NCBI GenBank assembly: GCA_905178155.1
Contig: CAJINV010000003.1
Span: 10,611,890-10,675,889 of the forward strand
DNA length: 64,000 nt
Source of the DNA: Amoebophrya sp. A120
Lineage: Eukaryota > Protista > Dinoflagellata
Direction of reading: 5' to 3'
Part shown: piece after piece, positions 1 to 64,000 of the stretch
Layout of the letters: the number at the start of each line of letters is the position of its first letter
Numbering within the stretch: the stretch's first letter is position 1
Notes under the pieces: model-generated
What the model was told of the DNA's origin: nothing
Seen by the model: the letters and a program-made list of their open reading frames with translations, nothing else
Databases searched by the model: none
Made by a program: the position numbers and the translations under genes

Positions 1-913
1 CTTCATTTTTGTTCCTTCTCATGAGCATCGTGATTTGCATGAGACCTCATTTTGAATCATCATCGTAGCATCGTGATTTACATCGTGATTTCAATTTAGT
101 CAATTCAGATCGGGATGCTTGTCAAGAACAAATTCTTGATCATGCTCACAGCCACCTTGTTCAGAAACGCTCAATATTCAATAATTGAATCCTTGATGAG
201 CCAGTATGACCTACAGCAGCACGTGCACAACCGAACAAATTCAGCACGCGTAAAGGAATGCGGTTCACGTTCACTACAGCAAAGCAGTCAACAAGGAAGA
301 CAAAAAAGCTGCAAATTATAAAGCTAAGTGTTAGAAGACGCGCAGAATCAGATCAATCATAGCGGCCTAGTAGTGAGGTCCCACCTCGGTGGACTGGAAA
401 AAGAAATGATCAGTTTTTCTCGGATTAAGTAGTATAAAGACGAAGCGCAAAAAAAAATGGCGGCGCATGGGCATGGCGCACCTGCACCAGGCACGCTCTG
501 TTGCAGCTCGCTGGTTGCTGGTAGTAGCGCCAGATATTCAAAAACGGAGAAGTCAACAAGAAAATGAGCAACTTCAAGATCCTTCCGAGCCATTGCCATA
601 ATATGTACATGATGATAATGCAATACGTTAATGCTGGAGATCGTGGTTGGCTCTGCAATAAAAGCAAGGTCAACACTCACAAAATTCATCTCGATCGATT
701 TCCTAAACTTTTCGTAATTGTATTTCAGTGGCAGAACAAAGACGACTAAAAACTAACAGCCAAGACCTGAGTTTGGGCTTTTGTTTTTGAAAGTTTATAG
801 ATTGCTTTGCAGCGTCAAAATTAGTGTACACAGCTTTACGATCGTATCTGCTCAGTTAATATCTGGTTGTCCTCGGTGTATTTGTTACCAAAACCAGCAA
901 CCCGTTTGCAATC

Positions 914-2895
914 ATGAGGGGAATGAAGTCTGCAGGTTCGGGTGGAAGAGGACATGGACCAAAAGCGAATGCCAAAGCGGGCGAAGGCATGAAACGCCGA
1001 GGCAAGGGAGGAGGAGGAAAGAAGCCGAAGGGTCGCGCTGTGTCCAAAGCGGATCTGAAAAATCAAGCTCCTGCCACACGTCATGGGCGCCGTGGACAGC
1101 ATCAATATGGAGGGCAAACGAGTGATCTTCCCGGCTGCTAGAAAAAGGCAGCCGGTCGCGCGGATTCGCCTATAGTGAAGTAGATATCTTTTTGTGATCT
1201 AAGACACCGACCAAAAATCACTCTAGTCCGCATGATGCAATCAGTGATTTTCTATTTTGGTGTTTTTTTTGCATGCAAATCCGCCCTGCCCTTAGCTTTC
1301 CAACATACATGACAAGTAGCAAATCCGTACTACAAGCTCCGATTTTTCTTAGGGGTGGCAGCAGTGCCTAAGATCACTCAGTTGCCCTCTATAACCAATC
1401 TCGTAGCACGAAAGGAGTAAAGACCGTTCCCAAACTGTCCGGGAAGAAAGCAGCTCGGATCAACCAGGCGCCGACGAAAAAAGAAATGAAAAGCGAAATA
1501 ATCTTCGACGAGCGGACGCTCGAACTACCCGACGCCGACAAGTTGCGTCTCAACAACCCTCATGCATTGACAAGGGGCAAAAGAGCAACAAAAAAGGCAG
1601 TAAAACAGCAGGAGCATGGTCCCGAGCACGACACAATGAACGCTGGAGACAAAAAGAGGAAGAAGAAAGCTGAAAATGGCGACGGCGCAGAGCTAGAGAG
1701 TGAAGTTTTGCACTTCGACGCCTCTGCACTAATGTACCAGGAACAGGAAAAAGGCGCTTCTAGAGACGCACATGAAAAGTGTAACAGCACGAACAGCGCT
1801 GCACTGATCAACTTTCAAATCGACGACCAGAAGCAGGTATCTTTGCCGAGTTCGTTTTTTCTGCCGCCAGAAGCATTTGCCTTATTGCACGGAGGGCCAG
1901 CCTCAGCAAGAAGACATGATGGTCGGGAAGTTCTTGTCGTCCCTCCTGCCGCAGACAAAAAGAGCAATAACTTTGACCCGGTGGTGGGTGTTGTATCTTC
2001 AAAAAGGAGCAGAAGAAGCGGCGACGGCGAAGTCAGCGAAAATCAAGTCCGAACTGACGCCATTGGGGGCACGAGTGATCCTCGCCTTTGGTCTGCGCCA
2101 GAAAAAAATGAAGATCATGAGCACGCGACGACCGCCGAGGGCTGGGCCCAAAGCGCAGGTGGTGCGAGGCGCAAAGCTGAGACAGGTACCGGAGAGAGTG
2201 ACCCAACTTCGGCGGCGTGTTCTTTCGCTAAAAATGATTCGAAAGACGCGGACAATGACGAGAAAGTCAGGACTAAAAGTGGCCGCCTTCAGCAGCATGC
2301 AGCAAAAAAACCAAAGCTTGCCGGGCGCGAACTTCGAGAGGCGATTAAGCGCCGGCGCGCTGAACAGGCAAGCGCATTGTTGCCGGAGAATCGGTCCGCT
2401 ACCATTGCACTTGATGGTGCAGTAAAACATGAACATGATGAGGGGACGAAGCCCTCCTCCTCTTCCCGTTCCGCGACCGCTTGCACGGGCCACGAAGTCA
2501 GTGATGGACAGAGCAAGAAGAAAGAAGAAACAGGTAGAGCAAAGCACCGGAGGCAATCAGAAAATTTGCCACGGATGAGGCAGCGACGCGATGGCTCCAA
2601 GAAGGTCGGTGTGCTCGGCGGGAGCCACGATCATAGTGCAGCAAAGCCGAAATTTGGGGAACAGGCCGAGCAGCCGCCGCGAATGGATGCGAAACTTGCT
2701 AAAGCAATGAACCGGATGAAGTCTCGAGCAGCAGCAAACAAAGCCGAGGCTCCTCAAGCCCAAGAAATAAAACGAATTGAACATGGCGAAACTGCAGGGG
2801 AGCAGACGGCGGGGGGACCTTTTACGCACGACGCTTCGCGACCGCAGATGAAAGCACGCCGCAAAGAAAAGCAGCTTCTCGCATCGCTGTGCTAG
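914..2895 (+). CDS. Lys/Arg/Gly-rich low-complexity, probably nuclear/nucleolar protein; 2 exons (914-1121, 1382-2895)
   Basis: ORFs 914-1141 and 1486-2895 are joined in frame by GT-AG intron 1122-1381 (260 nt), giving ...GGQT-IALYNQSRSTKGVK... NLS-like basic clusters; no recognisable domain. Confidence 0.7.
1120..1379. mobile_element. Introner-like element forming intron 1 of the first gene
   Basis: 10-bp perfect inverted repeat GAGTGATCTT (1120-1129) / AAGATCACTC (1370-1379) at the intron ends; AGT direct repeat at both junctions. Confidence 0.6.
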
Positions 2896-3915
2896 TAGAT
2901 GCGGCGTATTTCGATGTGAACAAGATGGTTGCGACTCTAGCTATTGCGTTTGAGTTTGCGCTTAGTTGTGATCCTGATCGCCTACAGCTTTTACTTACAC
3001 AGGCAACGCTCCGCCATGTTGTGCAGCGTATTTTTTACGTGCTCGCTTCACAACTTCTAGAGCGAGTAACGAAGCAGACTTCTTGTCGTGCATTTCAGAG
3101 TAGCGCAGCGCATTCGTCGCATGCGTTGTTGGTTTCCTTGATAGAGCTCTCTGATTATTCGTTGTTCAACATAAACAAGGATGATTTTTCTACTTGGAAC
3201 ATAATTTTACATGAAGGCAAAAGACTTCTGTCCCGGTCCCTTTCTTTTCCCTGAATGGGTGGAAATTACAGGCGAAGGCGTCGAGGTCGACCTTCGTCGT
3301 GGAGCTATCTGCTACAGTGTGCGTTACGTTTTGCACATTCCAAATGATCAAAGAAGAAGAGCACGCGCCTTACCCTCACCCTAGTTACTTGTGTTTTTTT
3401 TTTCTCGGAATCTGCAGCTACTTCGTGTGGAGATTTTCCTTCATCTGCTTCCTGCTGGGAAATCGATTGCACGTTGCAACAAGTCTCGAACCCGAAGCAA
3501 ATAGAAATTGGTATACATCACATTGCTTCAACATCTGCTAGCTTGGGCTTCGAGACTAGTAGGGCTAGAAGACAAAGCAGAAGCCGAAGCAAAGATAATG
3601 CAATCGATGCGCAGCAGCTGCAGCTCCAGCTGCAGCATCTGGTGAAATGTAGTCAATTATAGAACCAACGGTGAGCAATTTTTCTATCATGATACAGCCC
3701 TCACAGTAACACCTTTTTCACCCTGCTACTCGAAAAAAAAACCATTCGAATGTTTCTATTTGCATAGTAGACGTATTGGTGTTACTATCCGCGTTGGCTT
3801 CAACTACTTTATTCATCACCTTTGTTATTTGAATTTGAGAATTTTCTACGTTCTTCTCGCGAGGTAATCTAAATAGGTTTAGCTTTCGTCTGTAATAAAG
3901 CAGAAGCCGTTGAAG

Positions 3916-5253
3916 ATGATGCTGATGCCTGGTGAGCAGCAGCGCGGAGTGCTGCCGCAAGGACGCTTCCAAAGCCCAAGTGCCGTTTCAAGTAACAAGC
4001 TATCTGCGGTTGGTTCGGCCGTGATGGCCGAGGTCAAGATGGCACAGATGCAATTTCAGAAGGTATTCGGAGGAAGAACGACCTAGTACCCACCCCGACC
4101 CCATATTTCTTGTTGCGTAAAAATTTGTCCTCTGTCCAGATAAACTACAATGCAGTGGATCTAAAAATGCCTGCACATACACACGCGACCAGCTAATCAT
4201 TGCAACCATGATGCTGACCCGAAGAAACTTGTACAATATCACGCACAGCTGCAGCTCCCAGAGCTCCTGGTAGACGATTTGTGTAATTTTTGTACGCAGG
4301 AGATTTTCGTTTCCACCTGCATCTTGGCTTATACCTGCGGAAGGGTTCCTGGTCGTGGAGGCGGGCGTGGTTTTCCTTTTCTCTGGGATAGAATGTCCAA
4401 GATCTCTGCTGGGAACGCTGCATGTCGAGCTCAGTATCTTCACACGATTGTAGCGCTCCGTCGACTCCAGAAGCAGAAACACGAGGGACATCGCTGCTTC
4501 TTGGCGGGTATGGAGCAGGATTGCAAAACGTATTATCGCACTGGCTTGGATGGGATATTTGTCTTTTTCGTGATGATGACCAGCCGAAAAATATATAAAA
4601 TAATTAGATGTCCTGTGAAACAAGAACAAGAAGTATACCGCGCAACACAAAAGCACTTCAATTGTACGACGATGCAGAAGTGCGCCGAGTCAAGTGCGAT
4701 GCCATTTTTGCACAGGATATTACGCTCAGTATGGCGGAGACGAGCTGCGTGAATAACTGCGTGTCCAAATTTTACCAAGTTGCACATGCAATCGCTTACG
4801 AGTCCGCCGAACAGGCCAAGAAACTGAACGAGTGGGGTCCTTTAGCCAGGTGGACGCTGACGTTGCTCACTATTCCATGACAACTAACCATTCCCATCCA
4901 ATTTGTCATACAAAACATGGAGCTGGCGAGGGGTCGCGTCGCGTCGCGTCGGCTTTTCGTTTTGGCTTGCAGAAAGTGAATGGGTGTGGGGTGGGATGGT
5001 TAATTTTCAGAGAATGCTATCCGTCGGTGGCTGTGCAGGGTTAGCCTACTACTTGTTTATCGTACCTGAAGACGATGCTTCAGTGGAAGCAGCGAACCCG
5101 CAAGGAGCCCGTGCATTTGCAGCGGGCGGGCGGACCAATCTTCTCGGAGGGGGTGCGTCCCAGTCCCTTACCGGCCGTTATGGGTGGAGGAGTGGAGCGG
5201 GTACGGGCACAACAGCAGCCGGCGGATGGAAGTCGCAATTCAATAATTTGTGA
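3916..5253 (+). CDS. Mitochondrial small Tim chaperone (Tim8/9/10/13 family, twin CX3C) with C-terminal hydrophobic segment; exons ~3916-4062, 4392-4433, 4716-4870, 5022-5253
   Basis: Manual splicing yields AEVKMAQMQFQK-NVQDLCWERC-MSSSDITLSMAETS-CVNNCVSKFYQVAH, i.e. CX3C-X14-CX3C. Introns 4063-4391 and 4434-4715 are GT-AG and in frame. The third intron is a TIR element whose removal gives RWTLTLL(T/S)VGGCAGLAYYLFIV. Confidence 0.75.
4064..4390. mobile_element. TA-ended introner (intron 1 of small Tim gene)
   Basis: Starts TATTCGGAGGAAG, ends CTCTGGGATA (degenerate TIR). Flanks GAAGG/GAATG (4/5 TSD). G|TA..TA|G creates GT-AG intron 4063-4391. Confidence 0.55.
4522..4712. mobile_element. TG...CA TIR element with 6-bp TSD (CAGGAT) inserted at a 3' splice site
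   Basis: Left TGCAAAACGTATTATCGCACTGGCTTGG vs reverse complement of right end TGCAAAAATGGCATCGCACTTGACTCGG; CAGGAT at 4516-4521 and 4713-4718. Confidence 0.65.
4871..5016. mobile_element. Introner family A copy 1
   Basis: TIRs TATTCCATGACAACTAACCAT and ATGGTTAATTTTCAGAGAATG match the TIRs at 15182/15373 at 18/21 and 19/21; shared internal CCAATTTGTCA. Flanks CTCAC/CTATC. Removing 151 nt restores the frame. Confidence 0.8.
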
Positions 5254-5748
5254 CAAGCTAATGTCAATCTCCCTACTCATGTTTCATCTTAAAAGCGTAA
5301 GGTAAAGCTGCTAGGATTATGCTCTACCTAAAGGGGTTGGTAGTACTATTGGTTGCGTAAAGATGCACCGTGTGCGTAATCATCATAGTTTTGTCTTCCT
5401 CGTTTTGCGCGCGACACGATGATCAGCCTCAGATATCATAATCCACGTCTACCGACACCCACTCCCACGCGGTCGTGGCCTATATACGACAAACGACAGT
5501 CGATCTTTCAGTTCTTTTGTCTGTGCAACCTCATCTTCATCATCGAGAACAAACCATGACGTCAATGATCCCTGCATGCCGGCATTGGGATGAGGTGTGA
5601 GGCAAGCATACCGCGGTGTTTTTGATGTTGTATGCTGAGCGTCGCTCCTCCTTTGAGAGCTCTTCTTCGATTCTTCGTCGACAGAGGATATGCAGAAAAG
5701 CTGCAATGTTTTTTTTTATATTTGCATTTATATAACTATATACATCTT

Positions 5749-5901
5749 GGAAGTGGGTGAGGTTTTCCGTTTTCGTTTTGGTCTGTACGAGAACAAGCGG
5801 GAAGTGGGTGAAGTTTTCCGTTTTCGTTTTGGTCTGTACGAGAACAAGCGGGAAGTGGGTGAAGTTTTCCGTTTTCGTTTTGGTCTGTACGAGAACAAGC
5901 G
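5749..5901. repeat. Tandem repeat, 3 x 51 bp
   Basis: Unit GGAAGTGGGTGA(G/A)GTTTTCCGTTTTCGTTTTGGTCTGTACGAGAACAAGCG at 5749, 5800 and 5851, head-to-tail with no spacers. Confidence 0.95.
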
Positions 5902-7098
5902 CCTCCATCTGATTTCCCATCGGCTGTCGCATCTAGCTTCACGGATGGGGATGTCTGCAGGCCAAAACTTTTCCGTTGAAATATTTTTTCGTTTCCAGCC
6001 TCACGGTCACGACATAAACTTCATTGTCGCGGCGGCGTTTAGTGCAATTCCATGCACTGGTAATATCATGGCTTGGGGAAGATCTCGTACTTGATATAGA
6101 AATGCCAGAAACCGATGAAAGGGAAACAATAACAAAGTGCGAACGTTAACGACTTATTCAGGGATTGCAGTAACTTATGCGAGATTCGTGCATGTGATGC
6201 AATGCAGAAGCTGTCGTCTTTATCGTGCATGTCATGCAGTTATACAAAAAAGAAATATGGCGCCCTTTGTCATGTGTTACTGCATGCCAAACCCAAGTTC
6301 TGTTAGCGTTACTTAGCACTTTTTTGTCCGATCATGAATGATCATCCTGTAGTCTGGATAGAGACTTCCTGCGCAAGCGGATCATTAGTCCTCCAATCGG
6401 TATTGTCATGAGCATGTTCTTGCGCGATCATTATATGTCAAAGATTAAGATCTCGATGTCGTTGTCGATCTCGAAGAACCGTATGAGAATCAAGACCGAG
6501 AATCTCTATATATTTATTTCCTCCTGCGTTCATTCACAAGAAGAAGGGCTCGATGTCTCCATGCAACATGATGGGATCTGCAAAGTGTGTGACAATCAAA
6601 AACAGATCGTGACATCCCTTGCAGTGCGTGTTGAGCATGACAATTATCCTTAAAAACAGATGGATCATGGCAATCGTCCTTCAGAAAAAAATATCCCTCA
6701 AGATCATGACAATCCTTGTTGTGTGTGCGCGTACTCAACGCAAGTACAGAAGTCCTATGAATGTTCTGCTCAATAGATATTTCACGCAGGACCTTCGTTC
6801 AACATCGGACCCGAAATACCTAGAAATGAGGTCGCACCTTCTTGCCAATCCCAGCCAAGTTTTTCCTACTACGAATTTGTTTCCCCTTTATCGGAACGAC
6901 ACGAGCGGCGCTTTTTTTCTTTTTTTATTCCTGGTAGACACACTATAACTTGAGGCTCCGCATGTTGTTAATTTTTAGGTGCGCCAAATTCGTTGTGTTT
7001 AAAACTTGTTTGGTGTTGCGTAAGCGTAATAGATGACTCGTCAGAGTAGAAAAATTATTTTGTAGGTCGAGTGCGTGGAGGTGGAAACGTAAAGCAAT

Positions 7099-9212
7099 AT
7101 GGTGGACTATTCCAAGTGGAGCCGAATGGAGATCTCCGACTCCGAATCGGAACACGACGATAGCGACTGTGATTTTGACCCACAAGACGAGCATCAGACC
7201 TCCATGCTTCATCAGTTGCAAAACGAGCACGCGAGGACAAACAAACGCTCCGGCGAGGATTCTGCACTTCGGCCCAAGGTGACTCGATTCGATGCAGAAC
7301 AACGAGTGACATTCGGTGAGGGCCAACCAGTTCGGGTCGAGCCGGGAGGTAGGTACGTGCCTCCTGCTGATTTTTCTACTTCTTCGCCTTCGTCTGGCGC
7401 AAAAATGCCTCACCGCACCACTACCGCGTGCAGGACGAACAGCACAGAGGCTAGCGCAGCTACAGCGTTATCTTGTGGAACAACATCAACATCGGACAAG
7501 TATGAGGCACGCAGTAACGTTGTGAGCGACGAGCAGAAGGCAGTTCTGGCCCTGGCTTCTTCTGGCAGCGGAGCAGCTGCCACGTCGACGGCGCAGCACC
7601 CCGCACGAACCGCGTACGATTGGAATCAGGCACTTGCATCTGACTGGACGCGGAACGGGGGCTACTGTGCGGACTCGAATCCTCCGTATTACTGGAGTCA
7701 AAACCAGCGGGAGGTGTTTATGACTTTCTCAAACGTTGTGGCATGGACATCCCTTAAATGGTTTGCGGCTGATTTTTTGTTCTTGCATTCTTGAGCGGGT
7801 CCTCTTCGAAACAAGCCTGATATCGCAAACAAGCATGACCATCATTATCATGTCGATCTCGATGTTGAACCCATGGATTCTTGTGTGTGGCAAATCAACG
7901 AAATCAAGAAAAATCCATGCAGGGGGTGTCAATGGAACCACGTTTGGAAATGCTATACCGTTTGTCCGGTTCCAATGTAGTTCCAGTTGTGTTGTACACG
8001 AAAAGTTGCGTCCGCAGTTTGAGAAATTTGGGCCGCGACAGGTGCAGATACGGCCGCTAATGCTCGAGCCCTTCCAATGGACGTACGAAGTTGACGCCGC
8101 GGCGACCACGGAAGAAGAAGACATAGACTGGGAGTTCGAAAACGGCACTGGAAGACCGAATCAAGGAATGCTCAATGTCCGTTACTTGAAACTGACGGTA
8201 GTATTTTTGTTTGTTTCTCCGTGTTTTTCAAGAGGATGTAGTTTACATTATTTTTTCATCGAGCAGTCGTATCGCTGCAGTGCATAGGATGGTGACGCAC
8301 CATCATCCCCGACGGCTAATTTGTGTGTGACACGCCTTCGTCTGCACCAGTTGTCGGAGCACTGGCGACACGATGATGATGAAGGTGTGTTGTCTGTACC
8401 AGCATGGAAAAATTTACTTGAGAGAGGTGCTATATGGTCTATATTGATTCTTCGAATCGCGGCGGGGCGAGGTTGTATCTCTGGCTCTGAAGAGAAGGTC
8501 GCTGAATCTCAAGCGAGCCGTCGCGTCAAATGAGTCCATTATTGGTTTGCTACCGGGTGACGGCTCGGGTCTCTGTCTCCGAATACTTATCCACAGCACA
8601 TCATCAAAAGATGCTACACAACACCTCCTAGTAGTTGCTACTAGCGTTGTAAGCACCACAATAAAAGAAGACGATGAGAGTGACGTGGAGGTGCAGAAGT
8701 AGTGGGGCAGTACTTACCCTTACCGAGCTGCGTGGTCATGATCTACGCGGCAAGGTGTTCAGAATTTGATCTAGAAGTAAATCAAGATAACAGAGCTACG
8801 TGATAAATAGGTAGCAGCGTACTTATAGTGAGCTGCTGTCACATGAAGGACAAGGTGGTGGATGTGCAACTCTCACTCAATATTCTGGACTACACAGGTT
8901 GTGAAAAAGTCGATGATTACGGGAACCGTCCTCTGGTGGCGCGCGGCCTTTAAAGGACACCCGGAGATGCAGCCAGAGCAGATTCAGGATAGGTCAAAAA
9001 GAAACATCGAACGACAGAAGGAGTTTTACAACCGGATGCTGGAAGCGACCGAGCTTTTCAAGCAGAAAGTTCGCAAAGACAATGGCGCCGCGATACTGCC
9101 CGTGGAAGAAAAGGGGCTGCTAGGGGTTGCACAGCAGTCGGTTGATGGCGAAGCCGTGATGTGCCCACCCGCGACTGTCTCCGCACCGACCGAGGGCGCA
9201 GGACCGCACTAG
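7099..9212 (+). CDS. CS (p23/NudC-like) domain co-chaperone; exons ~7099-7713, 8042-8197, 8898-9212
   Basis: N-terminal MVDYSKW motif; CS-domain signatures YYWSQNQREV, DIDWEFE, YLKLT-VVKK...LWWRAAFKGHPE. In-frame GT-AG introns 7714-8041 and 8198-8897. Confidence 0.8.
7717..8039. mobile_element. Introner-like element with 5-bp TSD AGGTG
   Basis: AGGTG at 7712-7716 and 8040-8044; subterminal 10-bp IR TTTCTCAAAC (7725) / GTTTGAGAAA (8017). The TSD itself supplies AG|GT, so excision is precise. Confidence 0.55.
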
Positions 9213-10455
9213 ATAATTTGATGAAACCTCTTTCCGATGACGCGCTTTCCTACAACGACCCCGAGCACTTGACCAGAAACCCACTTCTCAGCCGCTCTGA
9301 TGCTCTGCCGAAGCTGCGACCGTGCGCGCGCCTGCTTGTCACTCTTCAGCGCGGCAAAGGGGAAGCCTCCGACTTCTCAAGAAGAGAACACGTAGCGGCA
9401 ACACCTCTGCTCTATGTAGTGACCCTGCAAGACCAAGAACAAAGCGACCGCATTGCTTTTTATCTACCTCAGGCCCCCCCCCGAGACGGGAAGTGGAACT
9501 CGCACTCATCGTGAACTACGCGCAGCCGGCACGTCGTTCGATGAGCATGAATGGGGCTCTAACCCAAGATCGACTTTGTCATCTAAATCAGTTTCCCTGT
9601 CGCGCTGCCGGTTCTAGGAAGATCACGGCGTCTGCTCGGCAGGACGTCGTGCAGGCCCTGTCCATTCGGAATGACTGATAGAAGCACTCAAATTCGTCTC
9701 TTCAACAGCTCCACAAAGATTTTCGCATGAATAGAAATTGTTCGTTGTCATGTCATTGAGTTCTGAAGATCATCATGATTACCATCTCATCATCTGAGTG
9801 CAGTCCCGTGTTCAGCTGCTACTGCTCTGAGCTGCTCGAGAAGATGCAAAGTCGGTACATTGTGGATACTAGTCGTAAGAGAAGATGAAGATACAAGAAG
9901 AACCAAACTGTGGTACCCAGCAAACCGGCTTCTATGTTCGTGGAAGGCTTCAGTATTGGAATGATCGTCGATGGATCTGTGTTGCAGAACTGGAAAGAAA
10001 AAAGTGTGGAAGTGTCCGACTTCAACATGAACAGTAGATTTACCACAAACATCAATGTTGTACTTGTATTGTCTTTGTCGAAGATTCATTTCTCACCCAT
10101 GTCCTCGTTGGTGTAGGTGTTGTCCCACACAATCTATCATGGCTCAATTCCATCGGTTTTATTTGTTCTGAATTTGCTCACTTTAATAAAGATAAAGGTT
10201 TCATTTTCCTCAGATTCTCGTGGCATTTCATGCTAGTACCAAATCAACATGTACATGATGCAGTTGCAACTCTTTTACTAGCGATAGTGTTTGTGTTAGT
10301 GTAATATTACCAGTATCGTAGACCTGGAGAACAGGTGTTGGTAGTTATGGTTCTTATTGGGTGAAGATGTCTGGCTTGATAAATAGTGGGTCAGAAGTCC
10401 TCATGACAACGCCTAGACCTGAATAAGCATTCAAGAAAGTATAAGAAGAACAGAA

Positions 10456-13400
10456 ATGGCGCACGTGGAGTATCTACCTGCCGGTCGGACGACTGAGTTC
10501 CTGCCCGATCATCTAGTGCATACCATCGGACGATGGAGGCACAGCAACCACCAAAAAGTGCTTGCTTTGTTGAAGAATGGTCCCTGCTCCGCCGAGGAGA
10601 TGGCCTATGGTAAAAGTAGAAGAAAAGTAGTCGTGAGAGTAAGAAACTTCGGATTCGGCGAACACGTGCAGCATATTTTCTAAGGCCCTGCCGACTCATC
10701 AACATATTTAGCCTGCCTGCTTTTTGTTCCTAAACCTAAACCTCACGCACGCCCTCTCAGTGCAGGATAGATGATGACGATGACGATTAGCCTACTTGTT
10801 TTTTAATTTATTGTCATGATGTTGATCAAAAAACACACAAGAACATTTATCTCCAGCCCTGCGTCTAACCGGTTCGTTGGGCGAACAGCCGGAGTGTGAG
10901 GATAGCGGCACAGTGGGCATTGCGGGGTTGCTCGAACTGTGCGAGGCCTTCTGGATCCAGGTGAATGAGCATCTTGAGACTTACCCGATAAATGTGCAGA
11001 GCAAAATCCTTGACTCCGTTGCTATCCTGACGAAGCTGCTGCTGGATCCGAAGTGTTGCGGAGACGAGCTGCGCGCCGAAGAGAGCCTGCCGGCGCGGAC
11101 AAAGGCCACACTCGAACAGTTTCGCAGTGAAGTAGAGAACTGGTGGCCAAGCTTGCGACCAGCGCATCTTCCCCCGAACCAGGATGAGGGAGCAACCGAA
11201 GAGGATATTAGCGGCTTCGCTACTCCCGGGGAGGGTGTCGTGGTGCACAACAATGTTGTGGGGGCTACAACGAGTGGCGGCCGCTCATCCGTCGCGAGTT
11301 TTCACACGGCAATGTCGACACCGCCGGCGAGTTCGTCCAGCGCGGTGGCTGCGGGGCCGCTGGAGGTAGTGGGTGGGTCGTCGTCTTCCTCGGCGCCACC
11401 ACGACGCTTGTGCCTGATCACGCCCACAAAGTTTCACGCCGCCCAGGTCAAAGACCCGGGCCAGCGCGACGCGGAGCGCGAAGTCGAGTCGCGCTTTGCG
11501 CAGAGTTGGGCGCGGCACGACATCACCGCCCTTCTCACGGAAGAGGGCATGCGGGCGGACATGGAGGAGCGAGCGAAGCTCAAAGCCAGACTGATCAAGG
11601 ACCTCATCCTGCCTAATTGGAAAAAGCCCGTCGAGCTGTTGTTCGCGCAGCTCCGGCGGGCAGCCAGGCTGGACAATGGCGCCGGCAACGGCGAACACGA
11701 CAACCTGGCCGGTGCCTGTGGACACCTGGTTGGCGTCATCGCGCTCGCAACAAAGCACTGCGAGGACCCCAGGATCGCCACCGAGCTAGTGAGCTTTCTT
11801 GCGACGGGTATTGATCCGTTGCAGAAGATCGGAGTGCTGCAGTGCCGGTTACTGGTGTTGCTACTGCCTAATTGCGTCCTGCAGGAAACCATCGTTGACG
11901 GGCGGCTGTGGAGGTGGTGGGGGATTCTCGAGGAAGGAAAACTTGCGAAGTTTGACATGATGTGGTTTAAGGTGCTAGCCAGGTTCGCCAAAAACAGGTG
12001 GCGCGGCGGCCTTGCTTGTTGTGACGAGGAGGTGCAAGAGAAAGCGGCAACGGTGCTGGCGCGCAAGAGCACCTGGCTCTTCAATAAGGTGCTGCGCCGC
12101 ATGTGTCTACCGCTGTTCTCGCCGGTGGCCAGCACGCTCGACGCTGCCACGGCCCAGGCGAAGCTGGATACGTCCCGCTATGGCGAGACCTACAAGCTCC
12201 CGAACTCTTTGGAGCAATTGATGGGCCCGGTATCAACCTGGAAATTCGTCACCAAGTTTCTGGTCTACTCCTTGGAATCCGACCCTGGACTCGGAGTTGT
12301 TGCCGAGGACCCGAAAGGCTCTACTACTGCAAGGTCTTCTGACAAGCTTGCAGGTAGTGCAGCAGCTTCGCCCAGCACTACAACCTCGTCCTCAGCCAAC
12401 ATGTTGTATTGGCAAACCTTGGAGCTATTGCTTCGCCGCATTTTCCCCTACATTCAGGGAGACCGAGGCGAATGGTCCTGGCACGTGATGACTTTCATCT
12501 ACCTCCTCACCAATGCCTACGCTATGCGGGCGTCTCGCGAGCGCACCCGCGCGCGCGGCGCCGGTCGCCTGCTCCGAGCCCCATCAAAATCCAGGGAGCT
12601 GCCTTTCCTGTCTAAGGATGCAGACACGTACTTTTGCTTTCTCGTGGTTCCATTGTTGAAAAAGACCATGGTGCAGCGCGACGCGTACGCACAGCACGCG
12701 TCGCTGGACTCGCTGGCCCGGCTAGCACGGCTCACGAACGACGACACGTTGAAAGTTTCGCAAGTGTCCACAGAACTAGAGATCTCCATGGGCAGCGCGA
12801 CCGTAGATGAGGTTTTCAAGAAGTACAGTTCCAGTTTCTCGCTTTTCCACCAGTGGGACGTGGAGAATTCGCTCCACAGCCTCTTCTGCTCCGGTTTGGA
12901 GGTTTTGAACGACCCCAGTCAGGCGACGCGGATCAACGGCATCTTCCGGCTCTTCGCCAGGCTGATGCCTTCCGTGCTGCGGTTCTTCCCTTCCTTTGTG
13001 CCACAAATTCTGGACCTTATTCTAGTGGGTATCGACCCTACGGACTCCGCCAAGACGCTGGCGGTCGCCGCACTGATTGTAAACCTGTTCAGCTCCGTGC
13101 CCTGTCTGGACATCGGCGACCTCCCAAGCGAGCAGAAGTCCGACGCGACCGCCAGGGCACCGGCGCCGCTCACCTGCCGGGATGAGGCATATCCTGGCGA
13201 GATGGTGCTGCGAGTTGGCAGTTCTGTTAGTTCATCGTCTTCAGGAAGAAGTGGTGCTTCTGCAGATGTTGATCGCGCCTTTTGGGAGAAGTGGGAGGAG
13301 GAGCGCAAGTCCGGTGCTGTCATGGCATCCAGTGCCATGCCTGGGTTTGCACTGGACCTGTTCGACCGCAGTCTGCAGTACATTCTGGACACCTCGCTGG

Positions 13401-16400
13401 ATGGGGGCAAGAAGGGGCAAGCTTTGAACACCGGGCAGGCGCTCGACAAGGTAAACGGCAACCTGCTCTTTATCTGCAACTTTTTGGTGCTCTCCCAAAC
13501 GTCCACAAGCATCCAGAATCAGGTGCTCGAGCGGATGAAGGAGTTTGTGCAGGGAGAGATCCACAAGGACAAAATTAAGACGGTGAAGGGTCTGCTGCAG
13601 GCGATCGCGCGCGCCATGCCGGAAGCCGCACTCCGGGAGCTGTTGCCGCTGCTGGTGAAACGCATTGAGTCCGGGCGCAGCGGGCACGTAGAGGTGTTTT
13701 ACTGCATGAGTCTGCTGCAAGGTCTGGTGCGTTTAGTGGGAGGCACGGCCCTGCTGCCTTACCGCCAGGAGCTGGAGCGCGTCCTCAGCTTCGGTTTGAA
13801 CTACTGCAAGCAGTCCACCAGCGAAAAGGCCGCAGCAGTGAGTGGCGGCACAGACAACAGCAAGGAGAACCGCGCGGTTCACAAGGCTACCGCAAAGTTA
13901 TTTCGACGTCTCTTGGCCGCGCTCGGGAGCAGCTACATCGTGAACGACTTCCGCGTGGTCAGCGAAAAGGATTGGAGGAATGGGCTGACGCAGCAGCAGG
14001 TCCAGAACCTGTGGGCGCAAGTGCCGTGGTGGCGTTGCTTTCCGCTGCGCAAGCCGGTTTGGTACGTCCCAGGCGTGGAGGAGCTCGCGTGGGCTACGGA
14101 ACTCGGCAGCACAGTCGCCAGCAATATTCTTCATCTGGTGTGCGCCGCCTACGTCGGCGGGAGTGTTGCCGTCTCAGGTGGAACTACGACCAGCAATGCA
14201 AGAACAACGAAAGACGCTGCAGATGCTCCTCCCCCATCCGCTGATGCGATGGATGTGGACACGCCAACGCCCGGAGCGCAGGGAGGTGGTTTTTTCAAAA
14301 GATGCAAAACTGCCGCTGCCTGGATCGAGGAGCTGCTCGAAACGCCAGACACGCCATGCGATGCTGCAAAATCGAAGGACACTGGGGACTGGGAAGCGCT
14401 GAAGGACGACGCATCATCCATAACATTCGAATCACACACAGAAACACGCACCGAATTCCGTCGGGCGTTTAAAGTCATTCACCAACTTGCCGAATCCAGT
14501 GGCGCCCCGGGTTTGCGGCTGGTTGGTGGGTGCAAGGAGGACTTCGACTTGCTGGAGAGTGAGCAAAGCCAAGTTGCTACGGCGGGAGCTGGTGGAAAGA
14601 GGAACGCAAGTCGGGTTCAACTGCTGCGCAACTTTTCTCGGCAACCCTTTCTCCTCGCGGACCGGGTGCTCAGCCTTTTCAAGGCCTTGCTGCGAGGGGG
14701 ACACGCACTCTGGGCTGACGAGCTGACCGACTACAAAATCTGGACGGCGCCGCAGTCGTTTCCACACTTCTTCGAGCCACTCGCGATTGCCATGCGCCTC
14801 ATGCTTGAAAAGGGCCTGATGGGAAGTAATGCGGAGACGGTCGCGGTCTCCGAAGAGCTCGATGCTGCACTTCTTCACGCGGGGGACCCGCCAGCGGGGC
14901 AAAGCAAGTTGGCAACGACATCCGCAGCATCGTCCTCGTCGGCCGCTGCTGCCACTACATCCACAGCAGCTTCGCTAATGCCGCTCCCCTCTGCCGTGGC
15001 GGGTACGGGGCTCACGTCTCCCCAGGTGACGAAAAAGTACTTGCGCTGCGTTGCGGAGCTGTGGATGAACCAGATCCCCTGCAACTCAGGGTCGCTGTTC
15101 CGCACGAAGCGACCAGCGGGCAGCCAGCGCGGCGACCCGTTCTTGACTTGGTACATGAATCTGTTCGGCGAGTCAGTGATCTATTCCCTGAAAATTAACC
15201 ATCCCCGCCCAATTTGTCAGGCGAAATATGTACGGAAATTCTTTGCTTTTCATGCGGTTGAAGGTCGCCGAAAATGCTTCCTCGCCCACCCTCCGGGGAG
15301 GGGATCCTTGGCCTGTGGAGCTGGCTGCGGGTGTCCACTACATGATGACGATGATTCAAAAAATGGATGGTAATGGTTAATTTTCAGGGAATATGATCTC
15401 GCAGATGGCGCAGACACACTATCTGGCGAAGCACCGCGACGTCCCAAGGCTGTGGTGGACGCAGAAACTCTGCGTCACCGTGGACAGCCACTCCGCCGAT
15501 CGGGTGATGGCGGGCTACACCTATCAGGGGCAGCGGCGGCATCTGTGCGAGCTGTTACTGGAAATCTCACTCGGGTCGCCGGACGCGCAGATCCGGCAAC
15601 GGGCCCAGGGTCTGCTCAGTCGCGGGGCGCGAAAGCACATCGGTGCCAAAGGCTCCCTGGCGCAGAACTTTGCGGTGCGGCTGCGCGGAGTCAAATACCA
15701 GATGCAGGGGCTTCTGCGGCAAATCGACTTCTCCGAAGAGCAGAAGAAGGCATTTGCAAACCAGCTCAACGGGATCTCATTCACGGTTGGTGGAACCATG
15801 CGAAGCATGCTGATCACCCTGTGGCGCGGAAGAGGCCGCGCGTCCGCAGCATTTTGCTACAAGCTGATGGACCTCCTGTATCATCTCTCGATTTCGCACC
15901 AGTCGAGCAAAGAGGTCGTGAAGACCACTGTTATGGGATTGTATTCAGTTTTGAAATCGACAAAGTTGGAAGATTCTGCAAAAATGCACAAAATCAAATT
16001 CAAAATCGACACCAGTTTATTTGTTGTTGTGGCCCTACAATTTCTGTTTCTAGTAAGCGCATGACATTAGATTTCGTCGCACCTTGTTCATACAATTTGT
16101 CAGGCTGAGGCTGTTTCATTGGGCGGCAATTAGAAAATGAAAACCTGTTTCCGTGGTCAACAAACATGCAACTCCCGTACAGCTGTAAGTATCTGTGTCT
16201 CTGACGCATGTCCCTAAACAGGCTCACAAGCAGCCTTATAAAATAAATTCATGGCACTTGGCATTTCATGCGTTGCAAATCAGTTCTTCATCGGCTTTGT
16301 CAATTTCGAGCCTGGCGCCTCCACAAGTGTGCTACAGCGAGTATTTTGCTGTGTCGACGCGTGGATTGTATGAAGGAAAAGCACTAGTGATCATCTTCCG

Positions 16401-19400
16401 GACTGCTGCTACTCCCAAATAGAAAAAAGCGAGTTGGTTGCCACCTGCTTAACTCCTTTCGTGATGCAAAACGCCCCCCTCCAAACAAAATCACTCGCGG
16501 CTGCATGGAAATGCGCGATTTTTGATGTTGTATTGTATGCAAATCCGCGTGGCAGAGGACTGCGGCTTTTTGCAGGGCTGTCATCTGCAGCTGTCCTTAC
16601 GATCAGCACTCGCTTCTCCTTTATAGACTGAGCACCGCGACCGGCCGTGCTATACCAAAAAACGAAAAATGCGGGAAAGCGTTGCCGTATCGCCTGACGA
16701 CGATGACCAAGAAAGCAAAGGCCGAACAAATCTGTTGCTGGATAGCCAGAGCCCTTGGAAGGTAAGTAAGAAGTTCCCTTCAGATTACGATGAACAACAC
16801 CTCTGAGTCTGAGCAGCTTCAGATAGTATTTATTCTGTCATTGTATACTATACATAGATAGAGATACTATGCTTACGATTATGATACGTCAGAACAGGGT
16901 ATAGATGCTCTTGATTGCTGTGATCAACGCCAACGGCAGTTCCGAAGTACTTCTCATCGAAGAAAACTGCGCAAGAACCGCAAACATCTATGTATAGTCC
17001 TCGCAGCGTGGTTATTTTTTGTGTGCTTCGTTGATATGTAACAAGGAAATGCAAGAGGAACACGTCCACGAACAATGCGCAAACAGAGAAGCAAGCGGAA
17101 TGTTTTTCGTGATTTTCACACAGATCGAGGACTTTTTGGAGATTTTTCGACGACCGGACTGCCACTGGCGTGTCAAAACCGTGTTGCTGGTAGTGGCTAT
17201 GGTACTTTGCCACCACGCAGATGGGCCGGAAAACTTATGGGAGTTGATCCTGAGGGAAGCGATTCCGGTACTTCAACCCACAGCGCAGCAGGGCTTGATC
17301 CGCGCGAGCGTGCTGGCGATGGTGTTCGGGTTCCGAAAGCACCCTGGTTTGGTTCGCCTGGTGCCGGATTGCTACCCCGGTGGTTGGGACGCCTTTTTTG
17401 CCGCCGCCGCAGAGGCACTGCCACAGTTGGCGCGGAACGTGGCAGGGACAGGTCAGGACCCTACACGGGGCACGTTTGACGCGATGCGGTCTTTTCGTGT
17501 GACCTTCCCCACCTCCTGGATCCGGCACAGCGGGGCAAACTTTTCGACCTGCAACGCGCTGTTCTGGCAGACGGTCGTTGCCGCTATGCTGAAGCAAGGT
17601 GACGCACTCGCCGCCGTGGTCGAAAATGGGACCAAGACGATTGCGGCGTTCTGCGCGGCAAAACCCATGCAAGAAGAACACTACCACACCGCGGTGATAG
17701 AAGTCACCGCGGGTGTGCTCCGCGCGGCGCGAAAGGTGCCCGACTCGGTGAAGCAAATGTGGGCCGTGCTGCATTCCGTGCTCCGCACCGAGATCCTCAC
17801 GTGCAGCAAAGAGGCGCAGAGCGACTGGGCGGATTGTTTTCGGTACATCGTGACCGGTACCAGCAAGAAACTCCGCCTTCCTGCTGGAGAGGATGGCGGA
17901 GGCCATGCCGTCAGCATCGGTATCCAGCGCAAAGAACATAGTAAGTATTTGGACTTGGAGTTGCATGATGTTGTTTTTCTTCCTTATTGCTGGTGGCGGA
18001 AGTAGAAATAGAAATACGTCGCGCAATGCGCGCCTCAAAGGCCCATATACATAGTTGTACTTTTGCGACGAATACGATACTTTGATGGCTTTTGCAGGCC
18101 GAGTTTGTGTACTAACCATGATCTGAGAAAACAGTGGCGATTCGATGCATACGGTCTTGTAAAAGAAGAAAGGCGCCGCAGAAGGACGGACCATTGTCAT
18201 GCTGCGCTTTTGTGCGAAAATAATGAATAAAGGATTTACGACGTTGTGCCTGAGAGACTATTCTTTCCCGCTGGATAACAGTCCACGCAGTGCCGCTACT
18301 AAACTTCGCTATGCGTGGGCTGGAAAATGAGGCGAAGAGCCCGCCGGAGCATGCGGTGCTGGTTCCGATTCCCGACGACGAGTGTACCGTGACCAACCTG
18401 GAGGAGGAGGAGATCGCGGCAGAGAGCTCGTTTCTACAGGTGAAAAAAATGCGGCTGCGATTGGCAGTGATCATTGAGGTACTCACTTTGCCACAAAACT
18501 TGCCACCAGAGTGGGGGCCCGCTATCCTTTCCATTTTCCGACACGCTCGGGCGAGGCTCGCGCACCCCTTGAAGAACTTGCGGGAAGAAGCTGCGCGCGT
18601 TGTGTCAGGCTTTCTGCGACTGGGAATCGGCTCTCGGCTTAACACTGGGGAGGCTTGTATCGAACAGCCCGGTGGGAAATCGACAGAATGAAAATGGAAC
18701 GTGATTGAGATTGTGAAGCAAAAAAATTGTGGACGACAGCATTCCTTGTGTAAGTACGTCGTAGCTTCCAAGCAGCGCATGACAAGCATGCAGACCCAAT
18801 TACGCAGTTGTCGTCAAAGAACAAAGACGACTTCTGCCTGTGTCGTGCTCCTTCGCAGCTCTATTCCTCACCGTGAACTTGCTTTCAGTCGGCTTCGCTT
18901 GCCTCGCTTTCAATTTCAGAAATTGTTCGAGCCATTTTTATTTTACAAAATGGCCTGCTCCGTCCTGCATTACAAATTGAAATTATCTTCTTGCTGCATG
19001 TCTGCAACGAAAAGACGAAATGCATTTGGATTTGCTTAACGGTTTAGGGTTTAGGGTTAACGGAGGCCATTTCCATTGTGAGAATTTTCCATCTGACGCC
19101 TCTATAGGCTGGATTAAGATCCCGGGTGGAGTCTGCATGGCAATCACAGACGACGTCCGCGAAACTACACAGAGGCTGGCCGAGAAGCTGCGCGAAGACT
19201 TGCAGCAACAGCAGGACGGAGGTGCAAATAGTCCAGTCAAAAAACCAGGTATGTCTTGTTGAAAAGGATTTGCTTCGATTTTCATTTCCTAGCCGCATCA
19301 ACATCACTGTTGTAAAGATCCTTGTTAATAATTATATTTGACGACCGCGAGGAGCAGGATGAGGAAATATTGATATTCGTGCCCTACGAGGCTTGTACTA

Positions 19401-20843
19401 AAGTTGTGGCTGTGGGGGCGGTTTATTTTTCACTTTTAGGTTCTCCTTTTCTCTGACTGTATCCGTTCAACACTGGTAGGTGAACAACAGTTGGCTCACC
19501 ACTTTGACTGTGGCATTAAGATGAAGACTGCGAGTGTGGCTGTAAGTTCTTACAGCCACACTCTCACTCGCAGCCTTCAGTAGGTGGTTGTCGTTGTTAT
19601 TCTATAATCATTAACAATAAATCAGGTGTGGTCCACAACGCGAACGACATCGACAAGGCAGGGGCACCGACGTCTTCCAGTGGTGGCGACACAGGTAACA
19701 GCCCTACGAAGACTGGCATGAAAGAGCTACAACGCAAGCCCCACGTGAACGAGTCGATGGGGGTTTTGCACGTTTTGATCCATGCCGTCAGTGCAGGAAA
19801 GGCTTTCGCGCTAGACGACTGCTTCTTGAATTTTGTCGTATTGTGTTCGACGCACCACGACCAAGATCTCCGCGGACTGGGATGGATGGTCTTGGCACAA
19901 GTTGCGTCGGCTGTACCCCCGAACCGTGCTCTTCTTCAGACATCAGAGATGCAAACCTCGACCTCGTCGTCCTCCCTCTCCACAGCGGACGACATTTTGG
20001 AGGCCTACCAGGCGAAAAGGCTGCAAAAATTGGTGCAAGAGTTGATGGTGGACCGATGGCCGACGTGGGGCAGCAAAGAGCGCGAGAAGGTGCTGTTGTT
20101 TGTCTCGCTTCTGTGTTTAGCAAACGTAGTGGTGTACGATCTGCTTCCGGAAACCCAAAGCGTTTGCGTCTCGGTCGCAGAGGCAGCCCTGCTAGATGCT
20201 AAGCCGGACGTGAAGTTTGCCGCGAAGCGCCTGCTCACAGCCCTCTTTCTGGCCGAGGAGCAAACCAAACTCTTGCCGAGATACCGGGTACAGTTACTTT
20301 ACTTTATGCATGATCTTTTATATTTATTATTTTCTCATTTCATCTGTGCACCAGAACTAGATCCACATGTAGTCTCCATTAATACGTGTATGACAAACAT
20401 GTTGTTGAACCTTTACGCTGGCATAAATTTCACACGACTCATTCGTAATTCCAACGTTTCAGGGTGCGTCACCCGGAGCCGGTGTGGCAGGCAAAAAGGC
20501 AGACGAGGGGGCTTCTACAAAACCTGAACAAGGTTTGTTAGCAAGCTCAGGAGCGCTCACACCTCTCCAAACGGTGCAGTGTTTGGTGATTCTGCTTTAC
20601 GTGAGCATGGACTTTGGTTCCCCGAAACAGTTTACCGGCGGTGTTATTGAGGCTCTTGCGCCCTTCGGAAACGGCCGAAAGTTTCAACAGACTATTTTAA
20701 CTGAGGTTCAGAACGCCTTTCAGGCTTTTTTGAAAAACCAGCAGCGCAGTGATATGACCTGGCGGGAGTGCAGGAAAAAATTGTCTGCCAAGCAGCTCGA
20801 CCTCGTGGACGCGTATAAGGGCAAGTTGAGCTACTTCAGCTAG
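10456..20843 (+). CDS. PSME4: Proteasome activator PA200/Blm10, ~10 exons (approx. 10456-10609, 10857-15181, 15399-15929, 16329-16367, 16627-16761, 17124-17940, 18291-18656, 19108-19248, 19626-20287, 20463-20843)
   Basis: GIDPTDSAKTLAVAALIVNLFSSVP corresponds to the PA200 GIDPNDxxK motif; HEAT-like helical composition; C-terminus AFQAFLKNQQRSDMTWRECRKKLSAKQLDLVDAYKGKLSYFS resembles the PA200 C-terminal domain and HbYX-type tail. Exons join in frame; some boundaries are approximate. Confidence 0.9.
15182..15393. mobile_element. Introner family A copy 2 (perfect 21-bp TIR, TSD TGATC)
   Basis: TATTCCCTGAAAATTAACCAT (15182-15202) / ATGGTTAATTTTCAGGGAATA (15373-15393); TGATC at 15177-15181 and 15394-15398. 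Removing 217 nt restores GESVISQMAQ. Confidence 0.92.
15930..16328. mobile_element. Degenerate TIR intron in PA200
   Basis: IR TTGAAATCGACAAAG (15951) / CTTTGTCAATTTCGA (16295) is symmetric about the intron; TGT direct repeat at junctions. Removing 399 nt gives KEVVKTTVLQRVFCCVDAWI. Confidence 0.5.
16369..16625. mobile_element. TA-ended introner in PA200
   Basis: TIR TATGAAGGAAAAGC vs TATAAAGGAGAAGC (12/14); TSD GATTG/GACTG; GT-AG intron 16368-16626 in frame. Confidence 0.75.
18658..19106. mobile_element. Old TA-ended introner in PA200 with 40-bp degenerate TIR
   Basis: 18658-18697 vs reverse complement of 19067-19106 match 27/40 ungapped; flanks GCTTG/GGCTG; GT-AG intron 18657-19107 in frame. 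Confidence 0.65.
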
Positions 20844-21003
20844 GAGGACTATGTAGCACTGCTTCTAGCGAAGAGCTCACTGAGTAATTGCATAAAACGA
20901 AAAATTTAGGCTAATATAATTCTTCTGACGTCTACTTGTACTTCAGATGACCTGCGAAATCACAATCAAAGGCAGGAATCTCTTATAGGAAGTTCGACCG
21001 GAT

Positions 21004-22214
21004 TGCAGAAGAAGGCCCTCAGCATCAACTACACACGTGACTGCTCGCGTTTGTTGTGCTGCTGGCAGTGGTCGTGTATTGAATTCTGTTGCTTACAAGC
21101 AAGAACATAGACACAGACCATTGCTGTTGAGACACAGAGACAGACCACCAGCTACTTACAAGCAGGAACATAAATAGCACGCTAAACAGTTACTCGATCG
21201 CCTCAAGAAGCGAGCACCCGATCGATTTCTGTGGCTTTTCGATGCAAGTGCTCGGGCCGCAGAGGTTGTTTATGAATCGAGTAGAAGATACAGAGAATGA
21301 GAAATGATTTTCGTGGTCAACCATATGGGTTTACGTTTAGAAAAATATACAGGAAAAAAGGATTTTTTTCGGTGCTATAGATTTCAACTACAATCATTTG
21401 TCTGTGATGGGCAAGAGCAAGTGTGAAAAGGCTCCTCGTAAGCAGCTGACAAATGATACTGTATCGCATGACCCACGGGCAAGCGCACAGCATTGTTTTC
21501 TTATTCTTCGTAATTATTTAATCAACCTCGAAATCGAAAACAAAAACGATGAGCAACACAAAAGCGCGTAGTAGTTTTACATACAAGTGGTTAGAATTAC
21601 CTATAGGCACGATGGCGCAAGGAGCGCGCATTGGAAGAGAGAAGGCACGGGGAGGCCACGAGCGGCCCTCCTCTCATCGATCAGGCACGTCGACCAGACG
21701 AGAGGTGACGTTGGCTTTCAGAAATCATCTGACTGCAGATGCATACATTTTGCTTATGCAGCACAATTTAGATTTTCAAAATCAATTTTCATTTTTGGAT
21801 TGCCCGTGCTCGCTCCCCAGCGCGACGGACAGGCATAAAGCAGAGCTGCTACCCGAAAAGAAGCTGAAGTGCTGAGTAGCTCTCTTTTTTGCTGTGCGTC
21901 TTCTGTAGCGCCGCCCTTGTTTACCTGCTCGCGATTCGCCCGGGAGGCGGGAAGCGTGTTGCTTCATCCAAGTTTTCTTTCGCTGACGCTGGTCGTGTTC
22001 CCACACGGTGCGGTCTTTCCTATCGACAAGATTTTCGAGTAGTTCAGTCTGATTCGACGAAAGCGAAAACGAAAGGGTAGACCAGAGCTTGTTGTAATAC
22101 ATAAAGATATTGATTTGTAGTAGTTGCAGTTGAGAATGGGATGATACAGTGTCAGTGAAAAATCATAGCGCTAGTGATTTTGGTGTTTATCATCTTTGTT
22201 TTCACAGACTTTGA
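21004..22214 (+). repeat. Long direct repeat, left copy (~1.2 kb), flanking the GT29 gene
   Basis: Colinear with 23992-25086 from TGCAGAAGAA..CATCAACTACACACGTGACTGCTC to TTTGTTTTCACAGACTTTGA, with substitutions and indels. Confidence 0.9.
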
Positions 22215-22306
22215 TATAGATGATGAAGTACTTTGTTTTCACAGACTTTGATATAGATAAATCATAAATATTTTTTGTTTTCACAGAAGCTGGCACAGTG
22301 GCATAG

Positions 22307-23938
22307 ATGATGAACATGATGGCGCGACCATCTACTTCATTATCTCGTAGCAGTTGTACTACGAGGGGCGCCTGGCCGCGGCCGCGGTGGTCTTCTCTGG
22401 TACAGCGTGCGCTCATACTTGCTGAAATAGCTGCATGCTTCATCTACCTGGACCTGGACGATTCCTCTACCTCTACAGGCAAGCTGTTGCGAAAGCAAAA
22501 GGACGAGGGCGACGACATCATATTCACCCAGGTCGTCGTCCATGATCAACTTGATGCATTGGCGACACGGCCGGCGCTTGAGAAGGTGAAGCTGTTGAGG
22601 ACCCTCCACCGTCGCGTAAAAAACAGAGACTCTATTGCCACCGGCGGCGACGGCACTGCAGCATCGGCAGAGGGGAAGCAGCTGCTCTGTGCGCTGCGTG
22701 ACTCGGTCCAGTTTACGTGTCCGCCGTGGGAGAAGAAGATGAAAGAAGGAGGAGCGACGTCGCGAATTCGAGCGATGAATGCCACGCAGGAGCAGCCGGG
22801 CGGCCAGGACGATGCAGCAACAACTTCCTCACTCACGGCTAAGAGTAGGAGACTATCATTTTCCTCACCAGAAGAAGAATCCCTTCCAGCGGAAGCACAA
22901 GGAGCCCCCGACCCCGAGCAAGAAGACGCCTCTACTTTCTACCGTCCGCCCCTGTTGGGGAAAAGCTGCGCGATCGTGTCGAACAGTGGCGCCATGCTTT
23001 TGCACTCCTACGGAGACGAAATTGACGCGCACGACTTCGTACTGCGCATGAACAGAGCACCAACGCGAGGCTTCGAAAAACACGTCGGGAGGAGGGAAAG
23101 CGTTCGCGCGGGGTGGGACAGCACGGAATTCTTGAAAACGTTCTGCACTGAGCAGCAAGCTGCGGCACTACTTCTAGCGACGGGAAGAACTACAAGTGGC
23201 GTCGCGGATGAACATCAAGAACAAACAGTGGCACAAGCTGAAAACTTGAACTGCAACAGCGGTAGTGGAGGTGGTGAGCCGTCGCGCGAAACCGTGTACG
23301 TCCCTGAAGGGTTGATTCCGGATCCCGAATGCACGCAAATAATGCAGAACGAAAACAACGACCAGGTCCAGACCAAGCTGGCAACAGCCGCAGCTGCCCG
23401 CCCAGAGTTGTCAGAGCACACTGTTGCTTCTGTTTCCGAGCAAGAGAAGAGACGAGGGAACATCAGCTGCTCAACGCGACCTCCTATAGTACCGTTCATG
23501 AAGACTTGGCAGAACGTCAACGCAGATGGTGATTCGATCACTCGCTTCTTCCAGGAACTGTATGGCGCCTCTGAGGCGGATCCTCAGGCTAAGCAGACTG
23601 GTGGTGGAACGACGTCCGGGGCGAACTACGGCGTCATGTTGCTCGGTTACTGTGACCACGTCGATCTTTACGAGATGTCTCCGTCGCAAGCGGCCCTGAC
23701 GGAGCAGAATCACTACTACTCCTTCTTCGGTGGCGAGTTCCACGACGAGCGGCCAAGTATGGAGAACGAACCCTGGGGCCAGGGGGCCTTGACGAACAGC
23801 TACCACCCGTGGGTCCGCGCGGAGCACGATTTCTTCCGTCGGGTGGCAATTACGCCAGCGGAGGAAAGCCTGCGAACGGGCAAACTGCGCATCCAGGGGC
23901 TCATGACACTCACGGAGGAGGACTGCTCACCACACTGA
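22307..23938 (+). CDS. GT29 sialyltransferase, ST6Gal-like, intronless type II membrane protein (543 aa)
   Basis: N-terminal TM ([14 protein letters not shown]); L-sialylmotif CAIVSNSG...[26 protein letters not shown]; S-motif [26 protein letters not shown]; motif III HYY; VS motif HPWVRAEH. Confidence 0.92.
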
Positions 23939-23991
23939 AAATAGATAACGTTGCACTTTGTTCTCAAAGCAACTCATACTCAACTCAACGC

Positions 23992-25086
23992 TGCAGAAGA
24001 ATGCCCTCAACATCAACTACACACGTGACTGCTCCACCTCGTGTTTGTTTTGGCAGAGTGGTTGTGTATTGATTTCTGTTGCTTTTCGATGCAAATGCTC
24101 GAGCCGCAGAGGTTGTTTATGAATCGAGAAGATGCAGAGAAAGCATTTTCGTCATTATAGGTTTAGAACAATATACAGGAAAAAAGGACTTATCTCGATG
24201 CTATAGATCTCAACTATAATCATTTGTCTGTGTCGGGCAAGTGTGTAGAGGCTTCTCGGGTGCAGCTGACAAATGATACTGTATCGCATGACCCACGGGC
24301 AAGCGCACAGCATTGTTTTCTTCGTAAGCAGTTCGAGAGCAGTTTCTGGCTCACCTTGGTAGCTAATACAGTACCGAAGAAACTTGCGCCATATTGTTTT
24401 CTTCGTAATTAATCAAACTTGAAATCAAGAACGATGAGCAACGCAAAGGCGCGTAGTAGTTTTACAAGTTGACACAGTGGTTAGATTTTCCTAATAAAGG
24501 CACGATGGCGCAAGGGGCGTGCATTGGAAGAGAGAAGACAGAGGGAGGCTACGAGCGCCCCTCCTCTGTCTCATCGATCCGGCACGTCGACCCGACGAGA
24601 GGTGATGTTGGCTTTCAGAAATAATCTGCAGACGCATAGATTTGGCTTATGCAGCATAATTTACGAAATCAATTTCCATTTTTTTTGGACAGGCATAAAA
24701 CAGAGCTGCTACCCGACAAGAAGCTGAAGCGTTGACTAGCTCTCTTTCTGATTCTTGCTGCGCGTCTTCTGTAGCGCCGCCCTAGTTTTTTACCTGCTCG
24801 CGAGTCGCCCGAGAGGTGTGAAAAGTGTTGCTTCATCCAAGTTTTCTTTCGCTCACGCTGGTCGTGTTGGTGTTCCCACACGGCGCGGTCTTTTCTATCG
24901 ACAAGATAATTTTCGAGCAGTATTTCATTCTGATTCGACGAGAGCGAAAACGAAAGGGTAGGCGAGAGCTTGTTGTAATACATAAAGAAAAGAGATATTG
25001 ATGGTAGCTGCGGTTGAGAATGAGATAGAGTGAAAAATCATGGCGCTTGTGATTTCGTTGTTTATCTTTGTTTTCACAGACTTTGA
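23992..25086 (+). repeat. Long direct repeat, right copy (~1.1 kb)
   Basis: Homologous to 21004-22214; paralogous spurious ORFs 21889-22080 and 24755-24961 show the similarity. Confidence 0.9.
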
Positions 25087-27019
25087 CTTTCACTTTCTTG
25101 CGGACGGACGCATGGAGGATGAAAGTGTACATAATAGGAATCGTGGCACAGTGCCGGAGTCGGAGCCCCTTGGTCAGACGCTTAAAAATTATAGACAGGC
25201 GTGGAGTAATATCAGTGTTTGACAACCTGGTGGAAAACTACGACTAGGCTTGAGTATGAGTAACGTGGACGCCTGTCCTGACTTCCAAAAGCCTGTTCTT
25301 GGATTCTGATTTCGCATCGTGTGGCTTCTGTTCCGCGACGAGCATCGGCCGAGTATTTGTACTCTTGTACTTACATGTCGAGTGACCACGACGTAGCAAA
25401 CAACAGGATCGCCTAGCATGGTCGATCGCGGTCCTCGGTGTTATATGAACATCAACATCGTCGCATTGTAAAAATAAAAGGCTTTTAATGCCATAGTTTA
25501 TTTATATTTATCTGTTGCTTGGCTTTTGCAGTGTTGCGCTCGGGCTCGGAGCCTTCACCAATAACCTTAACTATGTATCAGTATCAGTTTTAGGATCACG
25601 AAGAGCTCCCGACAAGGCACAGGCGAGCTTCAAGAATGTGAATGAGTGGACTGTAATATCAAAAGATGAACAGTACTATAACTTTTCGTGTTGAGTACAT
25701 GAAATTCAAATATTAGTTGTTTCAAATAATGGTTGGACTTCCGAGCAGCAGCACGGACCTAGCGAGCGGGTTCTTTGGCGATCTCCTATCTTATGGATGT
25801 GTCAGGCGGGATATCGTTAAAAAGAGGAACCTAATTTGTAACTCAAAAAATTGACTCCGCTTGGGCTCACAATGTCTTTGCTGGGCATGACGAGACATTT
25901 CCCAGTCCCAGAAGCTCGAAAAAGTCGAAGCGAGTCTTTCAAGTTGATGCTGTTGTCTACGGCAAAGAACAAGATGAAGCGCCTTTTCGGTCATGCTGGC
26001 CAGCAGCCCAATGCTGAAGCCTGAATAGGATCAGGATGATATCCTCACGATGATGGGCCTACTTGTAAATAAAAAGTACGCTGCCCCACAATTGATTCAG
26101 TTACGTAGTCACTTTGCGGTCGCAGACGCAGACCTTCATAGATATATCATTTACCGTCGCCCACCAGTTGCCTGATCATGCTTCCATTGCGTCGCATTTC
26201 ATCCGCGACTCGGTCACCAGACCATCATCTGCGGAAGTCTGCTAATAGCAGTTGGCTTACGGTTTAAGTATCAGTTTTCGATCTAATTCTATTAAGTGAT
26301 ATCACAAATGATCCTTTCCAGTCTACTGTGTCTTACTGTCTTCCGATCTCCCACATGACTTTTGTTCCATATGTGGTTCCTCGACAACGTCCGCAATGGC
26401 GTTCCCGCTAGTGCCGCGAGTTCTTTATGGAGGGGACGACGAAGTATAAGTGAGTGACCTGAATAAGGGTGCTGCAGCTAGCCTTAAAGAAAATGACGGA
26501 CTCCTGTCATGCCGATTTGCCTTATGAGGATGACGATGAACTGCACAAGGCACGAAGACAAGCCGCGATTTAGATTTTCATTGGGATGTGTACAGGTACA
26601 TGCTATTTGTATAAAATTATTGGATTTCTGCGAAAGCAAAAGAATTGGCCGGCAGACCGCTTCAATGACTTCAGACACAGACAACTACGAGTACTATAAA
26701 AAACGAAATCAGTCAGAGACTAGAAGTTGTCTCAAAAATGAAATAAGAACACACGTATGACAGACAACCACAACAGGAGCTTTTGATACTATTCTCCTAT
26801 TCTTAGCAGTGACCTACTCAGACTTCTATTTTTGAAGATTTTGCATTGGGATATAAAAATATTGCTAGCGGCTGCAGTACTTAAATGCAGAAACACATCG
26901 CGAAGAATCGACCCCCTCAATAAATATCTATAATTGCTGCGACAACAAGTCCTGCGCCCCGACCACATGGACCTTTTTCACTACTTCTACCTGGGCCCGG
27001 AGCAAGATCTTCCTGCAGT

Positions 27020-28929
27020 GTGGATGGTCCTACGTCGGCTTTTGTCGCGAGCATAAGTCGCCCGCAGTCGGTACAGTTTTCAGCCGCGCCATTCGCCAGA
27101 AGCGCAGCTAGTGCAAGAATAGCTACAGATTCATCCTTCCAAGAAATCAGACAGCGCCCCCGACGTAGTCAACCTCAACATGATCCCAATGCTTCGGCTT
27201 CAGCTTCAACGAGCTTCGCTGAGGGAGAGGACGGCGACGCAAAACCCACGACCGTGATGGAAACCCCGGAAGGCGAGACCACAAGCACAACTGCGCCTGA
27301 AAATGGCGACGCCGACGCAAACGAAAACCAACCTGCAGAAGATCCCGCGGATACCGGTGAGTCGCAATCAAATGACGCTGGGGAAGACAGCACTAGCAAG
27401 AAGCCCAACGAAAGCAATGTCGGAGCTGTCACAGAACAAGATGAAACAGGTGGTGCCGACAGCAAGACCGTGACTGAAGGAGAAGATGAAGGCACAGGAG
27501 ACACCAGCGCGGCCAAAAATGACGCACCAGATTCAGGTGCGGTCGCTGGCGCGCCGGTGGCCGAAGACGAAAGCACAAACGGCAAAGCGGGGGATGATTC
27601 CGCCGCAGGACCCGCTCCGGCCGCGGAGAACGAGCACGCGGGGAACAAGGATGAAGACGCAGCGGAAAAAGTCGCGGAAGCAGAGGAGGCAAAGGCAGAA
27701 GCGGGGGAAGAGAACGAGGCCGAAGAAGCGGGGGATGGGGCGGGGGAACAAGACGAGAACACAGGTGGAGATGCAGAGGACGATGCTGCAGCAGAAGAGG
27801 CTAACGAGGACACCAACGCCAACGATGACGCGGAGGCGGAACCAAACGACGAAGGCAAGAGCGACGCATCCCTACCGGCGCAGAGCACACGGCGGGCCCG
27901 CATGACCAACGGGATGAAGCAGAACGGCGATGACGCCACAGCGGTAGATCCGAAGTCCGCACCACCCCTGCGTCGAAATCCGGACTTTGGCGCAGCATAT
28001 CAGAGTGTCTGTTGGGGAATCATAATCAACAAAATAAACGGAAGTAATTTGCGATGCTTACTACCAACAGTTTGCCTTTGCGTTTCCACGAAGTGACGCA
28101 TGACAAATGCTGCTCATTTCAAGGCTCTACTTGACATCGTTCTTAATAGCGCAGATCTCCGCAGCAAGAGCAACCCTCTCCATAGTGATGACCCTCATCA
28201 GGCTTAGCCAGTCGCCCTGCTCTCTACTTGCCTTCTATAATGAAAGGCAGGCCATCCGTATCAGGGTCCCCGAGCATTTTACGCATTTCAACTTTCCGTT
28301 TGTATTTTGTAAATTTCCCATGAGGCAGCACTTCGATACATCAATAGGGATGGAAAATGTAGAAAAGTTTCATACCTATAAAGTACTAGCTAGCACGGCC
28401 GGGCACTGTTATGAGCACGATTGCGGCCGTTCTTCGCATTTTTTGGCGTCCCCACTAGCACGGTCGGACCGTGCTAGAAAAGCAGCCGGCCGCGTGCTTG
28501 TAGTGCCTATGTGAGCGAAAAAGTGAATATATATCCAAAAAATGGGCCGCATATTTCGAAGCCGCAAAATATGCGGCCCATTTTTGGGATATATATCCAC
28601 TTTTTCGCTCACATAGGCACTACAAGCACGCGGCTGGCTGCTTTTCTAGCACGGTCCGACCGTGCTAGTGGGGACACCAAAAAATGCAAAGAATGGTCGA
28701 TATGGTGCTCATAGCAGTGCCTGACCGTGCTAGCTAGTACTTTATAGGTATGAAACATTTTGCAGTTTTCCATTGATATACATCAATCAAAAAGTTCAAA
28801 TGGATCGAACCCAAACTACCAGAGTGCTCCCGGCACGTGAAAGAATGCCCCGCCGCAGCAGCGAACAGTGGCGAGGAGCCGCCAGCAGAGCTACGAGCTG
28901 AGAAGCGGCCAGAGGAAGAGGCACAGTGA
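27020..28929 (+). CDS. Highly acidic (E/D/A-rich) low-complexity protein; 5' end unresolved; last intron ~28005/28007-28822/28824
   Basis: Long acidic ORF 27020-28096. An 818-nt GT-AG intron joins it to a compositionally similar last exon (CSRHVKECPAAAANSGEEPPAELRAEKRPEEEAQ*). Confidence 0.65.
28346..28777. mobile_element. 432-bp foldback/MITE (Mutator-like) with 10-bp TSD ATACATCAAT, inside an intron
   Basis: Two 211-bp colinear inverted arms (28346-28556 / 28567-28777) with a 10-nt loop; ATACATCAAT at 28336-28345 and 28778-28787. Confidence 0.92.
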
Positions 28930-29867
28930 GGAGCACTTCTAGGAGAAAATGAATTGTATACAGCTCTGCTCATCTCGGAGGTGCACTACGAAAGTGTCAG
29001 TGTACGATGAAGAACAAAGCAAACTTGAAACAAGCTGCTCGCACTGCTTTCTATACAAAGAAGACAGAGAATAACTGATCGTCCTTGTGCTTGTGTCTTC
29101 CATTCCCGGGAGCGTCGACGAAATGGAAATGTGCTCTGCTGTTCTTATGGCTTTTGATTTTGCAGTCAGCGGCCCGCATTGACGCCTGCGAGTTGCACTG
29201 CCGGGAATGTTGGAAATTGTGCGACCAGCAGGTCGCCTGTAATTGGTGTAAGAACATGGGGATACTAGTGATGCTATTCCTGTTGGAGAAGTTCAAGTTT
29301 GTCAAGGTGCTTCTCTCACCCACGGAGTGTTGGCACCGCTAGTTGTAACTGCAGCCTGCCGTGTGAGTGTTGCGAAGTCGATGAAGAGTTGTACTATCAT
29401 CTATGGAGGAGCTGCCTGAGCCTGGCTCGTACAGAATATGTAGAGTTGAGTTGCGGAGATGTTGAGCTGGTACTGATATATCTCGTGTCGTTCGTGTGAC
29501 CTATTCGATACGACTGTGCCATGCGACGCGCTGAACCTTCGTCCGATCTGATATTACTATCACCATTCCTAGAACTACTTATCAGGTTCGGCGGATTGCA
29601 ACGACATTCAAACTAACAGTGCATGGCTCGTCTCTTGCTCGGAAGGAGTCATCTTGAAATTGCTGTTTGCTCGATAGGCAACACTCAAACTCAAAATGAC
29701 GAATTTTTACCATATGTAGTCAAGATCGACAAGAGGGGGAACGTGCCACCCGCTTAAAGGAGGGGAAAATAAACCTCTCGCCCAAGTCCAACGAACTTCA
29801 GAGAAGTGCGACCCGCCGGCGATATCAACTGGCGAAACTCCTGCTCCGTAGTTCAAGTTCTATTTAG

Positions 29868-32800
29868 GTCGGGAGGCCGTCGGGCCGGCGACATACATTC
29901 GCTCTCCGGCTACCTATCGCTATTCCCTGCGATGAACTGATAAGTTTGAATTTCGCGGAAAACCGAAAGCAAATAAAAGTATCTGTCCCCGCAACCATGG
30001 TGGTGCAGACGCAGTCGCACCGATCTCCGGAGCTCGAGGAAGAGCAGAAGAATGCGCCAGGCGACGAGTCCGCGAGTAGTACCCGGGCTGGGATCATGAA
30101 GGAAAAGCAGAACAACAAGATTGGCGGCGCACACGAGCTGCCGCCGATGCCGCAACTGGAAAGTTTCCCGAGCCCGGAAGAAGTGAAGCACAAGGCGGTG
30201 TTGGACCTTCTCAACGACCACGTGATGTATGATTTGCGAAAAGAGCAAAAGGCGCAACTGCAGGAGATTCTCGGACGAATTCAAGTGGAAATCAAAAGCA
30301 GCCTCGAAACGGAAACGGCAGCTGACGCCGGTGCTGGTCTGTCGCTCGAAAATGATCTGAAATTTCCCGCCCTTCACGACCGGTCAAAATTTCAAGACTT
30401 GGAAGCGTTGGCAAACCGGGATTTCAACATCGATCTGCGCAAAGACGAGGCAGATGTCGTGCTGGAAAATTATGAGTCACGTCTGACGCAGCGGGTTTTT
30501 GAGAAGGTCACGCCGGAGAATTGGGAGCGGATCTCCGCCCTCGAAAATCACAATGAGGCTCTAGTGGACCGTATCCATTTGTGTACAACAAGTGGCATGA
30601 TAGTAGTACCCACCCCATCAATTTGCCATGCAAGTTTTCTTGCCCAGCAGAACGATCAGACGCAGACACCCGCAACGACCGCATGAGATGATGCGACGTT
30701 TGCTTTGCATTTATATTCCAGCGGTGCACAACTACCAAAGTCAAAGAACAAAGAACGCGATCTCCCTCATTAACTGCTGGAACGGGTTGTGTTGCGTCGT
30801 TCGAGATGCCTGGCTGTCAATGCAATCCAGACAGTGCAGACGCTGGGCCTTGAGGATCTTGCTAGCGCTCCTTGGGCTGTCCTTTTAAAAAGGCAGTCTC
30901 TGCCGGCACACCTTGGCAGCTTTTGCAATTGCCGAAGAACTCTGCGCGAAGTTCTTGCATTGCGCAACAGCCAGCAAAATTGATCGTCTTTTGTGGCAGA
31001 TTTAGGGGTGGCCCTCTGACCGTGGGTACGTTTTTACCAAGCATAGACCGAATGGAGACCATGGAGAATCACCTCCTGGACCGGAGTAAGCAACTCAGTC
31101 AGTGCCGGTACTCCTATTTCCTAGAGATAACCCACCTGCGCAACCAGGTGTATCTACAGGGACTGAACCCCGAAGAATTCGACCCTCACGAGTGCTACTT
31201 TTTCGACCCCCTGGACAGCCTAGAGGAGGAGTTGCGAGAAATGTTGAACCAAAAAATCAAGGACAGCGTACAACTATAATATCTTTTTCTTTTGGTTTTA
31301 ACGTTGTATCTGCAACTGCTATTTCTCATTCTCCGTCTTCTCGAGAACAAACCTTTTCATCAGCACTTTATCCACAGTAAGGTAGAATAAGCAGTTCGCT
31401 GGCCTAGGAGCTTCTGTCGTGAAAATGTTTATATCCTTTCTCAAATTTCGTTGGTTCGTCATTGGTTTCTAGTGATTGCGAAAAGTTCGACGAGCAGGAC
31501 CTCGGTCGATGCAGCTCTCACAGCAAGCAGAAGTACGTACTCATGCAAGATGACATGAAGTGTATTTGTATTATGCTCCAAGCGATCAACAGCAACATGA
31601 ACATCGTCATCGGCTGAGCACCACTATTATTGCTTTTGCTACAGGTTCGCGTATATTATGGGAAGTGGAAAAAAGCAGAGGCCCGAGCGAACGAGCTGCA
31701 GGATCGGTTAGACAATTTGATGGCCACGCTGTCACCGGAGCAGATGACGCGCAAGCCACGGCCCGTGCGGGAGGAGTTGGAGTGGTTGGCTGACTATCCA
31801 GTGTAACGGAAGGAGTATCGTGCTCGTACTGATCGAAGTCATAATGTACTTAAGTATTCATGGCAAGAAACCTATTTCGTGATCGCGAGGATAACTATAG
31901 GTAAGTCTCCTGAATACGCATTTGCATATACAAAAACTACAACAAATTTTGATCTTCTTCCTCATGCTCAGCAAGTTTGTCACACGATTTCTAGTACGTA
32001 GTGCGATGCTTTTGCAATGCATACTGCCTTTTACGGGGCAAATGCTGTTATTAAGGGTATGGCAGAGAGCTTTCCAGATGATATGCTCTCTTGGGCGAAG
32101 AAGGTAAATAAGATTGTGATCATCATTGTCTTCATCGAGGTTGGTATTTATGTGTCCCCGTAGTTGTCGGCTGCACTTCTCTATGTATTTTTAGTAGTCC
32201 TGATGCTTCGTTCTAGGTTCTAGTGCCAGTACTTACGTCGGTGGCACTTCTTTCTACCACTGGTTTTTTCCGTACAGGGACATACAGGGACATTTTTCGA
32301 ATACGCTTACGCTCCTACTCGAGGCGGAGGCTTCATCCATCCAGGACCAGGAGTTCTCGTTATCTTGCATCTGGCTGTGCGCAGCACGTGCACGTGTTTA
32401 TATCCATGTCTGTAAAGAAAGACGCACTAGCGGAAGTATGGTGAGCTGCTGCAACCTCAAGCGTGGACAGGAACAATGTTTGCATCGCCGCTCGTGCGAA
32501 TTTTAAAACTCTACTCACCGTATAAGAACTACATTAACATTTACATTTAGACAAGGATCTGTTTGTGCTTCGACGGGCACAAAAATTGTGGCTTCGGACA
32601 CATGAAAGTGATTTTTTCTTTGCAGGCACTCGGCATGGAAGGTGGCCAAGACGCAAAGTTGGCAGAACTCCAGCGGCTGCTCGAGGAGGCACAAGAGGCA
32701 TTGGCTGCGGAAAAAAGAACAAGTGCAGACTTACGAGCCGAGCTTGCGCAGGCCAAGGGCGACTTGGAGCGAGCGGCCGCAGAGCTTGAGTCAGCCCAAA

Positions 32801-35800
32801 GTCAGGTCATGGAGATGCAGCACAAGATTTCCGAACTTGAAAGCTACGTGGAGGAGTCGAGCGCTAGTCTAGAGGAGATGCGACAAAAAAGCCTTCGCAT
32901 GGGAAGCTCTGCCGACGACGTATATATTCAGATGAGATTTTTGATGAAAACTACTGAAACTCCTTTGTTACCGATAGATGCCTAGTCGATTGACGTTCGT
33001 TATTGTACTAAAGTTTTGCCTTTTTCCCGCAATGGTACCCACAAAAATACTTGTACTTCATTTTCCATCACTTCTGCACCAGGCTTCTTTGCGACAGCAG
33101 CTGTCCGCAGAAGTGGAAGCTGAGATGCGGGTGTGCATCGCAAATGTGTCGGGGTCTAGATGGATGCGGCTGGTCATGTGAACAAGTTGTTTTGGACACA
33201 AAAGAATATGCGATGCATGAACCGCAAAAACTGTGTACTCTTTGCTAGGCCAAGGATGGGCCTCGTCCTCTAATGCGGAAATCATGGCGTCGAGTTTGAG
33301 AGGGTCGCGCAAGATCTGTGAAGATAGTTCTGTGTGTATTCCGGACACTGCGCCAGCCGGTCGTCCGCGAGATGCATTTGCATAACAAATCTCGCACTCT
33401 TCCGGACGCAGACATGTTTTGCAGTTGATGGCGGGGCAAGATCAGCAATCTCGAGGACGAGCTCGCCAGGGCACGCGAGGAAGCGCGGCTGGAAAAGCTA
33501 CGAGCGGATGACTTGCAGAGCAAGCTGGACAGCGTGCAAGGAATAACCCCCGAGATGCTGGCACGGCTGCAAGAGCTCGAGAAGGCGGAGCAGATGCTGG
33601 CAAAAACGCGGGCGGAGCTTGCATCCGAAGCGGAGAAGCGAAACGCCGAACGGGCAGCCGCCCAGCAGCGCGAATTGGAAATGAAACGGCGCGCGACCGA
33701 ACAGAAAGTGCAGCATGCTGCTGCCATGATGAAAAAGAGCGCTATGAAAGCCGCCGCTGTCGAAAAGGCCAAACAGGAAAAGGCCGAGAAAGCTGCGGCC
33801 GGCCAGGCCGCAAGCGGGGACTCGTCAGGTGAGCAAGCGCCGAAAGATGACAAATTCTGGTCTCAAGTTCAATAATAAAAGATCGCACATTTTTTTCATT
33901 TTGATTCAATGCGGCGTAACGGCTAGAAATTTCAATGTCAACAATGTGATGCAGCAGGGTCTGCTGAAGGCGGTCATTTATTTGTAGATCTTAGATAGTC
34001 ATTGACTCAACATGTATCTCGGTGCCCCCTTTGTCGGAAGTTGATAAAAGATAAACGGCATCTACGTACGCCGATTCATTTCAAGATTGCTTCAAATGAA
34101 ATGGTTGCACAGGTACAGAGGAAAGCACGACTCGCGAGGCGCCGCTCGACGTCAGCGTTTTGGTCAAGCCTTCGCAAAAGATGTGAGAGTGGACAATCTC
34201 CCCTTCCTTTGAAAGGCATCTTTGCATGATCTTCAGCAACGCAAGCAATTCCGCTCATGATCGGCGCATCCACATGACAAGTCAGCACTCTAATTATAGT
34301 AGTACTTTTTGCTAGATCCCGAAAGTTATCTTCGCGCACCGAGCGGGAGTTCCCTGAGGCACACACGAAGTCCAAGGTAGTCGATTTACCTTTATTTTGC
34401 ATGTAGTTGGTTAAAAACTTTTCAGGGAGAGGGGAATTGCATTGCGCACTCTTATAAAAAATCGTTTTCAAGGACACGGACACGAATGAAGAGTTTACGT
34501 TGCACAGCATATCACAGGCAAAAAGAAAAATGTTAATTCGAAAGGAAATCCTCGCGTTGCAAAAATACATGATCATAGCATGAATGATAGGCAAAATATA
34601 TCATGCGTGCCCCCGCCCGGCTGCGGTTTATCTTTACGATACACGTTACCTTAGAGTTAGCATTTTTCCTTTTCTGGGTGATAGAGCAACGAATGGTACC
34701 ACGAAGGCAAGAAATTTGGCACCCTAAAAGCTATGAAAATGAAAAATCCACCCCTTTGCGCACATCCAAAGCAAAGTCTCTGATCCTGGATGTGCGTATA
34801 CAAATCAGGTCTGTCTTCCTGTAACGAACTACAGCCAGACTCTCAGCCTTTTCAGGAGCGTAAGGGTCTAGTGGTTTGGCATTGGAAGAAACGCCCGCCC
34901 TGTAGGGCCAACAGCACGACAAAGCGCGCCCATAATGCGGCGCACACCTCGGCGCTAACCTTCTTACAAGACAGAGCGGATCTGCAGCCACGAATCTGCG
35001 CCACAGATTTTTCTTTTGGGTATGGAAAGGGGGGATTTTTCCTCACAATCAGAGCCGACGGCCGATCGGTGACCATGGAGTTCGAGCCCAAGAAGTTGCC
35101 GTCCACCTTGAACTATCCTGGGCAAAAAAAGTATTGTGCTGGCACTTTCTTCTGGTAGTAGGTGCATAATTCCAACTGGTGCGTGACAGATCCCTTTGCT
35201 CAGGTATATGTAAAGCCGCACTGAAGTACTAAAGCTGCTTAAGCTTATATTTATTAGTATTTTAAACAAACACACACCATAAGTATTTGGATCGCAATCT
35301 TCTATGTACTGCAAATAGAAAGGAAACTCTAGTGCTGCGATACTTGTTTTGCAATGCATAGCAAATCGGGCCTGTTCCGCGAGCCCACGTCCGCCAACCT
35401 AGATATTCAGTCTCAGGACATCATTCTACCAGGCAACACGCGATTGAAGAAGATATCCATCACATGTAAGAAGTTCTGCTGCTTTTCTGCACCCACCTAA
35501 AGTAGATTGATAAATTTATTAGCTTGGAGGTCCTTGTACTTACCAGGATCCTCATACTCTTGCCCTTCTCCAGAACAGCAACACTTTGCCTCGAAGACTT
35601 TGACTTCAGCGTCACTACCGCTACCAGTATCACAAAAACTACGACAGCGACGGCGGACGAGGAGCTCGAAGCCGCAAGGAAGGAATTGGAGCGCATCAAC
35701 CGGGAACTGGAGGAAGCGAAAAAGGCCCCGCCGCCCGCGGCGCCAACCCCGGAGAAGAAGAAGGAGGAAGTCAAACCTATGTCAGCAGTGGAGGGGGTCA

Positions 35801-38800
35801 CCGTGGTGAAGTCGGCATTTAAGCTTTTGCTCGACGGGGAGCGGCGGAAAGTGAAGCGCCTGACAAACGAAAACTTGGAGAAGTCGGAGGTGGAGATCAA
35901 GCTTCGCGGAGAACTCGCCGCCGCCCTCGAAGAGTTGGAAGAGCTGCAGGACAGGCTCAAAGGCGGCGGAAAAAAGAAGAAGGTACTACCCTAAAACAGA
36001 TGCTTTTGAATCTAATTCTGGTCGTCTCCGCTGAGAAACAGTTGTCACTCGCTCGCCTGAAGAAGCGACCAGCACACAAATAATTTTTACATGTACATGT
36101 TGCCATGGTAATAGAAGCGAAAAGCAAGAACAACAAAAAGTAGAGAGTTGCATCTCTGATGACCACTCGCGGATGGAAATAAGCAGTAAAAAAAACCTTC
36201 CTCGCAGAAGTAAGTACGGCGACACGCTCGTCCTTTTCTTGATAATGCTACCTAGTAGTACAACTATAACTCCTTACGTGTACGCTCTGCTGGCGTGGTC
36301 GCAAAAGTGAACTCTTTATGCGGCTATCCTACCAAGTAGGGCCCTGAACGCGTCTGTGAAGACAGGCAGAGTACGCCTCTTTTCAGCGGCCTCAGGAATC
36401 AAATATACAGGGCCAAGGGGGCACCACGCTAGCGACGCAGACGACGATCACGGGCACTGGACACCAAAAGGGCTCGTCTTTCTACTTGCTCGAGTATCCC
36501 GCGCTCATGACGGAGTTGGCCATGGAACAAGAGTTCGAGGACCTAAACGGATGCGCGCTGGCGAGCTGGGAGGGAATTCTGGAAAAGCTGAAGCAGTCGC
36601 GACGGCCGCCGTCGGGTGTGGGCAGCGGCTTTGTGAGCACGCGGCTTTTCCGCCGGCTTTTCCTCGGATGCCTGCACCGCATCCGGAGGCAGGACGACCT
36701 GCGGAAGATGGCCGAGGCATTGATGCTAGCGGAGCTGGAGAAGGCGTGCGAGGCCGTGCATCTGCTGCAGGAGTCCACATTCCCGGAACAGTGCGCGCCC
36801 ATCCGCGAACACATCTTCGGGCGCGGCATGAACAAGCCAAACCTGTTCGAGCACTTCTCCGCGAGTCTCACCGCCGAATGGCTGGCGAAGCTGCAGCGGT
36901 GCGAGGAAGTCATCGCGGCCTATGGGTCGGACCAGCAGATCGAACTGGGCGTGTACGAGCCGAGCCGACGCTGCTACGTGTCGAATGGCAAGAATGTGAT
37001 GCAGCGCACCGTCTTGTCCATGCACGTAACGCGCATATGCATCTTCGCAAATATGTCAGGGTCTGGAGAAGTGCTAATGTACAATTTTAAAAATATGTCA
37101 GGATCTGGAGAAATGCTCCACCAGAAGGTCTAGAATATAGCGGGGCCTAGCAACATTACAAGTTTTGCGAGAGCGAGAACTTTCTTCAAGAAAGTTCTCG
37201 CTCTCGCAAAACTCGTACGATGCAATGCCTATTTTGAACAAGAACGACGAGAAAGCCTGCCTCAAAGTAGTTGAAACTTGACAGGCTTTGCCTCTCAGTC
37301 TCACGCATGACCGATTTATTTCGTATGACCGACTACAGAGAGCATCACAATTCGGCACCTCTCCAGACATATTTGCACCTCATAGCGCATGGACGGCGAC
37401 AACGTCCAGGAGATCGTCGACATGGATGCCTCTATGCATTGCAAAAGTATAATCGTGCTAGTTCCAGTAGAGCACTACAAGCAGGGCAGCACATGCTGTA
37501 CACCTGTACCCCCGTCCTTCGACGGGCTTCCGACCGTGCTACGATTCACCACGAGCAGGCCAGCACATGCTGGACACCTGCACACACTGCCCCAACGGGC
37601 TTCCAACAGTGCTACAACGCACTTAAAGCAGACCAGCACATGCTGGACACCTGCTCACACTGTCCCAATGGGCTTCCAACGGTGCTACAACGCACTACAA
37701 GCAGGCCGGGGAACGCCGGACACCTGCTGCTCCACATACCGCAGTTTCTGGAGCTATCAACAACTACCAAACACGATGGACACACATAGAAACTGCGGAG
37801 CCTGCATAGGGGGAGGACGGCTAAGCCCTACCAGGAGAAAAACGGACAACGACGTCAGTTGTCGCCGTAAATCTCCCTGCTGCCCTGATTCCAGATGACA
37901 TGTGCCGCTGCACTTGCAGCTAGCAACCGAAATCTTCAAACTGCCCAGCAGGGGCGGAGTACAACAAGAACAAACACAGCCAGCCAACCGGCTGGCACCT
38001 GTGCACGCGGTGGCCCTGTGGGCCTATCTCCACGCCGGCCCGAGGAATAAAACTGCGATCTCGTCCCTCGCCTGCGTGCGAAATTTTCAAGTTTAAATTT
38101 TAAATTTAGTTTCCAATTTTATTTTTATTTTAATAGTAGCAGGAATGCAGTTACACGCGCGAGGAGGTGCACAAACCCTTCAAAAAAAAAAAAGATGAGA
38201 AGCCTCGAAATTTCAAAACTTCAAAATTTAACTTTTATTGGCACGCCAAATCCGCGAAGTTTTAAAATTTTATTTTTATGGAGACTAAAAGCAAAGAACT
38301 GATGAAAGTGGAAGAAAGCTGCGAAAAGGAGAAGCAAAGTAAAAAGAATGGATATATAGGAATGAAGGGGAACAAGAACAAAAACGGGGATTGATGTAGA
38401 AGCAGGATAGTACTTTGAAATTTCAAATTTTTATTTTTATCACGTCAGGAGGAACATGAAGGGACAGAGCGTGGACAACAGGCGGGGAGGGGAAGAGATG
38501 AGCACGAGCATCCCGATTGCGAACTTACAGGCGGAGTGCGAGGAGATGTTCAATGAGAGGACCAAACGGTCCTCATAAGCTTTTTCCACGAATGAAAACG
38601 GGGCTTGTGCTGAAAAAGGTGAATAAAGGGTATCATGCAAGTTTGCACTTCAGTTTCAGTACGAGCACGAGTGCGATACTTTTGCATGGGATAGCCTCGC
38701 CGTTCTTGCAACTGGCACGAAGTGGCGGGCGTGGTGCGTCGTCGCGTCCTCCCTCTCGGATATGGGATTTTTCAACGTTACAGTGTCAACTGTATACCTG

Positions 38801-41800
38801 ATTTGTCATTGCAAAACCAATTAGCATCAACATCCACTCCGCGTGACAAGAAGTTTTTGAAGGGCTAAACAGCATGGAATTCTGCGCCGCATTTAATGCT
38901 AGAGATGCAGGCTCCCCCCTTTCACTTTTGCTATTCGTGCGTCACAAATTCAAACTATGGCCGAGATTGTAACGCTTGCCAATCCCATACCGGAGTCCGG
39001 AGAAGTACGCGGCGCTGCTCACACCCACGCCCGGCGGCGGTGCGGCCCGCAGCATGCACCACCGCGGCGCGCCGCTTGGAAGCGGTAGTCGGAACCCTAG
39101 TCCCGTTTTGGAAATGGGACCCCTGGACGAGTTCCAAAAAGCACAGGGGATGGGGTTCGGCGTGCGTTCGATGCCCATGTCTCCGAGGTTGCACCAAACG
39201 CCCTCGCCTCGCAGCCGCGACAAGTGGCTGAACTTGCCGGAGCACAACGGAGACGTGCATGGCAGACGGGTAATTGAGGACGACATGCGTCCCGATGAGC
39301 CGAAGATTCCGGCGAAGCGCTTGAACCTGAGGCATTTTGAGTTTCCATCGGGTCCGGCGGAAGACGCGCGCGCCTTTCAGAACGCCCGCGCGCAGCAGCA
39401 CCAGCAGCAAATGGGAGCGGCCCGCGCGGGCGCAGCCGTAGCGGGAAATGGCATTCGGGGCGCGAGCAACAACTTTCTGCATGCGCTATCTGTGCAGCAG
39501 CAGAACCAGCAGCAGCTTTCCGGTGGAGTGCGCGGAAACGCCATGAGCATGCCGGCGGCTCACGCAGGGGCCGGCGGCCAGCTGCATCGTGGCGTCGGTG
39601 GCGGGAGCAGTCTAATGAGCTTGCATGCGGAGCAGGGGAGCGTGTTTGATGACCCGAATTTGCTCTCGGTGACGAGTCTTACGAGTCTGAGGCACGGTGG
39701 CGACCAACAAGCGTGTTCTACTTCGCGACCGCCCACGCGGAGCCAAATGCGGTCGGCACCAAGCGGAAGTCTATACGACCTCGGAGGAAGCTCGAATCTG
39801 CACCCTCGCGCAGCGGCTCACGAATTTCTGCAGACTGCAACCAGAAACATGGAGCCTGACGAGGCTTCTCAGCAGACCCGATCGCAGCCCGGCGTGCACG
39901 TCGGACTCCGCATCACCAGCGCCATCCCAATGGCAGACCAGCACACGCAGCAGCTTCAGTATCGTCCGGGCACATCTCCGGCGAAGGGCGCGTCGCCCAG
40001 CACCTCGGCCGCGGGGATCGAAGCGCTCCCACGAGGCGGACCGCACGCGTCGCCGCAGCAGCACCACCATCAGCAGTCCGGTTCTTTCTGCGTGGGTGGA
40101 AGCAGGCCGGGCACGACTACCACGGCAGTGTCTTCGGGCGCAGCGCCGGAAGGCAGTTCCTCCGCGTCGACGAGCGGCCCACCCGCCGGACGTGGGCGGC
40201 CGCAGCTCAACATTGTCGTCCCGCCACCCAGCATGGGCAAGGTTGCTTACACGGTGGTGGATCATTTTCCGAAATCGCCGACGTCGATGCCTGCACACGG
40301 GCACAGCATGGACGATACCATGCACAATGGGCTGGTGGGTTCAAGCCAGGTTGGTCACCTCTACGCCGCGGCGCCGCTTTCGCCCGTCCACGGGCACCGT
40401 GTGGTGACGCAGCACACCGCGTCCCCGAAAGGAAGCCCCGGCCACTCCCCCGCCCACAGTGCGCGCGCGCAGCACGAGAAGAGGGAGGAAGACCAAGTGC
40501 ACCTGAAATACGCGGGAATGCTGGGCGACGACGCGGCCTCTGTGGCGGCACACAAGCCGGATGGTACCCAGAACGCAACGAAGCACCAGCTAAAGCAGCC
40601 GGCCATGAAAACTGGCGGCGCGAGCACGGTGCGAGCGCGTAGCTCCAGCGCCAGTCACTCGCCCGAGAAAGCCGCGCGGGGTGGTGCAGGTGGAGCTGCA
40701 GCGGATTTTGATGATCTTCGCATTCAAGGCGAAAGGAAAGAGAGAAATCGTCCCCGTGGGCTCGAGATACGTGCGAAGTCCGGCCAAGAGAAGCCACAGA
40801 TGAACCTCTTTTACCCCGAAAATGCCAATGCGCCACTTGATCATCCGCAACAACGCGCGGCTGCATCGTTCTCGTCCACTGCAGCTGCCGGTGCCGGGTA
40901 CAGCCGAAACATGAGCAGAGCCCTATTCTGAGGAAAAATCTTTTCTTTCCCTTCAATATCATACTCAAAAGGCAGTTTGTGGTGCGCGAAGATTTGTGTC
41001 CACAGGCCAATCCTAGCACACAGGCAAAGAGGCACACGCGCGGCATATTCCCATGGAGGCGACTTGTCAGCACGATTTTCTGCGCAATTTTTGTTGATTC
41101 CTGTCGTGCTGAGCAACCAACGCTTTCGCGTGCCCAACTGTACTGGAGCTGTTTTTGTTTCTTGATGCCGCCTAACTGCGATGATGTACACAAATTCAGC
41201 AAGGCTAATCGCCTTTTGAACATGGGGGGGGGAAGATTTGTTTTCATTCTGACACTCCACTGCGGCGCCCGTAAGTGCCGTGGAAGTGCGGTTGCCACCA
41301 TTAAGCAGTATTCCTGCGGAGGGCAGCATGATGAACATGCTGAAACCGGAATCCTCTATAGAGGTGTTACACCAAGGGGACCCGCTATCTACCGGAGCAG
41401 ATTCTTCGGAAGCAGCGGCCGGTGGGGCTGCTGCGATGGCGGATGAACCATTTCTGGCTCACGCGCATGCGCAGAGTCGACAAAGGGAACAACAGCAGCA
41501 GCTCGACGCCGCCGCGCAGCAATATCATGTGCAGCTGCAGCAGCAGCATCATTATCCGAGCGGGTCGCGCAGTACCTCCAAATCCTACTCCCAGCAGCAA
41601 ATCTCCGTTTCTGCAGGTGGTGCGGCCCTACCGCCGCGTGGACGATCGAGGCAGCAGCAAGCCCCTGCGGGATCCTCGTCCTCTTCGTCGCAACCAGGAG
41701 TAGGGGGTTCAGGAATTCGCGCGAACTTCAAAGACGGAGACGTCCTGGTTGATGCGGCCCTAGACTTGGCTCGCGGTCGGGGCGGGCAGCGCGGGGGAGC

Positions 41801-42095
41801 AGGAGGGCCGCCACCGGGACCCCTGTTTGGTGTGAACTTTCAAGTCGAGCGCGCTCGACACATGATTGCGACGGACGAGGTGGCCCCACGACAAGTGCCC
41901 ACGCACCAGCTGCTGAACAAGCAGGCCAGCGGTCGGTCTGCCGGCGGACGCCGCGCCGCCGACAACCTGAACTACGGACGTAGGTTGCCGCCCGCACCAT
42001 TGGGGAAAATCGGATACGTCCGAACAGACGTGGCGGCCATATGGCCTCGACATCAAATGTTACCTGAACACCGGTTGCATGATCTCCTGGTTTAA
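29868..42095 (+). CDS. Very large multi-exon coiled-coil protein with a low-complexity C-terminal half (unknown function; could be more than one gene; 5' start unresolved)
   Basis: In-frame junctions traced: 30571-31046, 31268-31644, 32920-33082, ~33131-33434, 33829-34112, ~34182-34461, 35131-35573, 35983-36365, 37026-37385, ~38569-38974, ~40924-41259. Heptad-rich exons (LAELQRLLEEAQEALAAE, ELEAARKELERINRELEE). Some internal junctions are not resolved. Confidence 0.6.
30572..31045. mobile_element. TA-ended introner, TSD GACCG
   Basis: GACCG at 30567-30571 and 31046-31050; element begins and ends with TA; degenerate subterminal IRs (GTACCCAC/GTGGGTAC). GT-AG intron 30571-31046 in frame. Confidence 0.65.
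34182..34456. mobile_element. TIR introner with non-canonical boundaries
   Basis: Left TGTGAGAGTGGACAATCTCCCCTTCCTTTGAAA vs reverse complement of right end TATAAGAGTGCGCAATGCAATTCCCCTCTCCCTGAAA; flanks AAAGA/AAAAA. Removing 280 nt gives DVSVLVKPSQKIVFKDTDTNEEF. Confidence 0.7.
37027..37384. mobile_element. TA-ended foldback-like introner with central palindrome
   Basis: Subterminal IR GCAAATATGTC(...)TGGAGAAGTGC / GCACCTCTCCAGACATATTTGC; GT-AG intron 37026-37385 in frame; 42-bp-period duplication at 37049/37091. Confidence 0.6.
37161..37213. repeat. 53-bp near-perfect palindrome (26-bp arms, 1-nt spacer)
   Basis: AGTTTTGCGAGAGCGAGAACTTTCTT-C-AAGAAAGTTCTCGCTCTCGCAAAACT. Confidence 0.95.
37472..37728. 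repeat. Degenerate minisatellite, ~73-bp unit x ~3.5, probably intronic
   Basis: Units start at 37472, 37546, 37619 and 37692 (GCACTACAAGCAG..CAGCACATGCTGGACACCTG..GGGCTTCCAAC.GTGCTAC). The period is not a multiple of 3. Confidence 0.9.
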
Positions 42096-45000
42096 GTTCT
42101 TTTGTGATGATACCTGAAATAAAAGCGGAATAGCAAAAGTATACGCAGGGGGAGTCAAGGCTTCGTCCGCTTCTTGTATTTTTAGACCGCGCAGAGGCAG
42201 AGCCAGAAGCTCAATGGTATTGAGCGCGTCGCAGAACAAATTATCACGCGAGGGAAGTTGCAGCTTGAGCTTGACCAATCTTCACGCGTAAGGCGGCAGA
42301 CGTCCTGCGTGACAAATCAGCACGAAATCATGCAACCGTTCACCATGTAAGATTTGAGGACGGCATAGGTTACCGGTCTGAACGCCAATCCGAGTCCATC
42401 CAACCACGGGGGCGAAAACACCAACCAGAAGCCATCTGGGTCTCTACAACGGCCCCAAACGCGAGCAGGGATCATGCAAGACCCATCATCGATAACAAAA
42501 GAGAAATAGAATTTAGATCATATCAGTGTTCTCGCATGAAGAAAGATGACGGATGCCGCCGGGGCGAAGCATTTTTCTTTTTTCCTGCGCCGGCGCTGGT
42601 ACTCTTTGATGTTGGCCTTGAATAGTAGGGGAAGGCGGCAGACCTTCGGTCAGAGACAGAATGCTGGCCATCGATAAAGAGCTCGGACGCGATTCATTCG
42701 TGCTAGAAAAAAGAAACGCCCCCGACCGCGCCCCTCATCGTGTAATCATCTTCGTACCAAAATAGAGCCTTACTGGTACCACTAGGAAAAACGACGCAGG
42801 CGGGCCCGCAAGAACGGCGCCCTTTTGAGGCGCCTGTCGTCTTAGGTTCTACCGATTTGTATGTGCGCCCACAAAGCGGCGCCGTCGCGTACTTACAAGT
42901 GCGAGAGATGCAAAATAAAAGCAGCCAATGCGAATGGGGTGGGCGCCAGTTTTTGCCACGTTGGTTCGAATGCCGCATGTGTTGAGCCGGTGGACACATA
43001 AAGCATCTCGCCTTTATTTTGTTTTCAATATAAAAAAAAAATAAAACAAAATAAACTAAAGGAAGGCGCCCCAAAGGCTGAAAGCCAAGCAATCCGCGTG
43101 CTATGGGCCCGATTGTGAGCCTCCCAGAAGCCGGTCCTGATGGAGGTCCTGGCACGCCCATAGCATACACGAGAGATTTTTTTTTGGAGCCCAGAAAGTT
43201 GAAGCTCGCAACTGCTAGCCGCGATTCTCATCGGCAGCCTTAGGCGCGAGGGCATGGCAGGCATATGCATAACAACCGCGGCCGTTTCCTCGCTGAAACA
43301 AAAAAGACGCACTGACCTCATTATCTCCGTTTGGTTTGCGACTTCTGTAATATCCAGCTGGTTGCAAAACCAAGAAACACCATTCGAAGCGTACAAAAAA
43401 AAATTCTAGTACTTCCGCCATCAAAAACGTGCATGTGGAACACTGCATCATGCTAATTTTTCCGCTGGATGAGCAAGCTCGGGAATAATGCCCGGCGACG
43501 GCGACCAAAGCTTTCCGAACATCGGAGGCGTCGGGCTTGAGCCACTTGCTCGCCCGCACACACGTGGTTGATCATCGATAAAACGGCCACCTCATCACGC
43601 GAGCAGTCGGGTCTAACTGATACCTTGGAAAAAGCTGTTAATCTTGATACATGAATGTAAATCCAAGTCATGATGCGTGCCATGCCTGCGAACACACATT
43701 GTGAAACTTGGTACGGTCAACATGTCGACATCGGCGTAGGCTGTGGTCACCAAGTCGAAGATAAGCCAAAAAAAAATCACATTAAGCTGCAGGTGGCTAA
43801 GATGGGCACGATTGTACTAATACGCGCGGAGTGGTGCACCAGGAAATGCAAATCATTATCATTTATTTTACGAAATTAGAGTCCAGACGCACGTTTCAAT
43901 TTGTTTTTCGAGCTCGCAGGATGAAATGCGCCTGATGTAAGATTCGTTTGTACGTCGACTGCAACGGCTACGTAGTCTGCTTGAAGGCCGGAAATGCAGT
44001 AATGCTCTTCGATGTTGTCACCTATTTATGTGTGTCTTCGTGTACCTACGAAACAGCAGAATAAAAAACACTGAAGCTGCTGCATTCTTGCAACACTGTA
44101 TTTTATAAACAAACAAAAATGTTGAGAGTGGCTTCTCCTTCTTCAACAAAAGCTGCAACGAACACAGAAACAGAATAAACTTTGAAAACCAAAATAAATA
44201 TGAAATAATAGACTTGAAAGCATTTTCATCTTACTACGAAGAGAAGCTGCTTTGGTAATATCTTCACGACAAGTTGTTAGTCCGCGAGAGCTGTAGATTA
44301 GCGATGAGTACAAGCAAGCAATATCCTTGCAGCTACCAACATGTACTTTTTTTCGTTCCTTCCACCTATTTGTATGATTAGCAGAAAAAATATACTGATA
44401 TGTGTACAAAAACAAATCTGAATGAGATTGATTTATTGTAGAGCTCGAGTTACAAAGTTGATCTTGGTAGGTCTTGACGTGCGCCCGGCCTCCGTGAATG
44501 AATGTAATATATACAACTCGGCCCTGCTGATGCTGCACAGTGGGCGCCTTTCTCGTTGACGCAGGAATGGACGTCTCTTCTACCGGGTTTCAAGTTGCGA
44601 CTGCAGCAGGATCAAAGAGGTGCGTTACTTTGATCCTGGTTTTGTTGTTAGACACTATCCAAATCCGTGCTTGCTCTGATCATCGACAACGACAACGATA
44701 GGGAGATCAGGATCGTCGATTAACAAGGTCTACTATTTTGTGCTTAGGGCGGCAAGTCAAGCGTTTCCATTGTGGTGCAGGTACTGCTTCTTCGCTGGCT
44801 GTCTTCGTCCTGTCGACTAAGTCGGAATGCGAGTGAGGGACTGCTAAAAATGGGATTGCACCTGGGATCATTGAGACACGCCCGCAAAAATCTGGATACT
44901 TACTGATACATTACATCTGAATCTATCACGTACCAGTCCATACGTCAAGGCAAGTTGTTGGTGCTCCTATGGTGCCAGGGCGTGATCCCCGGCCGCGCCT

Positions 45001-45550
45001 GCCATTTTACTTTTTGCCTGATCTTGATTCAAGATCAAGCAGAGTTGTCGCAGAAAAATTTTCACGACATTTTTTCGGATCTTGTTCCTGCTCGGCTCAG
45101 CATATTATCCTTGTTGGTTCTATCGAATTCTGTTAAGTTTTTAAGAAGTTCGATGACGATGAAGATCATTTTTCTTCTTCATCAAGTTTATTCCTTTGGG
45201 GTGTGCCAGACGCAGCAAGAGTATGTAAGTGTGTGAAGTATGTTGAGTTTTTACGCAACATGGTTAGAGAAGCATATGATAGGTGGTTGCCCATGACCAT
45301 GTGCTGTAACAAGCACAAACAGAGAAGCATGTGCTTCATTTCTTGGTAGACGTCGTCGCGACGTGATGGTGCTTACAGATTCATGTGAGCTTTTTTAACA
45401 GAACTGGAACTTGCACAAGAACAATAACAAGAGTGAATGTCTGTGAATTCGCTCGGTAAGAATAAAAACGAACCAGCAGCAAGTAGTGCACGATCAAGAC
45501 TGCGATACCTGCCGGCACACCTAGTAAGGCTAGGGTGGGAGTGTTGATAA

Positions 45551-48500
45551 TTGGATGCTATGATGTTGTCCTCCGCTTCGCATCGTCCTATTTCATCGCG
45601 AGGCATTTCGTTGTCGTGCACAGCGGTTGCATTGTCATCAACCAGTACCGGCGGCCGGAGCCGTCCTGGTCCTGTCGGCCATGACTACACCAGCATTACC
45701 GCAACGCCGACGGTAATGAACGAGGGCCAGGGTGCGGCGAATGCGGCAGAGCTGTCAAGGAAGTTGAAAATTGCGTCACGAAGCTCGCCAGGAGCGCACA
45801 GAACGAATACTACACTTCGTGCAGGAGAAGTGGATATCGAAATTGGACCTTTTTCCGGCACGACAAGTAGTTCATCTCAGCCCCAAACAGCCTCACCGAA
45901 GGTCGATACGACATCACCAGAGCCGCCAGAGCGTCATTCACAAAAAGAAAAACCGTTAAAAAACACAGATGATCACCTCGTCCTCGGATCCTTCAGCGTC
46001 GGGCGAATCTTGGCCCGTTTGCAGGCCAACCCGTCTCCCCAAGAGGTGGCTGCATACTGCCACTTTTTGGTTACCGACACCTGCAGCAGTGGAAAATGCC
46101 ATCCAGGGCAGCACGCACAAGTAGAACGAAACGGACAAGGAGCCAGAAGCGGAACGCCTCAGACTCCATCCACGTCATCCGTTCATCTTGGACGGTCTGC
46201 GCTCCTGGAGCGAGATCGGCAGGACGGCCGCCCTACGCGAGGGGAACCGACGAAGTCTCCAGCTTCTGCGAAAGAAAAAAGGAAGGTATTTCAACAAGAG
46301 GAGCACGGTCTTGTGCGGGCATTGGGCGATGATAATACTTATAGCTTGCTGGCATTGCCAACATCATCATCATCATCTGGCGCCACTCCTTGCTCTTCTA
46401 ACGCCCCAGTGGCCGCAACTAAGGGCCGCAAGAAAGAGAAACCCACATGCGAGCTACTGATTAAATTACTAGCAGAAACGGAGAAGTGGCCGCTCCTTTA
46501 CTGCGGAAGTGACGTCGCGAAAAGCGGACATGGGAGGACTCCTGAGTTCTTACCTGGAAAAGTATCGCAGCAACTTTGTCCCAGCCCCGGGGTGCGTCTA
46601 AAGGACATTGCAATGGTACTGACCTCTGCACGAAAATATCGCAAAAGCCTGAGCAGGAGTGAAAAGACAGCAGCTTCTGCTTTTCCGGATACCATGACTG
46701 AAACTTCGGCCGGCAGCGCTCTCGCGCCGCCGACTAAGACCCTACAGACAGCGCTACAGATTGCGTGCCCGTCTCTTGAAGAAGTTTGCTGTATGATACT
46801 TTCATCACATGATCGTCGACATCATGTGTGGTCCTCCTCCTCCACTCCGGCGTTATGGACACCTGCAGACGAAGATAGCAAGATGGCGCAGCAGCAGCTT
46901 GTATCCGAGGAAGTACCGATGGTGATGGATCAAAAACATCATCAGCACGCGGTCGTTGGCAACCAAATACAACTGCGGGCCCCCACCTTGTCTCAGCTGC
47001 ACAAACGACACACTTCCATCTCTAATTCTTCCAACGAATTCCTACGTCGCGACCTGGCGCTGGTTTTGGGAGAATTTGCTGAGGTAGCGTACTTTCCGGC
47101 CAAGCTGCTAGTCCTTACGGGCAGACTCGATTTCTATCAAATGCAGACTCGACGAGGAGAAACATCTCCTGAGGAAACAGCGTCAGCGTGTCGCTTTCTT
47201 GCTTGTCGAGGCGCCAATGTGAACAAAGCGCACCGCGCGGCACCACCCGCGCTCCTGAGGGAGACCTCCGCAGAATTCGCAGTATCACGACGGCAAGAAG
47301 ATCTTAGAGATGAGGTGGGTCTGGGTTCGCCATCACGAGAGCTATTCCAACCGGCGCCGACTACTAAAGACTACTACAACAGGGCGAAGGACGAAACAAA
47401 TGCTCCGCCGTTGACTTGGGACCAAGGGCGCGGGCGCAATTTTCGTTTTTCCGGAGGTGCTGTCATCGAGAGCTCGACAGCTCTCAGTGCAGCGTCTTCG
47501 TCTTTATTTGTTGAGCAGATAACGAAGGTAGCTGAAGATGACGACCCCGATCGTGATTTCTTCGCAATCTGTAGGAGAGAGGCAGTAGTACAACTCCGCA
47601 CAGCACGAAACGGAAACGGAGAGCAAGAAGAGCAGCGTGCAGCTACCAAGACTACTTTAGCAGAAGATACCTCAGCAGCAAATAGCTTCCAAGGAACTGG
47701 GTGGAGAGGCGGTCACCCTGCACGGACCGGCGCAGACGAGCCCGGCGAGGAAAAGCGGGACACTGTGTCTTTTAGGGGAGTACAAGAACCCACGATCAAG
47801 GCAGAGGATACTCGAAGTCTGATCCAGCTGCTGAATGCTGTCTGCAAGCTGAAGCGCGTCGTTCTTCTCGAAGGTTCTTGTGCGGGTGGTCGAACAAGTT
47901 GTCTTGGTGGAAGAAGTTTGCCCGGAGTTCTCCAAGGCAAGGAAGCTGTGGGCGCTTTAAAACCTGGTGTCCCGATACAACCAGCAGGGGCTCCGGAGCG
48001 ACGCCGAGATGACGAAATTGCCAGCGCCGTCCTGAAAGAGATTGTGCGCTACGCAGCAACAGAAATATCGGCACGCGTAGAATCCGGCGCAATCGTTTCG
48101 CCTCTGGATCTGTCCACGTGCGCACAGGCGTTGGCCCCACATTGTCGCGGCGCCGGCGGCGCTGGCCGCCCGACTGGTCCAACTAGGAACGGGCAAGATT
48201 TTCACTCGGACAACAAAGTAGCTGCAACGGCGTTTCGAAACCTAGTGAGATCGGCTGGTGGACTGCTCGCCTCTTTTGACGAGAAGCCATTGGCGAATAT
48301 CGCCAACGCCATTGCAAAAGCTGCGCTGCCGAAAGAGACGCACGGGGCGTTCTTCGAACTCTTACACTGTAGCGTCTGTAGCTCGTCCCGATTGCAAGGC
48401 TTCGGCAATCAAGCCATCGTGACGCTCTTCAACGCTTGCAGTCGTCTAGATGTGCGGCATCCACCCCTTCTCACCGCGCTGACGCAACAGGTACCTTGGC

Positions 48501-51500
48501 GCACCTTCAACGAGGCCGAGCTGGCATTGCTAGCCAATGCGGGCAGCAACTTGGGAATCACAGGGCCGCTGCTGGTACGGGCTGTCGCGGAGGGGGTAAG
48601 GAACAGAGCAATCATTAAAAACCTCCGGCACGCCGCATTGCTTGCAAAGGCATTCGGACGAGGCGCGTGGCAGCGCGTCGCAGAATTGGAAGACGTCTTT
48701 GGATCGACGATGGAAGTGCTTGCGAAGTCTATTCTTGCGATTGATCGAAACACAAACGGGAGGAGCCTCTCTGCGCACGGCTCTTGCAGAAAAAGCGCAC
48801 ACTGCTCTCCCGACTCCGACAGCTTTAGGGCAATAAATACAACAGGGACAAGGACGGGGAGCTCGTCTGATCATTCCGCAACTACGACGGAGCCGGGTGC
48901 GGGTGGGCGTCAGACCGGGTCAAACATAACCTTGACGGATTTCGCCGATCTCAGTCTGATCCTGCTTTGCCCGGTTCCTTCCGGAACTAGCGAGGATTTC
49001 TGTGCGTGGTTCAAGTGCGAACTTAGTCGCAAACTGACGGATGACTCGCGCGCCGCGTCTGGTATTCCCGGAGAGAGTCATAGCGATAGCGCGCCGGCGA
49101 GGAGTTGCGGGAATGCGTCCAGTACGTACGCAGAAAAGATCGACCTGAACGTCATTGGAGACTGCCTAGCGGCTTGCGGAGCTGGCACCCCACGCCTTTG
49201 GAAGAGCTTAGTTGATCGTCATTCTAGTACAGTGTTGGCCGCCGATATTTTATCCGAGAAGACGACTGCCTCTGCCACGCGAAACTGCGAAATAAGTCAC
49301 GCGCTGCAGCAAGCTTTGTCGATTAACGCTTCCTGGACAAGAACTTTGATGCGCGTCGCTGGTCGCGGCGAGCCTTTTCAGACTTTTGCAGAGGACGCAG
49401 CACTGCAGTGCTGCCTAGTTGATGTAGCCCGCATGGTAGGAGTCCCGGAAGCAATAGAAGCGTCTGTCGTTACAGGAGATGAAGAGGGCTTCTACGTCAG
49501 AGACGACGCCGAGAAATGCGTCCCGTGCGCCGGAACAACAACAAGCAGACCGCAGGCTGGGGTCAAAGTCATATCAGTACAACCAGTCAGGAACTCGGAC
49601 TCCGCCTCACCTCCATCCTCGACGGCCGACGACTGCAATACGACGTCGCAGCGAGCATCACATTCTGCTCAGCTCCTGCCGGACTCGGCGGCTGAAGTCC
49701 GCGACATTGCCTCTCTCTTGCACAGCACTGGAGCTCTCCTAGCGCGGCAGTTGCGGAGGCCGAGCACGGCCGCATTTTCGCGCTGCGAGTTGGCGCGGCA
49801 AGGACAATACGCTCAGCTCTTTCAGCGGGTCGGTGTACCGACGTATATTCATCCCCTGTTGGCAAACCTCTCTGCTGCATGCCCTGCTGATTTCTGTCTT
49901 GCGTGGGCTGCTTTTCGCGGTCTGTTCGATCACGCCCACAATGCATTACAACGCGCGAGGACGGCCCGCAGCTGCCACAACGGGGAAGATGGTCTGCTTC
50001 GAGCAGGAACAACAGGACGGGAGGCTCCTTCAACATATAATACCTATCAGACAATAGATCGTCCGACCCTCATCTCTGGTGGAAGAGGAAGCTGCACTGG
50101 CACGACCACGGCAGGAAATTATACTTCTTCGGACGAGGATAAGCATGGCGTTGCTAGTGCACAAGCGCAATTTGGTCGCTATTTGGACAAACTGCGGCTG
50201 GAGTTCCGCGCCTTTCTGGTACGGGCCCGTGAAGAGGACAAGTTTTCGCCATCATTTTGGCGTGACGCGAAGCCATCGAATGTGGTGCAACTCGTGCGCG
50301 ATTTTCCAGCCGATGGGGGTGTACTGCCCCGCGGATCGACAATCAGGTCTGACTTGGAAGATCAAATCGCGGCGCTTGCGGACCAAGTTATGAGACTGCA
50401 CAGTGTCGTCGTCGATCCTCTCATGATAATGAAGAAACAAGTATGGTCAACATGTTGTGATGTTTTTCATGGCTCTGACCCGCCAAGAACGTGATGTCCT
50501 TGCGGCGATGGCGTCAAAGGATTGCGCTTGAGGCACAGTCGGGTCCGTTTGCGCAACAAAAAAGAGGGGGGGGGGCGATGTGTGCAACGTGATACAATTC
50601 GAGCTCGACACAGACATTGCCCTTGGGTTGTTGGATGCTTTGACTGCATCGTCGACGTTGCCGTCCACAGCAGAGTGGTACGTAGATGCGCAGCTGGTGG
50701 TAGATCCTCGTTTGCTGGTTAGAGAACATGGTGGCGAAACTGCAGGACAAATGTCGAATGCCAATCCCTTCACGAGAAGTAGAAGCTCGTTTGCGAAAAA
50801 ACTCGAGGCGCTGCAACGAAAGGCGCTCGATTATTTGGGGCGCAACTTCTTTGAGAAAGCACCAGCCTGCGGGGGCGATGAGCAAGATACTAACACTAAG
50901 GCCTCTCTTTTTTCTTATGAATTCAGAAATTGCGGCGCTGGTCCTGGTGCTAAGAGCACGGCTGTGGCAAACAACAACAAAAACCGAAAACCGATAGGCA
51001 GGAGCTGCGAGCAGTCTCGGACCTGCGTTGCCATCGTGAATTCGCTGACCCGCCTCGCTGTCAGGGATGCCATCATAGAGGGAAAGGCTCTGCGCTACTT
51101 TTGGCGACCTACGCAAGAGGTCATCGAATACTTGCGAAGCACGACTGATGATGAGTCAGAATTGCAGGTCGTGGAGACGAGGAAAAAACAGTGGCGAGAT
51201 CATCATCTCCATGTGCACGGGGCGGAGGCTCCGTCTTTCAGTCGTGCTCTAAACGAATGTGACTCGTCACGGCCGCTCTCTATTCTGAGTAAAAGCGTCC
51301 CCACACCAGAGTCAGGCTGCTCTTTGCTACACAAACCAAAGACCTTTGTGTGTTGCGCATGACAGATTTGGCGTCCTCCTAGTGGGTTCGTCGTGTTTCT
51401 GTTTCGTAAGAGTAAGTGCAGCCGGATTACAAATTGATCACTTTCGCTTTGTACTCTTGGTGCTAGCGTGAGGACAAAGTCGAAACAAGCACAAGCACAG

Positions 51501-52671
51501 CTTAGAAAATGCTTCTCATGTTGGGGCTTTGCATGAGAACCCTTTTAGGCTTGCAGATCTGCGTGACAAGCATGGGCAGTTGGGGACGGTTTTACACAGG
51601 ATACTCCCCGCCCTTGCGGTGTTCTCTTCGTCGCGGTCCGTGTGTTCTCCCCATCGACGAACGAGGACTACGACGTGGCCGATTTCCGACACCAGTCTTG
51701 ACCTCTTGGAACTCAGAGCGCACTTTGGGATGCTTGGACTTTTTGCAGATTCCTCTCCTGCGTCGTCCGCTTCTTGCAGCAAAAAAGGCCATGTCCGTTC
51801 ACCTAGTTCTCATCAGGAGGCTATGCGAGGAGCGGGTGGCAGTTGCGGCTCTGCTGATCTTCATGAAGTGGGAGATACTGGACCTTGCCCTTTTGGCACG
51901 CCGTCGACGGCAAACCCAAAGGCCTCCGCGGATACTGTCGCAGGAGATGAAGAAGAGACCACGACTCCAAGACAGTCACAGCCGCGACAAGAACCATTTG
52001 AACTGGAGCTGTCTACCTGCGAAGGAGCGCGCACTTTTGTCGCTGCATTTGCGAGGCGGTATCGGACACCGCGTCAACTGAGTTTGCAGCTGACCGGTCT
52101 TTGCCTCTTCGTCGACGCAACTGGCCAGGAATGGCTGCACCGTGAGCGTAAGGGGTCCCTGTTGGCGTCTTATTTGCGCCACTTTTTCGATCCTGCGGCG
52201 GTTTCCGACTTTGAGCATCGCCAGCTGTACCTGATGGTGGTGGATTTTTTCCAGCAATCTCTTGCTGCTGCCGCGGAGAAGGAGACGAGTGGAGCACCAC
52301 CTGACCCACCTCTACCCACTACATTTGCTCAATCATTTTCTCTTGTCGCTATTGAGCGACTTCTTGAAGCCGCTGCTACAGCAGTGTCACTTGAGCAATG
52401 CAGCCAGAACACACTTCAAGTTCAATTTCCTGGTTCCAGCGTTGCATGCGGAAGGGGCCGCGCCTCGACTTCAACGGAGACTACCAGCATATCACCGACA
52501 GTCTGGTGGAACAAGCGCCCAACCACGCCGCTGCAACGAGATATCCGAGAGGTCGCCATGGCGGCGGTGGCGAACCCTAATTCGGTGCGGATTAGCTTCA
52601 ACGCGCCCGCGCCGCCCTATTCTGTTCATTTACTTTTGACATTCCTCAGCGAGCACATTGCATCGGAGTGA
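45551..52671 (+). CDS. Large HPR/OPR-like helical-repeat (RAP/FASTK-like) RNA-binding protein; exons ~45551-50440, ~50598-51349, ~51501-52671
   Basis: Repeats FDEKPLANIANAIAKA, FGNQAIVTLFNACSRLDVRHPPLLTAL, FNEAELALLANAGSNLG resemble alveolate HPR/OPR repeats; C-terminal PPYSVHLLL resembles the start of a RAP domain. Introns ~50441-50597/50603 and ~51350-51500 restore the frame. Confidence 0.6.
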
Positions 52672-52683
52672 GACCCTGGGTAA

Positions 52684-52761
52684 GGCCGGTGCTTCTGGTA
52701 GTACTCCCCTAAGACGGGCTGTGGCCGGTGCTTCTGGTAGTACTCCCCTAAGACGGGCTGT
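52684..52761. repeat. Perfect tandem duplication, 2 x 39 bp, just 3' of the stop codon
   Basis: GGCCGGTGCTTCTGGTAGTACTCCCCTAAGACGGGCTGT twice. Confidence 0.95.
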
Positions 52762-53211
52762 CTGCGCTTGTCAACTGAATGACCATGAGCTTAAAGACAG
52801 GCGGAGCATTCTTCGGGCACGTGCGCGACCTGCACGCTCCTGGTCTTATTGGAAGACGCGAACAATGTTCATGTCTTTGTTCTAATTTGGTTCACCCCCG
52901 GTCCTCAGAGAAGAAGCAAGAGTAGAAAGAGTCTAAGTACTCAGGCCGTTCCCCAAAACTACAGCTGACGACAGCTGTGGCTTGCAGACTAACAAACTAC
53001 ATTTTTCGTTTTGGGATCAAGATGAACATGAAGACGACGATCAACTACAGATGAAACAGAGCTATAAGCATCCGTGGCTCCCTTTTCGTTCTCATCGAAA
53101 TGCAGGCGGGGCGTGAATGTTTAGTATAAGTATCCCTTCAGTATCCCTTCAAATGTTTTCTCTACTGGCAGCATAAGAAATGAATAAAGCGCATCAGAAG
53201 ACCTTCATCAT

Positions 53212-54450
53212 ATGCGTTGTATCCTTCCCGTGGGGGGCGCAAGGTGCCCACCTGCACGTAGCGCTACCTTTTCGACGCCGACGTCGACCTGCTCTTCGTC
53301 TGCCAATCCGTTTCTATTCCGGCAGCGTTTCGCGGTGCCTTTTGTGAAAAACAAAAAGAAAAATGAGGGAGGAACTGGTAAAAAAGAAAGCGCTCTGTGT
53401 GCTTATGTTGATGATCGTGCTGCAGCCGAAGCCGATCTTGTCGCAACACGAAAACTTCCGAAAGAGCGCACCGCTCCTGCTGCAGCAGCAGCAGCAGGAG
53501 AACGATCACAGATTGACGCTCACGAGCGTGGCCGGGAAACTCCGCGACCGCCAGCACGACCGAAGAGCCGCACCAGATTGCATGTTGAATTCCTTCATAC
53601 ACAGGGAAGCGCGCTCAGTGAGGGTCGCTGGCGGTTCGCCGCGGATCGAGCATTGCGGTTGTTGCCGGAGGCTTCGGCAACCGAAATTGTGGACCTCGTA
53701 ACGGGCTTCGCGGCGCATGGCTATCGCGACCCGCAGTTTCTGTTCCAGGCCTCGCAAGCACTCCGGAACTGCTTGGGTTTCAAGTCGGAGTTTTTAGATG
53801 AATTTGCTGAGGATCAAGAAGAGGTGGACTCCTGCATCATCAGGCAACACCTGGACCTGGAGGAAAAGTTTGATCTGGACGATCACAATAGCACCGAGCA
53901 CTCGTCGTGTAATGTTACGACTACCTCTTCTGTTGCTGTAGCTGTTGTTCCTGATGGCAAATATAGGCCAAGACGAGCTCCTTTTCGAGAAGCCATGCGT
54001 TGTTCGGTGACGCTGCAAGATGTTGAATGTGATCGATTTGATGTTACGACGCAAAACGATGGAGCCACTCCTGCACAGACGTTTTCTAGGCGCAGCTGCA
54101 TACGGAAACATTGTGCTGGAGCAACCGATTTCGGTGGTGGAGCAACCAGCAGGACCTCTTCGGGGCTTTCGATTTCCGACCTGGGCAAGTTTATAAATTC
54201 GCTGCGTGTTCTGAAGATGAAAAATACACTGGCGCTTTCACTGGTGCCAGAGAAGTATCTGCAATCACCTCTCCAAACATCAAATGCTGGGCGACGAAAG
54301 TTTTGCGATCCAACATCTACTTCAGACGATATTCATCAGGAACTCAACATAGTACAGATCCGAGGAATCGACACTGAAACCAGTCCCGAAGCGCGGCTTC
54401 GAGCTGCTGTGCGAAGTTACATGCAGTTTCTCAAGGCAGAGGCAACATAG
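53212..54450 (+). CDS. Intronless HPR/RAP-like protein with possible mitochondrial presequence (412 aa)
   Basis: WRFAADRALRLLPEASATEIVDLVTGFAAHGYRDPQFLFQASQAL and LSISDLGKFINSLRVLKM resemble HPR/FASTK-type helical repeats; R/S/T-rich, acid-free N-terminus. Confidence 0.6.
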   Translation: MRCILPVGGARCPPARSATFSTPTSTCSSSANPFLFRQRFAVPFVKNKKKNEGGTGKKESALCAYVDDRAAAEADLVATRKLPKERTAPAAAAAAGERSQIDAHERGRETPRPPARPKSRTRLHVEFLHTQGSALSEGRWRFAADRALRLLPEASATEIVDLVTGFAAHGYRDPQFLFQASQALRNCLGFKSEFLDEFAEDQEEVDSCIIRQHLDLEEKFDLDDHNSTEHSSCNVTTTSSVAVAVVPDGKYRPRRAPFREAMRCSVTLQDVECDRFDVTTQNDGATPAQTFSRRSCIRKHCAGATDFGGGATSRTSSGLSISDLGKFINSLRVLKMKNTLALSLVPEKYLQSPLQTSNAGRRKFCDPTSTSDDIHQELNIVQIRGIDTETSPEARLRAAVRSYMQFLKAEAT

Positions 54451-55289
54451 TACAGAGCGCAGTAGGAGAGAAAAATGCTGTGCGAGTACGTTGACCATCC
54501 CAAGAACCCGTCGCCCGTGGGTAAAGACTACAACATGTTGTCGCGGAAGTAAGTCGGTCGTGAATTACAAATACAAACACAGGCACAACTTCTGTTCATC
54601 GAGCTTTCTGTTTTGGTTCGTTTTTTGAGCTCCCTCTGTACTTAATAAAGGACCATATTTTCATATTCATTGATACATATGGCACATCCTAGCTACTGAT
54701 GCGCGAAAAAAGACTCATGCTGTAGTGCGCCGGCGTGGACGTGGTCCACTAGGGCGACGATCACGATGGCCATGGCGATCTCATCTGTGATCATAAGTAC
54801 TTACATTCGATCTCTTCCACCTGATAATCTTCGTGCGTATACCTTAAGAACGCTGAGCGAGATTTTCTGCAAAGATAAAGATCATCTTTCAACAACAAAA
54901 ACAACGCATAGGCATAGTGGCCCACTCAGTTCTTATTTCTTCCCCTCCGCTGTCAGTACGTCGACGTCCCTGTTCCTTCCCAGATCGCCACGGCGCCGAT
55001 GGGGTTTAGAGGGGCTTCGGGTTTATAGCGCTCCTAGTTTGATCTTACCTCCGTCCGCGTCGAAGTTTATTTTTTTGTTGCGTTTAAACTAGCAAGCATT
55101 CTATTAATCAATCATTCCTGGAAAAGTGCGGCTGATGTAGAGTTTCTACTGACATGACAAATTTGTTGCGATTCTATTCCCTGGTCGTAAAGATACCTTG
55201 ATGAGGCGAGTGTTGGGCGTTGCAATGTGCCAAGAATAATCATCGTAGTATTTGACACCGCAACCCCCGATCGAACAAGGTGAAGGTCC

Positions 55290-58200
55290 ATGCCGGGCTC
55301 GTGTCGAGCAAAATGTTTGAGTTTTAACAACTTTGAGACAGTCTACAACATGTTATTTGCAAGAAGCTGCGTTCCGGTTTTGTTCTTCTCCAAGGAGAGG
55401 CGATATTTCTTCCTGATGGAAGATTCTCGTTGCCGGGTTCTTCCCTCGCCTGTGGTATTCTTGTGGTGCTTGGCACTGTGTATTGCGTCGTGCGCCAGTG
55501 AAGTAATTGCAATTGCAGCTGCTCCTCCTGCCAGCACGTCGACGACCCCGCTGCAGCGAAGCGAGATCTTGAGCCAAAGTGATCTGCACCGCAACGACGA
55601 GCAGGAGCCATCAGCTATTCGTGAGTATGAATTTGATTACGACGACATCCTTCGCCTTTTGGCAATAGAAAAGTTCCGCACGACCGAATCTTTTCGGTAT
55701 GCCCTGGCGAGTGGGGACGCAAGCGTTCGCTTTCGTGCGGAGTCGATCCCGATGGTGACTGGGTCGCAGCGGGCTTACATCTTGAAGCAGTTCAGAAAGA
55801 AGTTTTCTGCTTTGTCCGGCGACAGGGTTTTACCTTCCGAACAAGCAGAGATAGACCTGCAGGATGTAATAGCCCTAGAGAACGCCGGACGTGAAAATGC
55901 GACGGGAGTAGAAGTTTTGACTGCGCCTTGTCTTCGACGCCGGGACCAACCTCCTCAAGACTTGCTCGGCTCGTTGCGATATTACGCTTTGCTGTAATAC
56001 AATGCAACCCGATTATTATGTCGCCATGCTTGACTTTCCGCTGTCGACCGAGTGTCGGAATGGTACGAGCAAAGAAATAAAGTTGCAGGTACGGCTGCCG
56101 CAAACTAGAAATACTAGATGTAGATACGTAGTATGGGAGCGTCAGGATCGAAATCGACAAAATCGTAAAAAAATTATGGCAGTCCTTGGCGGGGGCCTTC
56201 AGGGCGCCCCCTCCGGGACCCCTTTCGATTCTGACACACTCAAGCATACCGTCGCGACTAGCTCAAAAAGGTCCGAGTGTGTCAGAATCGAAATGCGAAA
56301 TCCCGGCACCCCTCCAGGGAGCCCCTGGATTTTTTTTCGATTTTGCGAATTTCGATCCTGACGCGTCCATACGTAGACAAATTGAGTTACACTCAAAGTC
56401 AGAGTAAAACTAAAATCGCGATCCGTGCTTTTGCTTTTACTTCACGCACTGGCCGCGACGTTCTGTCGCTGGCCTTGCGCGGAATTTCGATTTAGCACCC
56501 ACAAGCACGTCCACGCGTCGTGGGGGTGTTTCTCGTCCAACATGCAGCGCTCCTTCACATAACCATAAGTGAGAGTTTGCGGATAGTACCTGAAACGAGG
56601 CAGAATTCTGTGCGTGCTAAGGTGTGTGTGCTTCACCTCTTTGCGTTTGCCTCACGCAAGGGGAGAGCATGTGTTGCGCCAAAACTAGCACCAACAGGAG
56701 CGCGTGCACGTGCTCAAAGACAATGAATGCATTATATTAAAAGTGTCCTCAGCGGCAACGGCATGACGGAAAAGTCCAGTCCTTCCTGATATTCTGTCGC
56801 GTTCGCGGAGCGATTCATAGCCGGATTTCCTTCGCGGGGAAACCAGAGGCGAGGAGAAAAAACGGATTCCATCACATGCACGATTGACTTCCTAAGGAGG
56901 GGTTTGTTTCCTGGCGTGAAGTTTCTCCGCCGTGTTGTTTCCAGCTTCAGGTATGAGAAGGACCCCAACGCACGGAAAAACCTATTTGCTGGTGCCAAAC
57001 AGCTTGTTGCGGTATGGAAGGCGTGTTTGGCGCTGGAAGCGGCGGTCGGGAAGGGGAATGAAAGAACAGATAGTGGTTGTGAAAGTTCCCTATCTACAAC
57101 TCCGACGAAAAGAAGTAGTCCGCTCCCGGTTGATGTTGAGGTCTCTACCGCTCATGGTGACCCGGTTGTTGAGGAGCAAACGTATCAAAGTCTGGAGGAG
57201 GCTCAGAGCGAGATTGCCGCGGTGCAGGAGCAAATTGAAGAACAAGAGGCTGATGAAACAAGAAATGGCCAGCACGGAGCGGCGAAGCGTGTGCCTTTTC
57301 ATCTTGGAGATGAAACAGAGGATGCAGCGATGGATGATCCGGAGCATTCGATCAAGATTTTGGCCACCAGTCTGGTGGACTACGAATGGCTACACGGTCT
57401 GCATGCAGCTGCACTCCCGTCCGTGAGGCATGAGCAGAGCGGCGCGCCGTCAACAGCGACCACCAGCAACAAATATTACGCTGACGAGGAGCAGCACTCA
57501 TCTTCATTCTCGTCGTCGTCGTGGGCACATGATTTACAAAAGTCCTGCAAGCGAAAGGTTCAAGTCGTGCCTTTTTTGATTGACATCGCCGCCGTTCAGA
57601 TCGAAACTGTTGCCGCTGCGGTAGAGCGAAGCGCGGCGGATCTGGTGCTCTTTCTGAGTCCATTCCTTTCCGAAGCACCGCCAGCTGGAGTGGCTTGCAG
57701 TTTGATCGACGATTACTTGGATGAATTTCAGTCGCGCCAAATAAATGAACATAGAGCTCGTGGACATGATCTACAAGTAGAGCCGGATATTATTGTCCTC
57801 TAAAAAAGTACTTTTGACTATCGTGATCGTACTTCCATTGCTACAGAGAGGACGCATCGCTACCTTTTTACGACCTGGACAAGCAGGAGCTTTGACCAGA
57901 GCCATTCGCTCTTTCTGAAAAAATGTCATGCCATCTGTTTTCTTGTTCTTCCGATATTCTGAGAGCGACGCTTTTAAGTACTTTTGCGAGGCATAAAGAA
58001 GACACTGGAGCAGGAGGAGGTCGCGCGCGGCGACTCGATCGACGTCGACCCGTCTGGCAGCGAGAAGACGAAGCAGGCAGGAGACGAAGCTCCACCTGTT
58101 CGGACGAAGTTGAGAAGTGACAAAAATGTTCCTGCAGTGGTGGCGGGCCTCTGCCGCATGCAAACTCGTCGCAGCACGGCTTCCGGTCGTCCCGGTGTTA

Positions 58201-61095
58201 CGGGCATGGAGTGGCCTACCCGGGAGGTGACATGGCAAGACTGGCGTCTCGAGTTTGGTCCCTCGGGAAGCCATTTCCCACCGAAGAAATTGATCCTGTC
58301 GCACCAGTGGCTGGAAAGCTCTACTACCAGCGCTACACGACTGATGCCAGCAGAACTGTTTCAGCAGTTTTTGCAAGACGCGTTTGCTGGAGCTGGCGCT
58401 GGACAGCATGCTCCTCGTGGAGACACAAATAAAAGCGAGAATGTCTCCGCACCCGAGAGGGAAAAAGTGCCGGGCTCGCCGGATCGTGAACGTGGCCAAT
58501 CCGAAAAAACAGAAGATGAGCAGAGCAAGATGATTCGAAGGGTTTGCGAGGAGACCTTTGAGATATCCCCATAGAAGCGTCAGCGTATTATCCATTCTAC
58601 ATTAAGATTAACATTCAAGATGAAGATGGTACTTCTACTAACGGAGCTGCTGGCGCTGCGCATTCGAGATGCCATTCAAAGAAGAGTTGTAAATCCGAAT
58701 GGCGCTGGGAGCGGGTGTCCACTAAATGATGATGATGATGATGATTCTCATGGGTAGATATTAGAAGAGCATACTGGAGCTGCCGTGTCATGAATTCCAG
58801 ACTTCTCCTGATTAGAGCCGAATGAAAATTCTCGCAATCACAAACAAGAACAGCGCCGTATCTTCTGCTTCAGACTTGTACATTAACATTTCTATATGCA
58901 TTTGCAGATCATCATCATCGTAAGTACAAGATATGCTCCCTGAAAGCTAGGCTGTGGGTGATACTGACGCTTTTGTAGAGAATATCAGAACAGTCTCCCC
59001 TTTGATGATGTCCGTGGAAAATACCCGAACGTATCCAGGAAAAAACATGCATCCCACCAGTTTTTGCATGGCAAGGGCAACCACTGGAAATTATGCACGT
59101 TTTGCACGACAGTGACGAACTGGATGGAAATGGGTGTTTTTTCCTGGATAGAACGGGATCTACTTCGGAAGTCCTGGGATGATCCAGAAAATCTGTGCTG
59201 GAGCTCCGCAGTATTTTCATCTTGCGAGGAAACAGCTGAAAAAGAACGATGAAGGATTCTTTTCCTCCCTTGGTGAGGAGCTCCCGTGGCGGGGGCATCC
59301 CAAAAGCAGCACGACCATTACTTCTTCTAGTACCGCAAAAAAAGATGATCGCGCGTTGGTGCTCGCGGAGTTCATTTTGGAGATGGATCTCTTTTTCTTG
59401 GGTATCAAAGGCCTGGACTTGCAGTTTGTATCAGCGATGAGCCTCCACGTCCGGCCGGGTCCAAGTTCTCCCAACGCTGGCGCTCGGTCACCGAGGAGAA
59501 GTTTTGTTGAAGACGTCGATTTATTGAGGTACGGGGACGATGCCAATCATAACACGTCGGCGGGGGCCGCATCTTTGTTAGCATCGGCGTCCTCTTCGTC
59601 CGACTCCGTTGTTCTCTACACTTACTACAACGCATGGCCGCCGACTCGCGCGTTGGGGTTACTTGAGCAGCAGGATAGAGTTCTGCCGTTTCTGGAGAAC
59701 CGTATGTCATTTCAACCAGACTTTCGGGCGTCCGGCATATGCCTGCGAGAGACCGAAAGTTACCTGGGACTGCTGGCGCACCGGGGCGTAAGTGCCCGCT
59801 TTGCTGTCAAGTACGGCGTCGATAACTTCAGCGTAGACCACGACGGGGCCGCCGCCGCTGGTCACCAACACCAGAGTGCTGGTGCGGCTTCGGTATTCTT
59901 TAGCAGGACAAGTGGTCAATCGAAAACACATCACTCCTCGCGCTACCAGGGACCTCGACCTCTTTCTCATCGGCTTGCCAAGCAGGAGGAGCAAGCATCT
60001 CCTTCACCCGCCCAACAAGAAGTTGATACTGTCGCGGAGAGCAGAGCCACACGCTCGTCGGGCATCGTGCTCGGACGCTTTGCGCGCGGAATGGGGCGGT
60101 GTCTAATGTTGTTCTACCGCAGGAGAAGTAGGCAGCATCGATCAAGAATTACAACAAGCGCGGCCAGCGGGAAGTTAAACATGGAGCATGGGCAACACAT
60201 CCAGGAAGAGGAACAATCTATCCTGGGTCTTCTCGTTGCCTTCTTCGAATGCCTTGCATACGAACACACGGTTCGCATACCGCCCTTTGAATTTGATGCG
60301 ACCGGGCAACAGCTACTGGATCCCGACGCGACGGCGCAGCTCCTGTCTTGCGAAAACAGGCCGGTAGCCAGTGAAACGCTCAGCGAGATAGCAGGACCCT
60401 CGGCGTCAAAGCCAAAAGGAAGTGGAGTAGTTGACTCTGAGCTTATTATGCTGAATCCGCTCTGCTATCTTACGGTGCCAGACACTCGCGCGGGAGGGGG
60501 TGCTGAGTACCACCAGGCGCAGGTCGATTCTTTTCGGCAAGTCATGGAGAAGTTGGTGCTTCCAAAGCCAAGCGGCGTGACGCGGCACCCCGATGCCCCG
60601 GATGAGGTAATATGGTGGCACCCAAAGGCCTTTCACGCACGCAGACTGGCTCGGATGAATAATGAAACGGAAAGAAGCGCTCCTTATCATTTTACTCGCT
60701 TCGGTTCAGCATCCGTTTCGTATTCTTCCGCGGCCGATGAAGCTGCAGCTTCGTGGGAGGACGGTTTGGCGATGCCCGTGCCACCCAGTGTATTCGTTGT
60801 CGGGCCCCAATTGCTGACTGGCTCATCGGAACCATTGGTAGACTTACGGCTGGAACGCAAAAGCCAGAGACAAATAAAACTCCAGGTCCAAGAAGAACAA
60901 GCAGCCCAAGAACGTCGAGGCAAGACCAACGACGAGCCCTTGTTCGAGGAAACGCCACGGCGTGGCAAGCTCGAGTTGCTCGAAGCAGCCGAGGAACTAG
61001 TGTGGTACGATGGACAGACGCACATGAATGCCCATGCTTACGTGCAGTTTTCCCTGCAGTTGTACGCACGGTTTTTCTATCCAGTGCAAAGTTAG
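55290..61095 (+). CDS. Secreted/membrane protein with a very divergent PLOD-like (GT-A) glycosyltransferase signature; exons ~55290/55416-55993, 56951-~57794, ~57978-58561, ~58979-59030, 59152-61095
   Basis: Signal-peptide-like VVFLWCLALCIASCASE; ordered motifs IKILATS, ADLVLFLSPF, KKLILSHQW, KYPN(N)GIYFG, NDEGFF recall PLOD GT-domain motifs (LLVxTVAT, DxVxFTD, LLFSAE, YLNSGxxxG, DDQxFF). The domain call is tentative. Confidence 0.5.
56132..56371. mobile_element. TA-ended MITE with ~45-bp TIR, internal 19-bp IR and TSD CGTAG
   Basis: TATGGGAGCGTCAGGATCGAAATCGACAAAATCG vs reverse complement TATGGACGCGTCAGGATCGAAATTCGCAAAATCG; TTTCGATTCTGACACACTC (56223) / GAGTGTGTCAGAATCGAAA (56275); CGTAG at 56127-56131 and 56372-56376. 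Confidence 0.88.
59032..59150. mobile_element. TA-ended introner, perfect 16-bp TIR, TSD GAACG
   Basis: TATCCAGGAAAAAACA / TGTTTTTTCCTGGATA; GAACG at 59027-59031 and 59151-59155; GT-AG intron 59031-59151 in frame. Confidence 0.9.
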
Positions 61096-62931
61096 TTTTT
61101 GTTTCGTACAGGTACGTATGATTGCGATATTTTGCATGATAATGAATATGAATTCACTTCCTTCCATGAAGATGAATCCGCATTGCCGTCAATTTTGAAA
61201 TTGTTGAATCTGAGTAGCAAAATAATTAGCCGACGACGCGCCTGGATCAAAAATAAAAAACGGTGACGACGAGCCTGGATCACCTCCCTTTCCGATCTGA
61301 TGCCGTTACTGATTTTTCTCGCAGTTTTAGCTTTGTGATTTGTAGTTTAAAAAAAAAAATGGGATCGGATTTTTTCGGAACTATCTAAACTGAGAACGGA
61401 ACCAACAGCCACCACACCGCGGCGCTTCGCACTTGTCGCCATTCAGTTTCTTTTCGTATATGTTGTTTTTTTTTTTTGTTCTCTTCAGCTAGCTTCAAGC
61501 TCGTTTTCTTCTTCAAGTTTTGTTTTCTCTTTTTCTCTCTATCCAAAATAGATATTCTCTCTTTCCTTCTTCTCTTAGAGGAGACAAAATTTGCGGTATT
61601 TGCGTCCGCCCCGCGCCATTCGTTTGCCACGGCCCCCGTCCTCGCCCCGTCTATGTGTGTTCTTCTTGCTGATGGTTGGCGTCCCGCGGATATGCGCGGG
61701 TGCCAGCGGCGGCGGCAAACTTCCAGGGGTTTCTCCTATTAGAGGCGTAGGCCAGGAAAGTTAGCCCCTATGCGGGGCTAAACGGTCAGGCGCTACCTAG
61801 CTCCCGATGCTGGGGAGACGCGCGGCGCGCTGTTCTCATGATCGATGGAAGAAGGCCGATGCGGCCTCCCAGTGGCGGAAGTTGGGGCGCCCTTTTTTGG
61901 GCCGATTAGCTTTACAGCAGTGGGGCATAGATATGCCCCTCCGCCCAGTCTTAGCTCCAACGCCGGCAGTTTTTTCGCAGTCTTCCGTGCCCCAGGGCTC
62001 CTTGGATGTGGTTGCCACATCCAAGAAAGGAGCTCCTTCTTGGGTGCGGAAGACTGCGGGCTAACCGATGGAAAGGCAAACAGCCCCATTGCCGTTGCTG
62101 GGAAGCCGTGGCAGGCTCGGCCCCTTTGTTGATGGTGACCCTGCTTGGCTATAGAAACAACATCAAGAAAAACGCCGCGCAGCGACAGGAGGGTGCGCAA
62201 GAGAGGGCTACCGCGGGCCTTAGGCCTCCCTCGCTCAGGGATTTGCTTTGCTTTGAAAGTCGCCACGCGTCTAGCAGACAGCCGAGATGGCTCGGCCGCC
62301 TGTGCGCTGGTCGCCCGGCCGGGGCTTCTCGGACATTTCTCCGTTTCCGTTTCCGCATCTGTTTCACGGCTTCGGGTTCCGTTCATTCTCAGTCTCGCCC
62401 CTTTTTTAAAAAAAAAACACGAGAGGAGGCGGGGAAGGATCCAAGAGTCGCGAAATATTTCCGCTCTCAGTTTAGACAGTTCCAAACAAAGCCACATCCA
62501 AAAAAATAGCAAAATAATTAGATAAGACGCAGCTTTTTCTACGAGTACGAGATGGAGATCGATATTTTTGCAATGCATATTTTTCGCATGACGGGCGCAG
62601 GTGGGAGCGGCCTCCGCGAAAGTGTATGAGACGAGTGCACGATCCCCTCTCCTCCTCGTTTGTCACGCAAGAACGCGACTCGAGTCGTTGCCTTCTGCTT
62701 TTCGCACTGCTTGCGTGACCAGCTCCATGATTGGGCCAAACATTACTACGACGCGCTTGATGCATGTAATAAATTTATTGCGGCGCACAATTTAAGAACC
62801 CAAACAGCACGTCGAGGAGCACTGCAAATCTGCATCTTGCTGACCACGCTTGTCGTGTTCGTGTTGACGCTGCCCATGGCCTCGAAATGAGGAGCAGGGG
62901 GAAAGCGCCGGCGAGTGACGCACTCTCATAA

Positions 62932-63684
62932 AGCGAGTGGTCCTTCCTAAAGTACGCGGGTCTGGTGGGTCTTCCCAGTGTGCAAAGTGAGCTCGTGGAA
63001 GCGTACCAATTTGTTTCGAACTGGTGGCGATCTCTCAGCCACGAAGTCCCCGGGGTCGTGCGTGTGGAAAACATCGTCGTGCCGTACAAGATGACCAATC
63101 TAGACTTGTTGCGTCAGCGGGATCAGCCGCAGCCTTGGGAAGACGACATTGACGTGATGCTTACCTCCGTCTTGCATTGGGAAGAAATGGAAGTGAATCA
63201 GCATGGTGCTGCGGTTCCGGTTCCGCCGCAGGTTCTGGAGCGCCGGAAGAGTCAGTACCGCGGCTGGCACAGCGTCGCCGAGTGTCTGATGACTCCGGAC
63301 GGAGATCGGCATCCGCTTTTGAATCATGACGGGGAAGAGGTCGCGGCTCCAGCACAACCTGGCGGCGACTTGCCAGCGGTCGAAGAGCAGGATGAGCATC
63401 TTGTTCCCTCGCCATGCGAGCGCAACTCTACGTTCCACCGCGGGCAGCGGCTGGCGCAGACCATGCAGTTCTTCCTCCGCTACTTTCGGCACTGGTTTCG
63501 GTATGGCTACATTGGCACGCTAGGCAACGGGTACATCCACTTGCGAAAAATGTCCGCAATCGCGATCCCCGTGGATATTCAGGTCCGGCTGTATGAACCC
63601 CCCGGGCGCTACGTACCTGCGGGCCTGCTCTACGGGTGTCCAAGTGCACAACTCCAGCCCCCCCTCGTCGACCCCCTCATTTAA
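62932..63684 (+). CDS. Hypothetical protein exon; start or upstream exons unresolved
   Basis: ~250 open codons with protein-like composition and GC-rich codon usage; in-frame stop at 62929 and no clear start; no recognised domain. Confidence 0.4.
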   Translation, partial: SEWSFLKYAGLVGLPSVQSELVEAYQFVSNWWRSLSHEVPGVVRVENIVVPYKMTNLDLLRQRDQPQPWEDDIDVMLTSVLHWEEMEVNQHGAAVPVPPQVLERRKSQYRGWHSVAECLMTPDGDRHPLLNHDGEEVAAPAQPGGDLPAVEEQDEHLVPSPCERNSTFHRGQRLAQTMQFFLRYFRHWFRYGYIGTLGNGYIHLRKMSAIAIPVDIQVRLYEPPGRYVPAGLLYGCPSAQLQPPLVDPLI

Positions 63685-64000
63685 AGGGCAAGACCAGCAA
63701 TAAAATATAAAGTAGAATTCAATCCGCACCACGACTTGCAGTACAATTCAGGGCGGACAAGATTGTACTAGTAGTGCTGATGTTTCGGTTCCCGAACCCG
63801 AAACTTGTTGTTATACGAATAATCCGCTAAATAGTGCCAAAAGTGACACCAGGGACCGCGAGTGCAACAGTATTTGGTATTTTGCATAACAAACGAGGAG
63901 GGTCGGTGTCGGGGGAGTTGTGCACTCCCATAAGCGGGCGCCAGTGCACATTCACCCCGAGCGTTTTCTCGATCTCACCGCGTGGTATATCCCGGGTATC

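What the first reader, a model, noticed from the sequence alone, without database searches (positions are those of the whole stretch)
4063..59155. Window-wide intron-making system: TA...TA TIR elements with 5-bp TSDs that build their own splice sites
Seen: at least 10 elements share TA (or once-mutated TG) termini, TIRs and an exact or near-exact 5-bp duplication: 4064, 4871, 15182, 16369, 18658, 30572, 34182, 37027, 56132, 59032. Nine fall exactly where a gene's frame breaks. When the left flank ends in G and the right begins with G (GAACG, GACCG, GATTG/GACTG, GAAGG/GAATG, GCTTG/GGCTG, GCACG/GCGCA), G+TA gives GT and TA+G gives AG. The resulting canonical intron removes the element plus 2 nt and leaves 3 nt of the TSD, so the frame is kept whatever the element length. 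With other TSDs (TGATC, CTCAC, AAAGA) the frame is restored by removing the element plus one TSD at non-GT-AG boundaries. Known: introners derived from DNA transposons, and IR/DR-bounded non-canonical introns in Amoebophrya. Inference: the specific 'TA end + 5-bp TSD = +1 codon' rule, shared across unrelated internal sequences, points to one transposase superfamily and may be undescribed. It would also add single residues to proteins.
Basis: partly seen in the sequence, partly recalled or inferred. Interest (0 to 1): 0.88.

Follow-up and report, generated by a model that had tools for sequence, protein, structure and literature searches.

The report
Transposon introns cut by fixed ruler
These are the already described transposon-derived introns of the marine parasite Amoebophrya A120; RNA data show each one leaving together with exactly five extra bases, so no amino acid is added, and the cuts likely sit at a fixed distance from the transposon's ends instead of at the usual GT-AG signals.

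Summary
The elements are real: TAT...ATA inverted-repeat elements with a 5-bp duplication. The window is Amoebrya-type DNA of Amoebophrya sp. A120, whose introners are published, TAT ends and 5-bp repeats included. Removing element+2 or element+5 gives the same frame, so only RNA can decide. In RNA contigs all 21 element junctions seen lose element+5 nt, including 4 of 4 sites where GT-AG/+2 was on offer. What the data add is one rule: a cut 1 nt before TAT and 4 nt after ATA fits 21 of 21 junctions, whatever the end dinucleotides and in either element orientation. The papers I could read call these borders variable or unknown. If the rule holds genome-wide, the variety of A120's non-canonical splice sites is just the variety of target sites, and any insertion is removed without a scar. 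No transposase was found; which machine cuts is inferred.

The parts
1106..1393 (+). TAT...ATA element, flanks ATCAA/ACCAA; intron 1105-1397 under the -1/+4 rule (AT..CA)
   Evidence: RNA skip of 293 = 288+5 in X1, X4
4064..4390 (+). Element, flanks GAAGG/GAATG; GT-AG/+2 available but not used; intron 4063-4394 (GT..AT)
   Evidence: skip 332 = 327+5 in X1, X4
4509..4719 (+).
   Evidence: skip 216 = 211+5 in X4 only
4871..5016 (+). Element (right end ATG), same TIR family as 15182; intron CT..AT
   Evidence: skip 151 = 146+5; blastn to 15182
7719..7957 (+). Element, flanks GTGTT/CCGTT; intron TT..GT
   Evidence: skip 244 = 239+5
15182..15393 (+). Young element, 16/16 TIR, perfect TGATC duplication; intron CT..AT; in the PSME4 gene
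   Evidence: skip 217 = 212+5; same TIR in metagenome loci
15932..16325 (+). Element (right end ACA); intron TT..TG
   Evidence: skip 399 = 394+5
16369..16625 (+). Element, flanks GATTG/GACTG; GT-AG/+2 available but not used; intron GT..CT
   Evidence: skip 262 = 257+5
17921..18277 (+). Element whose -1/+4 intron happens to be GT..AG; excludes the 0/+5 register
   Evidence: skip 362 = 357+5
18658..19106 (+). Element, flanks GCTTG/GGCTG; GT-AG/+2 available but not used; intron GT..CT
   Evidence: skip 454 = 449+5
30572..31045 (+). Element, perfect GACCG duplication; GT-AG/+2 available but not used
   Evidence: contigs of X1 and X4 join 30566 to 31046, 479 = 474+5 (table 8)
31795..32023 (+). Element, multi-copy right end; intron CT..GC
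   Evidence: skip 234 = 229+5; 23 X6 contigs run off at 32023
34182..34456 (+). Element (left end TGT), flanks AAAGA/AAAAA; junction not read directly
   Evidence: lies inside the span of X4 record 9, joint row not shown; length arithmetic not decisive
34510..34683 (+). Element, flanks CAGCA/GAGCA; intron AT..GC
   Evidence: skip 179 = 174+5
34732..35050 (+). Element (right end ATC, placed by hand from the A-run offset and a 4/5 flank match); intron CT..AG
   Evidence: skip 324; the automatic pick gave +8, the hand placement +5
35114..35360 (+). Element; excludes the 0/+5 register; intron CT..AA
   Evidence: skip 252 = 247+5
37036..37384 (+).
   Evidence: skip 354 = 349+5
37433..38693 (+). Longest element (1261 bp), perfect GCCTC duplication, internal tandem repeats, no transposase seen; TIR family of 31795/35114 in the opposite orientation
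   Evidence: skip 1266 = 1261+5; ORFs; orientation
38761..38989 (+). Element, flanks TCGGA/CCGGA; intron AT..GG
   Evidence: skip 234 = 229+5; relative in L001
40924..41254 (+). Element (right end ACA); excludes the 0/+5 register; intron CT..CC
   Evidence: skip 336 = 331+5
42040..42367 (+). Element, flanks GGCCA/GGTTA; intron AT..TT
   Evidence: skip 333 = 328+5
42493..43471 (+). Degenerate element (ends TAA / ATG), 979 bp; intron AT..CA
   Evidence: skip 984 = 979+5
51281..51603 (+). Element, flanks CTCTC/CTCCC; not covered by RNA
56132..56371 (+). Element, perfect CGTAG duplication, in non-coding sequence (stops in all three frames on both sides); not covered by RNA
59032..59150 (+). Young element, 16/16 TIR, perfect GAACG duplication; untested G...G site, predicted intron 59031-59154 (GT..AC)
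   Evidence: no RNA laid
10456..20843 (+). Host gene, proteasome activator PSME4-like, 2510 aa, with five element introns and four ordinary GT-AG introns
   Evidence: Pfam; model with +5 removal is identical to the A120 protein P0001; keeping any one element truncates it

Best explanation
These are non-coding TAT...ATA DNA-transposon derivatives (introners) of Amoebophrya sp. A120 that duplicate 5 bp on insertion and leave the RNA as element plus 5 nt, likely cut 1 nt before the TAT and 4 nt after the ATA by a spliceosome that would read the element's ends instead of GT and AG. Shown: the 5-bp duplication, the +5 removal at all 21 junctions read, its independence of the end dinucleotides and of element orientation, and its use where GT-AG/+2 was available. 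Inferred: that one fixed register (-1/+4) applies to all; it is the only one that fits 21 of 21. Under it the mRNA keeps bases 1-4 of the left copy and base 5 of the right copy, which rebuilds the original target with no residue gained. Also inferred (about 60%): the cutter is the resident spliceosome, reading N-UAU as a relaxed donor (ordinary introns here all begin GUA) and setting the 3' cut by distance from the right end, whose A at -7 is invariant and could be the branch point. Mobilisation is presumably by an integrase-like DDE transposase encoded elsewhere (not found).
For: 29 RNA junctions read, 20 not GT-AG. Exact TAT and ATA lie at a total offset of 5 nt in 15 of these 20 and in 0 of 20 at each of 17 other offsets. 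The register -1/+4 fits 21 of 21 elements, 0/+5 fits 18, -2/+3 fits 15; three junctions exclude 0/+5 and six exclude -2/+3; the chance of this fit if the cut fell evenly over the six scarless registers is 4e-6, or 2e-5 without the two weakest ends. First intron base: C7 A6 G6 T2; last two bases: 12 different dinucleotides, AG in 2. Positions +2 T and +3 A are invariant (21 of 21), as is A at -7; the 8 ordinary introns all start GTA and end CAG. One TIR family is spliced in both orientations. Run X6, which covers introns evenly and so looks like DNA, has one contig across 28900-37580 and no joint at these sites. Empty sites in homologous metagenome loci L002/L004 hold one copy of the 5-mer at 4 of 5 polymorphic insertions. 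Published counts fit: the nine commonest A120 non-canonical pairs all start NT (Table S4 of PMC7789003), and 892 of 1322 family-1 introns start NT (Dataset S2 of PMC12130899).
Against: n is 21 elements in about 40 kb, from assembled contigs of at most two samples of one study; contigs drop rare isoforms, so a minor +2 form is not excluded. The raw-read RNA runs X9 and X10 laid 0 reads. One search hid 33 joint rows. Two element ends are weak (34732 placed by hand, 42493 degenerate), and element ends were sought near the junctions, which partly builds in the motif counts. With one mismatch allowed, offset 3 also scores 13 of 20 (offset 5: 19). A third of family-1 introns in Dataset S2 are not annotated as NT. 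Family 65 there has GG/CC ends and 8-9 bp duplications, so not every A120 introner is of this type. One polymorphic site (L002 4469-4722) differs by 3 nt from its empty counterpart and is uninformative. The left end at 34182 is TGT, so +3 A may not be required. No lariat, branch point or splicing factor was observed; U1 snRNA was reported undetected in A120.
Confidence: 0.8

Rival explanations
1. One reading: at G-N3-G targets the element builds GT and AG, element+2 nt is removed and one codon is added.
For: GT and AG do exist at those positions and the frame stays open. Introners that add residues are known in other species (PMC9860276 passages).
Against: 4 of 4 covered G...G sites lose element+5. 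The +2 model of PSME4 has 2512 aa and differs from the annotated 2510-aa protein; the +5 model is identical to it (whether the annotation rests on the same RNA is unknown, so this is not counted as independent). No clear G-N3-G excess.
Confidence: 0.03
2. Same +5, -1/+4 removal, but done by a separate non-spliceosomal nuclease and ligase guided by the TIR hairpin or by a protein bound to the ends, as suggested for euglenid nonconventional introns.
For: No dinucleotide constraint at either end; works in both orientations; overrides adjacent GT-AG; U1 reported missing. The terminal TAT:ATA pairs are predicted with probability above 0.75 in 9 of 21 elements.
Against: Those pairs have probability 0.1 or less in 10 of 21 elements that are still cut in register, so a stem is not needed in the model's terms. 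The 5' end shares +2 T and +3 A with ordinary introns. The left TA never varies while its pairing partners vary in 5 of 42 positions (Fisher p=0.055: weak).
Confidence: 0.3
3. The cut position slides among the scarless registers from one intron to another, as the 'variable' borders in the original description suggest; -1/+4 is only the commonest.
For: Many single junctions are ambiguous because of the repeat. Published annotation lists many different 5' dinucleotides and assigns different mechanisms to different families.
Against: No junction among 21 excludes -1/+4, while every other register is excluded by at least three; 4e-6 under an even spread.
Confidence: 0.12
4. The junctions are reverse-transcriptase template-switch artefacts across hairpins with short direct repeats.
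For: Inverted repeats with flanking direct repeats and non-canonical ends are the recalled signature of this artefact (from memory, no call).
Against: Junctions persist where only 1 nt of repeat is shared (4509, 4871, 42040, 42493) and where no terminal stem is predicted; keeping any of the five elements truncates PSME4; the skipped form is the one found in the long contigs of all RNA runs that covered the sites.
Confidence: 0.03

Closest known systems
Amoebophrya A120 introner elements / non-canonical introns (Farhat et al. 2021, PMC7789003)
   Same: Same organism label. IRs start TAT, then seven variable bases, then a run of A; 3-5 nt direct repeats at the borders; about 65% non-canonical introns (here 20 of 29); no transposase inside.
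   Different: The paper calls splice positions relative to the hairpin variable and the border unknown and gives repeats of 3-5 nt. Here the repeat is 5 bp throughout and one register fits every junction. Its figures were not visible to me.
A120 introner families in Gozashti et al. 2025 (PMC12130899, Dataset S2)
   Same: TIR DNA introners; family 38 is noted as '5-bp TSD, TA/TA Termini'; 'co-opt both' splice sites is the most frequent call in the rows read.
   Different: Automated TSD lengths run from 2 to 6 (one 11, many blank) and four different mechanisms are assigned across the 56 of 58 rows read; no single rule is stated.
TSD/TIR introners of Micromonas, Aureococcus, Symbiodinium, Polarella (PMC9860276, PMC11282704, bioRxiv 10.1101/2020.10.14.339549)
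   Same: Non-autonomous DNA transposons whose duplication supplies one or both splice sites, mostly without changing mRNA length; Polarella class 12 has a 5-nt TSD.
   Different: Those need G[T/C/A] and AG, so only some targets give introns. Here neither end dinucleotide is constrained and an available GT-AG is ignored.
IS3EU/GingerRoot and Ginger2/TDD DNA transposons (PMC10045372, PMC2836005)
   Same: IS3EU/GingerRoot have TA..TA termini (occasionally TG..CA); Ginger2/TDD make 4-5 bp duplications.
   Different: IS3EU/GingerRoot usually make 6 bp, here 5 (6-nt identity 0.22); Ginger2 ends are TGT, here TAT. No transposase to place on a tree.
Euglenid nonconventional introns and Fritillaria non-canonical introns (review PMC11282704)
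   Same: MITE-like introns with TIRs, TSD-like repeats and non-GT-AG ends.
   Different: Those keep preferred junction motifs (pyrimidine|purine; AG-AC/AG-AT) per the review; here the end bases are free.

Membership tests
Amoebophrya A120 introner elements | Host is Amoebophrya sp. A120 | tested here: met
   Window exon is 100% identical to a protein named for A120; full model identical
Amoebophrya A120 introner elements | IR begins TAT, seven variable nt, then a run of A | tested here: met
   Position counts over 21 elements, both ends against section 11 of PMC7789003
Amoebophrya A120 introner elements | Short direct repeat overlapping the exon-intron borders | tested here: met
   5-nt flank identity 0.70 against about 0.2 for other lengths
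Amoebophrya A120 introner elements | Removed from RNA at mostly non-GT-AG ends | tested here: met
   20 of 21 element junctions are non-canonical
Amoebophrya A120 introner elements | Repeated in the genome | tested here: met
MITE-like non-autonomous TIR DNA transposon | Constant-length TSD with a single copy at the empty site | tested here: met
   4 of 5 polymorphic sites in L002/L004; 25 elements picked by TIR alone: 5-nt identity 0.79, 13 perfect
MITE-like non-autonomous TIR DNA transposon | A cognate autonomous element with a transposase | tested here: inconclusive
   No transposase family among 115 ORFs scanned from the window and loci; whole genome not held
IS3EU/GingerRoot | TA..TA termini | tested here: met
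IS3EU/GingerRoot | 6-bp TSD (usual) | tested here: not met
   6-nt identity 0.22 and 0.27
IS3EU/GingerRoot | Transposase of that clade | not testable with these tools
   no transposase in hand
Ginger1/Ginger2 | TGT termini | tested here: not met
   TAT at 36 of 42 ends of the 21 RNA-defined elements, TGT at 2
Canonical U2 (GT-AG) introner that adds a codon | Splicing at the GT and AG made by flank G plus TA end | tested here: not met
   4 of 4 such sites spliced elsewhere
Spliceosomal intron | Lariat with branch-point A; needs U2/U6 | not testable with these tools
   only sequence hints: +2 T, +3 A, invariant A at -7

The most novel reading that the evidence does not exclude
A120 has a second splice code with no dinucleotide rule: the machinery measures from the transposon's own ends, cutting 1 nt before UAU and 4 nt after AUA, even when a GT-AG is 3 nt away. 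The tens of thousands of 'variable' non-canonical splice sites would then be one intron class, N-UAU...AUA-NNNN, whose apparent diversity is only target-site sequence, and a TAT-ended transposon could land anywhere in a gene, in either orientation, and be removed without a scar. The invariant A at -7 would be the branch point of a U1-less spliceosome.
Probability: 0.5. Interest if true: 0.72.

Novelty: already known. Interest (0 to 1): 0.45.

Why it matters
How Amoebophrya removes tens of thousands of introns with no consensus ends and no detected U1 snRNA is an open question in the papers read. A fixed register turns it into three direct tests: recount all junctions against -1/+4, map branch points to the -7 A, and look for the factor that binds TAT-N7-AAA ends. 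It would also explain why these elements could spread through exons so freely, and it would fix gene models, whose borders slide within the repeat.

Tried and rejected
No whole genome is held, so no genome-wide scan or copy count. Deducing the 34182 junction from contig length gave 74 possible exon sets under both models: dropped. The ortholog test for one-residue indels failed because the only other hit, P0002, aligns to residues 1-1070 and the first element lies at residue 1493. Frame tests on L002 cannot separate +2 from +5 (520 against 516 aa), which shows why frame is no evidence. Pfam scans found no transposase (50 and 65 ORFs, the latter chosen from and beside a list of 156). An early impression that base 5 of the duplication is specially conserved did not hold up: 18 of 21 against 11-15 of 21 at bases 1-4. 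The candidate at 24737 was not pursued (left end TAG, no RNA, inside a duplicated stretch). L003 is an AT-rich hit without a partner TIR and was treated as chance; L008 is the same locus as L002 and was not counted twice; the TIR-only picker also finds 3 pairs in L003, so it has false positives. DNA-level excision was considered and rejected for sample X6 (no joints at these sites), within the limit that contigs drop rare forms. Two look-ups of earlier scan findings returned nothing. Huff 2016 and the journal version of Roy 2023 are not held.

Full report
Observation. A scan for TA-ended inverted repeats found 4 pairs with at least 13 of 16 identity and a perfect 5-nt flank repeat, against none in 20 local shuffles. 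The tenth (37027) is off by 9 nt: the element is 37036-37384 with a perfect GCGCA repeat. The window has at least 25 such elements.

Organism. One exon of the large PSME4-like gene (Pfam) matched a 2510-aa protein named for Amoebophrya sp. A120 at 100%. All genes modelled lie on the + strand.

RNA test. Element+2 and element+5 differ by 3 nt, so frame cannot choose between them (shown on L002: 520 against 516 aa). I laid public runs on 1000-20900 and 28900-48800. Two raw-read RNA runs laid nothing. Contigs of X1, X2 and X4, listed as RNA by guess, skip ordinary GT-AG introns and so are spliced transcripts; they come from at most two samples of one study. I read 29 junctions: 15, 13 in the table (33 rows were hidden) and one from that call's contig pieces. 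Twenty are not GT-AG in any shift. Exact TAT and ATA lie at a total offset of 5 in 15 of the 20, and in none at any of 17 other offsets; with one mismatch, 19 of 20 at offset 5 and at most 13 elsewhere. One GT-AG intron (17921) is also an element at offset 5. The remaining 8 are ordinary introns, all GTA...CAG. All four covered sites where the flank Gs create GT and AG (4064, 16369, 18658, 30572) lose element+5. The PSME4 model with +5 removal is identical to the annotated protein; the +2 model is two residues longer and is not (not counted as independent of the RNA). Keeping any one of its five elements truncates the protein.

Register. Decay of the repeat removes the usual ambiguity. A cut 1 nt before TAT and 4 nt after ATA fits 21 of 21; 0/+5 is excluded by 17921, 35114 and 40924; -2/+3 by six others; an even spread over the six scarless registers gives this fit with probability 4e-6, or 2e-5 without 34732 (end placed by hand; the automatic pick gave +8) and 42493 (degenerate). 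Under this register the first base is C7 A6 G6 T2 and the last two bases take 12 values. Fixed positions are +2 T, +3 A and the A at -7 (21 of 21 each). One TIR family sits 5' in 37433 and 3' in 31795 and 35114, and all are cut alike. The terminal three pairs are predicted to form in 9 of 21 elements, partly in 2 and not in 10, so end-to-end pairing does not look required.

Transposon origin. Flank identity peaks at 5 nt (0.70 against 0.19-0.26). Run X6, whose even cover of introns marks it as DNA-like, has no joints at these sites, has tens of contigs running off into other flanks at element ends, and shows summed depth up to 1609 against about 44. A 21-nt TIR pattern found 9 metagenome loci; 7 carry the partner TIR with a 4-5 of 5 repeat, one a weaker one, one none. 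In 7 loci, 25 elements picked by TIR alone give 0.79 identity at 5 nt, 13 perfect, and none of the 19 good repeats is G...G or C...C. L002 and L004 are homologous and differ at five TAT/TAC...ATA insertions; at four the empty site holds one copy of the 5-mer, the fifth is diverged by 3 nt. No transposase was found in 115 ORFs.

Mechanism. Shown: insertion with a 5-bp duplication; removal of element+5 from RNA. Inferred: one register, which keeps four bases of the left copy and the last base of the right copy and so rebuilds the target. Inferred more weakly: the spliceosome does the cutting, taking N-UAU as a relaxed donor and measuring the 3' cut from the right end, with the -7 A as a candidate branch point. 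A separate hairpin- or protein-guided nuclease is the main rival; sliding registers and template switching fit worse.

Literature. PMC7789003 (abstract, sections 10, 11, 12, 16, passages, supplement legends and rows of Tables S4 and S7) describes A120 introners with TAT-N7-AAA ends and 3-5 nt direct repeats, shows a 5-bp example, finds no U1, and calls the borders variable or unknown; its nine commonest A120 non-canonical pairs all start NT. PMC12130899 (passages, SI legends, 56 of 58 A120 rows of Dataset S2) notes '5-bp TSD, TA/TA Termini' for family 38, finds integrase-like homology there, and assigns mixed TSD lengths and mechanisms; family 1 has 892 of 1322 NT starts. PMC9860276, PMC11282704 and bioRxiv 10.1101/2020.10.14.339549 (passages) cover TSD-based introners elsewhere, including ones that add residues. 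PMC10045372 and PMC2836005 (passages) give TA..TA with 6 bp for IS3EU/GingerRoot and TGT ends for Ginger. PMC11453091, PMC12005148 and PMC13326754 (passages) and PMC12166617 (no hits for my terms) add no rule. Six full-text searches showed no paper stating a fixed register; figures, subscription papers, Huff 2016 and the journal version of Roy 2023 were not seen.

Verdict. The fixed -1/+4, dinucleotide-free register is well supported in this window, appears unstated in what I could read, and makes the open question of how these introns are spliced directly testable. Interest 0.45; 0.72 if the rule holds genome-wide and is new (probability about 0.5).

Noticed in passing
window 28332-28791: Near-perfect palindrome, 225-nt arms 88% complementary with a 10-nt loop; its ends are not TAT...ATA; probably another mobile element.
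   Followed up: no
window 21004-22214 and 23992-25086: About 1.1 kb of non-coding sequence is duplicated at about 80% identity on either side of a sialyltransferase-family (GT29) gene at 22307-23938.
   Followed up: partly
window 3916-5253: Small gene with three element introns; the spliced product has two CX3C motifs, recalled as typical of small Tim proteins (label from memory).
   Followed up: partly
window 32023 and 37432-37433 (run X6): 15 DNA-like contigs carry a right TIR end followed by a left TIR end of the same family, with unknown letters between: possibly closely spaced or tandem insertions elsewhere in the genome.
   Followed up: no
window 38245-38283 (run X6): Many contigs fold back here with short differing spacers (table 5c), suggesting a small palindromic repeat family nested in the 1261-bp element.
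   Followed up: no
window 37157-37217 and 56223-56293: Short internal hairpins nested inside elements 37036 and 56132.
   Followed up: no
L001-L009 (eight loci of one metagenome assembly): An unnamed, probably related organism carries the same TIR families densely and with fresher duplications than the window; homologous loci L002 and L004 differ by five insertions, so the elements were recently active.
   Followed up: partly
L004 82-867: A 786-nt insertion absent from L002, inside an element, with a longer flanking repeat than 5 nt: a different kind of mobile element.
   Followed up: no
window 45551-50494: 1647-codon uninterrupted ORF with no Pfam match and almost no RNA contig cover in its first 3 kb in X1, X2, X4.
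   Followed up: no
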